Position numbers and translations under genes: made by a program. From IMG/VR virus record IMGVR_UViG_3300021964_012561, positions 50,637 to 114,636 of that record: a stretch of DNA of 64,000 bases. One strand, given 5' to 3'. Source of the stretch: a virus. Shown one piece after another: positions 1 through 64,000 of this stretch (position 1 is its first letter; each line of letters starts with the position of its first letter). The notes below the pieces were generated by a model. It ran no database searches and was not told the origin of the DNA. It was given only the letters and a program-made list of their open reading frames with translations.

Positions 1-22
1 GATTGGAGATGTAATTGCAAAA

Positions 23-3000
23 ATGAGGACAGCAATGTCAGCACACGCCGATGATATATATGACCAAAGTGTTACCAAAATGAGGCAAAACATAATCGAT
101 AGGGTTGTTGAAAATTCAAACAATATTGTTCGAACACAAATAGATCAACTTTCTGCTGATGCAATTACACTAATAACTGACTATATTATTAATGATTTTA
201 TAGCAAAGGAATTAATTAAGTATACCGGTCAAATTTTTGATCACAAAGAAGAAATTGAAAGAGCTATTGAATTAAATAGGCCTGGCGCTTCGAACGTTAA
301 TGCAATTGAAATGATGGAGCAAGTAGGTAATCTTAATCTTAAAAATTTAATCGGAAATAGAAGGCTTAAAGCGTCAGTCGACAAGTCGACTAATTTTGAA
401 AATATGCTTGACATGATAGGACAATTAAAATCTTATATAAACCTCGAAGACACTATAGATGATTTAGACAATGCAGAAATAGACCGACAAGAAGGCTTTG
501 TTTATGGAACAAAAAAAGGAAGGCTTCAAGAATCATGCCGAATCTTAAAACAAATTAATTTTCCTGGTTGTTTTGGGGTCAATCAAAGAAAACTTAAAAG
601 TGTAGTCGGAAATGAAAACAGGATGATTGGAAGTAATGTTCAAAACGCTTTTAACGCAACAGGATTAGGAAATGGAGAAGCTGCAGCTGAATTAATAGCT
701 GCACTATGTTTTGATCAAGTAATGGGAGCAACAAAGCTTGTTAAATCTTTATTAGACATTGATAACATATTAGAAGACGGAAGAAAATTTGAAACAATTG
801 AAGAGCTTTTTTCGAAAACTTTATTTGATTTTGACACAATACCTTCGCACATGAAAAGGCATGAATTTTATTTTAGAACGAGAAAACAAAAAGGTGGCTC
901 AATTGTAAAACATTTATTTGAAGAAAAGCAATCACCTTATGACGAAAAAACATACATTCCTTATGAGACAAACAATACGATATCTGAAAAACTGTATGAA
1001 GAAAATAATTATTTTCCAGGAGAAGAAATATATTTTACATCAGCACTTAAAAGCAATGACACTAGTTTTGAAGAGCTAGAAAATTTTATAACTAAATTTA
1101 AAACTAAATGGGAAGATTTTTCTACACACTTAATTAAATCAGTAGGTCTAGACTTCGATTTTACCGGTAAAGCATCGTCCCCAGATTTAAATACAATTGA
1201 CCAACTTAACCCTATGAGTTACTTAAATTACTATTTAAATCTTCTAGCTGATGATTTAGAAGCTACTTACATGCATGAAAACGTTGAAAGAAGAAAAAAA
1301 GGATTAGTTAGTTTAGCTATGCTCTTAAATAATGCAAGTAGTTTAAGCAGAACTGTTTCAAGTTATAAGTCAGTTCTAATGAGTACTTTACTTTCAACTT
1401 CTGGCGCAGAGCTTTGGCAATCTGCAGACGAACCGGTTTGGGCATTTAAAGAAGACCAAACATTATCTGATAAGGGTGAAGGTCTAGTCGGAACACTATA
1501 CACAGAGGCAGAGGCACAAACAGAAAAAAGTTTTGTAAAAATACTTGAAGGTTTAGATATTGACGATTATCCTAAATCTACCCGGGAGCATCCAGACGGA
1601 AGAGGGAATTACAATATAACTTTAACAGCGTCGGGTCTAAACCCTGAAGAAGGTGGCATAGGAACTTTAGTACCCGGTAGTAAAATTCTCTTAGGGGATA
1701 CTAATAATTATGTAGCGGGAGAAGATGATAGCACTTTTAAAAGATACTCATATGGTCAAGATGGTCTACTCGGTGGCACTATAGATAATGAACTTATGTC
1801 TACTTTAAACCTTGTTGATCAAGAAGACTGGCAAGGACCTTTAGCCATATTAGGGTTCCTCTTGATCGTTGGCGTATTTGCAATTCCAGGTGTAGGCCCG
1901 GCTGTCGCAGCTGGGCTGGCAAAAATAGGTTTAGGCGGCCTTACTGCTGGTTACGTATCATCCACCTTTGCAATCGGCGCCAGCGGTGCTATTGTGACCG
2001 CCGGCGGCACTTATATAGCAACCGGCTTATCTATAGGTGGCATCGCCATCCTTGCCGGCGGCGGCGCCGCTGCAAGCTATGCAATCGCAACTGCAGTTAC
2101 GGAAGCATCTTATGAAACAGCAAAACCAGTGGGTGTAACGTTAACAGGCTCTTCTAATTATACCTTAGGGACAATAACAAATCAACCCGTTCAAATCAAT
2201 GTTGAAGACAAAGAAAACCTTCCTATGCCTAATATTATGCCAGAAACGGTGTCTCATTTTAATTCTTACTTTTTTAAAAATAGACCAAGCGCAAGTCGAC
2301 CAACAGGATTTTTAGAAATTGAACACCCGGGAGAATTTGGCCATGTTAAAAATTTCAGTGCTGTGCATCGTTCTTTTTTGATGCATTATTTCGCTGTTAA
2401 ATTATTACAAAATACACAGAGGCTAAAGGTTTATATAAATACAGAGAAAAAATTTAAAATATCAATTAAAATCACTAGAATGAAAGGATTAATTAATGCA
2501 TTGAGAGGTAATCAATTATCAAGCGGAGCTGTGCGCAGTGAAATTCGAGCACATACCGAAACGAATAGACTAATTAATCAGATTAAAAGAAAAATTAGAA
2601 AAAGACAAGATTATATTTTAGGTATTATCGGCTCAGTCAATAAAAAAATCTATGAATTAGAAATACAACATAAAAGACTTAAGAGTTTTATAACAACAGC
2701 TGAAGGTCGTTCTCCCCTTTTAAGAGAAAAATTAGAAGAAAATAATTTTTTTGAAGAAACAGTTACGTTATTAAATCCGTCATATGTAGACTATATATCA
2801 AAATCATATTATCAAAATTTTGTTTTAAGCCCTACTTTTGATGATTCTACATTTGCTTTGTACGACAAAGATGTTTTATCTGATTTAAAAATTATGTATC
2901 GAGTTTTGTCATCAACAAACTATGGTTTTCTAGAAAAAGAAAAATTTGGCAGAAAAAATGTTTTTCACATTGGGATTCCTTTAGGTTTGCTTGATTTTCT

Positions 3001-3916
3001 TCGTCGTCAAACATTTAAAGAAACAGGAGATCAGGATTATTTAGATTCAAGTTTAGTTAAAATAACTATTTATAAAAATAATCAAATAAATTCTGAATTA
3101 AGCTACATACCTAAGCAATTTATTTTTGATTTGTCTAAGCATATTTTGCCTTTTATTTATGATCAAACTGGCAAGGCAATTTTTGCCAATCATATCGAAA
3201 ATGCAACAGATGATAAAACCTTAGAAAAAATTATAAATGATATGGAGATTTTTAAGTATAATGATATGTTAAACTTTGGTTTTAAAGCTAACGGATTAGG
3301 ATTAAATGGTATAGTAGGTAATAGAAAGTCATCCGAATCAAATAATTATGATGAAAATTTTAAAAAAGAAGTTTTGCTTAATCATATTTTTGATTACTAT
3401 TTAAAATTGTATACACGATTATCTTGCAATATTGATCTAAACGAATCAAGTTTTTTAATTAACTCTGATAACATTTTTTCAGGAAAATCAGACAATAGAA
3501 TTGCTTCTGAATTTAAATCAGCTATTTATAGAAAATTTTTAAGAGACTATCCAGAAGTTGATGCAAACCCAGCTGAAAAAGAATATTTTTCAAGATCAAT
3601 TAACATGATGAACAATTCATTATTGATGAGTTCAAATAATCGATTAAAAGAAATGATGACAGCGAATTGTTTTGAGAGAATATTTTCAGTATTTGTTAAT
3701 GAAAAAGATTTTTTAATAGATTCTGATAATTCAAGTGCATACTCTGGACAAACTCAGTTTGGTTATACAGGACAATTGCAGCAAGGTACAGTAAACTACA
3801 CAAACGGAACAAGCCCCCAAGGTGAAGAAAACACTTTTGCAAGTGAAGTGTTTAACGAAAAAGAAACAACGATGTCTGGCTTTTCTGTAGAAATAGAAAT
3901 ATTAAAAAAATGGTAA
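23..3916 (+). CDS. Large phage structural/hypothetical protein, probably 5'-truncated; contains a Gly/Ala-rich hydrophobic segment
   Basis: 1297-aa ORF; frame is open back to the window edge and no SD precedes ATG 23; lies upstream of baseplate-type genes. Confidence 0.6.
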   Translation: MRTAMSAHADDIYDQSVTKMRQNIIDRVVENSNNIVRTQIDQLSADAITLITDYIINDFIAKELIKYTGQIFDHKEEIERAIELNRPGASNVNAIEMMEQVGNLNLKNLIGNRRLKASVDKSTNFENMLDMIGQLKSYINLEDTIDDLDNAEIDRQEGFVYGTKKGRLQESCRILKQINFPGCFGVNQRKLKSVVGNENRMIGSNVQNAFNATGLGNGEAAAELIAALCFDQVMGATKLVKSLLDIDNILEDGRKFETIEELFSKTLFDFDTIPSHMKRHEFYFRTRKQKGGSIVKHLFEEKQSPYDEKTYIPYETNNTISEKLYEENNYFPGEEIYFTSALKSNDTSFEELENFITKFKTKWEDFSTHLIKSVGLDFDFTGKASSPDLNTIDQLNPMSYLNYYLNLLADDLEATYMHENVERRKKGLVSLAMLLNNASSLSRTVSSYKSVLMSTLLSTSGAELWQSADEPVWAFKEDQTLSDKGEGLVGTLYTEAEAQTEKSFVKILEGLDIDDYPKSTREHPDGRGNYNITLTASGLNPEEGGIGTLVPGSKILLGDTNNYVAGEDDSTFKRYSYGQDGLLGGTIDNELMSTLNLVDQEDWQGPLAILGFLLIVGVFAIPGVGPAVAAGLAKIGLGGLTAGYVSSTFAIGASGAIVTAGGTYIATGLSIGGIAILAGGGAAASYAIATAVTEASYETAKPVGVTLTGSSNYTLGTITNQPVQINVEDKENLPMPNIMPETVSHFNSYFFKNRPSASRPTGFLEIEHPGEFGHVKNFSAVHRSFLMHYFAVKLLQNTQRLKVYINTEKKFKISIKITRMKGLINALRGNQLSSGAVRSEIRAHTETNRLINQIKRKIRKRQDYILGIIGSVNKKIYELEIQHKRLKSFITTAEGRSPLLREKLEENNFFEETVTLLNPSYVDYISKSYYQNFVLSPTFDDSTFALYDKDVLSDLKIMYRVLSSTNYGFLEKEKFGRKNVFHIGIPLGLLDFLRRQTFKETGDQDYLDSSLVKITIYKNNQINSELSYIPKQFIFDLSKHILPFIYDQTGKAIFANHIENATDDKTLEKIINDMEIFKYNDMLNFGFKANGLGLNGIVGNRKSSESNNYDENFKKEVLLNHIFDYYLKLYTRLSCNIDLNESSFLINSDNIFSGKSDNRIASEFKSAIYRKFLRDYPEVDANPAEKEYFSRSINMMNNSLLMSSNNRLKEMMTANCFERIFSVFVNEKDFLIDSDNSSAYSGQTQFGYTGQLQQGTVNYTNGTSPQGEENTFASEVFNEKETTMSGFSVEIEILKKW

Positions 3917-3929
3917 CAAGGGAGAATTA

Positions 3930-5963
3930 ATGCCTGCAGTTGAAAATGAAGAAGATTTAATTAGAGACAAAGAAATAACAAAAAAAATTGAATCTGCAAA
4001 AGAACTTACAGCAGATCTTCTTAGAAATCCTTCAGAGAGAGTCTCTGACCCAATGATTTCTTCAAACAATCTAACCAAGTCAATTTTATCAAAAACAGTT
4101 TTTAGCTATGATATTCCTGAAGTTGAAAATTTTGAATTAGAATTTGTATATAATTATTTTACTAAAGATGAACGTTTAGCTGATGCTTTAAGTTTAAATA
4201 AAAGAACAATTAACTTAGATGTAGAAAAAACATCTGAAGCATTATATCTTGCTACAAATGAAATGCTACCCAGGTATGTTAAATTTAACTTTAAACCACC
4301 TAGGGATCCAAACACAACTATAGCATCACGAGTTGAAGAATTCTTGACAGAAAACTTAGATAAAATTGTAAAAGAAGGCGGTGCATCTAATAAGTTTTTT
4401 ACTGGAATTGAATTAAAAGACACAGGTGAAGAAAAAGCAATTTATAACAATTTAAAAGTAACTGGGTTTATTACAAGACTAGCTGAACCGGAAGATTCAT
4501 CTCAGTCTGCTGCAAAAAAAATCGCGGATTTGCTTGATGATCCTAACGGTTTAACAGGGTCAGGTAAAAAATTTATTTTAGAATCATTAAATCAGTTAAA
4601 AGACGATCAATTGACTTTTGCTCCATCCGATGTTAGGCCTGAAGTTGCAAAATTTTCAAACAATCCTGTTGGTAGGCAAACATTTTCAGTTAAATTTAAT
4701 AATTTATTTATCAATGACATTGTCAAAAAGGCAAATAGAATGCCTACAGGAGTCTTTCAAGATGAAATTTTTTCATTTTCTAGGCTAACAGAAGATTATC
4801 AAAATAATATTTTGTCAAAAATTGGAAATGATCCTACGAAAATTTATGAAGATGAGTTTATAAACAATGTAACAGCATTTGAAATACTCGCCGGCGATAA
4901 TTCTGGTAATTCTCAAGCTGTAAGAGACATGATAAGAAATAAAGGCTTTGAAATTAAATTATTAGGTTATTTAATTGAAAAGACCGAAATATTCCCTAAT
5001 GAATCAGTTAGAGTATACCCGCCTTTTGTAGTTAATGATCCCCAAAAATTATTTGTTAAGGACGATAATGTAAGATATGGTGGAAACTATACTTATACAA
5101 TTAGAACAATTTGCCAAGTTACAACGCCTGTTGTTAAAATAAATTTAGATGACCCTATTTTAGACGAAATAGTCTTAGCAAGATTTTTAATGACATCTGA
5201 AGGTACAACAAATTCAGTGCTTTGTACGGAAAAAGTACCACCGCCTGTACCAACTGCGATTAGACCTAGGTTTGATTTTAAACTTAAGCAACCTATTATA
5301 AATTGGCAATTTCCTGTTAATCCACAACGTGACATTAAAAGATTCCAAATTTTTAAAAGGCACAACATTAATGAACCTTTTACTTTAGTTGCTGAATATG
5401 ATTTTGATGATTCTTTATCTAGAACAAATGTAAATGAAAAAGCGCTAGATAAAAATTTAATAAAAATGCAATTTCCTAAAACTAGTTTTATAGATAAAAA
5501 ATTTAGTATTGCATCAACTCCAATTTATGCCATTGCTAGTGTCGACGCACATGGAATGACATCAAACTTAAGTACACAAATACAAGTTCGCTATGATAAA
5601 ATTAAAAACAAATTAATTTCAAAATTAATCAGTAGAGAAGGTGCACCAAAGCAATATCCAAACATTTACTTAGAAGACGATACGTTTAAAGATGTAATAA
5701 GCGTAAGTAATTATAAAAGAATGCATTTGTTTTTTGATCCTGAGTATTATAGGGTTTTAAAAAATGATACATCAGGCAATCAAGAGAACTTAATTATTGA
5801 AAAAGACTTAAAATTAATTGCAGCTAATCCGGATAATTCAACTTATTCAATTCAAATTTTAAATTTAGATATGCAAAAAGATGGAATAATTAATATTAAA
5901 ATCAAAGACGAATCTGCAATGCCGCAGAGAGTCTCTTCGACTACAATTGTCAACAATAATTGA
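3930..5963 (+). CDS. Putative virion structural protein with beta-sandwich/FN3-like C-terminal half
   Basis: 677-aa ORF, SD GGGAG; motifs DDNVRYGGNYTYTIRTI, EKVPPPVP and YAIASVDAHG resemble FN3 strands. Confidence 0.5.
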   Translation: MPAVENEEDLIRDKEITKKIESAKELTADLLRNPSERVSDPMISSNNLTKSILSKTVFSYDIPEVENFELEFVYNYFTKDERLADALSLNKRTINLDVEKTSEALYLATNEMLPRYVKFNFKPPRDPNTTIASRVEEFLTENLDKIVKEGGASNKFFTGIELKDTGEEKAIYNNLKVTGFITRLAEPEDSSQSAAKKIADLLDDPNGLTGSGKKFILESLNQLKDDQLTFAPSDVRPEVAKFSNNPVGRQTFSVKFNNLFINDIVKKANRMPTGVFQDEIFSFSRLTEDYQNNILSKIGNDPTKIYEDEFINNVTAFEILAGDNSGNSQAVRDMIRNKGFEIKLLGYLIEKTEIFPNESVRVYPPFVVNDPQKLFVKDDNVRYGGNYTYTIRTICQVTTPVVKINLDDPILDEIVLARFLMTSEGTTNSVLCTEKVPPPVPTAIRPRFDFKLKQPIINWQFPVNPQRDIKRFQIFKRHNINEPFTLVAEYDFDDSLSRTNVNEKALDKNLIKMQFPKTSFIDKKFSIASTPIYAIASVDAHGMTSNLSTQIQVRYDKIKNKLISKLISREGAPKQYPNIYLEDDTFKDVISVSNYKRMHLFFDPEYYRVLKNDTSGNQENLIIEKDLKLIAANPDNSTYSIQILNLDMQKDGIINIKIKDESAMPQRVSSTTIVNNN

Positions 5964-6030
5964 CAAAACTTAAAAAAAATTTACTTATAAAAAAAAATAG
6001 TTAATATTTAGCAAATAATAGGAGAAAATA

Positions 6031-6714
6031 ATGGGTTTTTTAGATCACAGTACAAATAACATTATTGTTGATGCTGTTTTGACTGACATAGGTCGTCAAT
6101 CGTTAGCAAGAAATGATGGATCTTTTAGCATTTATCAGTTCGCATTAGCAGATGATGAAGTAGATTATGAGATTATTAAACAATTTGGAAGAACTGTAGG
6201 TAAAGAAAAGATTGAAAAAAATACTCCAGTGTTAGAAGCATTAACGCAAGGTAGTTTAGCTTTAAAATATCCGCTAATAAGTGTTTCAAACGAATTTATG
6301 ACACACCTACCGTCAATGACGATAGATGCAACATCACCAGTTACTTTTGACAGAAATTCAAATATTACGCTTAAAGAAATTAAAGTTGACATTGCAACTA
6401 CAACTGGTGTTGAAATTGAATTTGATTTATTAGATGCAGAACTAATGGTTGAAGTAAATAACATCTTTTTAAGACTATCAGGTGAAGCTCCAGACATTAT
6501 TTATACTGACAATATTGCTGTATATCGATATCCAACCGAACAAGAATCAGCAGGTGACACAATTACTACTCGAATACCTCTTGTAAGAAAGGATTTTTCT
6601 CAAACAACTTTTAACACATATAAAGTTTCTGGCCAGAGTTACATAAGAACTTATGTTAAAGTAACCGGTCTAAATTCAGGATTAAGCAAAACTTTTGAAG
6701 TACAAATATCATAG
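6031..6714 (+). CDS. Baseplate/tail-collar-type structural protein
   Basis: SD AGGAG; N-terminus VDAVLTDIGRQSLA..FSIYQFALADDEVDY resembles the N-terminal half of tail-collar/fibre-attachment domains. Confidence 0.55.
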   Translation: MGFLDHSTNNIIVDAVLTDIGRQSLARNDGSFSIYQFALADDEVDYEIIKQFGRTVGKEKIEKNTPVLEALTQGSLALKYPLISVSNEFMTHLPSMTIDATSPVTFDRNSNITLKEIKVDIATTTGVEIEFDLLDAELMVEVNNIFLRLSGEAPDIIYTDNIAVYRYPTEQESAGDTITTRIPLVRKDFSQTTFNTYKVSGQSYIRTYVKVTGLNSGLSKTFEVQIS

Positions 6715-6724
6715 GTGAAAAAAC

Positions 6725-7954
6725 ATGGCAACATTTAAAACAATATCTAGTGCTGATATAAAAACAACTAGATCAAATCTTAATCAATTAATTGATTTTG
6801 TAGAAGAAGATATATCCGGTTCTACTACAAGAAAAACATACGAAGTGTTCGTAACTGGAACAACAGCAGACAATGGTGTTACATCTTCTTTGTATCAAAC
6901 AGTTTTTGATCAAAATTTTCAATTGCAAACTGCAAATGAGCTATTTGATTTAACTGTAGGATTATTTTTTAATGGTGGTTCTGTAACAGGATCTTCTACA
7001 GGAACAGATGACAATGATAAGTTGCTTTTCCCGTCTGAATCTTTAATGATGAGAGAAAAAGTCAATATTTATAGACAATATGCACAGCTGCTTTTAGGAA
7101 ATGCTGAATCTAGATTTGTGGCTCCTTTTGGTAGTACTACTAATAGAGACAATATTGATGAAGCCTTGTTTATAAACTTTAAGCGTCTTTTTGTAAGAGA
7201 TGGAATTAAAAGAGAAACTTTTGCAATGAGATTTTTTCAATCTGCATCTGTTTCTTCGCCATCTTTAGACGGTTTAGGTCCTTCCGGTCAATCTAACATT
7301 TTTAGAGGAACTGTTTCAGGTTCAATGATTATAACAGACGTAGGATCATCTGCAAACATTGAAAGATCTAATACGGGCGGAGATGTAGGTAATTTAGTTA
7401 ACTCAGCAAAAACATCAGAAAGTGTAGGACTTTTATTTTACCAACAAGGTATTGCTGTTTTAGACTTGGCAAAAATTACGTCCGGCTCACAAAAAATGAG
7501 TGGCTCCATAGATGCTGTAGGCAATACAGCAGGAAAGATATTGTTAGGTGCCAACATGCAAGGTAATTTACAAGCTAAGTTTATACCTGATTTTATTGTA
7601 TCCGGATCTATTGATGACATTGTAAAACACGTTTCAACTGTTAGGTTTGGCAGTGGGTCACAAACATTTTTAACATTTCAAAATAACACACAAATTAATT
7701 CAACATTAGTATTTTGCAGAGCAACAGCAGATGAATTTAACTTTTCTTCAAATCCAACATATACAGAGTCATCTGGTAGAATAAAGGTGATCGATTCTAA
7801 TGTAGTAGCTGGAACTCAGAAAGCATTTTCTTTTGTAACAACTGTCGGACTTTATGACGCCAATGAACAACTTCTCGCAGTTGCAAAATTAAGTCGACCT
7901 GTTGAGAAAAATGATGAAAAAGATTTGACCTTTAGAGTGCGATTAGATTTCTAA
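6725..7954 (+). CDS. Baseplate/tail-collar-type structural protein
   Basis: C-terminal VTTVGLYDANEQLLAVAKLSRPVEK..FRVRLDF is typical of the C-terminal half of collar/baseplate wedge domains. Confidence 0.55.
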   Translation: MATFKTISSADIKTTRSNLNQLIDFVEEDISGSTTRKTYEVFVTGTTADNGVTSSLYQTVFDQNFQLQTANELFDLTVGLFFNGGSVTGSSTGTDDNDKLLFPSESLMMREKVNIYRQYAQLLLGNAESRFVAPFGSTTNRDNIDEALFINFKRLFVRDGIKRETFAMRFFQSASVSSPSLDGLGPSGQSNIFRGTVSGSMIITDVGSSANIERSNTGGDVGNLVNSAKTSESVGLLFYQQGIAVLDLAKITSGSQKMSGSIDAVGNTAGKILLGANMQGNLQAKFIPDFIVSGSIDDIVKHVSTVRFGSGSQTFLTFQNNTQINSTLVFCRATADEFNFSSNPTYTESSGRIKVIDSNVVAGTQKAFSFVTTVGLYDANEQLLAVAKLSRPVEKNDEKDLTFRVRLDF

Positions 7955-10299
7955 TGTCTTTTATTAAAATAGGAAACAATTTTTTTGAACAGTCTACCTT
8001 ACTGCTGCGACCTAAAGTTAATTTTGTGTCATCATCGTTAGGTATAACCGGTTCTGAGAAAATTGTTTCTAATTTTTCTAAATGTATTAAACAGATAATA
8101 GACCCAAAAAAGCAAAGTTTAAATCAAGTTAATGATCGCTCATATGACGAATTAGATTTTCAAATTTTAACATATATTGATAATGCTGCCAGTCAAGTAA
8201 GACAAGGATTAAGTTCTAACATAGAAAATTATTTAAATAACTATTTAAATTCTGTTAATGATGCTGTTAATGATGACAGATTTAGTAAATTAATTAATGT
8301 GTTTAGATTTGATGTTCCTGTTTCTTATAATCAAAATTATAATATTAAAAATAATTTAAGAAAAAGTTTAATACCTTTTCATCAGCACAGATATTCAGAT
8401 GCTGGGTTTCATTATACAAATTACAATACATTAAATTTTTATACCGGTTCAGGATCTCCTCACGACTCTTGTTTAATTTATCCAAATAGTAACGACATAT
8501 ACACACCTAGTAAATCTTTTTCATTGAATTTCTGGGTTAATCCTAGATATAGTCAAGATAATAAAAATTTACCATACAGTGCCGGCACAATTTTTCACAT
8601 GTCTTCATCATTATGTGTATCTTTAATCAGTGGCTCTTCATCTGATAAAAATAATTTATCTTCTGATTTTAAAATTATGCTGCAACTAAGTCATAGTGCT
8701 GACTCTCGACCAGACACAATTAATTTTTCTAACTTAATTTATCCAAACGACTTAATTTTTACATCATCTAATACTTTAAAAAAGAACAATTGGCATAACG
8801 TAACAATTAGATGGGGTGCGAATGAGTATGATAATTATGATGGCGCAATTGTAATTGATGAAGTAGCAACAGAATTTAACATACCTTCAAGTTCACTTTT
8901 TCAGTCAAATGAAATAATTACCATAGGAAACTACTTAAATACAGATAAAGTTAATGCAAGTAAATTTTTTAACAATACTGTTGACACTGTTCATGGTTTA
9001 ACTGTACTAAACGAATCAACTTCAGACGAGCCTAGTAATCAAAAAGAAATTTTAAAAAACGGGTTAAACGCCGAAATTCATGATATAAAACTTTTTAACA
9101 AGTATTTAAATGATACAGAAGTCTATTACATTAAAAATTTCGGCATAAAAAAAGAAAAACTTTTAGGCAGCGATTCAGCTAACATTTATTCAAATTTGCT
9201 TTTTTATGTGCCGGTATTCTTTTATCCTATAACTAAAGAAAGAGAAATTTTAGTTACTCCATTTCAAACTATAGCAGGGTCAACTACAAATGATCCTTTT
9301 AATGTCCAATTTTCTTTTGGAGTCGGTGGTAAACACTTAAACTTAGAAAATTTTACACGTGAGTTTATTCAAGGCGAATTTCCTAGGCTACAATCACTAA
9401 CAGGATCAGAGCTGGCAAATACAATTCAAAACATAACGGCAGATCAGTACATTTATCACACAGCGTCGCTAGTCAGAAGAAATAATTTTGTTCTTCCAAA
9501 TGATAATGGTTTGTTTCAACCTGATTATTATGCAATTCAGGCATCTCCAGCGTCTAGTAGTAATAGTTATAAAAAGACTGGCACTTTTGTAGATTACTCT
9601 AAAATAAACTTAGAAGAATTAATACCGACCAGTTCTTTATTTCCCGGCCTAGTCTTTCAAGATGGGTCAATATTTAATGATATTGTAGGCACTAGGCCAG
9701 AAAATCCAGGTGTGGCTCCAGGATCTGTTTTATCAATTGCACAAAGAACTAGAGACGTTTCTAGTAATGAAATAACTGTATTTGACATATCAAACCTTTT
9801 TTATGGAAACAGAATTAACCCAGGGTCATTTGAAATTATTGACAATAATCTAACAGGGTCAAATCAAAAAGTTAAGATTACATTAAAAGATAACAAAAAA
9901 GGGAGTTTATATAGAGCAGACGCTTTGACTAAACATTCAACATGGAATAACGTAGGTGATATTCTTTATGATGAAGGTATGGTAATTGTCAAGTCTCCTC
10001 ATTTATTTTACTATTGTAAAGATTCAATTGACATGTCGTTTAAGGGTGAACAAAATATTCATACACTTATTTTAAACGTACCCATTGAAAAACAATTATT
10101 TAATTCTTCATCAAACTTTACGTTCCAAACTTTACCACCTAGCAATAACATTAACGATACTGATTTAGAATCTTTTTACATAACAGCAGTTAACATTCAT
10201 GACGATAATTTTAATATTATAATGAAAGCTCATTTCGCTCAGCCTATTTTAAAAACTGAAGATGATGAGTTTGTAATAAGATTAAAACAGGATTTTTAA
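7954..10299 (+). CDS. Structural protein with LamG/concanavalin-like domain and collar-type C-terminus
   Basis: SFSLNFWVNP, NNWHNVTIRW and IHDIKLFNKYL are LamG-like; C-terminus ITAVNIHDDNFNIIMKAHFAQPILK..IRLKQDF is paralogous to the previous ORF. Confidence 0.55.
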   Translation: MSFIKIGNNFFEQSTLLLRPKVNFVSSSLGITGSEKIVSNFSKCIKQIIDPKKQSLNQVNDRSYDELDFQILTYIDNAASQVRQGLSSNIENYLNNYLNSVNDAVNDDRFSKLINVFRFDVPVSYNQNYNIKNNLRKSLIPFHQHRYSDAGFHYTNYNTLNFYTGSGSPHDSCLIYPNSNDIYTPSKSFSLNFWVNPRYSQDNKNLPYSAGTIFHMSSSLCVSLISGSSSDKNNLSSDFKIMLQLSHSADSRPDTINFSNLIYPNDLIFTSSNTLKKNNWHNVTIRWGANEYDNYDGAIVIDEVATEFNIPSSSLFQSNEIITIGNYLNTDKVNASKFFNNTVDTVHGLTVLNESTSDEPSNQKEILKNGLNAEIHDIKLFNKYLNDTEVYYIKNFGIKKEKLLGSDSANIYSNLLFYVPVFFYPITKEREILVTPFQTIAGSTTNDPFNVQFSFGVGGKHLNLENFTREFIQGEFPRLQSLTGSELANTIQNITADQYIYHTASLVRRNNFVLPNDNGLFQPDYYAIQASPASSSNSYKKTGTFVDYSKINLEELIPTSSLFPGLVFQDGSIFNDIVGTRPENPGVAPGSVLSIAQRTRDVSSNEITVFDISNLFYGNRINPGSFEIIDNNLTGSNQKVKITLKDNKKGSLYRADALTKHSTWNNVGDILYDEGMVIVKSPHLFYYCKDSIDMSFKGEQNIHTLILNVPIEKQLFNSSSNFTFQTLPPSNNINDTDLESFYITAVNIHDDNFNIIMKAHFAQPILKTEDDEFVIRLKQDF

Positions 10300-10300
10300 A

Positions 10301-10849
10301 TTGCTATTATCATTAGATATATCCACGTCAATAACTGGGTTTTGTGTTTTCAACAAATGGAATTGCGTGCACATTGGCCACATTGACTTAAGAAAAGAAA
10401 AAGATTTCTTTAAAAAAGTTGACATGGTAAAAGAAAAAATTGAAGAATTGCATAAACAATACGATTTTAAAGAAGTAGCTATAGAAGAAGCATTTCAATC
10501 CTTTGGGCGAGGATTATCTTCTGCTAAGACTCTGTTTACACTGGCAAAATTTAACGGAATCATCCAATATAATGTATTCTCATTAGGAATCCAACCTACT
10601 GTGATTAACGTGAATAACGCAAGAAAGCTTGTTGGGATTAAAGTTAATAAAAAAGACAAGACTAAAAATACAAAAGAACAAGTTTTGGAGCAAGTACAAC
10701 AATTAAATACAACTCTAACATGGCCTAAAAGAATACTTAAAAGTGGCCCTAGAAAAGGTTTAGAAATTTATGATGACTGTTGCTTTGATAGAGCAGATGC
10801 TTGGGTAATTGGAAAAGCACATTTACTTGAAAATAAAAAAACTGCATAG
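10301..10849 (+). CDS. RuvC-like Holliday junction resolvase
   Basis: LSLDISTSITG (catalytic D), VAIEE and DRADA acidic motifs; TTG start. Confidence 0.8.
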   Translation: MLLSLDISTSITGFCVFNKWNCVHIGHIDLRKEKDFFKKVDMVKEKIEELHKQYDFKEVAIEEAFQSFGRGLSSAKTLFTLAKFNGIIQYNVFSLGIQPTVINVNNARKLVGIKVNKKDKTKNTKEQVLEQVQQLNTTLTWPKRILKSGPRKGLEIYDDCCFDRADAWVIGKAHLLENKKTA

Positions 10850-10855
10850 TAAAAT
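10827..10855 (+). promoter_or_regulatory. Sigma70-type promoter upstream of primase
   Basis: TTGAAA-17 nt-TAAAAT. Confidence 0.45.
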
Positions 10856-10861
10856 AGCAGT

Positions 10862-11818
10862 ATGATTACTGTTAAAGAAAAAATAAGGCTTATTGAATCA
10901 TGTTTTGGTAAGTCTAGGCTGTCTGCTGACAATAAAAATGCCGTTGTGTTTTGCCCAATTTGTAAATCACAAGGTAAAGATAAATTCAAACTAGCCATTG
11001 GTATAGATAAAGGTATGTATCATTGTTGGGTTTGTGAGTCTAAAGGTAAAAATATAGGTCGTTTAGCTTTAAAATATTCAATTCAAAAGAAATCTGCGAC
11101 TGAACTTTATAGTTATTTTAAAACGGATAAAGATGACTTACAAGTACGAATTGAACAAAAAAAGACTGTTGAATTACCTGAAGACTTTAGACTTATTGCA
11201 ACAAGCAGAGGACATTCAGCAAAGATTGCAAGATCTTACCTTGAAAATAGAGGCTTTAAGGAAAAAGATTTCTACCGGTTCAGAGTTGGAATTAGTGAAA
11301 AATACGGATACAAAAACAGAATAATATTTCCTTCGTTCGACAAAGATCAAAATTTAAATTATTATACAGCAAGAACTCACAACTCAGAACAAAAAAGAAG
11401 ATATCAAAATTCAAAAGTTTCTAGAAAAGACGTAATTTTTCGTGAATTTGACATTGATTTTTCAAAAGAATTAATTTTAACAGAAGGTGTTTTTGATTTA
11501 CTAAATTGTCCTGATAACGCTACATGTATTTTAGGTAGCTGGATTGATAAAAATTATGCAATCTTTAAAAAAATTGTGAAAAATAGTACACCTGTTATTT
11601 TGTGCTTCGATGAAGATGCAAAAGCCAAAACACAAAAAATTGCCAAAATGCTTCATGAGTACTGTGTACCGGTAAAAATAACACAACACAAAGGCAAAGA
11701 TTTTGGCGACATGTCAAAAGAAGAAGTAGATTATTGGCTAAAAGAGGCAAAACCTTTTAATAATGTTGATCGAATATCCTATTTAATAAAGACAATTCAA
11801 TCCGGTTCAGTTTTTTAG
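10862..11818 (+). CDS. DNA primase (Zn finger + TOPRIM)
   Basis: CPIC..HCWVC Zn finger; YLENRG, RIIFP, LTEGVFD, FDED and KDFGD TOPRIM motifs. Confidence 0.9.
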   Translation: MITVKEKIRLIESCFGKSRLSADNKNAVVFCPICKSQGKDKFKLAIGIDKGMYHCWVCESKGKNIGRLALKYSIQKKSATELYSYFKTDKDDLQVRIEQKKTVELPEDFRLIATSRGHSAKIARSYLENRGFKEKDFYRFRVGISEKYGYKNRIIFPSFDKDQNLNYYTARTHNSEQKRRYQNSKVSRKDVIFREFDIDFSKELILTEGVFDLLNCPDNATCILGSWIDKNYAIFKKIVKNSTPVILCFDEDAKAKTQKIAKMLHEYCVPVKITQHKGKDFGDMSKEEVDYWLKEAKPFNNVDRISYLIKTIQSGSVF

Positions 11819-11827
11819 AGAGGTTTT

Positions 11828-12436
11828 ATGAAATTAAATCGATTACAATTAAGAAAAATAATTTTACAAGAAATTCAAAGTTCAATAGACGAAGAGATAA
11901 TATTTGCAAAAGATGGTTATTTAAACTATGGCATGCAATCTCAACATGATCAAGGCCATGTATATAGATCTAAATGTTCTGAATGTGGCTCAAAAATGTA
12001 TGAAGGTGACAAAGTTTGTGAACAATGTGGTTATTCTATGGCAGAAGAAGAAACACGCAAAGAATACATAAGCGAGGGTGCTTGTGGCGGTTGTGGATCA
12101 TGTAGTACTTGCGGCGAAGATGACGGATCAGATTATTCAATAGATACAATGGGAATGGTAGGGGACGCATTACATGCTTTAAATGACGCAGGTTACAATG
12201 TTGATGCAACAAAAAGAAAAGACTATAAAATAGGTAATCATAAAATATTTAAAGGGTCGTATATGGCAAAAAGTCACCTATACAAAGTCAATAAATATTC
12301 AGAAAAGCTTTACCATATGATACCAGACGGTCATAATCTTGAAGACTGGATGAGAACAAAATTAGCACAAATAGCTGATGACATTGGTGAAGTTTATCAC
12401 GCATTAGATCATGATATATTTGAGGGTGATGTATAA
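11828..12436 (+). CDS. Leader-bearing Cys-rich protein (Zn ribbon) with helical C-terminal domain
   Basis: MKLNRLQLRKIILQE leader; CSECG..CEQCG and CGGCGSCSTC; C-terminal MAKSHL..LEDWMRTKL. Confidence 0.7.
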   Translation: MKLNRLQLRKIILQEIQSSIDEEIIFAKDGYLNYGMQSQHDQGHVYRSKCSECGSKMYEGDKVCEQCGYSMAEEETRKEYISEGACGGCGSCSTCGEDDGSDYSIDTMGMVGDALHALNDAGYNVDATKRKDYKIGNHKIFKGSYMAKSHLYKVNKYSEKLYHMIPDGHNLEDWMRTKLAQIADDIGEVYHALDHDIFEGDV

Positions 12437-13711
12437 ATGCCTTATTTACTCCAGGATCTTTTTGAAGAAACAAAAAATCACGGAATAAGAAAAAAAGATA
12501 AAAAAAGAATGGCAAGATCTTGTAAATACATTAAAAATTACAAGCTGCTACCTGAATTAAAGTGCCCAGATCCAACGAGTAAATTGCATAAACAAGACGT
12601 AGAAGAATTGCTTAGCTACTATCATAATCCAACACTTCCTGAAAAGTTCTTAACTAAGTCTCATGAGTCTGTTAAAAAGTTATTTAAAGATTATTGTAAA
12701 GACAACAATTTAAAGCCCAGCTGGAAACAAATTGATGATTATAAAAAAGATGTAAGTACAATAATTTCACACTTAAAATACAGACATAATAGACCTAGGC
12801 CAAAAGAATTTTTAGGTGAAGAATACGATGAAATTAGTGACATGTTTAATCCTTCATTTCCTAGCGGTCATACAGCTTCTGCATATTTTTTTGCTGAAAT
12901 GTTATCTTGCATTTATGAAAATCATAGGCAAGAATTAAAAAAATTAGCACGTTTAATAGGACAATCTAGGCTTGAAAATGGAGTACATTTCCCATCAGAC
13001 ATTCTTTATGGACGTTTTATTGGAGAAACATTAGCGGGATTATGTAAAGAACAAGGGCTACATAAAGATTTAATTGACTTTGAGCTTAAGAAAAACGATA
13101 CAAAAAATTGTAAAGAGTATCTACTTAATAAATTCAAAGATCCTGAACAATTAAAGAATAACATTACTGAATTTATCATACGATCAAATGAAATAGAAAA
13201 AATTAATGTAGATTATCAAGAATGCATTAATGCTGTTGATAACTTTTTATCAGGATATCGACTAGAGAAATGCTCTAAAAATAAAGATATTATGTCACAT
13301 TTAAAAGGCATTGTCGTTGCTCACAAATTACACCCTATTGATAATCCGTATAAAATGATTTTAGTTCATAAGGCTTTTGATAAATCTTGTTTAGACAAAG
13401 GCAGCCCAGGAGAACTAAGGTTTGAGCAAGGTTTTTCAAGTACATCAGGTAATAAGTACGCATCACCTGAAAAAATAATTCCTTATTTGACAAAAATTAA
13501 CAATCATAAAAATGATTATGTCAAACACATTTTGTATGAATGGGTTCATCCATTTAATGACGGTAATGGAAGGTCTGGCAGGATTATTTTACTCTGCAAT
13601 TCAGATTTTGACTTTGACAACGTTTTAGATTTTTGTGGTGACAATTACATTAGTTACATTGTTGATTACATTAACCACTTTAAAGATTTAAATAAGTTAT
13701 TATTTGTGTAA
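12437..13711 (+). CDS. PAP2-family phosphatase fused to a Fic domain
   Basis: PAP2 motifs KYRHNRPRP, SFPSGH, SRLENGVHFPSD; canonical Fic motif HPFNDGNGRSGR. Confidence 0.85.
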   Translation: MPYLLQDLFEETKNHGIRKKDKKRMARSCKYIKNYKLLPELKCPDPTSKLHKQDVEELLSYYHNPTLPEKFLTKSHESVKKLFKDYCKDNNLKPSWKQIDDYKKDVSTIISHLKYRHNRPRPKEFLGEEYDEISDMFNPSFPSGHTASAYFFAEMLSCIYENHRQELKKLARLIGQSRLENGVHFPSDILYGRFIGETLAGLCKEQGLHKDLIDFELKKNDTKNCKEYLLNKFKDPEQLKNNITEFIIRSNEIEKINVDYQECINAVDNFLSGYRLEKCSKNKDIMSHLKGIVVAHKLHPIDNPYKMILVHKAFDKSCLDKGSPGELRFEQGFSSTSGNKYASPEKIIPYLTKINNHKNDYVKHILYEWVHPFNDGNGRSGRIILLCNSDFDFDNVLDFCGDNYISYIVDYINHFKDLNKLLFV

Positions 13712-13734
13712 GTTTTAAAATTTTTGGTTATAAT
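13706..13734 (+). promoter_or_regulatory. Sigma70-type promoter
   Basis: GTGTAA-17 nt-TATAAT upstream of 13758 and the nuclease gene. Confidence 0.55.
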
Positions 13735-13757
13735 AATAACAACTAAAGGGTGTAATT

Positions 13758-14159
13758 ATGGCTAAAATTAAAAGAAGCATATTAAAAGATATTAAAAAAG
13801 CTGCTCGTGAAATTAAAAATCAAGAAGCTAAAGAAAATAAGTCAGAAAATAAACCGCAGTACCAAACTCAACTATCTTATGGTCAAAGACGTCAAATAAG
13901 AGAAGAAGCTTTTAATGACCATAAAGTTAAAGTAACATGGAATATTCATCCTGGTGACTTAGTTAAGATTAAAGCTAGCGCCTCACCAACTGGCGCTGCC
14001 ATATATGGCTTGGTAACATGGGGTATTAAAGAAACAATTCAAAGAGCACCATATTTAGGACACCAAAAAAGCCTGTCTTGGTATGATAGTAAAATTAGAG
14101 TAATGTCACCAGCTGGTTATTATTTTTGTGTAGCTAGCGGAATGATTGTAATTAGTTAA
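13758..14159 (+). CDS. Hypothetical protein with possible KOW/SH3-like C-terminus
   Basis: 133 aa; IHPGDLVKIK motif. Confidence 0.6.
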   Translation: MAKIKRSILKDIKKAAREIKNQEAKENKSENKPQYQTQLSYGQRRQIREEAFNDHKVKVTWNIHPGDLVKIKASASPTGAAIYGLVTWGIKETIQRAPYLGHQKSLSWYDSKIRVMSPAGYYFCVASGMIVIS

Positions 14160-14167
14160 GGAGAAAC

Positions 14168-17100
14168 ATGAGAATAATTCATATTGCTGATGTACATTGG
14201 CGAGGTTTGTCGCGCCACGAAGAATACATTTTAGCGTTTAAAGATTTTTTTAAAAAAGCAAAAGCTTTAAAACCTGATGTAATTTACATTGGTGGTGACA
14301 TTGTTCATTCTAAAACACAAGGAATATCACCAGAATTAATTCAATGTTTATCTTGGTGGTTTAATGAAATGGCTAAGGTAGCACCAACGCATGTTATTTT
14401 AGGTAATCATGATGGATTAATCTTAAACAAGGATAGACAAGATACGATATCACCTATTATTAAAGCCCTTAACAATCCAAATATTTACCTTTATAAAGAA
14501 AGCGGAAGTTATGAAATTTTAAACCATCCTGGTTATTATTGGCATGTTTTTTCTTGTTTTGATGAAAAAGGTTGGGACAATGTAAAACCAAAAGAAGATT
14601 CTGTCAATATTGCTTTATACCATGGTGCTGCATACGGCTCTTTAACAGATACAGACTGGCAATTAGAAGGCGAAATATCAAAAGGAATGTTTAAGGGTTT
14701 TGATTTTGCGCTTTTAGGTGACATTCATAAACGTCAATTTCTTAACGAAGAAAAAACTGTGGCCTATTGTGGTTCTACTATACAACAGAATTATGGAGAA
14801 ACCATCGATAAAGGTTTTTTATGTTGGGATATTAGAGGTAAAGGGGACTTTGATGTAGAGTTTCACAGAGTTCAACCAGTACATCCTTTCTATACAGTTG
14901 AATGGTTAGGTAGCGTTGAAGAAACACTTGATTATTGTGAAAACTTACCTAGGCAATCAAAAATAAGAATACGAGCTGACAACTTTATTTCACAATCAGA
15001 TACGCGAAGGTTAAGAAAACTACTTAAAAAATCTTTAAATGCTGCTGAGGTTGTATATAAAATCGATTCTAAGTTTGATGCTGAACATGTTGTTGACGAA
15101 ACAAATAAAAATGCAATAAATCTTCGTAATGCTGACATCCACAAAGATCTTTTAAGGAATTATTATGCAACACAGAATCTATTAAAAGAAGATTGGCAAA
15201 AAATAGATGATTTGGTAGAAAAATATGTAGATCAGCTAGGTGGAGCTGAAGACGGTAGAAATATAAAATGGACAATAGATGAATTGAGGTTTGACAATGC
15301 ATTTTCATACGGGAAAGATAATTACATTAATTTTAAATCGTTACCAGGAATTACAGGTATTTTTGGCAGAAACGCAAGAGGAAAGTCATCTATTATTGGA
15401 ACAGTTGCCTATTCTCTTTTTAACACTTCTGATCGAGGTTCAATAAAAAATCTTCACCTTATTAATACACGCTATAATAACTGCAAGGCTGAAATTGACA
15501 TTACTATTAATGGTATACCACATCGCATTGTTCGTCAAACTGTCAAAAAGGTAACTAGGAAGAACGTGTGGGCACCTACAACACTTAAGTTTTATCGATT
15601 AGATAAATATGGTGAAATAGTAGAAGACCTCACAGATGAACAACGTCGTGAAACAGAAAAGATAGTCAGAAAAAAGATAGGAACTGCAGAAGAGTTTTTA
15701 ATGACATCTTTAGCTTCTCAAGGTGAAATGAATACTTTTGTAAAGGAAAAAGCTGCAGCAAGAAAGCTGCATTTAGCTAATTTTCTTGACTTAGGTGTAT
15801 TTGATAAGCTTTATGACATGGTTAAAAAAGATTCAAATGAGCTTAGATCTCGTGCTAATGCGTTGTCAGGCGAAAATTGGCAACAAAAAATAGATAAAAG
15901 CCAGCAGAGAATAGACGAATACCTTAAAAAGAAAGCTTTTAAAGAATTAGAAATTTCTGGTGCTAAAAAGAAACTAAAGGAGCTTAACAAAGAATATCAT
16001 AAAAACGATACTGCTGATTTAATTGAAGAAAAAACCATTAAAAATCTTCATTATGAATTAATTGACATTGATAACAAAAACAAAGAGTTTGAAAAATTAC
16101 AAAAAGCAGTCGTTGAAAGTATTCTAGAAAAAGAAAACAAAATTAAAAAAATAGAAGATTTTCTAAAAACTATTAATATCGATGACATTAGATCAAAAAG
16201 AGATGCAAAAAATAAAATAGAAAGAGATCTGACAGAACTTCAAGGCTTGTACAATTTAGAAAAAAGAGAATTAGAAATTATTAAAAAGTCTGTTTCTAAG
16301 TTATCTGAAGTTCCTTGTGGTGACCGGTTTCCATCATGTAAGTTTATTAAAGAATCTCATCGCAATAAGAAAAAATTAGAAATACAAGAAAAGAAAGTAA
16401 CATTATTAAGTGTAAAACTAGATGACATTGCTGAATCATTTCAGATATATAGTAAAGATAATTTAGATGCGAAGATTAGTAAATATAATAAACTAATTCA
16501 AAGAAAATCAGAGCTAATAACAGACGTTTCTGATGTTCGCATACAAATAAGTCAATATGGTCAAAAAATAGAAAGATTAAATGACTTGTATGACGAAAAA
16601 CATCAAGTGTTTATTAATCTTAAAGAAAAGTATGATTTACAAGAAGTTGACGATCAAATAACTGAATTAAACAAACAAATTAAGGCAACTGAAAAATTAA
16701 TTAAAGCTCACGAAATATCTTTAACAAACATAATTCAACAATTAGCAAATTATAAAGCAAATTTTAAGCTTTATACAAAGCAAAAAAACGAATACGATAA
16801 AGCAAATGGTCAATTAAAAACATATGATATGATTGCTCAAGCTGTTTCAAGAAGAGGCATACCTGTTCAAATTATACATTCACTTCTTCCTAAAATTAAT
16901 GCTGAAATTGCTAAAATTTTAAATGGTGTTGTAGGTTTTGTTGTTGAATTAGAAGCTGACTTGGAATCAAACGCAATGGACATCTATATTAACTATGGTG
17001 ATTCTCGTCGTATAATAGAGTTAGGTTCAGGAATGGAAAAAATGATGGCATCTTTAGCGATACGTGTAGCATTGATTAATTGTTCTACACTTCCAAAAAC

Positions 17101-17299
17101 AAATATGTTAATGATCGACGAAGGCTTTGGTGCGTTAGACGAAACCAATCTAGAGTCTTGCGGAAAACTTTTGCAATCTCTTAAAAAGTGGTTTAAAAAC
17201 ATACTTATTATTTCTCATATTGATGCAATTAAAGATGTTGTTGACAACACTATAGAAATTAGGAAAAACGGAGTTGACTCTTATGTTTACCAACAATAA
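14168..17299 (+). CDS. Fused Mre11/SbcD nuclease - Rad50/SbcC ATPase (T4 gp47-gp46-like)
   Basis: Metallophosphoesterase motifs ADVH, GGD, GNHD, GDIH; Walker A GRNARGKSS; coiled coil; signature GSGMEK; Walker B/D-loop LMIDEGFGALD; H-loop ISH. Confidence 0.92.
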   Translation: MRIIHIADVHWRGLSRHEEYILAFKDFFKKAKALKPDVIYIGGDIVHSKTQGISPELIQCLSWWFNEMAKVAPTHVILGNHDGLILNKDRQDTISPIIKALNNPNIYLYKESGSYEILNHPGYYWHVFSCFDEKGWDNVKPKEDSVNIALYHGAAYGSLTDTDWQLEGEISKGMFKGFDFALLGDIHKRQFLNEEKTVAYCGSTIQQNYGETIDKGFLCWDIRGKGDFDVEFHRVQPVHPFYTVEWLGSVEETLDYCENLPRQSKIRIRADNFISQSDTRRLRKLLKKSLNAAEVVYKIDSKFDAEHVVDETNKNAINLRNADIHKDLLRNYYATQNLLKEDWQKIDDLVEKYVDQLGGAEDGRNIKWTIDELRFDNAFSYGKDNYINFKSLPGITGIFGRNARGKSSIIGTVAYSLFNTSDRGSIKNLHLINTRYNNCKAEIDITINGIPHRIVRQTVKKVTRKNVWAPTTLKFYRLDKYGEIVEDLTDEQRRETEKIVRKKIGTAEEFLMTSLASQGEMNTFVKEKAAARKLHLANFLDLGVFDKLYDMVKKDSNELRSRANALSGENWQQKIDKSQQRIDEYLKKKAFKELEISGAKKKLKELNKEYHKNDTADLIEEKTIKNLHYELIDIDNKNKEFEKLQKAVVESILEKENKIKKIEDFLKTINIDDIRSKRDAKNKIERDLTELQGLYNLEKRELEIIKKSVSKLSEVPCGDRFPSCKFIKESHRNKKKLEIQEKKVTLLSVKLDDIAESFQIYSKDNLDAKISKYNKLIQRKSELITDVSDVRIQISQYGQKIERLNDLYDEKHQVFINLKEKYDLQEVDDQITELNKQIKATEKLIKAHEISLTNIIQQLANYKANFKLYTKQKNEYDKANGQLKTYDMIAQAVSRRGIPVQIIHSLLPKINAEIAKILNGVVGFVVELEADLESNAMDIYINYGDSRRIIELGSGMEKMMASLAIRVALINCSTLPKTNMLMIDEGFGALDETNLESCGKLLQSLKKWFKNILIISHIDAIKDVVDNTIEIRKNGVDSYVYQQ

Positions 17300-17543
17300 G
17301 ATAGTTTTTATTGACAAAACAAAAGAAAAAGATAACTTTTTTTGTGAAATTTGTAGCTATTCATTAATTACAAAAGAAGATTTTGACACAAATGAAAAAT
17401 ATGATTGTTGTTATAATTGTTTCTTAAAATTCATAGAAAGTAGAAAAAAAGAATGGTTAGCAGGTTGGAGGCCCTCCAAAGATCAGTTAAGCAGCTATTT
17501 AAAAGAAAGAAAACAAATTTCTGAAAAGATAATTAAGATTTAA
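17283..17543 (+). CDS. Small Zn-finger protein
   Basis: CEIC..CCYNC; ATG 17283 with SD GGAG preferred over TTG 17274. Confidence 0.6.
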   Translation: MFTNNKIVFIDKTKEKDNFFCEICSYSLITKEDFDTNEKYDCCYNCFLKFIESRKKEWLAGWRPSKDQLSSYLKERKQISEKIIKI

Positions 17544-17554
17544 AAGGAGAAAAA

Positions 17555-17986
17555 ATGGCACTAAATTTTAAAGAAATTAACATATTAGGAAACATTACAA
17601 ACGATACATACGGAAAAGGATCTACAAATTACAATGAAGAGCACAGTAGTAGATACACACATGCTAGTCAAACACTTTCTTCTGTTGTTACAAAGTCTTC
17701 CCTTCAAGGAGACGTATTAACTGTGACTAGTTTGACTGTCGTTAATCTTTCTCATATTCACACACAACATCAAGAAATAGCAAAATGTGAAAATGAGTTA
17801 AATCAGTATATTAAAAAGTATGTCTCGAATATTAAGAAAGAATTTAAAAAGAAAGAAAATGCAGGTCGGGCTTTAAAATGCAAGCAAATTAAAGATTCTG
17901 AAAGAAATTCTGTTGAAATGATTAATCATTATGCAGAAAATAGACGAGCTATTGTAAGAAGGTCAATTGATTTTGAGGTGGGTTAA
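17555..17986 (+). CDS. Hypothetical protein directly upstream of terminase
   Basis: SD AAGGAG; 143 aa; abuts the terminase start. Confidence 0.7.
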   Translation: MALNFKEINILGNITNDTYGKGSTNYNEEHSSRYTHASQTLSSVVTKSSLQGDVLTVTSLTVVNLSHIHTQHQEIAKCENELNQYIKKYVSNIKKEFKKKENAGRALKCKQIKDSERNSVEMINHYAENRRAIVRRSIDFEVG

Positions 17987-19609
17987 TTGGCAAAAGGAAC
18001 AAAAAGATCACAAGTTCAAGAAATAATCAAATGTGGAAAAGATCCTAATTATTTTTTTAAGCATTATCTTAAGATACAGCATCCAGTGCGTGGATTAATT
18101 CCATTTGATACGTTTCCTTTTCAAGACGATTGTGTTGATCAATTTAACGAGCATCGCTTTAACATTGTTTTAAAGTCTAGGCAGTTAGGTTTATCAACAC
18201 TTGTTGCTGCATATTCAGTATGGATGGCGATATTTCAACGTGAAAAAAATATTCTTATTATTGCAACAAAACTAGCAGTTGCACAAAACTTTATTATTAA
18301 AGTTAAAACAATGATCAGGTCTTTGCCAAAATGGTTGTTAATTCCTGAAATAGTTGCTAATAATAAACAAATAGTTCAATTCAATCACGGATCTCAAATA
18401 AAGGCAATACCAACTTCAGAAGATGCAGGTCGTTCAGAAGCATTGTCGTTACTTATTGTAGACGAGGCAGCTTTTGTTAGAAACTTTGATACAATTTGGA
18501 CAGGTATTTATCCAACAATTTCTACCGGTGGGCGTGTTATTATTCTTTCTACGCCTAATGGTGCAGGAGGTCAATACTACAAATTATATGCAGATGCTGA
18601 AGCAGGCCTAAATGAATTTAATGCTATAAAATTACCTTGGGATTGTCATCCTGAGCGTGATAAAGAATGGTTTGATAAAACCACAGCAAACATGTCTCAG
18701 CGTCAAATTGCGCAAGAATATCTTTGTGATTTTACTTCATCTGGCGAAACTTTTCTTGACCCTAATTCTCTAGAGTGGATGAGACAATGTGTCAAACCTC
18801 CTATTGCAAGAGAAGGCTTAGGTAATTCTGTATGGATATGGAAATATCCTTTGACAGAACACAATTATATACTTTCAGCTGACGTTGCAAGAGGAGACTC
18901 AAAAGACTACTCAACATTTCACATTATTGATGTTGACGAGGGTGAAGTTGTTGCTGAATATAAAGGAAAAATTAGGCCTGATAACTTTGCAACTCTTTTA
19001 AATGAATGGGGACTAAAATACAATAAAGCTTTAATGTGCCCTGAAAATAATAGTTACGGCTTTGGAACTATTCTTAAATTACTTGAATTTAAGTATCCTA
19101 GAATGTATTATCGTAAACAATCAAAAGGAGCCTATCTTGGCGGCTATGTACCTGCAGCTGCACCTGAAAGTGCTGGTTTTAATACCAATGGTAAGACAAG
19201 AAACACAATGTTAGGAAAACTTGAAGAAGTAATAAGAAATAAACAGCTTTACGTTCCATCAAGTAGGTTTTATGAAGAAGTTAAAACATTTACTTGGCAA
19301 AGCGGAAGAGTTCAAGCTAAAAAAGGTTTTAATGATGACCTGGTTATGTCACTAGGTATTGGTACTTGGTTGTATGATGCATCAGCAGACTATAGTAATT
19401 CATCTAAAAAGATTAATGATGCAATGTTAAATGCCTTCAGTACCAAAAGAAAAGAATATAGTGAAACTCCTGATCAAGTCTTAAGTGACACAACTGTTTT
19501 ACCTGTTTTTTCTTCAAGAGGAAATGATAAAGGTATTATTAAAACAAATTTAAATAAAGCATTAAAACGAAGTAAAATACCACCAGGTATGGAATGGATA
19601 TTAAAATAA
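17987..19609 (+). CDS. terL: Terminase large subunit (T4 gp17-like)
   Basis: PFQ adenine motif, Walker A KSRQLGLS, Walker B LIVDEAAF, STPNG, QEYLCDF; nuclease ADVARG and NDDLVMS. Confidence 0.95.
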   Translation: MAKGTKRSQVQEIIKCGKDPNYFFKHYLKIQHPVRGLIPFDTFPFQDDCVDQFNEHRFNIVLKSRQLGLSTLVAAYSVWMAIFQREKNILIIATKLAVAQNFIIKVKTMIRSLPKWLLIPEIVANNKQIVQFNHGSQIKAIPTSEDAGRSEALSLLIVDEAAFVRNFDTIWTGIYPTISTGGRVIILSTPNGAGGQYYKLYADAEAGLNEFNAIKLPWDCHPERDKEWFDKTTANMSQRQIAQEYLCDFTSSGETFLDPNSLEWMRQCVKPPIAREGLGNSVWIWKYPLTEHNYILSADVARGDSKDYSTFHIIDVDEGEVVAEYKGKIRPDNFATLLNEWGLKYNKALMCPENNSYGFGTILKLLEFKYPRMYYRKQSKGAYLGGYVPAAAPESAGFNTNGKTRNTMLGKLEEVIRNKQLYVPSSRFYEEVKTFTWQSGRVQAKKGFNDDLVMSLGIGTWLYDASADYSNSSKKINDAMLNAFSTKRKEYSETPDQVLSDTTVLPVFSSRGNDKGIIKTNLNKALKRSKIPPGMEWILK

Positions 19610-19619
19610 AGGCAAATAA

Positions 19620-21680
19620 ATGGCAAAAGAAAATAATGGAAATTTATTTAGTAAATTAACCAGACTCTTCAGGAGTGGTCCTGTTGTCAAACGAAAATTG
19701 GCTAATAAAACATCATCAAAAACGTCGTCTGCGTTTGAACAGTTTAGAAAAAATCAATCACAGGTTTATTCAGCAGCTATGTCTGCATATGGTACTTATG
19801 ATAGAATGGCAAGATATTCAGATTTTAGTGAAATGGAGTATACTCCTGAAATTGCATCTGCATTAGACATTTATTCAGAAGAATCTGTAGCTGCGGATGA
19901 AAACGGAAAAACTTTGCACATATACTCTGAGAATTCAAAGATTAAAGAATTGTTAACAGAATTGTTTTATGATACACTAAACATTGAATTTAACATGTCA
20001 TCATGGATTAGAAATTTAGTTAAATACGGTGATTTCTTTTTGTTCAATGACGTACATCCAGACCAAGGCGTTATTAACGCCTATCCTTTGCCAATTTCAG
20101 AAATAGAGAGAGAAGAAGGCTTTGATCCTAACGATCCATTAGCAGTTAGATTTAGGTGGATTACACAAGGCAATCAAGTTTTAGAAAATTGGCAAGTATC
20201 ACACATGAGATTGTTAGGTAACGATGCATTTTTACCGTACGGATCTTCAGTTTTAGAACCTGCTCGTAGAATTTGGAGACAATTAATCTTACTTGAAGAC
20301 GCAATGATGGTAATGCGAATTGTACGCGCACCGGATCGCAGGGTATTCTACATTGATGTTGGTAACGTTCCGCCTGAAGATATACCAAACTATATGGAAC
20401 AAGCACAAAGTAGTCTTAAAAGATCAGGCGTGGTTGATAAAAATAATGGTAGAGTTGATTTGCGTTATAATCCTCTTTCTATTGATGAAGATTATTTTAT
20501 TCCAGTTAGAGGTGGAGATAGTGGCACTAAGGTAGATAGTGTGGCGGGTCAAGGCATATCAGGCGAAGTAAATGATGTTGAATATATTCAAAAGAAGCTT
20601 TTTGCAGCATTAAAAATACCAAAGGCATATCTTGGGTATGACGAAGGGTTAGGAGCCAAAGCAACACTATCACAGGAAGACATTCGCTTTAGTAGAACTA
20701 TAGCAAGGATTCAGAGGACTATTTTGTCCGAGATGAACAAAATTGCAATTGTTCACCTTTATTGTAATGGTTATACTGACGAAGACTTAGTTGATTTTAC
20801 TTTAAAACTTTCTAACCCATCAACAATCGCTCAACAACAAAAATTAGAACTTTTTAAGTCTAGGTTTGATGCAGCATCAACAGCATTAGGTACTCCAGGG
20901 TTGGTTGACAGAACTTGGGTTCAAAAAAATATTATGCGACTCACAGATGATGAAATTAAATCAGTAGTTAAGGGCAGAATCAAAGACAAACTATTGGATT
21001 TAGAAGTTGATGCAACTCAATTAGAGCAACCTGAAGGACCGGAAAATCCTGATGTTGGAGGAACGACAGACGTAGGCGGCGGATTTGGTGGCTTAGGAGA
21101 CCTAGGTGGTGGTATGGACTCACCAGCTCCAGCTTCCCCACCTGCAGATGACCCTATAGGATCTTTGGACTTAGGAGCATTATCAGAAAAAAATAAATTA
21201 AGCTTAAAAGACGAACTAGTACCGATTAAAGTTAATCAAAGAATAAGCTCTATTTTATCTGAAATTAAAAATGTCGATACAGAAGAAAACAAAGACGAAG
21301 ATGATAATTTAACAGAATTAGAAAAATTTCAAAAAGAAAAAACAGAATCAGATAAAAAGAAACGAGAAAAGAAAAACAAATACGAGCGAAAGAATCATCT
21401 ATTTGCTGATAACCACTTTAGTGAGTATCAAAGAAATCGCTTAAGAGAAAAAGATGTTTTTTACGATGTAAAACATGAATTAAAATCTGACGTGAAGTAT
21501 AAACCAGAAAATATAATGCCTGAAAATAATGACGTATTCAATGTTCAAGAATACTTAGATAATAACATAACTGTTAATGCAGAATTCACCAATAGAATTA
21601 AATCAACATTAAGCAAGCTTGACAAAAGTTTAATTTCTGAAAATATTGATGAGGACAATAAAGATAATGACAAAACATAA
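19620..21680 (+). CDS. Portal protein (T4 gp20-like) with long low-complexity C-terminal extension
   Basis: RIWRQLILLEDAMMVMRIVRAPDRRVFYIDVGN, EDYFIPVRGG and LFAALKIP motifs; follows terminase. Confidence 0.95.
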   Translation: MAKENNGNLFSKLTRLFRSGPVVKRKLANKTSSKTSSAFEQFRKNQSQVYSAAMSAYGTYDRMARYSDFSEMEYTPEIASALDIYSEESVAADENGKTLHIYSENSKIKELLTELFYDTLNIEFNMSSWIRNLVKYGDFFLFNDVHPDQGVINAYPLPISEIEREEGFDPNDPLAVRFRWITQGNQVLENWQVSHMRLLGNDAFLPYGSSVLEPARRIWRQLILLEDAMMVMRIVRAPDRRVFYIDVGNVPPEDIPNYMEQAQSSLKRSGVVDKNNGRVDLRYNPLSIDEDYFIPVRGGDSGTKVDSVAGQGISGEVNDVEYIQKKLFAALKIPKAYLGYDEGLGAKATLSQEDIRFSRTIARIQRTILSEMNKIAIVHLYCNGYTDEDLVDFTLKLSNPSTIAQQQKLELFKSRFDAASTALGTPGLVDRTWVQKNIMRLTDDEIKSVVKGRIKDKLLDLEVDATQLEQPEGPENPDVGGTTDVGGGFGGLGDLGGGMDSPAPASPPADDPIGSLDLGALSEKNKLSLKDELVPIKVNQRISSILSEIKNVDTEENKDEDDNLTELEKFQKEKTESDKKKREKKNKYERKNHLFADNHFSEYQRNRLREKDVFYDVKHELKSDVKYKPENIMPENNDVFNVQEYLDNNITVNAEFTNRIKSTLSKLDKSLISENIDEDNKDNDKT

Positions 21681-22506
21681 CAAGAAAAGAAACGTAGGAA
21701 TCATTTATGAGCTTTTTACTAGACACATATCCAGCCTAGTTATTGAAGGCAAGAAAAAAGAAATTAAAAAAGCAACTAAAATCCTAGAAAAAAGATTTAA
21801 AAAAGGCACAGAATTGTATAAAGAATTCCGCCTTTTTAATGCACTAGTAAACGCATCTGTTTCTTCTCAGGAAAAAGCGGTTATTGTAGTTGAAAATGCA
21901 AAAAAAGAAATATTAAACATTGACAATAGAAAACTCAATCAAGAAAAATCTAAATTAATTAAAGAAATTAACTACGATCTTAAAGATAAAGATTTTTATT
22001 ATCGATCAATTCCTTATTATAGGGAATATGCAAATTTGCAAAATCTTTTTAATGAATGGCGAAAAAAAGATGCATCAAATTTAAAAAATCTAATTGAAAA
22101 AGAAGAAAAAGCTACACAGTGGTTGTTAAAAGAAAAGAAAAAAAATGAAGTGCACGAAGAAGCAGATGTATCAAGTACGAACAATTTAGTGTTCAGCATA
22201 ATGAATGAAAAAATTAACAACAAATACAGCAATCTGTCTCACGATCAAAAACAAATTATTAGAAATTATGCACTTTATTCAGATGCAGATCAGGAAAAAT
22301 TTAAAAGATTTTTAAGAGAAAACAAAAACAGAGCTTTGCAAGAAATAGAAAGGTTTAAAGCTTCGTGTGAAAATCGTATCATTCTAGAAAAAATTGACAA
22401 CGTTAAAAATAAAATACATAATCTCAATGTTGAACCTGATAGTGATCAAGAAATAATTAAATTTTTAACAGTTTCTAGTTTAATTAAGGAACTCAAGGAG
22501 AAATAA
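21667..22506 (+). CDS. Conserved head-module hypothetical protein
   Basis: KHNKKRNVGIIYE N-terminus; lies between portal and protease; ATG 21667 preferred. Confidence 0.7.
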   Translation: MTKHNKKRNVGIIYELFTRHISSLVIEGKKKEIKKATKILEKRFKKGTELYKEFRLFNALVNASVSSQEKAVIVVENAKKEILNIDNRKLNQEKSKLIKEINYDLKDKDFYYRSIPYYREYANLQNLFNEWRKKDASNLKNLIEKEEKATQWLLKEKKKNEVHEEADVSSTNNLVFSIMNEKINNKYSNLSHDQKQIIRNYALYSDADQEKFKRFLRENKNRALQEIERFKASCENRIILEKIDNVKNKIHNLNVEPDSDQEIIKFLTVSSLIKELKEK

Positions 22507-23103
22507 ATGAAATTACTTACAGAGTGGTGTGCATTTAACATAACAAAAGAAATGATTAACGAGTCTAGAGAACGTCATGGAGGAAAATTAGTTTTAAAAG
22601 GTCCGATTCAAAAGTCTAACACTTTAAATCAGAACGGAAGAATCTATCCTAGGGCGATACTTGAAAGAGAAATTATGAATTATCAAAAATTAATTCAAGA
22701 AAATCGTGCAATGGGTGAATGCGATCATCCTGATTCTTCTGTTGTTGAACTTAAAAATGTTTCACACGTAGTAAAAGAAGCTTATATGCAAGGTGACATT
22801 GTATACGGCGCAATAGAAATACTAGATACACCTAGCGGAAAAATTATTCAATCACTAATTGAAAGTGGCGTTACTTTAGGTATTTCTTCAAGAGGCGTAG
22901 GGTCTACACAAAAACAAGGAAATACACAAATAGTACAAGATGATTTTCAGTTAATTTGTTTTGACATGGTATCAGAGCCTTCTACTCCTGGCGCATTTGT
23001 AATGAGAGAGGGAAAAGAAATTTCTCAAGACGAAATTAATAAGATTTTTAACAAAACTGATCGGGTTAATAGAATTTTTAATGATATATTAAACTGGGAG
23101 TAA
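22507..23103 (+). CDS. Prohead maturation protease (T4 gp21-like)
   Basis: NQNGRIYP, GECDHP (catalytic His), GISSRGVGS (catalytic Ser), DMVSEPSTPGA. Confidence 0.95.
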   Translation: MKLLTEWCAFNITKEMINESRERHGGKLVLKGPIQKSNTLNQNGRIYPRAILEREIMNYQKLIQENRAMGECDHPDSSVVELKNVSHVVKEAYMQGDIVYGAIEILDTPSGKIIQSLIESGVTLGISSRGVGSTQKQGNTQIVQDDFQLICFDMVSEPSTPGAFVMREGKEISQDEINKIFNKTDRVNRIFNDILNWE

Positions 23104-23105
23104 TT

Positions 23106-23555
23106 ATGTCAAAATTATTAAGAAGTGAATTAAAATCTATTGTAAAAGAATGTTTAGTTGAAATATTATCTGAAGGGTTGGCAGAAAACAATAGCAGCAA
23201 TTACATAAAAGAATCTAGCGAATATAATAAAAAATCAATAAAATCAAATGTTAACAAGTCTTCTTATTTGAACAAAATTTCTTATAATCGAGAATCAAGC
23301 AAAAAACAAGATTATGCGCCTGCTAGTAAAATTAAAAATACAAATTTGACATCTGATCCTATTTTGAATGATCTACTTGCTGATACTGCTAAAACTACTT
23401 TGCAAGAGCAACTCTCAGCTGAGTCTCGAAGAGGACCGATGGTAACTACTGGTGGTGATAGAGCAACAATGATAGTAAATCAATCAAATCCGGAAGAATT
23501 ATTTGGAAGTGAAAGTGCCGGCAAGTGGGCTCAACTAGCTTTTTTTGATCAATAA
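23106..23555 (+). CDS. Leader-bearing head-associated hypothetical protein
   Basis: MSKLLRSELKSIVKECLVEILSEG leader; SD GGGAG. Confidence 0.7.
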   Translation: MSKLLRSELKSIVKECLVEILSEGLAENNSSNYIKESSEYNKKSIKSNVNKSSYLNKISYNRESSKKQDYAPASKIKNTNLTSDPILNDLLADTAKTTLQEQLSAESRRGPMVTTGGDRATMIVNQSNPEELFGSESAGKWAQLAFFDQ

Positions 23556-23602
23556 CTTTTTGTCATTATATATATAAATGATTTTAAATTTTGGAGAACA
23601 CA

Positions 23603-23854
23603 ATGAAAAGAAAAATTTTACGTTTGACACCGCTTCTTTTAAAAAAAATTATTAAAGAAGAAAAAGAAAAAATTTTAAAGGAAAGACAACAGAAAAAAAG
23701 TAAGTTAAGTAATCGTCAAATTGTTGAATCATTAAAAAAGTTAGTGTTGCTTAAAAAAGCCCAAAAAAGAGCTGGTAAAGATTTTCAAAAAATCTTTGAA
23801 GAAAGACAAAAAATTAAAAAATTAATCAAGGAGAGCACAAATGGCAGGAACTAA
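23603..23854 (+). CDS. Small highly basic leader-bearing protein
   Basis: SD GGAG before ATG 23603; RLTPLLLKKIIKEE; Lys-rich. Confidence 0.65.
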   Translation: MKRKILRLTPLLLKKIIKEEKEKILKERQQKKSKLSNRQIVESLKKLVLLKKAQKRAGKDFQKIFEERQKIKKLIKESTNGRN

Positions 23855-24338
23855 CTATTATGCAAATGTCGAAGGTAAAAATGTAGCTACATCTCTACCT
23901 GCGGATAAAGGTCAAAGTTTTACCAACAATTTACAATCAGCATTTTCAAGTTCCCCTGTAAACAAAGGAGAGATTTCTGCTGAAGAAAGAAAAGAAACTT
24001 TTCAAAAACTAGTTTTAGATGGAGAAGTTTTAAACGGAAACGGTTTAAATCTTTTTAATAGAGACTATTTTAAAAATGGCGCGCCAGATATTAGTAACAT
24101 TGATATTGAATCTTACAATTTGCCTTCTCCATATATTCCTAACCCGACGTCTCCAGGCCCAGGAAGCTTAGATGCAGATGATAAACCTGCTTTTGAAGGA
24201 GATGTTAAAGATCCTCAAACTATCAATAGCCAATTTGGGGCAGGAAATAATAGTACATATAATCCTGCTATTTCTTCAAAAAAACTAAGTGATTTAAAAC
24301 TAGGGAGTTATCTACCTGGAAATTCAGGCGGTAATTAA
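23841..24338 (+). CDS. Hypothetical head-module protein
   Basis: SD AAGGAG; 165 aa, Pro/Gly/Asn-rich. Confidence 0.65.
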   Translation: MAGTNYYANVEGKNVATSLPADKGQSFTNNLQSAFSSSPVNKGEISAEERKETFQKLVLDGEVLNGNGLNLFNRDYFKNGAPDISNIDIESYNLPSPYIPNPTSPGPGSLDADDKPAFEGDVKDPQTINSQFGAGNNSTYNPAISSKKLSDLKLGSYLPGNSGGN

Positions 24339-24339
24339 A

Positions 24340-24930
24340 ATGTATGCTGGGGGCGGTTATAATTTAGGTAATTACGACCCTAGGACTGGAAAAGAACCTT
24401 CAAAGATCGTAGGATCGCAGTCTGTAGGAGATTTATCTTTAAAATTCTTGTACGAGGAAGATGAAGAAGGCCAGACAGAAGAAGTAGAAAATGAAGACGT
24501 GTTACCTAACGCCGCCAGCAGCAAAATTGTGCATAGTTTAGCAATGGGTGTAAGTGACCCTTTGGCGAAAGGTGATAGGTCGGCAGGTCAGCTTAAAAAT
24601 ACAGGCGGCGCCGGCGCAGGTTTTTTACAAGAATTTGCTGGATATCACAAAAACCCAGCTAGAAAAGGAATTTCTCCTTATAAACAACCAAAGCATTCCG
24701 GTCCGCCTTTAGGGGCTGGTGGTAGTGGACAAGCTTTTAGGACAACAGGCAATAGAATTGATTTAGGCTCCAGAAAAGGTTGGTCAAGAGCTTATCAAAG
24801 TAAAAAACAAGGCAACCAAAAAAGATATTTTAGTTTACAATCATTGGTGCAAGATACACGCGATGGCTTTCATCAATTTACTAGACAGAAAAATAAAGTA
24901 AAAAAAATCATTTACGAGATTAATAATTAA
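24340..24930 (+). CDS. Hypothetical head-module protein (acidic N-half, basic Gly-rich C-half)
   Basis: 196-aa ORF packed between neighbours; LYEE and LQE candidate cleavage sites. Confidence 0.6.
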   Translation: MYAGGGYNLGNYDPRTGKEPSKIVGSQSVGDLSLKFLYEEDEEGQTEEVENEDVLPNAASSKIVHSLAMGVSDPLAKGDRSAGQLKNTGGAGAGFLQEFAGYHKNPARKGISPYKQPKHSGPPLGAGGSGQAFRTTGNRIDLGSRKGWSRAYQSKKQGNQKRYFSLQSLVQDTRDGFHQFTRQKNKVKKIIYEINN

Positions 24931-24996
24931 TGTCATTTCCTAGGAAAGAATAGATTTTAACAAATAAGTATTAAATAAATTAGGCAAGAGGAGATT

Positions 24997-26517
24997 ATGT
25001 CAAAAATTTTTGAAGAAGCATTAGCAGATGCAAAAAAACTCAAAGAGGTTGCTGAAGCGAATGCTAAAAAAGCGATTTTAGAATCAGTAACTCCTAGAAT
25101 TAAAGAGTTTATTGAACAACAAATTCTTGAACAAGACGACAAACTAGTTGAATCTAAGAATGACGTCGATGATGTTCCGGAAGAAGCAATGCATGCATTA
25201 TTAGAAATGATTGCAGGTAAAGATCTTGTTAGTAAAATTACTGACAAACAAAAATTAAACGAGGCGTTTAAAAAATCATTTGACAACCTGAATGATTCAG
25301 AACAATTACAAATGAAAAATTTAATACAAAAAATTAATCAAGAAAAAAATAATTTAAAAAGCAGAAGAATAATTAATTCTGTTAACACAATTCAGGAGAA
25401 CAAACAAATGAGTAGTCGTGAAAAATTTTACGAAATTGACTTAGCACTTTTAAGAGAAGCAGTTGATGACAAAGCTGTTGAAATGAAAGCTAAAGAGTTA
25501 GAAGAAGACGATTTTTTAAAAGGTTTAGAAGAAGAAGACAATCAAGCTGAAGAAAAATTAGATGAATATTCTATACTTTTCGAACAAGATGATGCAGACG
25601 AAGCTTCAGAAGAAATGGAAGAATTACCTGATGAAGCTGGTGCTGGTGCAGAAGATGACGCTGTCGAAATTCCTTTAGATCTTGCTCAAGAATTACAATC
25701 AATTTTAGACGCAGAATTAGGAGGTGCTGCTGGTGAAGCTGCCGGTGGAGAGCTTGGTGATCTAGGAGATTTAGGAGCAATGGAAGATTTAGAAGATTCT
25801 GAAGAAGAATCTGAAGAAGAATCAATTGAAGAAATGGGTCACTACGGCATGAATGAAGACGATGTTGACGAACCTCTTAAAGAAATGTTTGATGTTGATC
25901 CTAGCATGCTTCGTGAAGAATTAGCAAGCATTAGATCAATGTTAGGTGAAGGAAAAATGGATCACCACTTTGGTGGAAAAGGCGCCGGAAATGGAGGTCA
26001 TAAAAACGCATTCGGCGGTTCTGGACCCAAGAAACATGGATATCAAAAGTCTTTCGGTGGTGGATCTTATGGAAAAGATGTATTCGTAACTCCTCCTTCA
26101 ACTTTAAAGAAATTAAATGAAGCTATTCAACAGCTTCGCAAATTGAGCCGCATGAATCGAGCTCAAAACGAGAAACTGAATAAATACAGAGGTGCAGTTC
26201 ATACACTTCGTGAACAGTTGGAAGATCTCAACTTATTCAATGCAAAATTACTCTATGTAAATAAGCTTTTACAAAATAAAAATCTAAACGAGTCACAGAA
26301 GAAATCTGTTATCAAAGCTTTAGATGAAGCAAAAAGCTTGGGAGAAACAAAAGCATTGTTCCAATCGCTTACTGAATCATTGTCATCATCTAAGTCAAGC
26401 TTAAATGAATCGACTCGTTTTGGTAGCTCTTCAAGAACAACAACTTCCGGATCAGGAGCTAAAGACAGAAAAGTCGGTGAATCTGATCGTTGGGCGAGGT
26501 TGGCTGGTCTTAAGTAA
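24997..26517 (+). CDS. Prohead scaffolding/core protein (gp22-like)
   Basis: Directly upstream of MCP; acidic coiled coil; EALADAKKLKEVAEANAK, LNLFNAKLLYVNKL; terminal RWARLAGL. Confidence 0.8.
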   Translation: MSKIFEEALADAKKLKEVAEANAKKAILESVTPRIKEFIEQQILEQDDKLVESKNDVDDVPEEAMHALLEMIAGKDLVSKITDKQKLNEAFKKSFDNLNDSEQLQMKNLIQKINQEKNNLKSRRIINSVNTIQENKQMSSREKFYEIDLALLREAVDDKAVEMKAKELEEDDFLKGLEEEDNQAEEKLDEYSILFEQDDADEASEEMEELPDEAGAGAEDDAVEIPLDLAQELQSILDAELGGAAGEAAGGELGDLGDLGAMEDLEDSEEESEEESIEEMGHYGMNEDDVDEPLKEMFDVDPSMLREELASIRSMLGEGKMDHHFGGKGAGNGGHKNAFGGSGPKKHGYQKSFGGGSYGKDVFVTPPSTLKKLNEAIQQLRKLSRMNRAQNEKLNKYRGAVHTLREQLEDLNLFNAKLLYVNKLLQNKNLNESQKKSVIKALDEAKSLGETKALFQSLTESLSSSKSSLNESTRFGSSSRTTTSGSGAKDRKVGESDRWARLAGLK

Positions 26518-26559
26518 CTGTTCAAACAATAATTAACAATTTTATAGGAGATAAAACAA

Positions 26560-28530
26560 ATGTCTAGATCATTTAGTTTAAATCAACTGACAGAAGGAAT
26601 CAGAGAACGTCATTTAGGCGCTGATACCTCACGTCTTGTGTCAAAATGGACACGTACCGGTCTTCTTCGAGGACTTAACGAAAACAAGCGCGAAAATATG
26701 GCTCGCATGCTTGAAAATCAAGCGTCTCAACTTCTTCGTGAGGCAAACACCTTAGGAAGCGGTGGATCTGCTAATAACATCGATGGATTCTCTAACATCG
26801 CATTTCCAATCGTTCGTCGTGTATTCGGTGGATTGGTTGCTAATGAATTGGTTTCCATTCAGCCTATGTCACTTCCAAGTGGACTTCTTTTCTACTTAGA
26901 TTACACATACGGTAGTGATATTCACGGTGAAGATGCAGGTGCAGGAAACGCTGCTGATACATCTTCAGCAAACATTTATGGAAAAGGTGATTCTCTTTAT
27001 GGTAATCCTTCTGGAAGTTCTATCCGAACAGGTGCAAATGCAGTTGGCGGTATGTACGACTTAGCTGGTAGTGGTTATTCTTTAGTACATTCTTCCTCAA
27101 ACATTCTTGCTGATAATGATGCAGCTCTAAACGATACTTTCCATGTACACAACATTGCTTCTGCATGGGGTGCATACAATACGGCTGGAACATTTACTAT
27201 TGGTAATTCTTTAGAAATTACTAATAATAAAAACCTTAAATTAATTCAGTATGATCCACAACTTATCAAAGAAATTTCAGAATACAGTACATCTTTTTCT
27301 GTTGGCTTCTTCGAGTTAGGTGAAACTATCAAATCACAATTTGACAGAACCAATGCAAAATCTTGGGGTCTTGTACAACATTTAGGTGCGGTAACTGCTA
27401 TCGATACAAATCTTTTGTCTTTTGATCAAGATGCTTCTGGTAATGCAATTACTGACTCTTCAGGAAACGCTTACCAAGATGGTACGGGTGTTTTTAACCT
27501 TAGAAGACTTAATCAAATTGGTACTTGGAACGCTTCTACCAAGGTTTGGACACCGGACGTGACTGGTGATCACTTATTAGCAGTTTTTAGAGGTGCACCA
27601 GCTGATACAACAGGTCGTACAGCGGCAGTTGAATTGCAACTAGTTGCTCCGGTACTTGATCAAGTATCAGCAGAAGGTGGAACCGGTGGAGTTGTAACTA
27701 TTCCTTCTTTCGAATCTGGATTTTCTGCTGGTTCTACCGGAAATGTTGCTCCAATTATACCTGAAATCGACATCAAGATCGAGTCTATCGCGGTAACAGC
27801 TCAGACACGTAAGTTAAGAGCTCGTTGGTCTCCAGAACTCGCTCAAGATCTTAATGCTTATCATTCAATGGACGCTGAGGTTGAATTGACCCAGATTCTT
27901 TCTGAGCAGATTGCATTAGAAATTGATCGTGAAATTCTTAATGACCTTCTTGTTGAAGCAAAAGGTGCTAACTACTACTGGTCACGTGCTCCTGGTAAAT
28001 TCGTTAAGAAAGACACCGGTGCAGTTGCTTCTAGTACAATTGGTCCTAACTTTACTGGTACAGTTCGCGAATGGTACGAAACTCTTGTTGAAACCATTAT
28101 CGACGTTGCTAATGAAATTCATAGAAAGACTCTTCGTGGAGCTGCTAACTTTATCGTGGTATCACCTGAAGTTGCAACTATTTTCGAAGCATCAGTTCTT
28201 TACAAGCCAAGCATCAAAATTGATGGACAAGGACAGACATCTGCTCCTTTCTCTATCGGTGCAGAGTCGATTGGATCTCTTTCTAACAGATTTACTGTTT
28301 ACAAAGATCCTTACTTCCCACGCAACAAGATCCTTGTAGGATACAAAGGTGGATCATACCTTGAGTCTGGATACGTCTATGCTCCTTATGTACCACTTAT
28401 CGTTACTCCTACAATCTTCGCACCTGAAGATTTCACACCAAGAAAAGGTGTAATGACTCGTTACGGTAAGAAAATGGTACGTGCCGATTTCTACGGAACA
28501 GTTACATGCCTTGACATGGACATTATCTAA
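26560..28530 (+). CDS. Major capsid protein (T4 gp23-like)
   Basis: PIVRRVF..ELVSIQPMSLPSGLLFYL, TRKLRARWSPELAQDLNAYH, EIDREI, YAPYVPL, GVMTRYG; highly biased codon usage. Confidence 0.97.
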   Translation: MSRSFSLNQLTEGIRERHLGADTSRLVSKWTRTGLLRGLNENKRENMARMLENQASQLLREANTLGSGGSANNIDGFSNIAFPIVRRVFGGLVANELVSIQPMSLPSGLLFYLDYTYGSDIHGEDAGAGNAADTSSANIYGKGDSLYGNPSGSSIRTGANAVGGMYDLAGSGYSLVHSSSNILADNDAALNDTFHVHNIASAWGAYNTAGTFTIGNSLEITNNKNLKLIQYDPQLIKEISEYSTSFSVGFFELGETIKSQFDRTNAKSWGLVQHLGAVTAIDTNLLSFDQDASGNAITDSSGNAYQDGTGVFNLRRLNQIGTWNASTKVWTPDVTGDHLLAVFRGAPADTTGRTAAVELQLVAPVLDQVSAEGGTGGVVTIPSFESGFSAGSTGNVAPIIPEIDIKIESIAVTAQTRKLRARWSPELAQDLNAYHSMDAEVELTQILSEQIALEIDREILNDLLVEAKGANYYWSRAPGKFVKKDTGAVASSTIGPNFTGTVREWYETLVETIIDVANEIHRKTLRGAANFIVVSPEVATIFEASVLYKPSIKIDGQGQTSAPFSIGAESIGSLSNRFTVYKDPYFPRNKILVGYKGGSYLESGYVYAPYVPLIVTPTIFAPEDFTPRKGVMTRYGKKMVRADFYGTVTCLDMDII

Positions 28531-28556
28531 TCTTTAGGTAGATGATTTAAAACCAT

Positions 28557-28590
28557 AGGGTGCGGTGTTTATTCACCCACCCTTTTTTTT
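28557..28590 (+). terminator. Rho-independent terminator after MCP
   Basis: AGGGTG-C-GGTG / CACC-CACCCT stem followed by a T run. Confidence 0.8.
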
Positions 28591-28601
28591 ATGGAGAAAA
28601 A

Positions 28602-29135
28602 ATGAAAATAAGTAAAAAAGATTTAAAAATGTTAATTGAAAATTATGTAAGCGAAGGATGGGCTGATCAAGTAAATTCAAATTATGCTGATGGGATGAGA
28701 GACAGCTTAAAAGGTGCTGGTTTCAAAGAAGATAATATGTGGGACATGAATTCTCACTATAAGGCAGCTGATACTTTTCATGCACATCTACAGCAAGGTT
28801 ATGATTATGAAACTGATATGAATGGAGACGATGTACAAATTGATGAAGAAGTAGAAACTCCTAAAGGGGAAGTTTCAATAGTTCCTTGCCCTAATGGCTT
28901 GACTGTGTTAATTGGTAAAAATGGTGCACCAGATTTGCTAGTGCCAAAATATTCTAAAAAGAGTACACGTGAGCCTAAGGTTTTATCATCACAAGAAAAA
29001 GCTGTTGTAGCTTTTATAGAAAAGTATGGTAAGAAATTTAAAACAGACAATGAAAGACTAAGAGTAGAAAAATCAGGTTTAACTCCGTACACTAAATTAT
29101 CTGTTAATGGGTATAGCATTTGTTTTGTTCCTTAA
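28602..29135 (+). CDS. Leader-bearing hypothetical protein
   Basis: SD GGAG then MKISKKDLKMLIENYVSEG; the ORF-track start at 28560 lies inside the terminator. Confidence 0.7.
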   Translation: MKISKKDLKMLIENYVSEGWADQVNSNYADGMRDSLKGAGFKEDNMWDMNSHYKAADTFHAHLQQGYDYETDMNGDDVQIDEEVETPKGEVSIVPCPNGLTVLIGKNGAPDLLVPKYSKKSTREPKVLSSQEKAVVAFIEKYGKKFKTDNERLRVEKSGLTPYTKLSVNGYSICFVP

Positions 29136-29219
29136 TCATTATACATTTATTAAAAATTTTGTACTATTACCTAGTATCATTAAGATACATTTACACACAA
29201 TACACACACGGAGAAAATC

Positions 29220-29411
29220 ATGGCTAGTAATCCATATGAACTGCGCCAAGGTCTTTTAGGACAAGCCCAACAAATTTTAGTAGAAGCATACCACAGTGAA
29301 GTGCAACGATGTCGAGATCAAGGCGTTGCTGCTCATAATGTAAAGTTTCCTTCAACAGAAGATATTATAGCAGAAGCTGAAAAGCTTTATGCATTTGTAC
29401 AAAAAAAATAA
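29220..29411 (+). CDS. Small conserved phage protein (PYELR..P-TEDIIAEAEKLYAFV type)
   Basis: SD GGAG; 63 aa; CA-repeat-rich 5' leader. Confidence 0.7.
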   Translation: MASNPYELRQGLLGQAQQILVEAYHSEVQRCRDQGVAAHNVKFPSTEDIIAEAEKLYAFVQKK

Positions 29412-29471
29412 ACAAATAAAATTTATTTTTTAAAACATACTTATTTTTAACAAGCTAAGTTAGGAGTAAGT

Positions 29472-30065
29472 ATGTTTTTTTTGTTGTTTCTTTTAAGTTT
29501 TTTATCTTTTGGAGGTGAGCCGCAACCTGACATGTCGATTACGGTAACTGCAGTTAAAGGTGTGACAATTTTTGTTGACAAACCTATTGTTATAGGTGGA
29601 GGAGAAACTTATCAATCTTCTGAATTAGAATTTTTAATTACAAGTTATGCGACTTTACATAAAGAAACTTTTGTCAAAGATCCGCGAATGATAAATAGTA
29701 TTTATAACGCATCAACTGTCCAAACGGTTAATTCTGAATGTAACTGGTTAGGTAATTCAATAGATTGTGCAACTTCTGAATATATGTATGTTTTAAAAAC
29801 GCAGGTGGTTATTAATCCTGTTAGAGCATACGTCACAGTTACACTGCATGACCACAGAATGAATGCAGTTTCTTCAGCTACAGTATCCAATAAACATCAA
29901 AGAAGTGTAATACAGCTGGTACAGCAAACACAATCTCAAGGCTTGTTAGGTAGTACAACAACTACAAATCCTCAAAAGCCAGAAATATTTAGCGTAGAGC
30001 CGTATCTTTATGAAAAAGATTTTCGCCAAGCTGTTATTTTAATGTATAGCTCATTTCGATTTTAA
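29472..30065 (+). CDS. Putative exported protein with signal peptide
   Basis: SD AGGAG; hydrophobic N-terminus MFFLLFLLSFLSFG. Confidence 0.6.
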   Translation: MFFLLFLLSFLSFGGEPQPDMSITVTAVKGVTIFVDKPIVIGGGETYQSSELEFLITSYATLHKETFVKDPRMINSIYNASTVQTVNSECNWLGNSIDCATSEYMYVLKTQVVINPVRAYVTVTLHDHRMNAVSSATVSNKHQRSVIQLVQQTQSQGLLGSTTTTNPQKPEIFSVEPYLYEKDFRQAVILMYSSFRF

Positions 30066-30400
30066 ATGAAATCTTTCCAAGCGTGAGGTTTTCTATCTTT
30101 AAGGTAATTTAAGTCTTTGTCGTTTTCATACGCTTCTCTTTCAAATGGAATTGCATAATAAGCTTTTCTACCATTTAAACCTTCTAATCTCGCTTTAAGC
30201 CAGTACCATACATAAAGAACATAAAAACCAATCAACCAGAGTTCTCTCTGTTGAACAAGGTGAATCTTTTCGTGATTGTATACAGTAACATCAAGCTTTT
30301 CTTTTGAAATAATAAACGGGTATAACGTAATCGCATAGACATCAATAAAAAGACTCATTGCTTTGCAAAATTTTGGGCTAATTATTATTATTGGTTTCAT
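30062..30400 (-). CDS. Small HExxH (zincin-like) membrane-associated protein
   Basis: HEKIHLVQQRE..FEREAY; hydrophobic stretch; SD AGGAG before ATG at 30400. Confidence 0.7.
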   Translation of the reverse strand: MKPIIIISPKFCKAMSLFIDVYAITLYPFIISKEKLDVTVYNHEKIHLVQQRELWLIGFYVLYVWYWLKARLEGLNGRKAYYAIPFEREAYENDKDLNYLKDRKPHAWKDFI

Positions 30401-30401
30401 G

Positions 30402-31328
30402 TTATCTCCTATTGTATGGATATTTAGGCTTGAGTGTGTCAACAGCGAACCTACCACCTCTATTTGGATCTAGTAAGTATTGTAATGTTTTATAAAGCAC
30501 CTCCATTGTCATGCCAATGTCTGCAGTAGCTTCATGCCACGATTCATTGTCAATTTCAAATGCTGTTGCCATCATGCCTAGGCGGCTAGCAAGATAAGGT
30601 TTTCCTTTATACGATAATGCTGTGATACTGTCGATAATGTGTTTGTCTTCTGCATTCATTTCTGACTCATTTTTTTGCACATATTGTAAAACTGCTTTTA
30701 AATAATTATCAATAATTGCGATAGAATCCATTACGGCAATGTCTGGTGCATTTAGTCCACCTCTTTGGTAAAAAAGATTTGTCATTTTTGCGTCAAAAGG
30801 AGAATTGTGGGCCCAAAAAACTATTTTTCCTGTGGGGCTGGCTGTTTTTTGGGCCTGTATGTATTGATTAAACATTTCAGCGCCTTCTGCTTGATTAACA
30901 CGAGGTACACCATCACCACCATAATAATCATTCATGTCTAAAAGCCCTGGAATTGAGTATTTTGGGTCGCCTTGATAAGTTCCAGCATCAAGTTGGGCTT
31001 GTTGCCTTTGAATTTCAGTCTCAGTGTCGGATGTTAGTATAATCTTAACATTAAACATTCCATCGTTGACTGGGGAAGGTATTTGTTCTAATCCATTTGG
31101 TTCATAAGCTATAGCAGCTAACTGAGTAATTTGTACGAAATTAGGAACAGAACCGTCTTTGTTGGGTAAACCTGTCGTTTCTGTATCAAAAAAGACCCAA
31201 TTGTGTTGCGCAAGATCTTTAAGTTTGGAAATCATGGCAGAAAATTCAGGTGGGTAAAAACTAGGGCTAACTGAACGTTCATTTATAAACTTGCGCCACT
31301 CAGTTAAAATTTGCTTCATGTTATTCAT
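30402..31328 (-). CDS. DEDDh 3'-5' exonuclease (DnaQ/epsilon-like)
   Basis: ExoI FFDTETTGL, ExoII AHNSPFD, ExoIII WHEATADI; SD AAGGAG. Confidence 0.88.
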   Translation of the reverse strand: MNNMKQILTEWRKFINERSVSPSFYPPEFSAMISKLKDLAQHNWVFFDTETTGLPNKDGSVPNFVQITQLAAIAYEPNGLEQIPSPVNDGMFNVKIILTSDTETEIQRQQAQLDAGTYQGDPKYSIPGLLDMNDYYGGDGVPRVNQAEGAEMFNQYIQAQKTASPTGKIVFWAHNSPFDAKMTNLFYQRGGLNAPDIAVMDSIAIIDNYLKAVLQYVQKNESEMNAEDKHIIDSITALSYKGKPYLASRLGMMATAFEIDNESWHEATADIGMTMEVLYKTLQYLLDPNRGGRFAVDTLKPKYPYNRR

Positions 31329-31403
31329 TCAATCTCCTTTAAAACTTTCTTCTTTTATGTTATAATTATCTTTATTAATAGCTATTTACTAAAGGAGAAA
31401 ACA

Positions 31404-31739
31404 ATGCCAATAGCAAAAAAAACAGTAGAAGCAAAAAAAGAAGAAGTAGCAACTCACAAGCACGATGACTTATTGAAAGAAATCAATGCACTTAAAAAAG
31501 AATTAGAAACAGTTAAGGCAGAATCAGCAGCACTTAAAGGTCAATGTCATAGCTGCTGCGGAGATTTATCAGATCTTAAAAAACAGCTTAGTAGCTTAAA
31601 ATCAGCGCCTGCAGCTAGTAAAGATGGTAGAGTTGATTTATTAATTGACATTCTTAAGCTTAATTTAGCAAAAGGAAAACCGCAAGCAGTGGCAATTAAA
31701 GATAGTAAAAAAGCTGAGGCAATTTTAAATTCTTTGTAA
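31404..31739 (+). CDS. Coiled-coil hypothetical protein
   Basis: SD AAGGAG before ATG 31404 (MPIAKK); heptad pattern; CHSCC. Confidence 0.7.
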   Translation: MPIAKKTVEAKKEEVATHKHDDLLKEINALKKELETVKAESAALKGQCHSCCGDLSDLKKQLSSLKSAPAASKDGRVDLLIDILKLNLAKGKPQAVAIKDSKKAEAILNSL

Positions 31740-31748
31740 TAATTAATA

Positions 31749-31801
31749 GCAGGCCCGGCACAAGCATAATAGCTGATCTCGCCAGTGTGTCGGAATCTTG
31801 C
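31749..31801 (+). ncRNA. Candidate structured 5'-leader RNA
   Basis: GC-rich intergenic island; GCAGG/CTTGC and CCGGCACA/TGTGTCGG pairings plus an AGC/GCT hairpin. Confidence 0.4.
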
Positions 31802-31822
31802 GAACCTAAAAGGAGGTGAATT

Positions 31823-32263
31823 ATGCCAACAATTATAGTTGATCCTAAAAAAGGACTACATCAAAAAGCAGCAACATCAACAGAACCCGCAGGTTCTTTG
31901 TCCGGACATAAAAATGTTGTTAAGACATTAACCGGTGCGACAACTTTAACTGAAACTGACAGCGGCAAAACTTTTTTATTAAGTTTATCGGAGGGGACAG
32001 TGCAATTTCCTGTTAAGCCAGGATGGCATGGAGAATTTATCATAACCGGTTCTTGTGCAGCTGTTGTTTCTGGAAGTGATGCAGGTGGAATTGCTGTTGA
32101 TGGAATTTCTAGACAGTTAGGAGGTGATGCTTCTGAGGATGCCGTCGTAATTGCGAATGGAAAAGCGACTTTTCAGGTCGGCACAACAGCTTCAGGAGAC
32201 AGAGTAAAAATAAACGTTTTGACAACTGCATTAATAGACGTGCAGACTGCAACTAGTACTTAA
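31823..32263 (+). CDS. Small beta-rich putative virion decoration protein
   Basis: Strong SD AGGAGGT; TLTGATTLTETDSGKTFLL motif; Gly/Thr/Ala-rich; has its own terminator. Confidence 0.55.
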   Translation: MPTIIVDPKKGLHQKAATSTEPAGSLSGHKNVVKTLTGATTLTETDSGKTFLLSLSEGTVQFPVKPGWHGEFIITGSCAAVVSGSDAGGIAVDGISRQLGGDASEDAVVIANGKATFQVGTTASGDRVKINVLTTALIDVQTATST

Positions 32264-32280
32264 TTTTATTTTAACTTTAT

Positions 32281-32310
32281 AAAAGACACTCATTTCGGGT
32301 GTCTTTTTTT
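32281..32310 (+). terminator. Rho-independent terminator
   Basis: AAAAGACACTC-loop-GGGTGTCTTTT followed by a T run. Confidence 0.8.
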
Positions 32311-32400
32311 ATGTTTGCAAGAAGTTACTGTTTAGTTTATGTGATACTTTAAAGTGTTAGGTGATAATTATTAAGGACATATATATTGGAGGTTACAGAG

Positions 32401-32751
32401 ATGTCTCAGTTAAACAGAAAACAGTTGAGAAAAATGCTTTTAAAAGAATTTAAAATGATTGGAATGGCTAGTCCGCATGTAGGAATGTTGGGAAGTTCAC
32501 CATTTCAGCAAAATGATCATGGTTGTGATGCATGTGGAATGTCACCTTGTGGATGTGACGAGCATGAAGATCATGATCATGGACAATTTAGTATGACAGT
32601 TGGAAAAGCTGATTATGTAGGTGGTCATAAAGGACAAGTTTCAAAAGAAGATTGTTGCAAAGCTGTGCTTTGTCTTATTGAATGCTGTGATTGTCCTGAA
32701 ACGAAAGCATTACTTCAGGAATGTTGCGAAGATATTCTTTCTCGTTGTTAA
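32401..32751 (+). CDS. Leader-bearing Cys/His-rich (metallothionein-like) protein
   Basis: SD GGAGG; MSQLNRKQLRKMLLKE; CDACGMSPCGC, HEDHDH, CC..C..CCDC..CC..C. Confidence 0.7.
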   Translation: MSQLNRKQLRKMLLKEFKMIGMASPHVGMLGSSPFQQNDHGCDACGMSPCGCDEHEDHDHGQFSMTVGKADYVGGHKGQVSKEDCCKAVLCLIECCDCPETKALLQECCEDILSRC

Positions 32752-32759
32752 TTTTATAG

Positions 32760-33149
32760 ATGTATCTAACTCGTCGCAATCTTCGATCATTGATTCTAGA
32801 ATCTATCAGTGAGATTTTAAGTGAAGCTGATCCGAAAGTAGGCACAGGTAAAAAGCCAAAAGGATCAGGTCGAAGATTGTATACAGACGAAAACCCAAAA
32901 GATACAGTTCGTGTTAAATTTTCAAATGTTTCAGATATTAGAAAAACATTTTCTAAAAAAAGTTTTAAGTCAAAATCACATAAGCGTCAATCACAAATAA
33001 TTAATTTGGTACACCAAAGGGTTCGAGCAGCATATAAAAATGCAAAAGATCCAAAAGTTAAAAAACGTTTAAAAAAAGCTTATGATTATGCTAAAAAAAG
33101 AAAAGAAGCAAGCAAAAGAAAAACAGAAAGAATGAGAAAGAAAAAATGA
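32760..33149 (+). CDS. Leader-bearing highly basic protein
   Basis: MYLTRRNLRSLILESISEILSE; GTGKKPKGSGRRLYTDENPKDTV; Lys/Arg-rich. Confidence 0.7.
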   Translation: MYLTRRNLRSLILESISEILSEADPKVGTGKKPKGSGRRLYTDENPKDTVRVKFSNVSDIRKTFSKKSFKSKSHKRQSQIINLVHQRVRAAYKNAKDPKVKKRLKKAYDYAKKRKEASKRKTERMRKKK

Positions 33150-33523
33150 AACTAACAAGAGCGTTTTTAAGAAATTTAATTAAAGAAGTTAAAGGTGACA
33201 AGTCTTGCAAAAAAGCAACACAAGATCCTGAGTACAATAAAAAGAAAAAAGAAATTGCAGCTTCAAAAAAAGACGTTGCATATGGTCCTTCTAGCAGGCC
33301 TGAATTAAAAGATTATGCAAAGAAAGGCAAACTTTGTGGTAATTGTGGTGCATTTGATGTAACAAAAGAAATGCAAAATTGCATGAATGTTAAATACCCA
33401 AAAAAAATCGACGCTAACTTTTTAATTAAAGGTAAAAAGAAAGGCTACTGTTTAATGCATGACTTTATGTGTTCAGGTCATAAGACTTGTTTGACTTGGG
33501 GTTCAGGCGGTCCGAAAAAATGA
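33146..33523 (+). CDS. Leader-bearing Cys-cluster protein (putative Fe-S or Zn binding)
   Basis: MKLTRAFLRNLIKE; CGNC..C..GYCLMHDFMC....C..W; ATGA overlaps on both sides. Confidence 0.7.
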   Translation: MKLTRAFLRNLIKEVKGDKSCKKATQDPEYNKKKKEIAASKKDVAYGPSSRPELKDYAKKGKLCGNCGAFDVTKEMQNCMNVKYPKKIDANFLIKGKKKGYCLMHDFMCSGHKTCLTWGSGGPKK

Positions 33524-33870
33524 AACTTACTAGGCAAAAATTAAAATCGCTTATTCTTGAAATCTTTTTACAAGAAAAAAAGAAACGTAAAAAGCGTAAA
33601 AAGAAAAAGATTGATTATAAAAAAGCCTATAAAAAATACCACAGTTCAAAAAAAGCTAAACAAGAGCGTGCACAAAGAAATGCTGCTGGCCGAAAATTAA
33701 AAAAGATGGGTGTTAAAATACCTAGTGGTTATGAAATAGATCATAAAAATCCGATAAATAGTGGTGGATCAAATGATTTGTCTAACTTAAGAATAATTCC
33801 TCGTGGTAAAAATAGAGCTTTAGGACAAAAAATAACAACTGCAAAAAGAAAAAAGAACGGGAGTTATTAA
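33520..33870 (+). CDS. Leader-bearing HNH endonuclease-like protein
   Basis: ATG 33520 overlaps the upstream stop; MKLTRQKLKSLILE; EIDHKNPINSGGSNDLSNLRIIPRGKNR. Confidence 0.8.
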   Translation: MKLTRQKLKSLILEIFLQEKKKRKKRKKKKIDYKKAYKKYHSSKKAKQERAQRNAAGRKLKKMGVKIPSGYEIDHKNPINSGGSNDLSNLRIIPRGKNRALGQKITTAKRKKNGSY

Positions 33871-35097
33871 ATGAAACTTACCAGAAGACAATTAAGAAAA
33901 TTAATATTAGAACAGATTAGCAATACTACATTTAAAGATGCTGAAGAGTCTGGAGTAATTCCCGAACCGGAGCATAGTACAGATCCTTACCCAGGAAAGA
34001 TAAAGTTTCCTGGTCATTCTGCAGCTGATGCAGAGCATAGAAGAGCAACCGATTTTATGAATCCTGAATATAAAGCTACACCTTTAGAACGTCAAAGAAT
34101 TAAGAATAAGGCATATGGAAATTATGTTAAAAACTTACAACAAGGTATGGAAAAAGGGGACGCTGAGCGTTTGTATGATGCACAATCTAAAGGATATCCG
34201 GACTACCTCACTATGGAGCGAGATTTAGGTAGAAAAGAAGCTTACTCTTTCCACAGCTACAACGATATGGAATTAGATCAAAAAACAAGAGAAGAGTTAG
34301 CTGCAGAATTTCCTGACATGGATTTTACAGATGTGCAACCTAGCGTTGATCTTAAATTAAGTAGCATGATAAAAAAGTTTAGAGACGAGAGTCCTGGTGG
34401 CAGAACAACAGTTTATAAACTTAACAGTTTTATTAGAGATCTAGTAGCAACTGACATATCAAAACAAGATACTGAAGTTGGAGAATTTATAGCTGCTAAT
34501 CGACCAAATTTTCTTAAGGATTATCAAGAAAAAGGTTATTATAAGGACACAAAGCTAAATGAAAATAAATTTACAAGAAAAGATTTAAGAAGCTTAATGA
34601 ACGAAGAGTTAAAAAGATTGTCATATGTCAGTAAAGAACAAGGACATACATACGGGATTGAACATTTACCCGATCAATATGATCAGAAAAAAGCAGACGA
34701 TATAATAGGACACACCTGACTGACTCATGTTCGGAAGAAGGGTTCTTCCTTAAATGAAGTTGGTTTTGTTCTTTGGCATTCCTTAAATGAAAGTGGTCAT
34801 GTTGCAATTTATGATGTTGAATGGCCTAACGGAACAATTGAAAGAAACATACCTGCACGTCTTTTAGAAAAAGTAAAAGATAGTAATGATAGTGTTGATG
34901 AACATGATGAGCATGGAGTTGTAGGTCATGAAGAAGACTCACTGTTAGGCGAAAGAAAATATAAAAAAAGAAAGAAGAAAAAGAAGTCAACAAAGAAAAA
35001 GCCTAAGTATTGGTATCTAGGTGGTTATGGAATAGACCATGATCATGATTTTGCTGATTTTGATGGAGACTTCGGCGGAGATGGAGGCGGAGAATGA
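33871..35097 (+). CDS. Leader-bearing protein with in-frame UGA at 34717-34719; candidate selenoprotein (408 aa with read-through, 282 aa without)
   Basis: Frame stays open 125 codons past the TGA and ends in an ATGA overlap with 35094; context GHT-U-LTHV; hairpin right after the UGA. Confidence 0.7.
34723..34760 (+). promoter_or_regulatory. Candidate bacterial-type SECIS element
   Basis: GGAAGAA(34733-39)-GGG-TTCTTCC(34743-49) perfect stem; lower stem TCAT/ATGA; G-containing loop starts 20 nt after the UGA. Confidence 0.65.
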
Positions 35098-35732
35098 AAA
35101 TAACAAGAAAAAATCTTAACATACTGATAGAAAGGTACTTAAAAGAGTCAGATGAAAAAACAGTGCCAGGCGATAAATTCATTGACATACTAGATAAAAA
35201 GCAAAAAAAGCAAGAAAAAAACATACATGCTGTGACAGATTTTAGAAAAGGCAGTGATAGGGGTCAATTTCCTCCATTGACGTTTGGTCCAGGAGTGGAC
35301 GATGAAGGTAATTTAGAGGGTGGTAAATTTACAACTGTCCATGATTATCACGAACCTGACCCATATGATCATGCTGCTGTTAGAAGATACAAAAAACAAC
35401 ACTATTTAGGTCCTGATGATAAGTCCGTAGATGATCCTGAAATTACAAGAATTGGCTTAGAAGACGATGAAGATACTGAAGAGTCTCCTTTTGGAACACA
35501 ATATTCTTTAGATGCTACAGATCCACAATTTAGAATGGATGATAGGACTGTAGAAGATGATGGTTTTACCGCACACAGCGATGATGACTTTCACATGGAA
35601 GACGAGTACGATGAAGATTATGAAGAATCTGAAGATTATACAGAAGAAGATACTCTTTATGATATAGACGATGACAGTGAAGATGATGGTTTGATTGCAA
35701 AAATTAGAAAGTTTTTTTCTGGAAAGAAATAA
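35094..35732 (+). CDS. Leader-bearing highly acidic protein
   Basis: MKITRKNLNILIERYLKE; Asp/Glu-rich C-half; SD GGAGG. Confidence 0.75.
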   Translation: MKITRKNLNILIERYLKESDEKTVPGDKFIDILDKKQKKQEKNIHAVTDFRKGSDRGQFPPLTFGPGVDDEGNLEGGKFTTVHDYHEPDPYDHAAVRRYKKQHYLGPDDKSVDDPEITRIGLEDDEDTEESPFGTQYSLDATDPQFRMDDRTVEDDGFTAHSDDDFHMEDEYDEDYEESEDYTEEDTLYDIDDDSEDDGLIAKIRKFFSGKK

Positions 35733-35817
35733 TTTAACGTAATAATTGTTAATAGATTAGTTGCTTTTTGAAGTCTTGTTTTGTTCGTAATATATAATAT
35801 AAACTAACGAGGTACCA

Positions 35818-36975
35818 ATGGCTATTTTTTCTCAGATATCAAACCCTACACCGTTTGGAATTTATGACAATGAATCTATTTTTCAAACAGATGCAGATAA
35901 TATGGTTACTTTTGTCAAAAGAAAACTAGGTGACGATATACTTTCTGTGGAACTTACTAAAAAACAAATTTTTGGAAATTTTGAGGAAGCTGTATTAGAA
36001 TACAGCTCAATTCTTAATCAGTATCAGGCCAAATCTCAAATGGTCAATTATTTAGGTTTTGCAACAGGAAGCGCTTTAAGCGGTAGTGAAAATAAATACC
36101 CGCGTGAAAACCTAGAATATTTGTCACGTTTCGCCGAACCTTACGCAATGGAGGCTGGAATCGGTGGTTCTTATAACTTTGTTAGTGGAACAATCAGCCT
36201 TGAGAGTGGTCGACAGGATTATGATTTATATACAGAACTAAAAAATGGGTCTGGTGATGCAATTTTTGATGATACAAAAGGTAAAATTAAAGTAGCTGAA
36301 GTATTTCATTACAATCCTCAAGCAGCATATCGATTTTTTGATACAACTTCTGCAATTAATTACCTAAACAATGAATTTAGCTTTGAATCATTTACTCCTG
36401 AAACTATTTTTTATGTTTTACCTGTTTTTGAAGACATTTTAAGGGCAGGACAATTAGATTTATCTAATCGTGTAAGAAGATCTAATTATTCTTACAAAGT
36501 AACCGGTACAAAAATTAGAATATTTCCAATACCAACAAAAAGTTCTAAAAAATTATGGGTGAGAATTAGGCAGTATCCTGATCCTAATTCACCAGCATAC
36601 AAAGATAATTCTATAACAGGAGTTTCAAACCTAAGTAATATTCCTTTCGGGAATATTCCTTATAAACAAATCAATTCCATAGGAAAACAGTGGATTAGAC
36701 AATATACAGTTGCTATTTCAATGGAGCAATTAGGTTATATTAGGGGAAAATTTGGTAATGTTCCTATTCCTGGAGGTGATGTATCTTTGAATTCATCAGA
36801 TATGATTAATAATGGTAGGTCTGATAAAGAATCTTTGGTTACTAAATTAAAGGAAATGTTAGAAACAATGACATATGATAAATTAGTTGAATTGCAAGCT
36901 ACGAGAGCAGAGCAAATTAATAAACAACTTAAATACGTTCCTGTCCCAAATGGAAAATGTGTTTATTTAGGATAG
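35818..36975 (+). CDS. Neck/head-tail adaptor protein (gp13-like)
   Basis: RKLGDDILSVELT, WIRQYT..LGYIRGKF..PIPGGDVSLN motifs; synteny. Confidence 0.8.
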   Translation: MAIFSQISNPTPFGIYDNESIFQTDADNMVTFVKRKLGDDILSVELTKKQIFGNFEEAVLEYSSILNQYQAKSQMVNYLGFATGSALSGSENKYPRENLEYLSRFAEPYAMEAGIGGSYNFVSGTISLESGRQDYDLYTELKNGSGDAIFDDTKGKIKVAEVFHYNPQAAYRFFDTTSAINYLNNEFSFESFTPETIFYVLPVFEDILRAGQLDLSNRVRRSNYSYKVTGTKIRIFPIPTKSSKKLWVRIRQYPDPNSPAYKDNSITGVSNLSNIPFGNIPYKQINSIGKQWIRQYTVAISMEQLGYIRGKFGNVPIPGGDVSLNSSDMINNGRSDKESLVTKLKEMLETMTYDKLVELQATRAEQINKQLKYVPVPNGKCVYLG

Positions 36976-36985
36976 GAGTAAAATT

Positions 36986-37651
36986 ATGGCACGACTTTTT
37001 ATCTCACCTAGAGAAATTAACTTTATAAATGATTTAGCCAAAGAACTTGTAAAAGATATAGCAGGGCAAAAAATTTACTATTTCCCAGTATCAGAAGTAA
37101 AGTCAAGAGTACACGATATATACGAAGAAGCAATAGATAAAATTTTTGATGACCCAATTGAAATTGAGTGTTTTGTTAAGTATGAAGAACCTGCTACAAA
37201 AACAGATAGGTTTGGTTCCGAAAAATACTTCTCAGTGACTGCTTACATTCAGTCAAGAGACTTATTAGATAAAGGAATAGAGATTTTAGAAGGTGACTTC
37301 TTTTCATATGGGTCTGTTTTTTTTGAAGTTGTAACAAGCCCGGGAACAAATGTAATTTTTGGTCAAATTGAACACGGTCAGTATATTACAGTCACAGGTA
37401 AACAATCAAGAAAATCTAACTTTATTGCTAAAGTTTTCGGACCTACATCAGAAGAATATACAGATGCTGATGCTGTTCAAGAAACATTTGTACAACAAAG
37501 AGGATTTGAAGAAAATAGATTAGGAAAAACAGCTGATAAAAGAGAATTACAAGAAAATGGTGTTTTGGAAAAGCCGATTAGTGGCCCAAGAGAAGTATCT
37601 AAAAAAGGAGATAATTCTAATGTAGGTTCTTCTTTTTATGGAGATGAATAA
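36986..37651 (+). CDS. Neck/head-closure protein (gp14-like)
   Basis: GQKIYYFP..IYEEA..F..PIEI and EGDFF motifs; synteny. Confidence 0.7.
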   Translation: MARLFISPREINFINDLAKELVKDIAGQKIYYFPVSEVKSRVHDIYEEAIDKIFDDPIEIECFVKYEEPATKTDRFGSEKYFSVTAYIQSRDLLDKGIEILEGDFFSYGSVFFEVVTSPGTNVIFGQIEHGQYITVTGKQSRKSNFIAKVFGPTSEEYTDADAVQETFVQQRGFEENRLGKTADKRELQENGVLEKPISGPREVSKKGDNSNVGSSFYGDE

Positions 37652-38856
37652 TGTCTAAATTTGGTGATAAAATCTTTAGTCAATTTGATGGAACAAATGT
37701 TCCTGATGATTTTGAGTTTCCTTCAATTGAAATTGAAGATATTGACAGGGCAGTATTTAATTTATTTGATAAAACAATAGGGTTTGAAGTTGAAGAAAAA
37801 GGATCTTCAAGAAAAGTTCCTGTTATCTTTGCAACTGGAGAACGATTCGCCTTAACTAGGAGAAAGAATTCAATTAGGGATAAAAACAACGCGTTAATTC
37901 TGCCTCTAATTTCTATACTCAGAGGTGAAATTGACGTAAGTCCTAGTCAACATAACAAAGGCACGGCAATAGCATACAGAGATCAGCCTAATTACTATAT
38001 TAAAAAAAGACTTTCTAAAAAAGATAGAAAATATCAAAATTTAATAAATAAACAAAAAATTAAAAACCAAGATAACGTTGCTCAAAATAGTTCTTTCATA
38101 GATGATTCTATTTATCCGGGCAAATTTTCTTCTCCCGGTACTATCGCAAATAGAAGTAATAAAAGCAATAATAGTTTATTTAAAGGTGTTAACATTAATT
38201 TAGCAAATGATCTTAAAGATAACATTTTTGAAATAATAGAAGTACCTTATCCTAAATTTATGTCTATTAAATATGAAGTTGTTTTTTGGTGTCAATATAT
38301 GCAACAAGCAAATCAAATGCTACAAATGGTTTTTAGAAATTATAAAGGGCAAGGTCATGAAATACCAATAACTACTTCTAGCGGATACGAATTAGTAGCT
38401 TATTTTAGTGAGACTTTTTCCTTAGATAGTAATTTTACTGACTTTACTAACGAAGAAAGAATGGTCAAATATGCATTTGGAATCACGATTCCAGGATACA
38501 TGATTAATCCAAAGTCTGTGAAGGGATTACCAAATCAATTAAGAACTTATATGTCTGCTCCTTTTATTGATTTTGGCTACAAAGATTCAGCAAATAAAAT
38601 TGTCTTAAGAAATAAAAGTCAAACTATAAAAGACGAAAACGCAAACAAGAACGTCTTGTCAGACTTAAATAACATAAACGAATTTAAAGAACAAAAGAGA
38701 GGAGAAACATCAGAAGAAATTGAACATTATGTGCAAAACCCTTTTACAGGGAAAAAAGAAGTAAGATTCTCAAAAGTTTTGGGAAAAAACAAAAGAACAG
38801 GAGAATCTGTGATTTCTCCGCTTATAGTCAAAGACATTGAAAAGCAAAACGAATAA
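37651..38856 (+). CDS. Tail terminator/sheath stabiliser (gp15-like)
   Basis: KVPVIFATGERF and LPLISILR motifs; sits just before the sheath. Confidence 0.7.
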   Translation: MSKFGDKIFSQFDGTNVPDDFEFPSIEIEDIDRAVFNLFDKTIGFEVEEKGSSRKVPVIFATGERFALTRRKNSIRDKNNALILPLISILRGEIDVSPSQHNKGTAIAYRDQPNYYIKKRLSKKDRKYQNLINKQKIKNQDNVAQNSSFIDDSIYPGKFSSPGTIANRSNKSNNSLFKGVNINLANDLKDNIFEIIEVPYPKFMSIKYEVVFWCQYMQQANQMLQMVFRNYKGQGHEIPITTSSGYELVAYFSETFSLDSNFTDFTNEERMVKYAFGITIPGYMINPKSVKGLPNQLRTYMSAPFIDFGYKDSANKIVLRNKSQTIKDENANKNVLSDLNNINEFKEQKRGETSEEIEHYVQNPFTGKKEVRFSKVLGKNKRTGESVISPLIVKDIEKQNE

Positions 38857-38912
38857 TTAAATGATGTTTCTATGTTTTTAAGATAATTAATTAAGAATTG
38901 AAGGAGTTATGA

Positions 38913-41900
38913 ATGGCCGAACAAACATTTAAGTCCCCGGGGTTTTTTGAAAGAGAAATTGATGCTTCTCAAAGAACAGCATCAAGATCGTTTAGTGTCC
39001 CAGGTGGAATTATAGGAATAGCAAGTAGAGGGCCTGCTTTTGTTCCAAAAACAATTACGTCAATGAACCAATTTATCACAAATTTTGGAGATATCAAACC
39101 AGAACAATTTGGAGCAATTGCAGCACATGAATTTTTAAAATTAAGACCTGCTATTACTTTTACAAGAGTCCTAGGCGCAGGATCGATACAAAACGGTTCA
39201 GACTTAGATAACTACACTACATTAGGTATTGTAGCAAATGCTGGATTTTCTTTAAGTGGTTCAGTTAATAGTACACCTGGGCATGCTGAAAGGAGTGATG
39301 GTAGAGATGAAGGTTGTGTTCAGTTTATTTCAGCTAAGCACGAAATACAAACCAACGAACAGCATACTTACCCGATTTTTACTGATAATCAATCGATATC
39401 TAGCAGTACTGCTTATCTTATCAGAAGCATGGTACTTTTAGCTTCGGGTGCACGCTTAGAAATATTAGATCACAACGAATCTTATGCTACAACTGGAAGT
39501 GCAAATGATTTAGCGAGAATTAGTAACTATACAGGGCAAATTAAAAATCAAGGAACGTTTAAGGTTGTCATTTCTTCATCTTTAGGAAGTAGCTTTTCTA
39601 ATGACGAATTAAATCCAGGTATTAAAATTTACACAGCGTCTTTGAATCCTGATTCTGATTATTATGTAGGAAAGATTTTAAACACAAGTTATGATTTATT
39701 TGACTCAAAGCAACATTTACTTCTTGCAGATTTTGTCGTAGAAAATGACATTGCAAAAGTTGAGTATCATGCTACAAATGAAACTGTTGCAGTTTTATCC
39801 GGATCTAGAAGTACTTCTGCAAATGGTGATACAACTAAATACTTTAGAGAAGTATTTGGTTCATTTAATACTAGATACCAAAATGCAAAAACTACATCTT
39901 TTATTTCTCAGCCTTATGGATCCTTAGAATATGATTTATTTCATTTTGAAACATTATCAGACGGTGAAAGTGCAAATAAACTAGTATCTGTTTCTATTGC
40001 TAATTTAAAAAAGTCTGAAGATGTTAACGATCCATATGGGACATTTACCGTTCAAGTAAGAAAATATTCAGACGATGACAACAATCCTGTTATTTATGAA
40101 CAATTTAATAATTGCAACTTAAATCCAGATAGTGAAGATTATGTTGGAAGAAAGATAGGTGATTTAAACGTTTATTATAATTTTAATACAGTTTTAGAGA
40201 GTGAAAGAGGGTTAGCACAAAAAGGAACTTATTCAAATCAATCTAATTTCATAAGAATTGTCTTAAATCCAAACGTTACAAATAAAATAATTCCTAAGAC
40301 AGCTTTACCTTTTGGTTTTAGAGGATTACCTGTTCCTAAAACAACAGATACTTTAACATCTAATTCAACAGCTTTACCTGGTTTAGGAGGTCCAAGTATT
40401 AGATTGGGTGTCTCAGGTTCAGTTTCAGCATTTAAGTATTCAGTAGTCCCACCGGTTCCTATGACTTTTAAAGTAACAAAAGGAAACGGAAATACATCTC
40501 CTGGTTTTACCGGTCATGCTAGTCAAAATGAATTAATAAATAGCAATATTTATTGGGGCATTCAACAAGGTAGACTATACAAAAATACTAACATTGATAG
40601 CAGTGTAGGTCTTAGAAACCCAGAACTGCAGTCGAATAGTAGGTTATTTAATGAGCCTAGTCTCATCGATGCATACAGTAAATTTTTAGGAATACAAAAA
40701 TTAGATGCACTAGTAACCGGTTCTGGTGCAGATGCATTTAATAATAATAAATTTTCTCTTTCAAAAGTAGCATTAAATAATCAATCAAATAGCGCAGATA
40801 CTTTATCAGCTGCTGTTGCTAGAGAATTAACCGGTTCTGCTGACGAACACATGATTGATGCTGCTTACATCAGAAATGCATCTCTAGATCTTCCTAATTT
40901 GACTATTAATGATAATGTTTCAAATACAAGAAGACTAACGTTCGCATCTCTAGCAGCATCTAGCGCTAATACTTTTAATAAGTTTTCTAAGTTTGCTAAA
41001 TTTACCAATGTTTTTTACGGTGGTTTCGATGGCTTAAACATTGTCGATAAAGATGCACGGTTAATGAATGACAAAGCTTCTTCCCTGGAGACAGGGGGTA
41101 AGGCCAATGGAGGAGAAATAAGTTATCAAAACCTCCATGCAGGATCTTCACCTGGCAAAGGTTTAAGAAATAACATTGTCTCTGCTTATTTAGATGCTGC
41201 TAATGTGATGACACAAGAAGGCGTTACAAACATTAACACTTTAATCGTTCCTGGTATTAGAGAAAAATTAATTACAAACAAAGTTTCAGAAAAAGTAAAA
41301 GACAATTCAAAAATTATTTATTTAATGGACATACCTAGTTATGACAAAAACAACATAAGAAAGTTCGACGAATCAGCTGATTTACTAGACATAGGAAAGA
41401 CAGTAGATAAATTTAAAGCTAGAAACATTGACAACAATTTTGTTGCAACATACTTTCCAGATACATTTATTTCAACTGAAGCTGTTAGAAAAATTGTTAA
41501 AGTTCCAGCTTCCGTTTCAGCATTTCAAGCGTTAGCTTATAATGATAATGTTAGCTATCCTTGGTTTGCACCAGCAGGCTTTAACAGAGGTGCTTTAGAA
41601 AATGTTGTAAATACAGATTATAAATTAAACACTGCAGATAGAGATACACTATACGAAGCAAGAATTAATCCTATAGCAAATTTTGCGAATGGTAAGGTCG
41701 TAATTTTTGGACAAAAAACATTACAAATGAGCAGGTCAGCTTTGGATCGAGTTAATGTAAGAAGAATGGTTTTAGAAGTAAAAAGAATTGTTTCTAGAAT
41801 TGCCGGTGATTTTGTATTTGAACAAAACACTCAAATTTTAAAAGATAGATTTATTGCTCAAGTTACGCCTCAATTATCTATAATTCAGTCGCAACAAGGC

Positions 41901-42056
41901 ATAGATAAATTCCAAGTAATCATGGATAAGACTAATAATTCTGCTTTAGATGAAGAGCAAAACAGGTTAAATGGTACAATTGTTTTAGTGCCGACAAGAG
42001 CAGTTGAGTTTATTTCAATTGACTTTATTATAACAAATTCAGGCGTAACTTTTTAA
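38913..42056 (+). CDS. Contractile tail sheath protein 1 (gp18-like)
   Basis: SPGFFEREID, GPAFVP, PWFAPAGFNRG, LYEARINPI, FGQKTL, LDRVNVRR, FEQN. Confidence 0.93.
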   Translation: MAEQTFKSPGFFEREIDASQRTASRSFSVPGGIIGIASRGPAFVPKTITSMNQFITNFGDIKPEQFGAIAAHEFLKLRPAITFTRVLGAGSIQNGSDLDNYTTLGIVANAGFSLSGSVNSTPGHAERSDGRDEGCVQFISAKHEIQTNEQHTYPIFTDNQSISSSTAYLIRSMVLLASGARLEILDHNESYATTGSANDLARISNYTGQIKNQGTFKVVISSSLGSSFSNDELNPGIKIYTASLNPDSDYYVGKILNTSYDLFDSKQHLLLADFVVENDIAKVEYHATNETVAVLSGSRSTSANGDTTKYFREVFGSFNTRYQNAKTTSFISQPYGSLEYDLFHFETLSDGESANKLVSVSIANLKKSEDVNDPYGTFTVQVRKYSDDDNNPVIYEQFNNCNLNPDSEDYVGRKIGDLNVYYNFNTVLESERGLAQKGTYSNQSNFIRIVLNPNVTNKIIPKTALPFGFRGLPVPKTTDTLTSNSTALPGLGGPSIRLGVSGSVSAFKYSVVPPVPMTFKVTKGNGNTSPGFTGHASQNELINSNIYWGIQQGRLYKNTNIDSSVGLRNPELQSNSRLFNEPSLIDAYSKFLGIQKLDALVTGSGADAFNNNKFSLSKVALNNQSNSADTLSAAVARELTGSADEHMIDAAYIRNASLDLPNLTINDNVSNTRRLTFASLAASSANTFNKFSKFAKFTNVFYGGFDGLNIVDKDARLMNDKASSLETGGKANGGEISYQNLHAGSSPGKGLRNNIVSAYLDAANVMTQEGVTNINTLIVPGIREKLITNKVSEKVKDNSKIIYLMDIPSYDKNNIRKFDESADLLDIGKTVDKFKARNIDNNFVATYFPDTFISTEAVRKIVKVPASVSAFQALAYNDNVSYPWFAPAGFNRGALENVVNTDYKLNTADRDTLYEARINPIANFANGKVVIFGQKTLQMSRSALDRVNVRRMVLEVKRIVSRIAGDFVFEQNTQILKDRFIAQVTPQLSIIQSQQGIDKFQVIMDKTNNSALDEEQNRLNGTIVLVPTRAVEFISIDFIITNSGVTF

Positions 42057-42089
42057 ATCGTATATTTAATGAATAATGGAGAAATTTAA

Positions 42090-45000
42090 ATGGCAGAAAT
42101 AGTATACAAAAGTCCAGGCGTATTTACAAGAGAAATAGATAATTCTCAGCCTAGTCCTCAAAACGGACCTTTGACAACGCCGGCGGGTATTATCGGAACT
42201 GCTAATTTGGGTCCGGCATTTGTACCGGTCACGATCAGTTCTTTATCAGAATTAAACTCTGTCTTTGGCGACGTCGATGGGTCAAGCTTTGGAAGATTAG
42301 CAGCAGCAGAATATTTAAGAAACGGTGGGGGATCTGTTGCTTATGTTAGGGTACTAGGCGCTGGTGATGGAAAACAAAGAAATGACAATGGTACAGTTAC
42401 AAACGCTGGATTTGTTGTTGGTAATGAAATAATTCAGCCTAACGGAAATGTAGGTAATAACGCATATGCAAATGCAGGTTCTGGCGACGTTAAAGGTAGA
42501 ACTTATTTTCTTGGTTGTTTCATGTCAGAATCAAATGGATCAACAATTTTTTCTGACGCAGGAATACAAAAAACAGGAAGAACAAAAGCAACAGCACAAA
42601 TTCAAGCTGTGTCGATACTTCCAGCGCAATATGATGGTGGAAAATTGACCATAGTTGATTCTGAGTCTGTATCAAAGGTTTATGTATTTGATGATGACAA
42701 CGATGGTGCGACTGGTACTCTTGATGGTAGCGATATAAGAATTCAAATTAATGGTTTGGGTACTGCTGGTGCAATAGCAGCCCAAATTAAAGCTGCAATT
42801 GAAAGTACAAACGGGCATAATGGTTCAATAACAATAACACTTTCAACAGATGCCGCGGCAAATGATACACTTACTTTGACACCTACTACACCTGGCACAG
42901 TAGGTAATAATACAATAACAAGAACAGTTATAACTGCTGACAATATTTATACAATATCAGGATTTTCTGGCGGTGTAGATAATGATCACGCAGTTCCTAT
43001 TCTTCGAGGTGTACTTCTTGCGCCAAGCGGTGTAGCTCTTTCTTTAAGTGGAGCTTTTCACAATGAAGTAAGTCAAACTCCTTTGTTAACAACGACAGCA
43101 ACCACAGATGGTTCTACCCCAAGATACGGACAAATGACAGGTTCTATAGAGATGGCAAAGTCAGGTAGTTTTACTTTATTGTTGAACGGTTTTAAAGGGT
43201 CCAATGAAAGAGAATCTAACGTAATAACAGCATCTTTTGACCCTACATCAATTTCTTATTTTGGTGATGTATTCAATACAGACCCGCTCAAAATAGAAGA
43301 ACACGGACATCTTTTATATTCTCAATATTATATACATCCTCAGTATGGGGTTATAACAGGCTCTGGAGCAATACCAAGCACAGTAAGCTCAAAATTTGAA
43401 AACATTGCTTTTATTTTAACCGGATCTAATGCAAGAGCAATAACATCCGGTTTCAGTGACATACCTGACTATGAAGATTTTCAAGACAGATTTTCACATG
43501 CTGAGTCTCCTTATATTATTTCTCAAGACTTAGGCGAAACATATGATTTATTTAAGTTAGTATCATTATCTCCTGGGCCAGATTTTGCATCAAAATACAA
43601 GTTTTCTATTCAAAACATAAATCCTAATGTGAAAACTTTTGATCTTATAATTAGATCTGCTGATGACGTTGATGGAGAATTAAACATTATAGAAGCTTAT
43701 TATGGATTATCTTTAAATCCGGATAATGATTTTTATGTCGCTAGAGTTATTGGTGATTTTAATTTAAGATATAATTTTGATAATTCAGAATCTTCTCAAG
43801 GTTTAGTTGTTGAAGGATCTCATCCTAACATATCTAAATTAGTCAGAGTAGTTGTTTCTAGTGATTTAGAAAACGGAAATGTACCTAAAACTGCTTTACC
43901 TTTTGGTTTTAGAGGGGCAATGCATACAGTTACATCTGGTTCTTTATTGGCACCTTGCCCAGGAAACTTTTCAAACTCAGATATATTGCAAAGATTAACT
44001 GAACCTCCTTTCCCATTTAGAGAAACAATTTCTTCTGGAGAAGGAGTCAATAAACAAGCTGAATCTAAGTACTTCTGGGGATTCCAAAAAGAAGCAAAAA
44101 TCAACGTAACGCAACCTAATCTATTTGATAATACTGTTATTGAAAGTCACAATGTTTTTACAAAACATTATCCGACTCATAGAACAGATACAACTGCTTT
44201 TGCTGTTAAGGAAAACGTTGGAACGGCAAACGTAAATGGTTCTGTCTTAGATGTTGATTTATTCAATAAGAATAAATTTTCTCTTGAACATGTAAAGGTA
44301 GTTACTGCGTCTAATGGAAGAGCAGATACTACAAAATGGTTAAGTGCATCTTACGTAAGAGGTGGATCTATTACAGAAGATGACACGGCAAAGACAAGAG
44401 CTTTGACAGTTAACGACCTAGTAGAATCAGCAAATCAAGTATATGCAAAATTCACATGTTTATTTCAAGGCGGTTTTAATGGCGTCAATGTATTTGATGT
44501 AGATAAATCAAATTTGGCAAACGATGCTTTAAAAAGAGAATACGATAATGTGTCAGATCAAGGCGGTGTCAAGTCCGGACCTACAATAAAGTCATATAGA
44601 AAAGCGCTGGATGTTTTAGGATCAAAATCTGACATTGACATACAATTGCTATCAGCTCCAGGTATTAGACATTCATCAGTAACAGACTATGGAATAAGCG
44701 TTGCAGAAAATAGATTTGATACTTTATTTATTTTTGACATAGAAAAATACAATAGTCAAAACAATTTAATGACAGGGTCTTCTGACGATTTACCTAGTAT
44801 AAGATACACTGTGGATGCTTTTATTAATCGAGGTTTAGACACATCATTTGCAGCAGCTTATTTCCCAGACGTTAATATGCAATTTCAAAAAGCAAATGGT
44901 GAAGTAATTACAAAAAAAGTACCTCCTTCAGTTGGTGTACTTGGAGCTTATGCTAACAACGATACGATTGGAAAGTCATGGTTTGCTCCAGCTGGAAATA

Positions 45001-45476
45001 CAAGAGGTTCATTAAGTACAGCTATTTCTTCTGAATTAGGAACATTAACTAGGACTAATTTAGATAAACTATACGAAGCTGACATTAATCCAATTAATAC
45101 TACAATTAACTATGGTGTAGTTATACAAGGTCAAAAAACGCTACTTAAGAATTTGTCAGCTTTGGATCGAGTTAATGTAAGAAGATTATTAATTAGTGTA
45201 AGACGTTCTGTTAGAAATATTGCAAACACTCTTATTTTTGAACCTAACAGAACTGAAACTTTGAGTAAGTTTACTTCACTAGTAAATCCAGTTTTAGAAA
45301 GTCTGAAGAATCAGCAAGGAGTTTCTAGATACAAGGTGGTTATAGATGAAACTACCACAACGCAAGCTGATGTTGAGAATAATACCATTAGAGGTAAAAT
45401 TTATATACAACCTGTCAGAGTAGCAGAATTTATTGCTCTTGACTTTAATTTAACAAACAATGGAACAATTGACTAA
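42090..45476 (+). CDS. Contractile tail sheath protein 2 (gp18-like)
   Basis: SPGVFTREID, GPAFVP, WFAPAGNTRG, GQKTL, LDRVNVRRL, FEPN. Confidence 0.93.
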   Translation: MAEIVYKSPGVFTREIDNSQPSPQNGPLTTPAGIIGTANLGPAFVPVTISSLSELNSVFGDVDGSSFGRLAAAEYLRNGGGSVAYVRVLGAGDGKQRNDNGTVTNAGFVVGNEIIQPNGNVGNNAYANAGSGDVKGRTYFLGCFMSESNGSTIFSDAGIQKTGRTKATAQIQAVSILPAQYDGGKLTIVDSESVSKVYVFDDDNDGATGTLDGSDIRIQINGLGTAGAIAAQIKAAIESTNGHNGSITITLSTDAAANDTLTLTPTTPGTVGNNTITRTVITADNIYTISGFSGGVDNDHAVPILRGVLLAPSGVALSLSGAFHNEVSQTPLLTTTATTDGSTPRYGQMTGSIEMAKSGSFTLLLNGFKGSNERESNVITASFDPTSISYFGDVFNTDPLKIEEHGHLLYSQYYIHPQYGVITGSGAIPSTVSSKFENIAFILTGSNARAITSGFSDIPDYEDFQDRFSHAESPYIISQDLGETYDLFKLVSLSPGPDFASKYKFSIQNINPNVKTFDLIIRSADDVDGELNIIEAYYGLSLNPDNDFYVARVIGDFNLRYNFDNSESSQGLVVEGSHPNISKLVRVVVSSDLENGNVPKTALPFGFRGAMHTVTSGSLLAPCPGNFSNSDILQRLTEPPFPFRETISSGEGVNKQAESKYFWGFQKEAKINVTQPNLFDNTVIESHNVFTKHYPTHRTDTTAFAVKENVGTANVNGSVLDVDLFNKNKFSLEHVKVVTASNGRADTTKWLSASYVRGGSITEDDTAKTRALTVNDLVESANQVYAKFTCLFQGGFNGVNVFDVDKSNLANDALKREYDNVSDQGGVKSGPTIKSYRKALDVLGSKSDIDIQLLSAPGIRHSSVTDYGISVAENRFDTLFIFDIEKYNSQNNLMTGSSDDLPSIRYTVDAFINRGLDTSFAAAYFPDVNMQFQKANGEVITKKVPPSVGVLGAYANNDTIGKSWFAPAGNTRGSLSTAISSELGTLTRTNLDKLYEADINPINTTINYGVVIQGQKTLLKNLSALDRVNVRRLLISVRRSVRNIANTLIFEPNRTETLSKFTSLVNPVLESLKNQQGVSRYKVVIDETTTTQADVENNTIRGKIYIQPVRVAEFIALDFNLTNNGTID

Positions 45477-45490
45477 CTAGGAGAAATAAA

Positions 45491-45979
45491 ATGGCAGAAA
45501 CGCTAAACGTCACAGACATGCTACCTAACAGGTTTGAACCAAAAAGAGGTTATCGTTGGGTACTGGCCCTTGAAGGAATCGATTCTTTTTTAATTAAAGG
45601 AACTGCTCGACCAACATTTACTATTGGGTCAACAAAAATTGAATTTATCAATAGCTATCGTTATGTAGCAGGTAAATTAGACATGGGAAATATGAATGTA
45701 ACTTTGCATGATCCTATTGCACCCTCAGGAGCTCAACAAGTAATGGAATGGATTCGCACGCATGTTGAATCAGTTTCTGGTAGAGCAGGATATGCAGATT
45801 TTTATAAAAGAGACTTACAAATTAAATTATTAGACCCGATAGGTACTGTTGTAGAATTATGGGATGTTAAAGGTGCATTCATAACATCGGCAGGTTTTGG
45901 AAGTTTAGATTACGGTGGTGATTCTTTAATGGAGATTTCTTTAACATTGCAATTTGACAATTGTGTATTGCAATACTAA
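45491..45979 (+). CDS. Tail tube protein (gp19-like)
   Basis: 162 aa after the sheaths; FEPKR..RW, VTLHDPI, LLDPIGTVVELWDVKGAF. Confidence 0.9.
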   Translation: MAETLNVTDMLPNRFEPKRGYRWVLALEGIDSFLIKGTARPTFTIGSTKIEFINSYRYVAGKLDMGNMNVTLHDPIAPSGAQQVMEWIRTHVESVSGRAGYADFYKRDLQIKLLDPIGTVVELWDVKGAFITSAGFGSLDYGGDSLMEISLTLQFDNCVLQY

Positions 45980-46007
45980 ATAATTAAATTTTGATTTTAT
46001 TTTATAG

Positions 46008-46042
46008 TGTTACATTTTACAATAGTAGTGTAACATTTTTTT
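46008..46042 (+). terminator. Probable weak terminator after tail tube
   Basis: TGTTACAT..TAC-AATA-GTA-GTGTAACA hairpin followed by T7. Confidence 0.5.
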
Positions 46043-46053
46043 ATGGAGAATAA

Positions 46054-46872
46054 ATGTCGAATTCGTCATTAGATGCCATGCAGCACGTAATGAAGCAAAA
46101 CGTGCTCAAAGAAGAGTTTGGCTGGGAAATACCAGTTGAGACTGTACCTATTCCTTCGAGAGGTATTTTATATAGCCCAGATAGCAGATTATATAAAAAA
46201 GAAATATTAAAAATTAAAGCAATGACTGCAAGAGAAGAAGACATTTTGACTTCAAATGCATTAATTAAAGAAGGGACTGCGGTCGACCATTTAATTACAT
46301 CTTGCGTTTTAGAGGAAGGAGTAAATGCTTTAGACTTAGTTCTTGGTGATAAGAACGCTTTAATGGTTTCAATAAGAATAACTGGATACGGCAAAGATTA
46401 TCGTATTAAACCAATTTGTGAAAGCTGTGGTAAGATATCAGACATTAATTTTGATTTATCAGATCTTGGGATTAAAAGACTAAAAATAGACCCAATAGAA
46501 GAAGGTAAAAATGAATTTAGTTTTCAATTACCAGTCACAAAAAAGAATGTTATCTTTAAATTTTTAACTTCTCATGACGACAAAGAAAGAGATAGAAAAC
46601 AAAAATTTTATAAAGATACTTTTAAAGTTGACAATAATGTTACAAGTTACCTTGAATCAACAATTATTTCAATTGAAGGAATTACAGATAAAAATAAAAT
46701 AAATCATTTTATTAAAAACATGCCTGCTTTTGACTCTAAATCGCTAAGAAATTTTATTAGAGATAATGAGCCAGGAATTGACATGTCTCACCAGTTTGCC
46801 TGTCATCATTGCCAGCACGTAAACAAAGCAAATCTGGCGATAACACCTGAGTTTTTTTGGCCTCGGACATAA
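46054..46872 (+). CDS. Tail assembly chaperone/baseplate hub assembly protein (gp26-like)
   Basis: VPIPSRG..Y, MTAREEDILT, CESC/CHHC Zn pairs, terminal FFWP; between tube and tape measure. Confidence 0.75.
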   Translation: MSNSSLDAMQHVMKQNVLKEEFGWEIPVETVPIPSRGILYSPDSRLYKKEILKIKAMTAREEDILTSNALIKEGTAVDHLITSCVLEEGVNALDLVLGDKNALMVSIRITGYGKDYRIKPICESCGKISDINFDLSDLGIKRLKIDPIEEGKNEFSFQLPVTKKNVIFKFLTSHDDKERDRKQKFYKDTFKVDNNVTSYLESTIISIEGITDKNKINHFIKNMPAFDSKSLRNFIRDNEPGIDMSHQFACHHCQHVNKANLAITPEFFWPRT

Positions 46873-47086
46873 CTGGAGAGAATACTTTTTAGAAGAAAGT
46901 TTCATGCTTCAGATGCACCTCAACATGTCATATTCAGAGGTGAGAAATATGCCAACTGCATATCGTAGATGGTATATTGAAAGGCTAGTGAAGCATTTTA
47001 AAGACTTGAGTGGTAAAAATAAAGAAGAAGAAACGCCTATATCTGAAAATATTAGAAAAATAGATGATATCATTTCCAAACTCTAG
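46853..47086 (+). CDS. Second chaperone ORF (gp51-like / 'T' segment), probably reached by frameshift
   Basis: +1 frame is open from the T7 run: FFGLGHNWREYFLEESFMLQMHLNMSYSEVRNMPTAYRRWYIERL; no well-spaced SD for ATG 46904. Confidence 0.6.
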   Translation, partial: FFGLGHNWREYFLEESFMLQMHLNMSYSEVRNMPTAYRRWYIERLVKHFKDLSGKNKEEETPISENIRKIDDIISKL

Positions 47087-47128
47087 TTTTTATAATAGTT
47101 AGTAATAAGAACTAATTTAGGAGATGAC

Positions 47129-48955
47129 ATGTCTAATGGTAACATACCTAGTTACGGTGATTCACAAAGTAACATTAGCCAGCAAATGGCCAATTCTTTA
47201 GTTGGTATTGAACAAAACACTCAAGACACTAATACTTTTTTTAAAAATACAAGTTTTGCAAGATTAGGCGCAGCTGCAACAGCAATTTCAGTTCAAGGTA
47301 TTCAAGGCGTAAAAGATAGTTTTGATACCTTAGGCGATGGTATGCGTAAAATGTATCAAGAAAACATAAACAATATTGAAGAGTATAGAAGAGTTTATGG
47401 CGGTTTAAAAGCAGGGGAAGAATTTGACTTTGTTCCACAAAGTGCAGTGTCCCAAGCTTTAAGAAGATTTGAAACAGTTAAATTAGCTTTTGCAAATAAT
47501 GATACTGAAATAAGAATGGGAATGGAATCCACTGGTGCTGATATAATAAGTAACATTACCAGTACGAACGAAAACATTCTTAAAAAATACTTTGAAAATG
47601 CTGAAGATGCTGCTATGAAAGCAGAAAGTATTTTAACGGATTTGTCAACAACTTACGGAAACCAAGTTTCTAAATTAACAGATGAGCAAGTTGTAAAGTT
47701 ATCATTTTATGAAGACGCAATGGGAGTTTCAGCTGATACGATTCAAATGTATTTTCAAAAGCAAATTGGGTTTACTGATGAAATTACGCTTGAATCAATG
47801 GATAAGATTGGTATGTATGCTAATAATTTGTCTCAAAAGCTAAACATACCAATGAAGACATTAACTAACATGACAATGAAAATGATGTCAAATACAGAAA
47901 TGTTTGGTGATATTACGGCTGAAGAAGCTACTAGAATGTCTGCTAAATTAACACAGTTAGGTTATACTTACGAAGAGTTAAATGCTGTACAAAATAAATT
48001 TGCTACATTTTCTGGTGCTGCACAGGCTGCAGGTACTATGGCACAGTTAACAGGGGTTCAAGTTGATGCAATGAAGATGTCATACTTGACTTCTGAAGGT
48101 AAATTTGATGAATTGATTGAGTATCAAAGAGATTCTTTATTAAAAGCAGGAATGACTAAAGAAAAGTTTTTGTCACAATCTAATTCAATGAAAAACGCAA
48201 TTGCAAAAGCTTTCGGAAGAAGTCAAGAAGAATTAGCATTTTTACTTGACAACAACAGAAGAATTTCTTCACAAGAAGAATTAGATGAAATGATGGGAGC
48301 TTCTGATGTTGCTGCTGAAGAAGGATTTGATAAATTATTAGAAAATTTAAAACAAACACAAAATGCTTTTGCAGATACAGAAAAAATAATAGAAGAACAA
48401 ACTAAAAATCTTTTAGCAGCTAAATCTGCTGATGCTTATGAAGCAGCCCAGAATTTTTCAAGAATGAATACCGGATTGATGGACAATACAAAACTTTTAG
48501 GGCAATCTCAAGAAAATTTTAATAAATTAGCTGATGGTTTTATTGATTCTATGAATCAACTTTCAGACATAGATTCAAAAGACATTGATTTGGCATCTTT
48601 TACATCAAAGGTCGGACAAGCAACTTTGGGATTGGGAGCTACTGCGGTTGATGTCATGACTCAGGCAGGTAAAATAACAGACGCACAAGAAGAAATATCA
48701 AATTCTATTGCTACAACAACAACAGAAGCTGAAGAGTCTCAAGCCAGATTAGACGATCTTATGAGAACTATGGGTACGAACAAAGCAGAAGAACAAGCAT
48801 CCCAGGCTGCAGCAACTGAAGCTGCCATAAGTACTGGCTTAGAAAATGCAGTTATTAACATGCCAAAACCAGAACTTAATTTAAGCGAAGGTTCAATTCA
48901 AGTTTTAGTTGATTCTACACAAATACCAATTAAAGGATTAGAAGTAAAAGAATGA
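47129..48955 (+). CDS. Tape measure-like protein
   Basis: 608 aa, helical, Ala/Gln/Met-rich; follows the chaperones. Confidence 0.7.
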   Translation: MSNGNIPSYGDSQSNISQQMANSLVGIEQNTQDTNTFFKNTSFARLGAAATAISVQGIQGVKDSFDTLGDGMRKMYQENINNIEEYRRVYGGLKAGEEFDFVPQSAVSQALRRFETVKLAFANNDTEIRMGMESTGADIISNITSTNENILKKYFENAEDAAMKAESILTDLSTTYGNQVSKLTDEQVVKLSFYEDAMGVSADTIQMYFQKQIGFTDEITLESMDKIGMYANNLSQKLNIPMKTLTNMTMKMMSNTEMFGDITAEEATRMSAKLTQLGYTYEELNAVQNKFATFSGAAQAAGTMAQLTGVQVDAMKMSYLTSEGKFDELIEYQRDSLLKAGMTKEKFLSQSNSMKNAIAKAFGRSQEELAFLLDNNRRISSQEELDEMMGASDVAAEEGFDKLLENLKQTQNAFADTEKIIEEQTKNLLAAKSADAYEAAQNFSRMNTGLMDNTKLLGQSQENFNKLADGFIDSMNQLSDIDSKDIDLASFTSKVGQATLGLGATAVDVMTQAGKITDAQEEISNSIATTTTEAEESQARLDDLMRTMGTNKAEEQASQAAATEAAISTGLENAVINMPKPELNLSEGSIQVLVDSTQIPIKGLEVKE

Positions 48956-49161
48956 AAAAATACAAAAAAATAAAAAAAGATGAATTAAAAGACGAATTAT
49001 ATCAAATAACAGAAAATTATAATCTAACAAACGAAGAAAAAGCTGAAGTTGATATAATTATTAATAATTACACTTCAGTTTTACAAAAAATAGATAAAAA
49101 TAATTTTGAAAGTTTAAAAAATTATTTGGTTAAAATACTAAGCAAGGAAGACAATGTCTGA
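48952..49161 (+). CDS. Small hypothetical protein
   Basis: ATGA overlap with tape measure; 69 aa. Confidence 0.5.
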   Translation: MKKYKKIKKDELKDELYQITENYNLTNEEKAEVDIIINNYTSVLQKIDKNNFESLKNYLVKILSKEDNV

Positions 49162-52100
49162 TACTAGAAAAACTCTCAAAGAATACTTTTCAAAATTGGG
49201 CTCTGTTACTAGTAACAGAGTAGATTATAATCATGACAAAGATTCAGATGAAAATATATCACTTAACAATGAAAATGATTTAGGGAGTTTCAAAGATCAA
49301 GACGGTGTTAATAGAAAATTAATCGATCAAAATGAAGGTTTTTTAGGAAATTATTTAAATTATCTTGTAAAAGAATCAAAAAATCTTTATTATCCAGCAG
49401 ATAACAATTTATTAGTTAACGTAGGAGATAGAGGTACCAAGATATACACAGAAGACAGTGCAACTCAAGTTGAATTACCAGGAAGTAAAAAAACATTTAT
49501 AAATTCATTTAAATCTGAAAGTGATAAATTAGGGAAAAACTACTTAGAAAATATTAGTTTAGGAGAATATTTTAAAGACGTAAGAGAAATACAAGATATG
49601 CCTCTAGATAAAACAGGCGGCAACCCAGAAAAATCCGGAAATGAATTGTTTAAAGATATAGAGGGTACGAGTTTAGATCAATTTGGGAATACTACAAGTA
49701 ATAATGCAAGAAATGAAAACGATGTTTTAAGTTTAGTTGAAGATTACTTAATTAACAACAATCGCTTTGGTAATATTGAACAAGAAATTACGCCGTTTGC
49801 TGATCAGCCAGGAACAGAAAAAAATTACGTAATGAACGATAGGTTTGGAAATAGCACAGAAAATAAAAAAATTATTGAATATGAAAATTTAAAAGGTTTA
49901 GGAGAATCCCTTATTAAAAAATCTGCAGGCTTTCTAGAAAATTCAGAAATTAATTCTGAAAATTTTATTGGAGGTGGTATATTAGGTTACGGCAATAGAA
50001 TTAAAGATGGTACATTTAAAAAAATAGAAGGGTCAGATTATAGAGCTAAAAATACTAATTTTTATCCTAAAAATTTAAATGATCAAGATTTTAGGCAAAG
50101 TAATGGTGATTTTAATAATCAAAACTCTGAATCTTTTGGATCAACTTATACAAATACTTTTAATTTTTATGGAAAAAATAAATCATTAGTAAAATTGCAT
50201 GCAATCATAGCAGCAAAGTCAGTATTAGCAATTTATAATAACTTATATGCAGAGATTTTTGAAAGCCTAAAAGAGGATAATGAGTCTGAATTGAAAAAGA
50301 TAGCTACAAAAGCTATTAAAACATTAGACTTTTCTGAATTTTATGGATCGGCTAGTAAATTATTAAACTTAAGATTAGATGCAATTAGAGAAAAGTATTT
50401 AGCAAAGACAGCTTATAATTATAATGATTGTGTAAATAGAGGTATAGAAATTTGCCTAGGTACAGGAGGAATTGAAAATTTTAAAGAATCAGAAGTTTTA
50501 AAAGAATCTCCTGGTTTTTGGCTATCAGTTTGCTCAAATGTAATTAAAAATGCAGAAAAATCTCTTGCTTTTATTGATAATATATCAGAACCAGATATTG
50601 GTGATGAAATGATAAGAGAGTTAATGTATTCTATTCAGTCAAACGGTGCAGTAAGGTTTTTTAACGCTATGGCTATAGTGGGGGATAGCAGCCTAAGAGC
50701 ATATTCAGGAAACGCGCTTAATGCTAGCAAACAAGAAATCAAAGATAATTCGTTTTATGATGTTGATAATTTAGAAGATACACCAGGAAATAGAATTTCA
50801 AAAAGTAAAATGAAAAACGGTAAGAGAAAAAACCAACTTTCGTACGCACAAAGCACAGTTCCTTCAGTTTATCTCTTGCCAATGAATTCAATTAGGTCTA
50901 GCATTAAACTAGACAATGGTACAAATCACCCAAACGCAATTAGAGCACACTTTGGTAGTGACCTAGTAGAATCTACTTATCTTTCTGCAAATAATGATGG
51001 CGCCTCTGGGAGAGTACCAAATGCCGTTGTAAAAGAATTAGAAGACAGGTTAGACGCCGAGTATGTTCCGTTTTATATTCAAGATTTAAGAACTAACGAA
51101 ATAATTTCATTTCATGCATTTTTAAGTTCTTTAACAGATACAATTACTCCTAATTTTAATTCTCAAGGTGGTTACGGTAGAATGGATCAGGTTCATGTTT
51201 ATAACAACACTAATCGATCTATCTCTTGTACTTTTACTCTAATGGCAACTTCAAAAGAAGATTTTGATAACATGTGGTATAAAATAAACAAAATTACAAC
51301 TTTGCTATATCCGCAATGGTCTCAAGGAACTCAAGTTGCTAAAGGTGAAAATTTGCGATTTATACAACCTTTTAGTCAAGTAATAGGCGCTAGCCCAATA
51401 GTAAGATTGAGAATTGGTGATGTAATTAAGTCAAATTATTCTAAACATAATTTAGGAAGAATTTTTGGTATAGGCAATCAAGGAACAAAAATTAAAAGCA
51501 GCGGAATAGATTTATCTTTTGGATCCGACATCCAAGAAGTTTTAATAAAAACAATTGGCACTGCATTTGGTTCTCCAATTCAATTTACAAATTCAGTTGC
51601 TGCTAAAATAGGAAAAAATTCCGGAGGTTTAATGTCAGCTGCTATAAACACTGCCGCTGACGTCGCGACAAAATTACTTTATAATGGTTTTGTTAATCCG
51701 CTAGCATTTAACCCAGTAAATAATCAGATAAACACCCCAGAAAATGACATTAATTTTTGGTTGAATTTTCCAGGAATTAGTAACGGATATAATGAAAAAA
51801 CATCAGTTTTATTGTTAAAACCTAATGTGAGTAAAGGATATTTATTTGAAACAGGAGAAAAAATAAGATTTAACAGATCAGTTACAGTTTTGGTCGATAA
51901 AAAAGAAGGAAAAGAAATATTTGGAAAAAATGAAAAAAAGTTTAGAGTTAGGTATAAATGCACTTTAATAGATCCTACGTTATCTAATAATCCTGAACTA
52001 TTTGGGAAATCTATCTATTGTTATCATGAAGATTTACACCCGTTACCAAATACAATTTATGCAAATACAGTTATTTTACCTGCGCTTTCCGCTGCAGCTA

Positions 52101-52582
52101 CAGGTGGAGCTGCTGCAATAAACTTAATCAAAGACTTAGGTAATTTAGTAAGTTCAAACATACCAGCCATTGGTTCAGCATCATCAGCAGCTAGCCCCAT
52201 TGTAAACGCATTTGCTGAACTATTTGAAACAAATGAAAATAAATTTTTAAATGCTGAAAATAATCCATTTACTCGATCATTTGAGGCAACAATGGGTCGA
52301 GGAATAGCAGGTAAATTAGGAGGAATAACGTTTGATTGGTTAGACCAAGCATTTCAATGGGAAACAGATTATAACTCTAGAGCTCCCATGGGTTGCAAAA
52401 TAACATTTAGCCTAGATGTGATACACGACATACCGCCTGGCTTGGATTATGCAGGTTATAATCGAGCTCCGCTTTACAATGTAGGGAAGATAATGAAAGA
52501 TATATCAGGAGACGTTTACAGTGATGGAGGATTCAATGCAGAAAATAATTATAACAATTCTAGATCTATAAAGAAAGGATAA
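49154..52582 (+). CDS. Large baseplate/tube-initiator-type protein
   Basis: FHAFLSSLTDT..GYGRMDQVHVYNNTNRSISCTF..LLYP..PIVRLRIGD is typical of gp48/54-like tube-fold proteins. Confidence 0.65.
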   Translation: MSDTRKTLKEYFSKLGSVTSNRVDYNHDKDSDENISLNNENDLGSFKDQDGVNRKLIDQNEGFLGNYLNYLVKESKNLYYPADNNLLVNVGDRGTKIYTEDSATQVELPGSKKTFINSFKSESDKLGKNYLENISLGEYFKDVREIQDMPLDKTGGNPEKSGNELFKDIEGTSLDQFGNTTSNNARNENDVLSLVEDYLINNNRFGNIEQEITPFADQPGTEKNYVMNDRFGNSTENKKIIEYENLKGLGESLIKKSAGFLENSEINSENFIGGGILGYGNRIKDGTFKKIEGSDYRAKNTNFYPKNLNDQDFRQSNGDFNNQNSESFGSTYTNTFNFYGKNKSLVKLHAIIAAKSVLAIYNNLYAEIFESLKEDNESELKKIATKAIKTLDFSEFYGSASKLLNLRLDAIREKYLAKTAYNYNDCVNRGIEICLGTGGIENFKESEVLKESPGFWLSVCSNVIKNAEKSLAFIDNISEPDIGDEMIRELMYSIQSNGAVRFFNAMAIVGDSSLRAYSGNALNASKQEIKDNSFYDVDNLEDTPGNRISKSKMKNGKRKNQLSYAQSTVPSVYLLPMNSIRSSIKLDNGTNHPNAIRAHFGSDLVESTYLSANNDGASGRVPNAVVKELEDRLDAEYVPFYIQDLRTNEIISFHAFLSSLTDTITPNFNSQGGYGRMDQVHVYNNTNRSISCTFTLMATSKEDFDNMWYKINKITTLLYPQWSQGTQVAKGENLRFIQPFSQVIGASPIVRLRIGDVIKSNYSKHNLGRIFGIGNQGTKIKSSGIDLSFGSDIQEVLIKTIGTAFGSPIQFTNSVAAKIGKNSGGLMSAAINTAADVATKLLYNGFVNPLAFNPVNNQINTPENDINFWLNFPGISNGYNEKTSVLLLKPNVSKGYLFETGEKIRFNRSVTVLVDKKEGKEIFGKNEKKFRVRYKCTLIDPTLSNNPELFGKSIYCYHEDLHPLPNTIYANTVILPALSAAATGGAAAINLIKDLGNLVSSNIPAIGSASSAASPIVNAFAELFETNENKFLNAENNPFTRSFEATMGRGIAGKLGGITFDWLDQAFQWETDYNSRAPMGCKITFSLDVIHDIPPGLDYAGYNRAPLYNVGKIMKDISGDVYSDGGFNAENNYNNSRSIKKG

Positions 52583-52586
52583 CCAA

Positions 52587-52889
52587 ATGGCTACATCAAG
52601 ATATTCCTTTATAAATAAATTAAGCATTTCTAATAAAATTATTTACGCTACAACTAATCATTCTTTTAGAATTAATAAGGCAATAAATAGCGGTTTTTTA
52701 AGTTTTAATACATATATTTTAAAAGAAGGCGAAAGAATTGATCAAATTGCTTTTAAATTTTACGGAGATTCTCAATATTGGTGGATAATCGCTGCAGCAT
52801 CAGGTATTGGCTGGGGATTACAAATACCTCCAGGAACTATTTTAAGAGTTCCTGAAAGTTTAAATGCAGCCTTAGGTATAAGTAGATGA
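52587..52889 (+). CDS. LysM-like baseplate wedge protein (gp53/tail X-like)
   Basis: YILKEGERIDQIAFKFYGDSQYWWIIAAAS..IPPGTILRVP. Confidence 0.85.
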   Translation: MATSRYSFINKLSISNKIIYATTNHSFRINKAINSGFLSFNTYILKEGERIDQIAFKFYGDSQYWWIIAAASGIGWGLQIPPGTILRVPESLNAALGISR

Positions 52890-55800
52890 ATTTTGATAGT
52901 TTTTATAACTCTAATCCTAACTTAAAGCTTAAGTTATTAAGAGACCTAGTTTTAAAATATAAAGGCTTTGTAACGGGCGCTGAAATAGAAAATGACATAG
53001 CAATTTTTGGTAATCCTGAGGCTATTGAAGCTATTGAGTCGATTAAAAATAATCAAAACTTTCAAGATTTGTTAGCACAATTAAACAAAGACACAGCAGC
53101 GTCTGATAAAGAAAGATACATTTTAGAAAAGTTTACCGGTTCAATGTTAGGTAGTTATTTAACACATGATTTATTAACAAATCCTTCTGTTTTTCCTGAT
53201 TATAATTTAATTAAAGATGATAGCACTGACGTTTTAAAATTTGGCGGTCTAATAGATAGTTTAGCAGTTATATTCGAACCTACAGGAAAAGGAGAAAATT
53301 TTCCTGATGTTTTAATTAAGAAAGATAGAAATAATTATTTTAGTATGAAGCAAATTTGCAATACTGTCGAAATCAATAATGATAAATTATTAAATAAGGT
53401 AATTTTTGAAAATTTAAGTCAAGAAGAAAAAGAAACAATTGTCAATGATTATAACATTTCAATGGGAGCTGTTGATTATTACCCGCAGCCCGCGAAAAAA
53501 ACAAAAAAGTCACCATCATCTAGTAATAATGAAATAGACTTATCAAAAGACGTAGATAATTTTAGATTAAATAATGACGCGTCAGGTTACATTTATAAAA
53601 GAAGAAATAAAAAATGGTATACAAGAAAAGAAAATGGAGAAAGTCAAGAATGGATTGAGTTAACTTCAAATAAATATCAAGCGTCAATAGATAAATTAAA
53701 TGCAGATTATGAAGCACAATTAGTCAATCAAGTTAGTCAGCAAATTGTAAGTACAATACAAAACGAAATACCTCAACAAATTTATAATGTTTCTACTTTT
53801 TCTGATTTTTTAGCTAATAATCCACAAAAAATGCCTTATTACTTGGCAAGAAAGACAAAAGAAATTACTAATTCTGCAATTAATAAAAACATAGAGTCGC
53901 CAGATGAAAATTATCCTAATGTGTCAGCTTTTGTTATTAAAAAAGATGCATACAGTAAAAGCACAAGAAATGATAATTATTTGTCAATTTTTTTCGGTGC
54001 AGTTTCGCAACTTGAATTGTCTAGATGCGTGCCTTATTTATCTTTGACTTTTTACAATAAACGAAGCAAAGGTGAAAAATCTTTATCTAATATGAGCAAT
54101 GTTGGATTCATGAAATTTGAAAAAGATAGCTACGGCAACTTTAATGCAGTTTGGGACAATTTTTCAAATACAAATACTCCTAATTTTATACGAGAAGGTG
54201 AAGAATTAAACTCAGTAGGCTATATGGATTTATTCACAGCACCTCAAACCATGGTTAACCCAGAAATAAACAATAAGCGAAATTCTGGCTTATTTGATAT
54301 TGGAAATAACAATACTGATTACTTAGGCGAACTTGATAATGTTATTGATCCGATGGCACCGTTAATGTCACTTAAGAGCTTTTCTGCTAGCATTAATGGC
54401 GGTGGTGATTTTATGATAACTAATAGAAGGGCAAAATTATCAGTTATTCTTCACGATAGGAGTCGTCTTCAAGAAATTGCCCCTCTTGTATCTTTAAATC
54501 AACTTGCTAGAACTGTGATTAAGGTGGAACACGGATGGTCACACCCAGATGGAGATCCCATTAGATCTAACAATGACATTGGTAAATTTCTAAACTCTTT
54601 AAGAGAAACTCATATCTATCAATTGACCAGTTCAGATTTTTCTTTTAACGGGAATGAAGTAACTATTAATATGACTTTAGATTTTTTTGGATCTACAGAT
54701 TTTAAAACAACTTCTATTGCTTTAGGTAATGAAAAAAAAGATTCAGAACTATCTAACATGCTTATAGAATTAATCGATGACATGGAGAAAAACAACAGAA
54801 TTACATCCACATCATTAGATCCTCAAAATACAACTGGGGTGCCAACACAATATGCGTTATACGGAAAATCAAAGGAAGAAAAGAAAAAAGCAGCAGCAAT
54901 TCATAAACAAATAAAAGTTCTTAGAAATTCAGTAATGTCAGTTGATTTTCTATTGCCTGCAGACAAAATACAAGAATTAAAATCTGAAATTCAGAAAATT
55001 AAAATTGCAACAGAAAATGGTGAATTTATAGAAACTTTTAATCATGCAAGAGTTTTGAAAAAATACTTTGAAATGTTAGGTTTGATAGACGTACCAGAAG
55101 ATATTACAACTTCAGAAATATTTACAGCTGATTTTTTTGAAGGGGAAATAACAGAAAAACTTTTTGAAAAGATTAAAAAAAATGTTGCCGAAAGAATAAT
55201 TGCAAAAATTAATTCTGTTGTAGATACATGTACTACCAGAACAAATGACTCATATGAAAGTGCAAGTTTAACTGAAGATCCATTTAAAAATCCTCTTTGC
55301 TGGGCCTACTCAAAAAACTTAGAAACTAATCAAATTCTAGGTTATCCTGACAATCATGTTTCTTTAGGTAAGTTAATTACTAATTTAATCGCAGTACCGT
55401 TGGCAACAGGAGGAGAAAATAAATATTCAGAAGTTCAAGTTCTTTTTTATCCGATAAATAAATCAGCGGCAGGTGCAAGAAAATATACGACAGCAAGTAT
55501 TCCTATCAATATTCAAGCAATTAAATCAATGATTTATAAAACAGTAAAAGCGGAAGGAGATACAACAACAAGAGGTATTTTTGATTTACTATCTAATTAC
55601 TTTCAAAATGATAATTTAGAAATTTATGAATTAGATAAATTAACAGAAGAAAATATTAAAAAAAGAGAAGAAGAAATTAAAAAAGAAGAAAAATTTGAAG
55701 AAAATGCGTTTAAAAAATATCAAATTTTAAATGGTAAATTACCTGAAACTGATAAACAAAAAACTGCTGCCAAAGAAGGATATGTAAAAACTCGACTTAA

Positions 55801-56743
55801 AAAATACAAAACTCAAACTTTAAAAAACACACTAACTCAAATTTATGAAAATGACGGATTAGATATATCAAGTACAGATTCTTACAGGAAACCGGTTATT
55901 CATCTTGAATTAGAAGTTGCTTCTGCGATAATACCAAATCAAGCAAACGCTTTAAATGATGCGAATCTTTTAGAAATATATAGCGATTACTTTAAAAATC
56001 AATTTGACATAACAGAAGAAAAACTTAATGAAATTAAAGGGACTGATGACTCAAAAAAGATTTTAAAAATTCATGTATATGATGAAAATTCTTCATCTAG
56101 GCCGGCTGAAACATTATTTATGGAAGGAGCAACAGACCCAGCAAGATTTTTATCTGTGGCAGGTGTCTTATCTCACGCCAACGATGATGATAATTTAAAT
56201 GATAGTATACAGACTTTTTCCGAAGCGTCAGAAAAGTTTATTCAAAAAATGAGTTTAAAAGAAATAAAGCAGTATATTAAAAGATCTTTTCCGTCAATAA
56301 CATACGGAAGTCAACAAGCAGTTGTTAAATCAATAAATTTATCAAGTAATACGACAGACGAAATAGTTAATGCTCGTTTAAACGAATCAATATATCAACA
56401 AGAACAAAAAGAAAAAAGTAGCAGTACTAAAGAATTACCAGTTAAAAGAGATATTGAAGAATTTTTAATTCCAACTTCAATAGACGCAACTATCTATGGC
56501 TGTCCTTTTATAACAATGGGACTTAACATTTTTGTTGATTTAAATACAGGCACTGATATTGACAATGTTTATATGGTAGGTGACGTAACACACACAATAG
56601 GGCCGGGTGAATATACAACAAATCTTTCTTTGTTCTTGCCACAAATAGGAACTGTGAAACAAATCAAATCAAAATTAATAAATTCAATTAAATCAATAGA
56701 TAAAGAAAAACTTAAAGAAAATCTAGTAAAAAACACTGAATAA
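52886..56743 (+). CDS. Baseplate hub protein (gp27/gpD-like), large
   Basis: IKVEHGWS motif; C-terminal IYGCPFITMG..FVD..NVYMVGDVTHTIGPGEYTT; synteny. Confidence 0.65.
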   Translation: MNFDSFYNSNPNLKLKLLRDLVLKYKGFVTGAEIENDIAIFGNPEAIEAIESIKNNQNFQDLLAQLNKDTAASDKERYILEKFTGSMLGSYLTHDLLTNPSVFPDYNLIKDDSTDVLKFGGLIDSLAVIFEPTGKGENFPDVLIKKDRNNYFSMKQICNTVEINNDKLLNKVIFENLSQEEKETIVNDYNISMGAVDYYPQPAKKTKKSPSSSNNEIDLSKDVDNFRLNNDASGYIYKRRNKKWYTRKENGESQEWIELTSNKYQASIDKLNADYEAQLVNQVSQQIVSTIQNEIPQQIYNVSTFSDFLANNPQKMPYYLARKTKEITNSAINKNIESPDENYPNVSAFVIKKDAYSKSTRNDNYLSIFFGAVSQLELSRCVPYLSLTFYNKRSKGEKSLSNMSNVGFMKFEKDSYGNFNAVWDNFSNTNTPNFIREGEELNSVGYMDLFTAPQTMVNPEINNKRNSGLFDIGNNNTDYLGELDNVIDPMAPLMSLKSFSASINGGGDFMITNRRAKLSVILHDRSRLQEIAPLVSLNQLARTVIKVEHGWSHPDGDPIRSNNDIGKFLNSLRETHIYQLTSSDFSFNGNEVTINMTLDFFGSTDFKTTSIALGNEKKDSELSNMLIELIDDMEKNNRITSTSLDPQNTTGVPTQYALYGKSKEEKKKAAAIHKQIKVLRNSVMSVDFLLPADKIQELKSEIQKIKIATENGEFIETFNHARVLKKYFEMLGLIDVPEDITTSEIFTADFFEGEITEKLFEKIKKNVAERIIAKINSVVDTCTTRTNDSYESASLTEDPFKNPLCWAYSKNLETNQILGYPDNHVSLGKLITNLIAVPLATGGENKYSEVQVLFYPINKSAAGARKYTTASIPINIQAIKSMIYKTVKAEGDTTTRGIFDLLSNYFQNDNLEIYELDKLTEENIKKREEEIKKEEKFEENAFKKYQILNGKLPETDKQKTAAKEGYVKTRLKKYKTQTLKNTLTQIYENDGLDISSTDSYRKPVIHLELEVASAIIPNQANALNDANLLEIYSDYFKNQFDITEEKLNEIKGTDDSKKILKIHVYDENSSSRPAETLFMEGATDPARFLSVAGVLSHANDDDNLNDSIQTFSEASEKFIQKMSLKEIKQYIKRSFPSITYGSQQAVVKSINLSSNTTDEIVNARLNESIYQQEQKEKSSSTKELPVKRDIEEFLIPTSIDATIYGCPFITMGLNIFVDLNTGTDIDNVYMVGDVTHTIGPGEYTTNLSLFLPQIGTVKQIKSKLINSIKSIDKEKLKENLVKNTE

Positions 56744-56744
56744 C

Positions 56745-56773
56745 TTGTAAAAAATTAAACTTTATTTTATTAT
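56745..56773 (+). promoter_or_regulatory. Sigma70-type promoter
   Basis: TTGTAA-17 nt-TATTAT. Confidence 0.5.
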
Positions 56774-56783
56774 AAAAATAAAA

Positions 56784-57791
56784 ATGAAAAATTTACTAAT
56801 AAACAAAGATTACAGCGTTACAACTAACTCTTATAAAATAAACTTAAACTCTGAAGATACAATTGATATTAACTATTTAAACACGATAGCTAATCAATTG
56901 TCAATAGAAGAAATAAAAACAGTTAACGACTATTTTGGCAAATTTAAATTTTGCATTAATGCAATAGACGCATCAAAATTCTTATCGAATAAAAATAAAA
57001 AAGATTATCTGTCTTATTTAAAAGAAAAAATTAATAAAATTATTAAATTTGATACTGGCTATTTTGATAAAGCTTTTAAAGCTAGAGAGCAATTGCTAAG
57101 TAATTTAGTACCAGTCGACAATTATGAATTACCAAAGTACAAACATAACAGTGCTACCGGTAGGTCAAAAATTGTAGGCGGTACTAATTTTATGACAATG
57201 AAAAAAGTTAATCGAAAAAATTTAACTTACAAAAACTTGAAAGTCTTTGAAATTGATTTTAACTCATGCGAACCTTATTTTTATCTTCTGTCAAAAAATA
57301 AAATAAGCTCAATAGAAAGCGACATTTATGATACAATTAAAAATAGACTAAATTTAAAAATAACGGATAGAAAAATTTTAAAACAGACAATCTTATCTAT
57401 TCTTTATGGAGCCGGATATGAAACTGTTAAAAGAATTAGCAAGATAGACAAAAAAGGCTATAATGACTTAAAAAATTATTTTGAAATAGACCAGTTTGAA
57501 AAAAAGTTACTTAAGCAAAATAATGAATTAGGCTTTATTTTAAATCATTATAATCGTCCAGTCATCGTCAAAAGCGAACGGTCTATTTTAAACTATTGGG
57601 TACAGTCATCCGTTGCTGATTTTTGCTATCTTGCTTTTAACGATTTTGTTTCAAATAATGAAGTTAATTTTCATGCAATAATTCATGATGCTATTATTTG
57701 CTCTTCAAAAAGAAACATTAACATCCCTCATTTAAAATGTCCTATTAGCGGTTTAAAAATACCTGTTTCATTTTCTTTTTTAAGTTCATAA
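56784..57791 (+). CDS. Minimal family A DNA polymerase-like protein (palm/fingers only)
   Basis: SATGR; motif A EIDFNSCEPY; motif B RKILKQTILSILYG; NYWVQS; motif C IIHDAI. Confidence 0.75.
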   Translation: MKNLLINKDYSVTTNSYKINLNSEDTIDINYLNTIANQLSIEEIKTVNDYFGKFKFCINAIDASKFLSNKNKKDYLSYLKEKINKIIKFDTGYFDKAFKAREQLLSNLVPVDNYELPKYKHNSATGRSKIVGGTNFMTMKKVNRKNLTYKNLKVFEIDFNSCEPYFYLLSKNKISSIESDIYDTIKNRLNLKITDRKILKQTILSILYGAGYETVKRISKIDKKGYNDLKNYFEIDQFEKKLLKQNNELGFILNHYNRPVIVKSERSILNYWVQSSVADFCYLAFNDFVSNNEVNFHAIIHDAIICSSKRNINIPHLKCPISGLKIPVSFSFLSS

Positions 57792-57799
57792 TTATTAAC

Positions 57800-59149
57800 A
57801 TGAAAAAGAAATCAATCAAAGAATTAAATTTAAACGTAGAATTAGACCCTTCTTCTTATATTATGAATAAAACATCTGGTTTTATGACAAACGGTGGCTT
57901 TCACTCAAATGCTGATAGCGTAATTGCGCAAAGAATGACCATGGTAAGTGAAGATGATGAAGATTCTGATGAGGAGGAATCAGTGACAGAAGACATACTT
58001 GAATTTAGAGTTTATAGAAATAACAAGTATCAATTATGTGAAACGCTTGAAAGGATTGATGAGGGAATATTGCAAACAATTGCAGACATCGCAAAAGCAG
58101 TTCCTGGTTTAGATCAAATTGTTGGCGACATTGAATTGTATTTTCAAGCAGGAAAAGTAAAAGAAGCTTTTGATGGTTTGTCTAAGATCATAGGTAGTTT
58201 AAAACACGTAGCAGGCCTTTCGGGTTTAGGGATAATAGGTACACAACAACAGTTTAATGAGCTTTTAGAAGCTTTCATGACAGCTTCTGAAGAAGATAAT
58301 TTATTACTTAAAGAAGGTGTAGAAGAATTATTAGAAATTTTAAAACAAATGACAATAACAGCAGCACAAACTTTTGATTCGGTTGTTGCTTTACCTTCTT
58401 TCGCAGCAGCAGGAATTGGAGGTGTAGCAGGTGAAACTATCGCAAACGTTGCTACTTCTTTAGGTACATTTTTACGAGATCAACCTGTCGAACAATTTGT
58501 ATTTAAAACGCTATCTGAAAGAGAAGGAATTGTTTCAAAGGTTGTTGAATTATTTGAAAAAGTCATGTCTTTAGTAACTGGTGGCGGAATGTTAGGTGAA
58601 GCCTTAGGTTATGTTGTTGAAAAAATATCATCCACGGGAGGCCAAATTGTAAAACTTTTTCTTACAAAGCCTTTTGAGTTGTTAAGAAGATTGGGTGACC
58701 TATATAAAGCGTCCTTAGGTGAAACTGTTGAAATTGAACAAGCTGAACCTACTGTGAACGAGCCCCCTCATGCAGGCGCCTCTGAGGTGACTCCTGCTGG
58801 CACACAAGCTTTTACAAAAAGTCAACCAATAGAAAGTGAAACACCTACTAGTACGTTCGAATTAGCTGAATCACATAAACCTTATTCTATTTTATTTCTT
58901 TTAGAAGAATTAGAAAAAAACAAAAAAGATGAAGAATCTTTTGAAGAAATTGATTTAGAGGAGATGAATGTGGCAGCAGCTGTTGGAGGATTTGCAATTC
59001 CTCAGCCCGGCCCTAATCCTAACAAACCAAAATCAAAACAAAAAGATCATCATAGAATGTTTGAAAAGCAAAAAGAAGTTAAAGAACAAATAGAAAGAAT
59101 GAGAATACTTGAAGCTTATCATCAAAAGACATCAAATAAATTAAAATAA
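57800..59149 (+). CDS. Hypothetical protein with helical Gly/Ala-rich hydrophobic core; possible internal virion protein
   Basis: 449 aa; acidic flanks with (L/I)xE sites; late-type motif upstream. Confidence 0.6.
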   Translation: MKKKSIKELNLNVELDPSSYIMNKTSGFMTNGGFHSNADSVIAQRMTMVSEDDEDSDEEESVTEDILEFRVYRNNKYQLCETLERIDEGILQTIADIAKAVPGLDQIVGDIELYFQAGKVKEAFDGLSKIIGSLKHVAGLSGLGIIGTQQQFNELLEAFMTASEEDNLLLKEGVEELLEILKQMTITAAQTFDSVVALPSFAAAGIGGVAGETIANVATSLGTFLRDQPVEQFVFKTLSEREGIVSKVVELFEKVMSLVTGGGMLGEALGYVVEKISSTGGQIVKLFLTKPFELLRRLGDLYKASLGETVEIEQAEPTVNEPPHAGASEVTPAGTQAFTKSQPIESETPTSTFELAESHKPYSILFLLEELEKNKKDEESFEEIDLEEMNVAAAVGGFAIPQPGPNPNKPKSKQKDHHRMFEKQKEVKEQIERMRILEAYHQKTSNKLK

Positions 59150-59151
59150 TT

Positions 59152-59180
59152 TTGTAACCTACACACACACAAAGTATAAT
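59152..59180 (+). promoter_or_regulatory. Sigma70-type promoter of SSB
   Basis: TTGTAA-17 nt-TATAAT. Confidence 0.65.
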
Positions 59181-59190
59181 TGCCTAGCAA

Positions 59191-59232
59191 TTAAAAATTA
59201 AAAATTAAATATTGCACATTAAACATTAAAAA
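59191..59232 (+). promoter_or_regulatory. Putative gene-32-type autogenous translational operator
   Basis: Five TTAAA units (59191, 59198, 59205, 59219, 59226) directly before the SD of SSB. Confidence 0.5.
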
Positions 59233-59244
59233 CGGAGAAAAATC

Positions 59245-60027
59245 ATGGCTATTGATTTTGAAGCTATCAAGCGCAAACTAGAACGACTAAGCGGTAACAA
59301 TAAATCACAAAACGTAATGTGGAAACCACAACCTGACGAAGAATACAATGTTCGTCTTATGAGTTTTCCAGACAATGACGGTCAACCTTTTAAAGAGTTG
59401 ATGTTTTATTACAACATTCCTGGACAGCGAGGTCTTCTTGCACCATCTCAGTTTGGTGAACGAGATCCAGTTCAAGAATTGATTAATAAACTTCGTGATG
59501 AAGGTACAAAAGAAAGCTACGAAATGGCTAAAAAATTGTATCCTAAAATGCGAGTTTATGCTGCTGTGGTTGTAAGAGGTGAAGAAGACAAAGGAGTACA
59601 ATTGTGGGGGTTTGGAAAGCTTGTCTATCAAAAACTTCTTGGAATTATGCTTGATGAAGATTATGGAGATATTACTGATCCTAAATCAGGACGTGATATT
59701 AAAGTAATTTGTTCAAAGCCGCCTGGTCAACAATGGGCAAAAACAGAAATTCTTCCTCGAGGTAGATCAACAAAACTATCTGATGATACATCTCAAGCAA
59801 AAGAATGGATGACAAATATACCTGATACAAAAGGTATTTTTAAGACAAAATCTTACGATGAACTTAGTAAAATCGTAAATGATTGGCTTAATGGTGACAA
59901 TGAAGATGATGAAGGTACTGAAAAATTTGGAAGTAATAATTCAGATTCTGATGATACACCAAAATCAGGTGGTGGAGGAAAATCTTATAATGACTTAGAT
60001 GATGCATTTGCAGATTTAATGTCTTAA
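59245..60027 (+). CDS. Single-stranded DNA-binding protein (T4 gp32-like)
   Basis: WKP..VRLM, VQLWGFGK, YGDITDPKSGRDI; acidic tail DLDDAFADLMS. Confidence 0.88.
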   Translation: MAIDFEAIKRKLERLSGNNKSQNVMWKPQPDEEYNVRLMSFPDNDGQPFKELMFYYNIPGQRGLLAPSQFGERDPVQELINKLRDEGTKESYEMAKKLYPKMRVYAAVVVRGEEDKGVQLWGFGKLVYQKLLGIMLDEDYGDITDPKSGRDIKVICSKPPGQQWAKTEILPRGRSTKLSDDTSQAKEWMTNIPDTKGIFKTKSYDELSKIVNDWLNGDNEDDEGTEKFGSNNSDSDDTPKSGGGGKSYNDLDDAFADLMS

Positions 60028-60092
60028 AAAAGTCAGTTAAGATTTAAAATTTGGCGCCTAATTAGTTTTAAACAGTAAAGCAAGGAATAACA

Positions 60093-60578
60093 ATGAAAAT
60101 TTCTAGAAAAAACTTAAACAAACTAATTAGGCGTCATCTTATTAATGAAGGAATACTTGATACAATATCAGGTGCAATTTCAGGTGCAGCTGAAGGCCTC
60201 ACAAATATATTTACACGAGGAGCTGTTAAGTCAACAATGGTAAAAGCTTCATCAGAAGATGCCTATCAGCTTTTTAATGCAATGCAGGGATTAGGAACAA
60301 CTGAATCTGTTGTGAAAGACATTATTAGAAGAAGAGAACTAGAACAATCTTTGGTTGGATTATATGATGAATATAACAATCTTTTAAAGTTTTTTAATGA
60401 TGACTTTTGGGGAAAATATTCTATTAACAGCCTAATGAAGGCATCACAGTGGGATGGAGACTTGATTTCTTGGCTAGAAGGCGACGGCATGGATGAAGAA
60501 GCTAGGCTAGTTAAAGATGCATTAATAAAGGCAGATAAAAAAAGAGAAGAGGTTGACATAACACTTTTTGGCATGTAA
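60093..60578 (+). CDS. Leader-bearing protein with one annexin-like repeat
   Basis: MKISRKNLNKLIRRHLINE; DAYQLFNAMQGLGTTESVVKDIIRRR..DLISWLEGD. Confidence 0.7.
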   Translation: MKISRKNLNKLIRRHLINEGILDTISGAISGAAEGLTNIFTRGAVKSTMVKASSEDAYQLFNAMQGLGTTESVVKDIIRRRELEQSLVGLYDEYNNLLKFFNDDFWGKYSINSLMKASQWDGDLISWLEGDGMDEEARLVKDALIKADKKREEVDITLFGM

Positions 60579-60604
60579 TTTTAAATTTAAATTATTTAAA
60601 ACTT

Positions 60605-60629
60605 AAAGACCTTTAAAAGGTCTTTTTTT
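60605..60629 (+). terminator. Rho-independent terminator
   Basis: AAAGACCTT-TAA-AAGGTCTTT followed by a T run. Confidence 0.7.
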
Positions 60630-60656
60630 GTATATCTTAAAGTAGTAAAGTATAAT
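60628..60656 (+). promoter_or_regulatory. Sigma70-type promoter of recA operon
   Basis: TTGTAT-17 nt-TATAAT. Confidence 0.65.
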
Positions 60657-60676
60657 CAAAACAAAAAGGAGAAAAA

Positions 60677-61831
60677 ATGCCAAGTGATGATTTTACTAAA
60701 GACCTAATAAAGTCACTTAATAAAGAAAAAGGTGCAAGAGTTGCTTACAACCTCGCAGTTGATGATAGCCCAACTCACGTTAAAAGGTGGGTCAGTACAG
60801 GTAGTCAAATGTTAGACTATATTTGTGCTAATCAAAAAGGAGGCGGTTTACCTGAGGGTCGTATTGTAGAAATATTTGGACCTCCTTCGATTGGTAAATC
60901 ACATATCGCAACACAATTAGCACGTTCAACTCAACAAATGGGTGGAATTGTTGTATACATAGATACAGAAAATGCAACATCAGTTGATAATCTTCGTGCG
61001 CTAGGCGTCGATGTATCCTCACGTTTTGTATACGTTGATACACATTGTACAGAAGAAGTACTTTCAATTGCAGAAAAAACAATTCTTAAAGCCAAAGCAT
61101 TAGATAAAGATGTTCCTGTTACAATTATATGGGATTCAGTTGCTGCAACATCTCCAAAAGCTGAATTGTTAGGTGATTATGACAAAGAATCTATTGGTCT
61201 TCAAGCTCGTGCAATTTCTAAGGGTATGAGAAAAATAACAGGTGTTATTGGTCAAACTAATTCACTTTTAATTTGTCTTAATCAAATTCGAACTAAAGTT
61301 GGTGTAATGTATGGTGATCCAACAACAACTCCTGGCGGAAAAGCAATTCCATTTCATAGTTCAATTCGAATCAAACTAGGTGCCGGCCAACCAATTAAAG
61401 ATGGTGATGACGTAATTGGCATCAATGTTTCAGCAAAAACAATTAAAAATAAGGTTGCTCCTCCATTCCGAACAGCTAAATTTCAAATTCATTTTGGAAA
61501 AGGAATTGTTGAACACGAAGAGCTATTTGATTTGTTAAGAAAGCATGGTGAAGAGATAATTAATAACAAATCAATTAAGATCGCAGGTAGTGGACAATGG
61601 AAGAATTTTCAGGTTGTTTGTTGTGAGTCAGGCGAAGTACTTATTGAGAAAAAATTTAGAAAAACTGCTTTCAATGAATTAATGAAAGACCCTGATTACA
61701 AACCTTATCTCGATCAATTGGTAGAAAAAGCAATGGTAAAAGTTATGACAACAACTGATGGTATTGATATTGATGCAGAATCTTTATCAGAACTAGAAGC
61801 ATTACAAGCGGAAATGTTTGATGGCGAATAA
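60677..61831 (+). CDS. recA: RecA/UvsX-family recombinase
   Basis: GGLPEGRIVEIFGPPSIGKS, YIDTE, WDSVAA, NQIR, TTPGGKA, KNKVAPPF. Confidence 0.95.
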   Translation: MPSDDFTKDLIKSLNKEKGARVAYNLAVDDSPTHVKRWVSTGSQMLDYICANQKGGGLPEGRIVEIFGPPSIGKSHIATQLARSTQQMGGIVVYIDTENATSVDNLRALGVDVSSRFVYVDTHCTEEVLSIAEKTILKAKALDKDVPVTIIWDSVAATSPKAELLGDYDKESIGLQARAISKGMRKITGVIGQTNSLLICLNQIRTKVGVMYGDPTTTPGGKAIPFHSSIRIKLGAGQPIKDGDDVIGINVSAKTIKNKVAPPFRTAKFQIHFGKGIVEHEELFDLLRKHGEEIINNKSIKIAGSGQWKNFQVVCCESGEVLIEKKFRKTAFNELMKDPDYKPYLDQLVEKAMVKVMTTTDGIDIDAESLSELEALQAEMFDGE

Positions 61832-62774
61832 TCGCTGTCTTATTGTAGATGCCTACAATCTTTTTATTAGGCACTATGTTGCAAACCCAACAATGTCAAA
61901 AAACGGTGAACAAATCGGTGGCATTGTTGGGTTTTATAATAATTTAACAAAACTAATTGACAAGACCAATGCAAAAGATGTTTATATTATTTGGGAAGGC
62001 GGTGGTTCTGTCAGAAAAAAGAATGTTTATTCAGATTATAAAAGGCAGTCTCGCCCTGTCAAACTAAACAGGTATTATGATGACATACCTGACACTATGC
62101 AAAATAGAAATTATCAAATTAAAACCTTGATAAAATTTCTTGATAACTTTCCTGTGACGCAGTTATACGTGGAGGGTTCTGAAGCTGATGATGTTATTGG
62201 ATACCTATGCAAATACCGTTTTAAATCCAGACCTAAGGTGATTCTATCCTCAGATCATGATTATTATCAATTGCTCGACAATTTAACAATAATTTATTCA
62301 CCTACTTTAAAGTCTTTTGTTAATGAAAAATTTGTAATAGATAAATTTGGAATTCACCCAAGTAATTTTGCGTTAGCTAAAGCAATTGTAGGTGACAATT
62401 CAGATAATATTCCTGGTGTTCCTGGTGCAGGATTTAAAACGCTGGTAAAAGAATATGGCAATTTATTTCAAAATCCTGATTTTGATTCAAATCGTTTTCA
62501 ATTGTTTATTGAAAATTCAGCTAAAATGGAAAAATCTAAAAAGAAAATATATCGCAGTATTAAAGAAAACGAGGATATGATTGAAAGAAACTTTAAAGTT
62601 ATTAATCTTGACGTCGATAACTTAGCACATTACCAAATTAATAAACTTGAACAAAAACTTGAAAACCATCAAAAAACATATAATAATATAAACATACATA
62701 AATTACTAAATGAAAATGCAATTAACAGTATTGATGTCTACAATACAAAAATAATTTACAATAGACTACTATGA
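61818..62774 (+). CDS. 5'-3' exonuclease / RNase H (FEN-like, T4 rnh)
   Basis: LIVDAYN, YSDYK..R, EADDVIG, SSDHDYYQ, GDNSDNIPGVPGAG; start is TTG 61818 or ATG 61821. Confidence 0.92.
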   Translation: MMANNRCLIVDAYNLFIRHYVANPTMSKNGEQIGGIVGFYNNLTKLIDKTNAKDVYIIWEGGGSVRKKNVYSDYKRQSRPVKLNRYYDDIPDTMQNRNYQIKTLIKFLDNFPVTQLYVEGSEADDVIGYLCKYRFKSRPKVILSSDHDYYQLLDNLTIIYSPTLKSFVNEKFVIDKFGIHPSNFALAKAIVGDNSDNIPGVPGAGFKTLVKEYGNLFQNPDFDSNRFQLFIENSAKMEKSKKKIYRSIKENEDMIERNFKVINLDVDNLAHYQINKLEQKLENHQKTYNNINIHKLLNENAINSIDVYNTKIIYNRLL

Positions 62775-62781
62775 GGTACTA

Positions 62782-64000
62782 ATGAACATGTCCCCCGACC
62801 ATGTTGAAAGTTACTTTTCTAAATACGGACGACCGTTTCAAGAAAAGATTTTCCAAGCTATGTTGTCCGATCATACATGGGCAGCACAAATGATTGAAGT
62901 AATGACACCTGAGTATTTTGAACTAAAATACTTGACTTATCTTTGCGATCGACATTTTGGTTTTTATCATAAATATAAAAATTTTCCAACCCTTCAGTTA
63001 CTTGTTTCAATAATCAGAGATGAATTATCATCTGGCGACGATGTTATACTTCGTGAACAAGTAATTGAGTTTCTTTCGCGTGTTAAAAATCAAGGTAACG
63101 AAGGCGACCTTGAATACGTTAAAGAAAAAACATTAGATTTTTGCAAAAAGCAAGTTCTTAAGCAAGCTTTAGAAGATTGCGTTCAAGCCATAACAGCAGA
63201 AAATTATGAGTCAGTTTTGAGTATCATGAAAGATGCTGTTTCAAAAGGAACACCATCCACAATTGGACATGATTTCTTTGAAGATTATGAAGCACGCTTT
63301 ACTCGATTAACTCGTGTATGTTGCCCAACAGGTTTGGATCCTTTGGACAAAAAAGAAGTCCTAAATGGAGGTCTTGCACGTGGCGAAATAGGAGTTATTA
63401 CTGCACCAACAGGAGTTGGTAAATCACATTGGCTAGTTCATTGCGGCGCTGAGGCTCTTAAGCGTGGAAAAAACGTTTTACACTATACTTTCGAGCTAAC
63501 AGAAACAGCCGTAGGCGTTCGATATGACTCTCACCTTTGTGGTATTAACTCAACTGATGTCATCGACAAAAAAGAAGAAATTTTGAGTAGGTATGAAGGA
63601 AACGATTACGGACGATTGATAATTAAAGAATACCCGACAGGATCAGCGAGTATTATCACAATTAAGAATCATTTGGAGAAATTGGCAATGAAAGATTTCA
63701 AACCTGGATTAATCGTCATTGATTATGCAGACATTATGAGATCGACACGTCAATATGATTCTTTGCGTCATGAGCTTAAGTTGATTTATGAGGAATTAAG
63801 AAACTTAGCGATGGAACTAAAAATACCAATTTGGACAGCATCGCAAGCTAATAGAGAAGCCTCTGATAAAGAAGTTGTAGGTCTTGGCAATATGTCTGAA
63901 GCATATGGAAAAGCTATGGTTGCCGACGTTGTTCTTTCAATATCACGCAAACAATTAGAAAAAGCAACAGGAGCTGCACGCCTGTTCGTTGCAAAAAATC
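62782..64000 (+). CDS. Replicative DNA helicase (DnaB/gp41-like), 3'-truncated by the window
   Basis: Not in ORF track; translated by hand: SD GAGGT, LNGGLARGEIGVITAPTGVGKSH, FEL, IKEYPTG, IVIDYADIM, WTASQANR. Confidence 0.93.
   Translation, partial: MNMSPDHVESYFSKYGRPFQEKIFQAMLSDHTWAAQMIEVMTPEYFELKYLTYLCDRHFGFYHKYKNFPTLQLLVSIIRDELSSGDDVILREQVIEFLSRVKNQGNEGDLEYVKEKTLDFCKKQVLKQALEDCVQAITAENYESVLSIMKDAVSKGTPSTIGHDFFEDYEARFTRLTRVCCPTGLDPLDKKEVLNGGLARGEIGVITAPTGVGKSHWLVHCGAEALKRGKNVLHYTFELTETAVGVRYDSHLCGINSTDVIDKKEEILSRYEGNDYGRLIIKEYPTGSASIITIKNHLEKLAMKDFKPGLIVIDYADIMRSTRQYDSLRHELKLIYEELRNLAMELKIPIWTASQANREASDKEVVGLGNMSEAYGKAMVADVVLSISRKQLEKATGAARLFVAKN

Follow-up and report, generated by a model that had tools for sequence, protein, structure and literature searches.

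The window, a 64,000-nucleotide stretch of DNA from a giant T4-like phage that is marine and uncultured, contains ten ORFs that begin with the same short leader, whose consensus over the first 14 residues is M-K-[IL]-[TNS]-[RK]-x-x-L-[RK]-x-[LI]-I-x-E. These ORFs, named here by their start positions, are 11828, 23106, 28602, 32401, 32760, 33146, 33520, 33871, 35094, and 60093. Leaders in the window were scored with an 11-column PSSM, and the region was compared with five related contigs (G000, G001, G003, G004, and G005; 832 kb, 922 genes). The tagged ORFs and the head genes around them are as follows:

11828..12436, + strand: tagged ORF (MKLNRLQLRKIILQE) with the leader, a Cys-rich zinc-ribbon stretch, and a C-terminal helical domain (PSSM 28.1)
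22507..23103, + strand: prohead maturation protease of the T4 gp21 family (Pfam Peptidase_S77, E 2.1e-25; phrog_207, E 3.6e-53)
23106..23555, + strand: tagged and conserved, encoded immediately behind the protease gene; a candidate for a protein of the prohead core (PSSM 15.5)
23603..23854, + strand: short Lys-rich protein whose leader has diverged; a marginal carrier (PSSM 6.3)
24997..26517, + strand: putative scaffold, acidic, between the protease and the major capsid protein; gp22-like by position and composition only
26560..28530, + strand: major capsid protein, MCP (phrog_138, E 8.4e-75)
28602..29135, + strand: tagged ORF (MKISKKDLKMLIENYVSE) with a leader of subtype LIENYxxE, immediately downstream of the MCP terminator (PSSM 22.6)
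32401..32751, + strand: tagged ORF of subtype LLKEF with 13 Cys, cassette gene 1, with orthologues in G001 and G004 (PSSM 24.9)
32760..33149, + strand: tagged ORF; its cargo is very basic, with a pI of 10.8 (PSSM 25.1)
33146..33523, + strand: tagged ORF, basic, with 7 Cys (PSSM 22.1)
33520..33870, + strand: tagged ORF with the leader, a Lys-rich linker, and a predicted small HNH (beta-beta-alpha-metal) nuclease domain (PSSM 24.6)
33871..35097, + strand: tagged ORF with an in-frame TGA (34717-34719) that is read through (PSSM 35.6 at the N-terminus)
35094..35732, + strand: tagged ORF of subtype LIERYLKE with very acidic cargo (pI 4.3), last cassette gene, with an orthologue in G001 (PSSM 24.4)
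60093..60578, + strand: tagged ORF between gp32-like and RecA/UvsX-like genes (PSSM 25.2)

The initial annotation had placed the leader on 11 or more proteins. All eleven N-termini that it quoted are present in the DNA at the positions it gave, and ten of these are solid, with PSSM scores (15.5–35.6) that split cleanly from those of other ORFs; the eleventh, 23603, is marginal. The next-best scores in the window belong to 13758 (8.0) and 23591/23603 (6.3), and all remaining ORFs score below 5, giving ten solid carriers and one or two marginal ones. A look-alike in the tail-region protein 6725 (PSSM 18.2) lies at residue 12 and is not N-terminal. Across the whole 114.6-kb contig, a strict regular expression for the leader matched at 8 of 1632 possible ORF starts, all of them true gene starts, and the core motif occurred eight times in 37,592 amino acids, every time N-terminally, compared with an expectation of 0.16 (500 shuffles). 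In the five related contigs, 105 of 114 PSSM matches were N-terminal, and shuffled sequences yielded none; the claim that the motif is real relative to shuffled controls thus holds.

Within the leader, a Glu follows the L-I pair within three positions in 97 of the 105 N-terminal matches, P3 is always [LIVM], and conservation ends directly after the Glu. Identical leader residues are written with different codons at 45 of the 80 positions compared, which indicates that selection acts on the leader peptide rather than on the DNA. Several subtypes carry a second conserved element (LIENYLxE, LILKEF[KR]D, and LLxExLLLE). The helical hydrophobic moment of the leaders was no higher than in shuffles, and the earlier description of the leader as an amphipathic helix was therefore dropped.

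The leader is a clade-wide and modular feature that is common to unrelated proteins. It is present on 107 of the 922 genes of the five contigs (~12%, or about one in nine; 10–37 genes per contig), and cargo domains swap between genes while the leader stays in front. The downstream domains had initially been described as unrelated, and BLAST found no relation between them; in the five contigs, the downstream parts of 84 carriers (picked with a stricter regular expression) form at least 67 unrelated BLAST groups. A Pfam match was obtained for only 3 of these 84 carriers, compared with 43 families matched by 84 random untagged controls, and this scarcity of known domains is consistent with accessory proteins similar in kind to internal proteins. 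Cargo folds among the carriers include zinc ribbon, HNH, NlpC/P60-like, HAD, and LysM, and housekeeping and structural genes are without the leader. Relatives also contain long tandem arrays of leader genes that are distant from the head genes. Searches of cultured phages with the cassette (blastn), the 22-aa leader (tblastn), and the 23106 protein (tblastn) returned zero matches, and the exact leader was seen in no cultured phage; the nearest of these, Flavobacterium phage immuto, has about five shorter look-alikes (e.g., MKKSQLRQIIKE). No published description of this leader system was found in the literature. A word-based search of a 5.8-billion-protein set with residues 1–40 of 33871 yielded only two candidates and is therefore useless for counting carriers.

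The head module combines the leader with a protease of the expected kind, as 22507, initially proposed as the enzyme that clips the leader, matches Peptidase_S77 (the gp21 family) at 89.8 bits (cut-off 27). A tagged gene adjoins the protease gene in 53 of 80 related loci, where the ORF that follows the protease mostly begins with MxKLSRxxLKxIVKECLVEILxEG. Among 48 distinct orthologues of 23106, the first 25 and the last ~70 amino acids are conserved, unlike the variable stretch between them; 23106 itself has three tandem [LIV]-x-E sites. The leader of 23603 has diverged and contains an insertion of one residue (the G003 orthologue of the protein scores 15.5), and the protein holds 5 [LI]-x-E sites versus 1.9 expected. 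The putative scaffold, 24997, holds 25 such sites versus 10.3 expected from composition, the top density among proteins longer than 100 amino acids. In position, size, acidity, and frequency of [LI]-x-E, it would suit a gp22-like scaffolding core, and zero matches were obtained in Pfam, PHROG, or NCBIfam. Two scaffold peptides that had been likened to the leader do occur in 24997, but bear no PSSM likeness to it. Conserved candidate maturation sites in the MCP are LTE↓G (residues 10-12) and LRE↓AN (59-63), and E61-A62-N63 is invariant in six phages, including the cultured phage immuto. Between the MCP gene and a head-completion-like gene, all five genomes carry a tagged cassette, with differing content. 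NCBIfam searches of head-module and cargo proteins gave nothing above noise.

The LIENYxxE subtype of 28602, just downstream of the MCP gene, is also found on at least eight proteins in relatives. Six tagged genes are consecutive at 32401-35732, as first annotated, and a 374-nt "gap" within this cassette is the read-through extension of the fifth gene (33871). The cargo of 32760 is 86–88% identical to the C-terminal ~100 amino acids of 407- and 430-residue tagged proteins (G001 and G004); its look-alikes in the ESM Atlas are unnamed viral clusters only, the nearest named entry being a weak one (DUF5771, at 0.79). An HNH cargo had been proposed initially, and for 33520 this is supported by predicted fold and motif. 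The protein has 97 metagenomic homologues, 82 of which have the N-terminal leader and many a precomputed PF01844 assignment. Its AF2 model (pLDDT 88.4) retrieved HNH nucleases as nearly all of the top Foldseek matches (probability up to 0.99, E ≥0.08, rmsd 0.7–3.4 Å), and the sequence contains the motif EIDH...N...N, with the window protein alone falling under the Pfam cut-off. In 33871, an internal leader-like copy (KFTRKDLRSLMNE, ~34567-34605, residue 233, PSSM 15.7) precedes a conserved C-terminal module, which in G004 is found directly behind an N-terminal leader. The TGA of 33871 and both its flanks are conserved in four genomes.

The leader is not restricted to the head module, as 11828 and 60093 sit among replication/recombination genes. 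The former matches Pfam Zn_Ribbon_1 (E 2.4e-5), and an alignment from five genomes shows a conserved leader and C-terminus with a variable middle; an AF2 model of the family built from five sequences was unusable (pLDDT 42). The neighbor of 60093, 59245, matches Pfam gp32. The leader of 60093 is a variant with Arg in place of the expected Glu, and its first [LI]-x-E is at residues 17-19 (INE). The label "annexin-like" originally given to this protein is not upheld (Pfam E 0.024, below the cut-off).

A precedent for such an arrangement exists in phage T4, whose internal proteins IPI, IPII, and IPIII, together with Alt, carry a capsid targeting sequence (CTS) that gp21 cleaves off (Mullaney and Black 1996, reviewed in PMC9026906, PMC5694885, and PMC3012670). 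The leader ends in [LI]-x-E, the kind of site at which T4 gp21 cleaves (L/I-x-E; PMC9026906), a specificity that the initial annotation had also cited. In the T4 CTS, exchanging the Glu for Asp prevents processing (PMC9026906). Like the CTS, the leader is a short N-terminal peptide with a hydrophobic-x-Glu end that is common to unrelated accessory proteins; in both systems, the gene for a Peptidase_S77 protease has small core-protein genes as its neighbors, and the variable cargo set differs between relatives. Unlike the CTS, the leader is 14–19 residues long (10 in T4), occurs on 10–37 genes per contig (a handful in T4), comes in several subtypes that contain a further conserved element, and in one protein is present as an internal copy before a module; moreover, the system described here is known from sequence alone. 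The leader is considered an analogue, not a homologue, of the CTS (MKTYQEFIAE), because only the initial M-K and the final hydrophobic-x-E are common to both.

Other phages offer partial parallels. In the giant phages phiKZ, 201phi2-1, and SPN3US, long N-terminal propeptides of head and ejection proteins are processed by diverged homologues of gp21, which cleave after Glu (PMC5694885, PMC9026906). As in our case, these are giant phages, in which many internal head proteins are processed after Glu, and the propeptides have been proposed to target the prohead. However, the propeptides there comprise 80–160 residues, as opposed to one short consensus on >100 proteins here, and a common tag was not reported beyond identical first residues in a paralogue pair (PMC5694885, PMC9026906). 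The N-terminal packaging signal of phage P1 DarB is sufficient to bring a heterologous protein into a myovirus capsid, with an anti-restriction protein as cargo, but concerns one protein only, and neither a shared multi-protein tag nor removal by a protease was reported (PMC9024508).

Taken together, the leader system is most likely a T4-like "load into capsid, then clip" tag, much enlarged, and the leader itself is probably the functional counterpart of the CTS, that is, a greatly expanded prohead-core targeting propeptide. Core binding, cleavage, packaging, and ejection of the tagged proteins, as well as [LIVM]-x-E as the site of 22507 itself, are proposed by extension from T4. During prohead assembly, the leader, as a short propeptide at the N-terminus, would attach unrelated proteins to the scaffolding core, and the 22507 protease would then cleave it behind the Glu of [LIVM]-x-E; a further site of this type often lies 4–6 residues downstream. 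Clipping would leave the cargo free inside the head, and at least part of it would probably be ejected with the DNA. Several observations argue for loading: the N-terminal-only motif, the >100 carriers, the reshuffling of cargo, and the codon differences; the protease family, the type of site in the leader, the protease-adjoining tagged gene, and the cassette in the head module; and the [LI]-x-E enrichment in the putative scaffold together with the invariant LRE↓AN in the N-terminal region of the MCP. Others argue against it, namely the tagging of ~12% of genes versus a handful of proteins in T4, the arrays far from head genes and the two window carriers among replication genes, the lack of Glu at the expected position in 60093, the dissimilarity of the leader to that of T4, the lack of the exact leader in cultured phages, a scaffold assignment made by position and composition only, and the weak enrichment of a shared upstream element (RATAATTA). 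Since ip genes are scattered in the T4 genome too, carriers located outside the head module neither refute nor support the loading reading.

The high proportion of tagged genes (~12%), the arrays distant from the head module, and the two genes in replication regions would also suit a tag by which proteins are docked or sorted to something other than the core (for example, a chaperone, a modifying enzyme, a membrane site, or a different assembly), with the Glu serving for recognition rather than cleavage. We regard this as rather unlikely, given that the protease-adjoining tagged gene and the head-module cassette are conserved, that the leader terminates in a site of the type expected for the encoded protease, and that transmembrane segments are not enriched in carriers (7/113 versus 79/809). 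A modifying enzyme of the radical-SAM type was not found in the 832 kb: PF04055 had zero matches in any of the five contigs (28–77% complete, so that absence is not absolute), compared with 14 of 14 positive control genomes, and recognition of the leader by a radical-SAM maturase was rejected. The leader could alternatively be mainly an inhibitory pro-peptide that keeps harmful effectors off until the head protease clips it, with no packaging role, although cleavage would still imply encapsidation, as gp21-type proteases work inside the prohead (PMC9026906, PMC5694885). While some cargo are nucleases or hydrolases (the HNH nuclease and the NlpC/P60-like hydrolase) and the leader ends in a protease-type site, one 14-residue helix is unlikely to inhibit each of >60 unrelated folds, making this decidedly improbable. 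It is scarcely credible that the shared N-terminus is a by-product without a protein role, whether as the remnant of a single paralogous family, as a joint left by recombination, or as a signal in the mRNA or for the start of translation. Tagged genes do form tandem arrays, as duplication would predict, and highly expressed genes often have AAA-rich second codons. However, the diversity of codons (45/80 comparisons) and of cargo folds led us to reject an origin in a paralogue family or an mRNA signal; in addition, the leader is missing from housekeeping and structural genes, and its conservation stops directly after the Glu.

Extending the capsid-loading reading, we tentatively suggest, at somewhat below an even chance, that this clade loads well over a hundred swappable proteins into the capsid via one tag and delivers them with the DNA, with internal tags acting as protease-cut joints in cargo made of several modules, such that about a tenth of the genome would constitute an "injected proteome". 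Its cargo would include the HNH nuclease, the NlpC/P60-like hydrolase, a HAD nucleotidase-like enzyme, and the protein with the conserved in-frame UGA. If the leader works like the T4 CTS, the encapsidated or injected proteome of a large group of uncultured ocean phages could be listed from sequence alone, and >100 unknown protein families would become candidate effectors of host takeover or anti-defence. The leader would then also provide a second, longer, and naturally very permissive tag for packaging foreign proteins into phage heads, and would reveal an order-of-magnitude expansion, in giant phages, of the "internal protein" concept known from T-even phages.

Regarding expression, the T4 late promoter TATAAATA was not enriched in the window (8 matches versus 9.5 expected). 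A k-mer analysis of the regions upstream of genes identified RATAATTA, which is weakly enriched in the window (38 matches versus 22 expected) and is hence a hint of late co-expression rather than evidence for it; the element lies 15–38 nt before the genes for the MCP, the sheath, and a scaffold orthologue and before several tagged genes, and is also present ahead of the cassette.

The N-termini quoted in the initial annotation, which proposed a leader shared by unrelated proteins, are all present in the window. A strict leader pattern matched 8 of the 1,632 possible ORF starts on the whole contig, every one a real gene start, and the core motif occurred eight times in 37,592 aa, each time N-terminally, versus 0.16 expected in shuffled controls. 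Scores against an 11-column leader profile (PSSM) were 15.5–35.6 for ten window ORFs, followed by the N-terminal candidates 13758 (8.0) and 23591/23603 (6.3), with the remainder below 5 (ORFs are named by window start coordinate). The consensus of 84 carriers is M-K-[IL]-[TNS]-[RK]-[RK]-Q-L-[RK]-x-[LI]-I-x-E-x-[LIF]-x-[ED]; conservation drops away beyond the final [LIF]-x-[ED], and the leaders include the subtypes LIENYLxE, LILKEF[KR]D and LLxExLLLE. Different codons are used at 45 of 80 identical residues in the five most canonical window leaders; hence, selection acts on the leader peptide.

The window forms the final 64 kb of a 114.6 kb parent contig (28% completeness, CheckV). It is AT-rich (GC ~0.32), with nearly all genes on the same (plus) strand. 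The following genes were identified:

17987, large terminase
19620, T4-type portal
22507, prohead protease of the T4 gp21 family (Pfam Peptidase_S77, E 2.1e-25)
26560–28530, major capsid protein (MCP), gp23-type, 656 aa
35818, head-completion-like gene
59245, gp32-like gene

Among cultured phages, Flavobacterium phage immuto (46% identity), Microcystis phage Mel-JY01 and Rhodothermus phage RM378 have the most similar capsid proteins; relatives of the protease are encoded by 457 IMG/VR stretches. Four large related contigs retrieved entire (137–237 kb, 53%–77% complete) were compared with the window's contig. Tagged genes (PSSM score ≥12) made up 10/102, 20/155, 11/148, 37/256 and 29/261 of the genes per contig (107/922 in total). 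Matches were N-terminal in 105 of 114 cases across these five contigs, most of the other nine being GTG starts over-extended by a crude gene caller, and shuffled proteomes yielded none. At least one tagged ORF was found in 53 of 80 protease-centred loci, invariably on the head-gene strand. A degenerate DNA pattern for MKITRRQLRxLI identified 38 IMG/VR stretches, every one from marine contigs, and both of the two largest contigs checked among these encode the S77 protease. The tag system is clade-wide. About five shorter sequences resembling the leader (e.g., MKKSQLRQIIKE) occur in the cultured phage immuto.

The downstream parts proved as unrelated as originally claimed, with the cargo of 84 leaders falling into 67 BLAST groups. 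Only 3 of 84 carriers had a Pfam match (zinc ribbon, LysM, TseH-like NlpC/P60), whereas a random set of 84 untagged proteins of comparable size matched 43 Pfam families; tagged genes are therefore not a random sample but encode a distinct class of accessory proteins. PHROG matched seven carriers, one to the 5'-3' deoxyribonucleotidase family. This match is probably accounted for by a tagged HAD-type protein (G004 38789–39460; L082:18792–19460, minus strand), the leader of which lies a few residues ahead of a DMDG motif. The tagged TseH-like NlpC/P60 hydrolase (G004 81560–82642; L085:1563–2642, minus strand) scored E 4.2e-6, right at the Pfam cut-off. Window cargo is very basic (32760, 33146, 33520, 23603) or else acidic, and hydrophobic segments were not enriched among carriers. 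An HNH domain had also been suggested, and cargo 33520 is indeed predicted, from homologues and a model, to be a small HNH nuclease: 82 of its 97 metagenomic homologues have the leader and many have PF01844. Its AF2 model (pLDDT 88.4) places the leader within a helix (residues 5–28), and the best Foldseek matches were nearly all HNH domains, with weak E-values.

Cargo recurs in different tagged contexts. In G001, two tagged proteins, 407 and 377 aa long, end in the cargo of 32760 (~100 residues) and of 33520 (~70 residues), respectively. In three genomes, the distance between the N-terminal leader and the conserved C-terminal module of 33871 is 245, 58 or 0 residues. In the window protein, another leader-like copy (KFTRKDLRSLMNE), internal to the chain, precedes this module, which in some metagenomic proteins is joined to the HNH domain via the Lys-rich linker. 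Cargo domains are thus reshuffled while the leader is retained in front. The TGA ending ORF 33871 (34717–34719) is in frame with 125 more codons, to 35097, and is kept with both flanks (DDIIGHT-TGA-LTHV[RK][RK]K..) in four divergent contigs; in a hairpin ~16 nt 3' of it, two pairs differ between genomes by compensatory changes. Of the genes on these contigs, 18%–27% end in TGA as an ordinary stop, and the window holds no tRNA genes. These features are consistent with selenocysteine or programmed read-through.

Several features link the leader indirectly to head assembly. It terminates in [LIVM]-x-E, and [LI]-x-E is the established specificity of T4 gp21. For T4 IPIII, packaging requires no more than the first 10 residues, and processing depends on residues 8 and 10 (PMC9026906; also PMC5694885, PMC3012670). 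The gene directly 3' of the protease gene, 23106, is tagged in most relatives, and its first 25 residues are highly conserved, with three tandem [LIV]-x-E sites. A cassette of 3–8 tagged genes (six consecutive in the window, 32401–35732) lies between the capsid gene and the head-completion-like gene in 5/5 genomes with differing contents, reminiscent of T-even phages, whose internal-protein loci are variable (PMC9026906). The putative scaffold 24997 contains 25 [LI]-x-E sites versus 10.3 expected, although no Pfam, PHROG or NCBIfam family supports the scaffold call. An invariant LRE|AN at MCP residues 59–63 lies at about the position where cleavage removes the 65-residue propeptide of T4 gp23 (PMC5694885). 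Capsid, sheath and cassette genes are preceded, at 15–38 nt, by a weak AT-rich element, RATAATTA.

On balance we lean, by analogy with T4, towards the leader being a tag for head loading that is then clipped, resembling the capsid targeting sequence (CTS) of T4 internal proteins. The initial interpretation is partly supported: the modular tag on unrelated cargo, S77 protease 22507 and the [LIVM]-x-E ending stand, but the leader is not measurably amphipathic. A radical-SAM partner for the tag gained no support: no radical-SAM enzyme was found in the five contigs (28%–77% complete). Cautions about the CTS-like reading are that the tag is on ~12% of genes, far above T4, that many tagged arrays are distant from head genes, and that carriers 11828 and 60093 sit among replication/recombination genes. 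The proposed mechanism matches the T4 CTS, but the leader itself is unrelated in sequence, longer, divided into subtypes and used ~10 times as frequently. In giant phiKZ-like phages, many head proteins are processed after Glu, but their propeptides are long and the literature examined reports no tag common to them (PMC5694885), whereas here there is one short tag; the N-terminal packaging signal of P1 DarB was demonstrated for one protein (PMC9024508), whereas this tag heads many. Our literature search found no description of expanded CTS-like tags in uncultured phages. If the reading is correct, the tag would mark out a very large set of candidate injected proteins.

The 8-mers ATAGTTAT/TAGTTATA (motif ATAGTTATA; G001 32662, G003 82872 and other loci L093–L118) are 13-fold enriched in intergenic regions and lie 5–51 nt 5' of tail-sheath genes in two genomes, and likewise of other structural genes and four tagged genes, making the motif a candidate late promoter of this clade. 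ORF 13758–14159 (133 aa) starts MAKIKRSILKDIKKAAREIK, which resembles the leader weakly (PSSM 8.0) and has no terminal Glu; upstream of the G001 orthologue lies the enriched motif TAGTTATAAT. Tail-region protein 6725–7954 (409 aa) carries leader-like IKTTRSNLNQLID at residues 12–24 (PSSM 18.2), neither N-terminal nor with the Glu and kept in G003; this stretch may have arisen by chance or descend from a former tag. Adjoining tagged 11828, a single ORF (12437–13711) combines PAP2 phosphatase (E 3.7e-16) and Fic (E 6.6e-6) domains and begins MPYLLQDLFEE, a sequence with an L-x-E-type site but without the leader. The marine-clade capsid protein is ~20 residues longer than that of immuto (536 aa overall) in the aligned N-terminal region (columns ~131–150). 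Finally, a minus-strand island of two genes (30062–31328) interrupts the otherwise plus-strand contig; its 308-aa product begins MNNMKQILTEWRKFINE, which is loosely leader-like, and is kept in G001.

What the first reader, a model, noticed from the sequence alone, without database searches (positions are those of the whole stretch)
33871..35097. Candidate phage-encoded selenoprotein: in-frame UGA with a SECIS-like hairpin
Seen: the ORF track stops at TGA 34717-34719, leaving a 374-nt gap in an otherwise tightly packed operon. The same frame continues without a stop for 125 codons: (GHT)U-LTHVRKKGSSLNEVGFVLWHSLNESGHVAIYDVEWPNGTIERNIPARLLEKVKDSNDSVDEHDEHG..KKRKKKKK..DFGGDGGGE. It ends at TGA 35095-35097 in an ATGA overlap with the next gene, like its neighbours. 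The extension has no in-frame ATG. A perfect GGAAGAA-GGG-TTCTTCC hairpin with a lower TCAT/ATGA stem follows, with its loop 20 nt after the UGA. Established: bacterial SECIS elements lie just 3' of the Sec UGA inside the CDS and have a G-containing apical loop read by SelB. From memory (unverified), marine T4-like phages carry an H-x-C-x-x-H-V..H..YDV.F..G.E.N.P family with Cys at this position. Inference: a His/Sec metal- or redox-active domain made using host SelABCD. I know of no characterised phage selenoprotein.
Basis: partly seen in the sequence, partly recalled or inferred. Interest (0 to 1): 0.95.

Follow-up and report, generated by a model that had tools for sequence, protein, structure and literature searches.

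The report
Phage head-protein gene encoding selenocysteine
A gene in the head-gene block of this uncultured marine T4-like phage has an internal UGA "stop" that every related phage sequence keeps where cyanophage relatives have cysteine, always followed by a co-varying RNA hairpin, so it most likely encodes selenocysteine, which I found reported for no virus of bacteria.

Summary
ORF 33871-34719 stops at TGA 34717, and the same frame runs on for 125 codons to TGA 35095.

The TGA is not an error or a pseudogene. All 88 distinct related sequences keep it, and four other public sequencing runs show it unchanged. Codons on both sides evolve under protein-level selection.

Thirteen nt after the UGA lies a 17-nt hairpin: a 7-bp stem and a 3-nt loop that starts with G. 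It is fully paired in 87 of 88 contexts. There are 13 stem variants, and three divergent subfamilies have unrelated hairpin sequences with the same geometry.

The "Trp" that database homologues show at this site comes from gene calling with genetic code 4. Distant full-length homologues, including 179 cultured cyanophage records, have Cys (TGT/TGC) there and no hairpin.

TGA is a normal stop elsewhere in this genome, and no suppressor tRNA, tRNA-Sec, selB or selD was found in these phage records. This is the standard signature of selenocysteine inserted by a bacterial SECIS (the mRNA hairpin that directs it).

The main gap is that the host, and so its Sec machinery, is unknown.

Earlier notes of this scan describe what appears to be the same family on other genomes.

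The parts
33871..35097 (+). Whole recoded gene: 408 codons with UGA (Sec) at codon 283, ending at TGA 35095 in an ATGA overlap with the next gene
33871..33912 (+). N-terminal leader MKLTRRQLRKLILE, shared by the neighbouring genes; probable capsid-targeting propeptide ending in an I-L-E protease-type site (inferred)
   Evidence: Peptidase_S77 prohead protease at 22507-23103
34564..34608 (+). Internal second copy of the leader (NKFTRKDLRSLMNEE). In many relatives the Sec module is a separate gene that starts here with Met.
34717..34719 (+). In-frame UGA, read as selenocysteine (inferred), within the invariant motif IIGHT-U-LTHV
   Evidence: TGA in 88 of 88 distinct related contexts; Cys in distant homologues; unchanged in 4 independent runs
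34720..34732 (+). 13-nt spacer. The first base is C (UGA-C) in 84 of 88 contexts; the +1 Leu codon is always CTN, never TTR.
34733..34749 (+). 17-nt SECIS-like hairpin: stem GGAAGAA/TTCTTCC (34733-34739 with 34743-34749), loop GGG (34740-34742)
34726..34872 (+). Predicted five-strand SH3/Tudor-like beta-barrel starting just after the Sec site (pLDDT 75-85)
34711..34779 (+). Family-wide conserved His residues around the site: His 34711-34713 (invariant), His 34726-34728 (at least 90%), His 34777-34779 (invariant)
   Evidence: alignment A5
34903..34914 (+). His-rich motif after the barrel (HDEH here; H-x-H in most relatives)
34957..35094 (+). Lys-rich tract followed by an aromatic, acidic and Gly-rich tail ending GGGE. 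Otherwise unrelated leader proteins carry the same tail module.

Best explanation
The gene 33871-35097 is one reading frame in which UGA 34717 is decoded as selenocysteine. The 17-nt hairpin 13 nt downstream acts as a bacterial-type SECIS. During infection the host's SelB, carrying Sec-tRNA(Sec), would bind it and deliver Sec to the ribosome in competition with release factor 2. The UGA-C context is a weak termination signal.

The residue sits in the motif H-x-U-x-x-H, just ahead of a small SH3-like barrel, with further conserved His residues nearby. It is probably a metal ligand or a redox centre.

The protein carries the leader shared by its neighbours in the head-gene block, and a T4-type prohead protease is encoded nearby. 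It is therefore probably loaded into the capsid and processed there.

Shown: the conserved UGA, the hairpin with covariation, the Sec/Cys pairing, and the standard genetic code. Inferred: SelB dependence, selenium incorporation, capsid packaging and the chemistry of the site.
For: 1. TGA is at the same codon in all 88 distinct related contexts from IMG/VR and metagenomes. These were found with patterns that do not depend on the site. No TGG, TGT or TGC occurs within this subfamily.

2. Invariant residues with free synonymous variation lie directly on both sides (IIGHT / LTHV), so one polypeptide spans the UGA.

3. The hairpin is fully paired (7 of 7) at a fixed 13-nt spacing in 87 of 88 contexts. 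There are 13 stem variants. Compensatory changes occur at two pairs (AU/GC/GU and CG/AU). Synonymous entropy is about zero in the stem codons.

4. Divergent TGA subfamilies (L168, L171, L173/L174) have unrelated hairpin sequences and different encoded residues. They share the 13-nt spacer, 7-bp stem and 3-nt loop starting with G.

5. Distant homologues have Cys at the site:
- at least 20 representative proteins;
- tblastn matches to a Cys-form query in 179 cultured cyanophage records, with the site read as Cys in the four records inspected;
- hhalign of the Sec set against the Cys set gives 98.5% probability, E 1.7e-15;
- against P-SSM7 PSSM7_192 it gives 96.1%.

6. Cys forms have no hairpin: 2-5 of 7 pairs, local fold -1.6 kcal/mol or weaker.

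7. The geometry fits the bacterial SECIS rule of 16-37 nt from UGA to the apical loop (PMC10778597). The requirement for G early in the loop is from my memory of bSECISearch. The geometry is also close to the E. coli 17-nt minihelix 11 nt from UGA (PMC8659212).

8. The genetic code is standard. TGA ends 15 of 85 ORFs, and this is the only such site in 114 kb here and in 236 kb of a relative.

9. Contigs of four independent runs show no other letter at 34717-34719.
Against: The host is unknown, so there is no evidence that it has selA, selB, selC and selD. None of these genes, and no tRNA-Sec, is in the phage records searched.

The hairpin lacks the bulged U of the E. coli element, and its 3-nt loop has G-U only in some variants. 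SelB binding is therefore inferred from geometry alone.

No Rfam family matches, although bacterial SECIS elements are poorly represented there.

No protein-level or selenium data exist.

In the alignments used for hhalign the site was written as Cys, which favours that one column slightly.
Confidence: 0.8

Rival explanations
1. Programmed stop-codon read-through. The weak UGA-C signal, helped by the downstream hairpin, is occasionally read by a near-cognate tRNA (Trp, or Cys or Arg). This would give a fixed ratio of a short product ending in GHT and a long product, as with the Q-beta A1 protein.
For: The UGA-C context is conserved in 84 of 88 contexts. No Sec machinery was found in the phage records and the host is unknown. 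Phage structural genes often use recoding to set product ratios (established knowledge).
Against: The UGA lies inside the most conserved motif of a single domain, not at a domain boundary.

In stand-alone versions the short product would be only a 51-aa leader plus half a domain.

Homologues have Cys specifically at this position, never Trp or a variable residue.

The hairpin starts 13 nt after the UGA. That suits a protein-binding SECIS, and is further than the 5-9 nt spacing typical of structures acting at the ribosome entry channel (established knowledge; inference).
Confidence: 0.12
2. Alternative genetic code or phage-encoded suppressor. TGA is read as Trp (code 4) in these phages, as the database translations with W suggest.
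For: Many database proteins of the family show W at the site.
Against: The same proteins also read the gene's terminal TGA as W (they end ...GGGEWK), which shows code-4 gene calling on short contigs.

TGA ends 15 of 85 long ORFs here, with short extensions.

There is only one in-frame TGA site in 114 kb and in 236 kb.

No tRNA with a UCA anticodon occurs in G000 or among the tRNAs of three large relatives, one of them rated complete.
Confidence: 0.02
3. Broken gene or sequencing/assembly error: a TGG or TGY codon mutated or misread to TGA.
For: A single base change from TGG, TGT or TGC gives TGA.
Against: TGA is present in 88 of 88 distinct contexts from many samples, down to about 40% protein identity. 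Purifying selection acts downstream. Four independent runs agree.
Confidence: 0.01
4. Two genes: termination at UGA followed by re-initiation of a separately translated downstream protein.
For: Neighbouring genes are translationally coupled by ATGA overlaps.
Against: No in-frame ATG, GTG or TTG is available. The codons directly after the UGA (L-T-H-V) are invariant at the protein level. The +1 codon is GCG in some relatives, which cannot start translation. In Cys forms the domain is continuous across the site.
Confidence: 0.03

Closest known systems
Bacterial selenoprotein genes with an in-ORF SECIS bound by SelB (prototype E. coli fdhF; reviews PMC8659212, PMC10778597)
   Same: In-frame UGA followed by C. 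A 17-nt stem-loop lies inside the coding sequence a fixed short distance downstream (13 nt here, 11 nt in fdhF). The loop G residues sit at about position 24 counted from the U of UGA (G23 in fdhF). Cys-containing homologues lack the hairpin.
   Different: The gene belongs to a phage, not a cell. The stem is a perfect 7 bp without the bulged U17. The loop has 3 nt (GGG/GGA/GUC/GGU) rather than the fdhF loop with G23-U24. The protein is not a known selenoprotein family. Binding by SelB is untested.
Cyanophage proteins of PHROG 764 / 22379 / 11470 (labelled 'cytitidyltransferase' or hypothetical; e.g. P-SSM7 PSSM7_192, Synechococcus phage ACG-2014d Syn7803US59_154)
   Same: Same small domain: H-x-C ... 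H-[ST]-L ... G ... YD[VI] ... NVP ... LE ... H-x-H (hhalign 96%). Also found in T4-like marine phages.
   Different: These have Cys (TGT/TGC) at the site and no hairpin. Their N-terminal parts differ, and their hosts are cyanobacteria. The window protein itself scores below threshold against these PHROGs.
T4 internal proteins (IPI-III) with a capsid-targeting sequence cleaved by the gp21 prohead protease
   Same: Short conserved N-terminal leader ending in a hydrophobic-x-Glu site. Tandem small genes lie in the head module. A gp21-family protease (PF03420) is encoded nearby.
   Different: The leader sequence is unrelated to the T4 one (from memory: MKTYQEFIAE). Packaging and cleavage are not shown here. 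The protein carries two leader copies.
Q-beta A1 read-through protein (UGA read by tRNA-Trp)
   Same: A phage structural gene with an internal UGA that must be passed to make the long product.
   Different: In Q-beta the stop lies between the coat domain and an extension, and any inserted residue serves. Here the UGA replaces a conserved Cys inside a domain and is paired with a SECIS-type hairpin.

Membership tests
Bacterial SECIS-dependent selenoprotein gene | In-frame UGA conserved among orthologues, with coding selection continuing downstream in the same frame | tested here: met
   TGA in 88 of 88 distinct contexts. There are invariant residues and free synonymous sites on both sides.
Bacterial SECIS-dependent selenoprotein gene | Homologues with Cys aligned to the UGA | tested here: met
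   At least 20 Cys forms among 1.84 billion representative proteins. tblastn matches in 179 cyanophage records, with Cys confirmed in the four inspected. hhalign gives 98.5% and 96.1%.
Bacterial SECIS-dependent selenoprotein gene | Stem-loop just 3' of the UGA, with the apical loop 16-37 nt from the UGA (PMC10778597) and G among the first loop bases (bSECISearch rule, from memory) | tested here: met
   20 nt from UGA to loop. Loops are GGA 47, GGG 37, GTC 3 and GGT 1.
Bacterial SECIS-dependent selenoprotein gene | Hairpin maintained by compensatory change, and present only with UGA | tested here: met
   13 stem variants. Four unrelated stem sequences share the same geometry. Cys forms show only 2-5 of 7 pairs.
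Bacterial SECIS-dependent selenoprotein gene | E. coli-type SelB contacts: bulged U17 and G23-U24 in the loop (PMC8659212) | tested here: not met
   The stem is perfect with no bulge. G-U is adjacent only in the GGG-U, GUC and GGU variants. This is expected if the host's SelB differs from that of E. coli.
Bacterial SECIS-dependent selenoprotein gene | selA, selB, selC and selD available in the translating cell | not testable with these tools
   The host is unknown. There is no selB, selD or tRNA-Sec in G000 or in four to five large related phage records. There are no relatives in GTDB genomes.
Bacterial SECIS-dependent selenoprotein gene | Selenium shown in the protein | not testable with these tools
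   This needs 75Se labelling or mass spectrometry.
Programmed UGA read-through (Q-beta A1 type) | Stop between functional units, with the identity of the inserted residue unimportant | tested here: not met
   The UGA lies inside the invariant H-x-U-x-x-H motif of one domain, and homologues have Cys there.
Stop-codon-reassigned phages (TGA as sense, code 4 or 25) | Many in-frame TGAs across genes, usually with a suppressor tRNA | tested here: not met
   There is one site per 114 kb or 236 kb. TGA ends 15 of 85 ORFs. No UCA-anticodon tRNA was found.
T4-type capsid-targeted internal proteins | Conserved N-terminal leader ending in a hydrophobic-x-Glu site, plus a gp21-family prohead protease in the genome | tested here: met
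   The leader is on 33146, 33520, 33871 and, as an internal copy, at 34564. PF03420 is at 22507-23103, E 2e-25.
T4-type capsid-targeted internal proteins | Protein found inside capsids and cleaved after the leader | not testable with these tools
   This needs virion proteomics.
PHROG 764 / 22379 / 11470 (cyanophage Cys forms) | Significant match to the family profile | tested here: inconclusive
   The window domain gives no PHROG hit at E 0.01 or better. Cys forms P0168, P0177, P0248 and P0249 do hit. The link rests on the profile search and hhalign.

The most novel reading that the evidence does not exclude
A widespread family of marine T4-like and jumbo phages packages a selenocysteine-containing, His-rich metal or redox protein into the capsid, made with the host's Sec machinery. 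This would make selenium a component of phage particles. It would also mark the still unknown hosts as Sec-decoding bacteria, and phage fitness would then depend on selenium supply.
Probability: 0.55. Interest if true: 0.9.

Novelty: new variant of a known kind. Interest (0 to 1): 0.82.

Why it matters
Selenocysteine recoding is known in cells and in a few viruses of animals. I found no description of a selenoprotein encoded by a virus of bacteria. A 2026 review of prokaryotic selenoproteomes does not mention phages or viruses at all, and the motif is absent from the GOS selenoprotein supplements.

If true, this has four consequences:
- Phages exploit the host's SelB/SECIS system for a probable virion protein.
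- Gene callers systematically split or mistranslate the family. Public databases hold it as halves, or with Trp.
- The UGA/Cys split gives a genomic marker for whether a phage's host can decode Sec.
- The domain, with a conserved H-x-U/C-x-x-H centre on a small barrel, is a new uncharacterised family whose chemistry can be tested directly by comparing the Sec and Cys forms.

Tried and rejected
- tblastn and megablast of the read-through protein and of 10 kb of DNA against 50,697 phage records found no match. The Sec subfamily has no cultured representative there.
- Pfam and PHROGs on the window protein gave nothing.
- An Rfam scan of 34600-34900 gave only chance snoRNA hits.
- I first read the Trp in 27 of 27 database homologues as refuting Sec. 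I withdrew this when the DNA of all loci showed TGA and the same proteins read the terminal stop as W.
- The second long TGA extension in the genome (337 codons after genome position 25155) is just the next gene starting in the same frame.
- Host inference failed. The family has no relative in GTDB genomes. A phage sugar aminotransferase gave one 59% match, on a Phycisphaeraceae MAG contig, which is uninformative.
P0140 found no IMG/VR relative.
The codon behind 'W' was therefore checked only for the subfamilies recovered from IMG/VR (L171, L173, L174). It was not checked for P0132, P0140, P0197 or P0206.
- The AlphaFold model is only moderate (pLDDT 60) and poor around the Sec site. Foldseek hits are weak (E above 0.07), so only 'SH3/Tudor-like barrel' is claimed.

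Full report
**The observation**

The window is part of a 114,636-bp IMG/VR virus record, which CheckV rates 28% complete. The phage has T4-type head genes:
- large terminase, 17987-19609;
- portal, 19620-21680;
- Peptidase_S77 prohead protease, 22507-23103;
- Gp23-type major capsid protein, 26560-28530.

The closest cultured capsid protein is that of Flavobacterium phage immuto, at 45.6% identity.

ORF 33871-34719 ends at TGA 34717. The same frame stays open for 125 more codons to TGA 35095, which overlaps the next gene's ATG. The extension has no Met and no alternative start. The hairpin GGAAGAA-GGG-TTCTTCC lies at 34733-34749, 13 nt after the UGA.

**First test: what do homologues have at the site?**

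A search with the second half of the protein found 106 relatives. All 27 full-length ones showed Trp at the site.

However, about 17 other hits end exactly at ...IIGHT, and about 20 begin just after the hairpin. Several of the full-length proteins also end in ...GGGEWK, which means the gene's real terminal TGA was read as W too.

The DNA settled the matter. All 36 related IMG/VR loci have TGA at the site. The 'Trp' therefore comes from gene calling with genetic code 4 on short contigs.

I then searched with an alignment of only the part downstream of the hairpin, so that neither the site nor the hairpin could bias recovery. All 116 further loci from metagenomes and IMG/VR again have TGA. One of them (L168) has an 8-codon insertion after it.

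Pooled, there are 88 distinct 105-nt contexts, all with TGA. Contigs from four public runs other than the probable source sample show no other letter at 34717-34719. Error and recent pseudogene are excluded.

**One polypeptide spans the UGA**

In 32 distinct sequences the residues I-I-G-H-T before the UGA and L-T-H-V after it are invariant or nearly so, while their third codon positions vary freely. This is selection on protein sequence on both sides, starting at the codon next to the UGA. The +1 codon is GCG in some relatives and there is no conserved start codon, so re-initiation is not an option.

**The hairpin**

On the 32-sequence alignment the 7-bp stem is paired in every cell. Two pairs show changes on both sides (AU 20 / GC 10 / GU 2, and CG 18 / AU 14). 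A third pair alternates between GU, AU and GC.

These changes alter the encoded residues in a coordinated way (RKKGSS, KRKDSA, KRKGSS). Synonymous entropy is zero or near zero in the stem codons: only AAG, only GGT, only GCT. This is in a genome of 32% G+C, and flanking codons vary freely.

Over all 88 contexts:
- 87 have 7 of 7 pairs at the same 13-nt spacing;
- there are 13 stem variants;
- the loops are GGA, GGG, GTC or GGT.

Three divergent subfamilies carry hairpins of unrelated sequence that encode different residues: AGCTGGG-GTC-CCCAGCT, AGCTGAA-GTC-TTCAGCT and AGTGGAA-GGT-TTCTACT. All have the same 13-nt spacer, 7-bp stem and 3-nt loop beginning with G.

The base after the UGA is C in 84 of 88 contexts. 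The Leu codon there is always CTN, although TTA is the common Leu codon elsewhere.

**Cys homologues**

A profile of the domain was searched against 1.84 billion representative proteins. It found distant full-length homologues with Cys exactly at the site: GHSCATHV, KHDCATHV, VHDCPKHV, FHACASHV and others, at least 20 in all.

Many of these carry the same N-terminal leader. Others belong to cultured cyanophages: a Cys-form query matched 179 cyanophage records. The four inspected (Synechococcus phage ACG-2014d, Prochlorococcus phage P-SSM7 gene PSSM7_192, and the AG-345 single-cell viruses) have Cys.

Profile-profile comparison aligns the UGA with this Cys:
- 98.5% probability, E 1.7e-15, against the Cys alignment;
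- 96.1% probability against the P-SSM7 protein.

The Cys codons are TGT or TGC. At the hairpin position these genes form only 2-5 of 7 pairs and have essentially no fold.

Across the Sec and Cys forms, His two residues before the site and the His of the WHSL motif are invariant. His three residues after the site and an H-x-H motif after the barrel are conserved in at least 90%.

**Excluding a changed code or a suppressor**

TGA ends 15 of 85 long ORFs in this genome, with short extensions. The only other long extension is the next gene lying in the same frame.

A scan for a TGA with open frames on both sides plus a hairpin finds only this site in the 114-kb record. In a 236-kb relative, the family's gene is the only hit in a coding frame.

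There is no tRNA in the record. The tRNAs of three large relatives, one rated 100% complete, include none with a UCA anticodon. No tRNA-Sec, selB or selD was found.

**Mechanism**

The combination is the accepted signature of bacterial selenocysteine recoding:
- a conserved in-frame UGA;
- Cys in homologues;
- a covarying stem-loop that appears only together with the UGA;
- an apical loop 20 nt from the UGA, within the bacterial 16-37 nt range (PMC10778597).

The hairpin has 17 nt, like the E. coli minimal element, which lies 11 nt from the UGA (PMC8659212). It differs in having no bulged U and a 3-nt loop, so I do not claim an E. coli-type element in detail.

With 13 nt of spacer the hairpin would sit just outside the ribosome's mRNA channel when the UGA is in the A site. 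That suits a protein-binding element rather than a mechanical roadblock (inference).

The decoding must use host SelA, SelB, SelC and SelD. This is the untested step, because the host is unknown.

One observation is consistent with host dependence: the Cys forms sit in phages of Prochlorococcus and Synechococcus. From memory, those hosts do not decode Sec; I did not check this here. A preprint reports that Pelagibacter lacks selC, whereas Actinomarina, another abundant low-G+C estuarine bacterium, has the full machinery (10.64898/2026.04.03.716425). I draw no host assignment from that.

**What the protein is**

The gene lies in a run of tandem, coupled genes (32386-35732). Most begin with MK[LI]TRxxLRxLIxE, and this gene carries a second internal copy at 34564. 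In many relatives the Sec module is a separate gene that starts at that point, or it is fused to other N-terminal modules.

Given the Peptidase_S77 protease nearby, the leader is probably a capsid-targeting propeptide cleaved after Glu, as in T4 internal proteins. This is inferred, not shown.

AlphaFold gives a five-strand SH3/Tudor-like barrel right after the Sec site (pLDDT 75-85) and low confidence around the site itself. Fold matches are weak.

After the barrel come a His-rich motif, a Lys-rich tract and an acidic, Gly-rich tail. Unrelated leader proteins carry the same tail. A His/Sec metal or redox centre is the most likely role of the site. This rests on conservation alone.

**Novelty**

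The searchable literature gave no phage-encoded selenoprotein:
- two full-text searches found nothing relevant;
- a 2026 review of prokaryotic selenoproteomes contains no mention of phage or virus;
- the GOS selenoprotein supplements do not contain the motif.

The Cys forms fall in PHROGs 764, 22379 and 11470, without a known function and with no Pfam family.

Earlier notes of this scan (e1-5388806, e1-5388821, e1-5997729, e1-5362015) describe what appears to be this same family in other genomes, with the same conclusion. I treated them as leads and re-derived the Cys pairing here.

**Verdict**

- selenocysteine via a SECIS-type hairpin: about 0.8;
- hairpin-assisted read-through by a standard tRNA: about 0.12;
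- the remaining alternatives are small.

Noticed in passing
window 32386-35732 (starts at 32760, 33146, 33520, 33871, 35094; internal copy at 34564): Tandem, translationally coupled small genes share an N-terminal leader MK[LI]TRxxLRxLIxE. A Peptidase_S77 prohead protease lies at 22507-23103. This looks like a capsid-targeting and cleavage tag on unrelated cargo proteins.
   Followed up: partly
window 33487-33870: A leader-bearing 127-aa protein with a weak HNH-endonuclease match (phrog_4590, E 9e-18; Pfam HNH below cut-off). In some relatives the same HNH-like module is fused directly behind the Sec domain (P0069, P0077).
   Followed up: no
database proteins P0002-P0010, P0108-P0117 and others: Public protein collections hold this family either split at the UGA or translated with code 4, with W at the Sec site and at the true stop (...GGGEWK). 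Homology searches therefore wrongly suggest a conserved Trp.
   Followed up: yes
window 34957-35094; P0105, P0106: The Lys-rich tract plus aromatic, acidic and Gly-rich tail ending GGGE is a separate module. It is also found on otherwise unrelated leader proteins.
   Followed up: no
L037:630-993 (G003, 284-kb relative): A related jumbo phage encodes a tmRNA with tag peptide ANDNVEYDYALAA, besides eight tRNAs. This is a possible clue to the host.
   Followed up: no
window 26560-28530: The major capsid protein is unusually long (656 aa). Only its C-terminal part matches the Gp23 family. The best cultured matches are Flavobacterium phage immuto (45.6%) and Microcystis phage Mel-JY01.
   Followed up: no
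genome G000:C1:24516-26171 (before the window): A 213-aa ORF ends at a TGA followed by 337 open codons in the same frame. This is simply the next gene (its ATG lies two codons later), not recoding.
   Followed up: yes
window 34697-34777: In contigs of four estuary or marine runs the summed depth rises several-fold just over the UGA-hairpin segment. This is consistent with many co-occurring relatives sharing this conserved stretch.
   Followed up: no
L175 (G000:C1:19052-20167) and L178: The phage's DegT-type sugar aminotransferase has its only close GTDB match (59% identity) on a 33.8-kb contig of a Phycisphaeraceae MAG. Whether that contig is cellular or viral was not examined.
   Followed up: no
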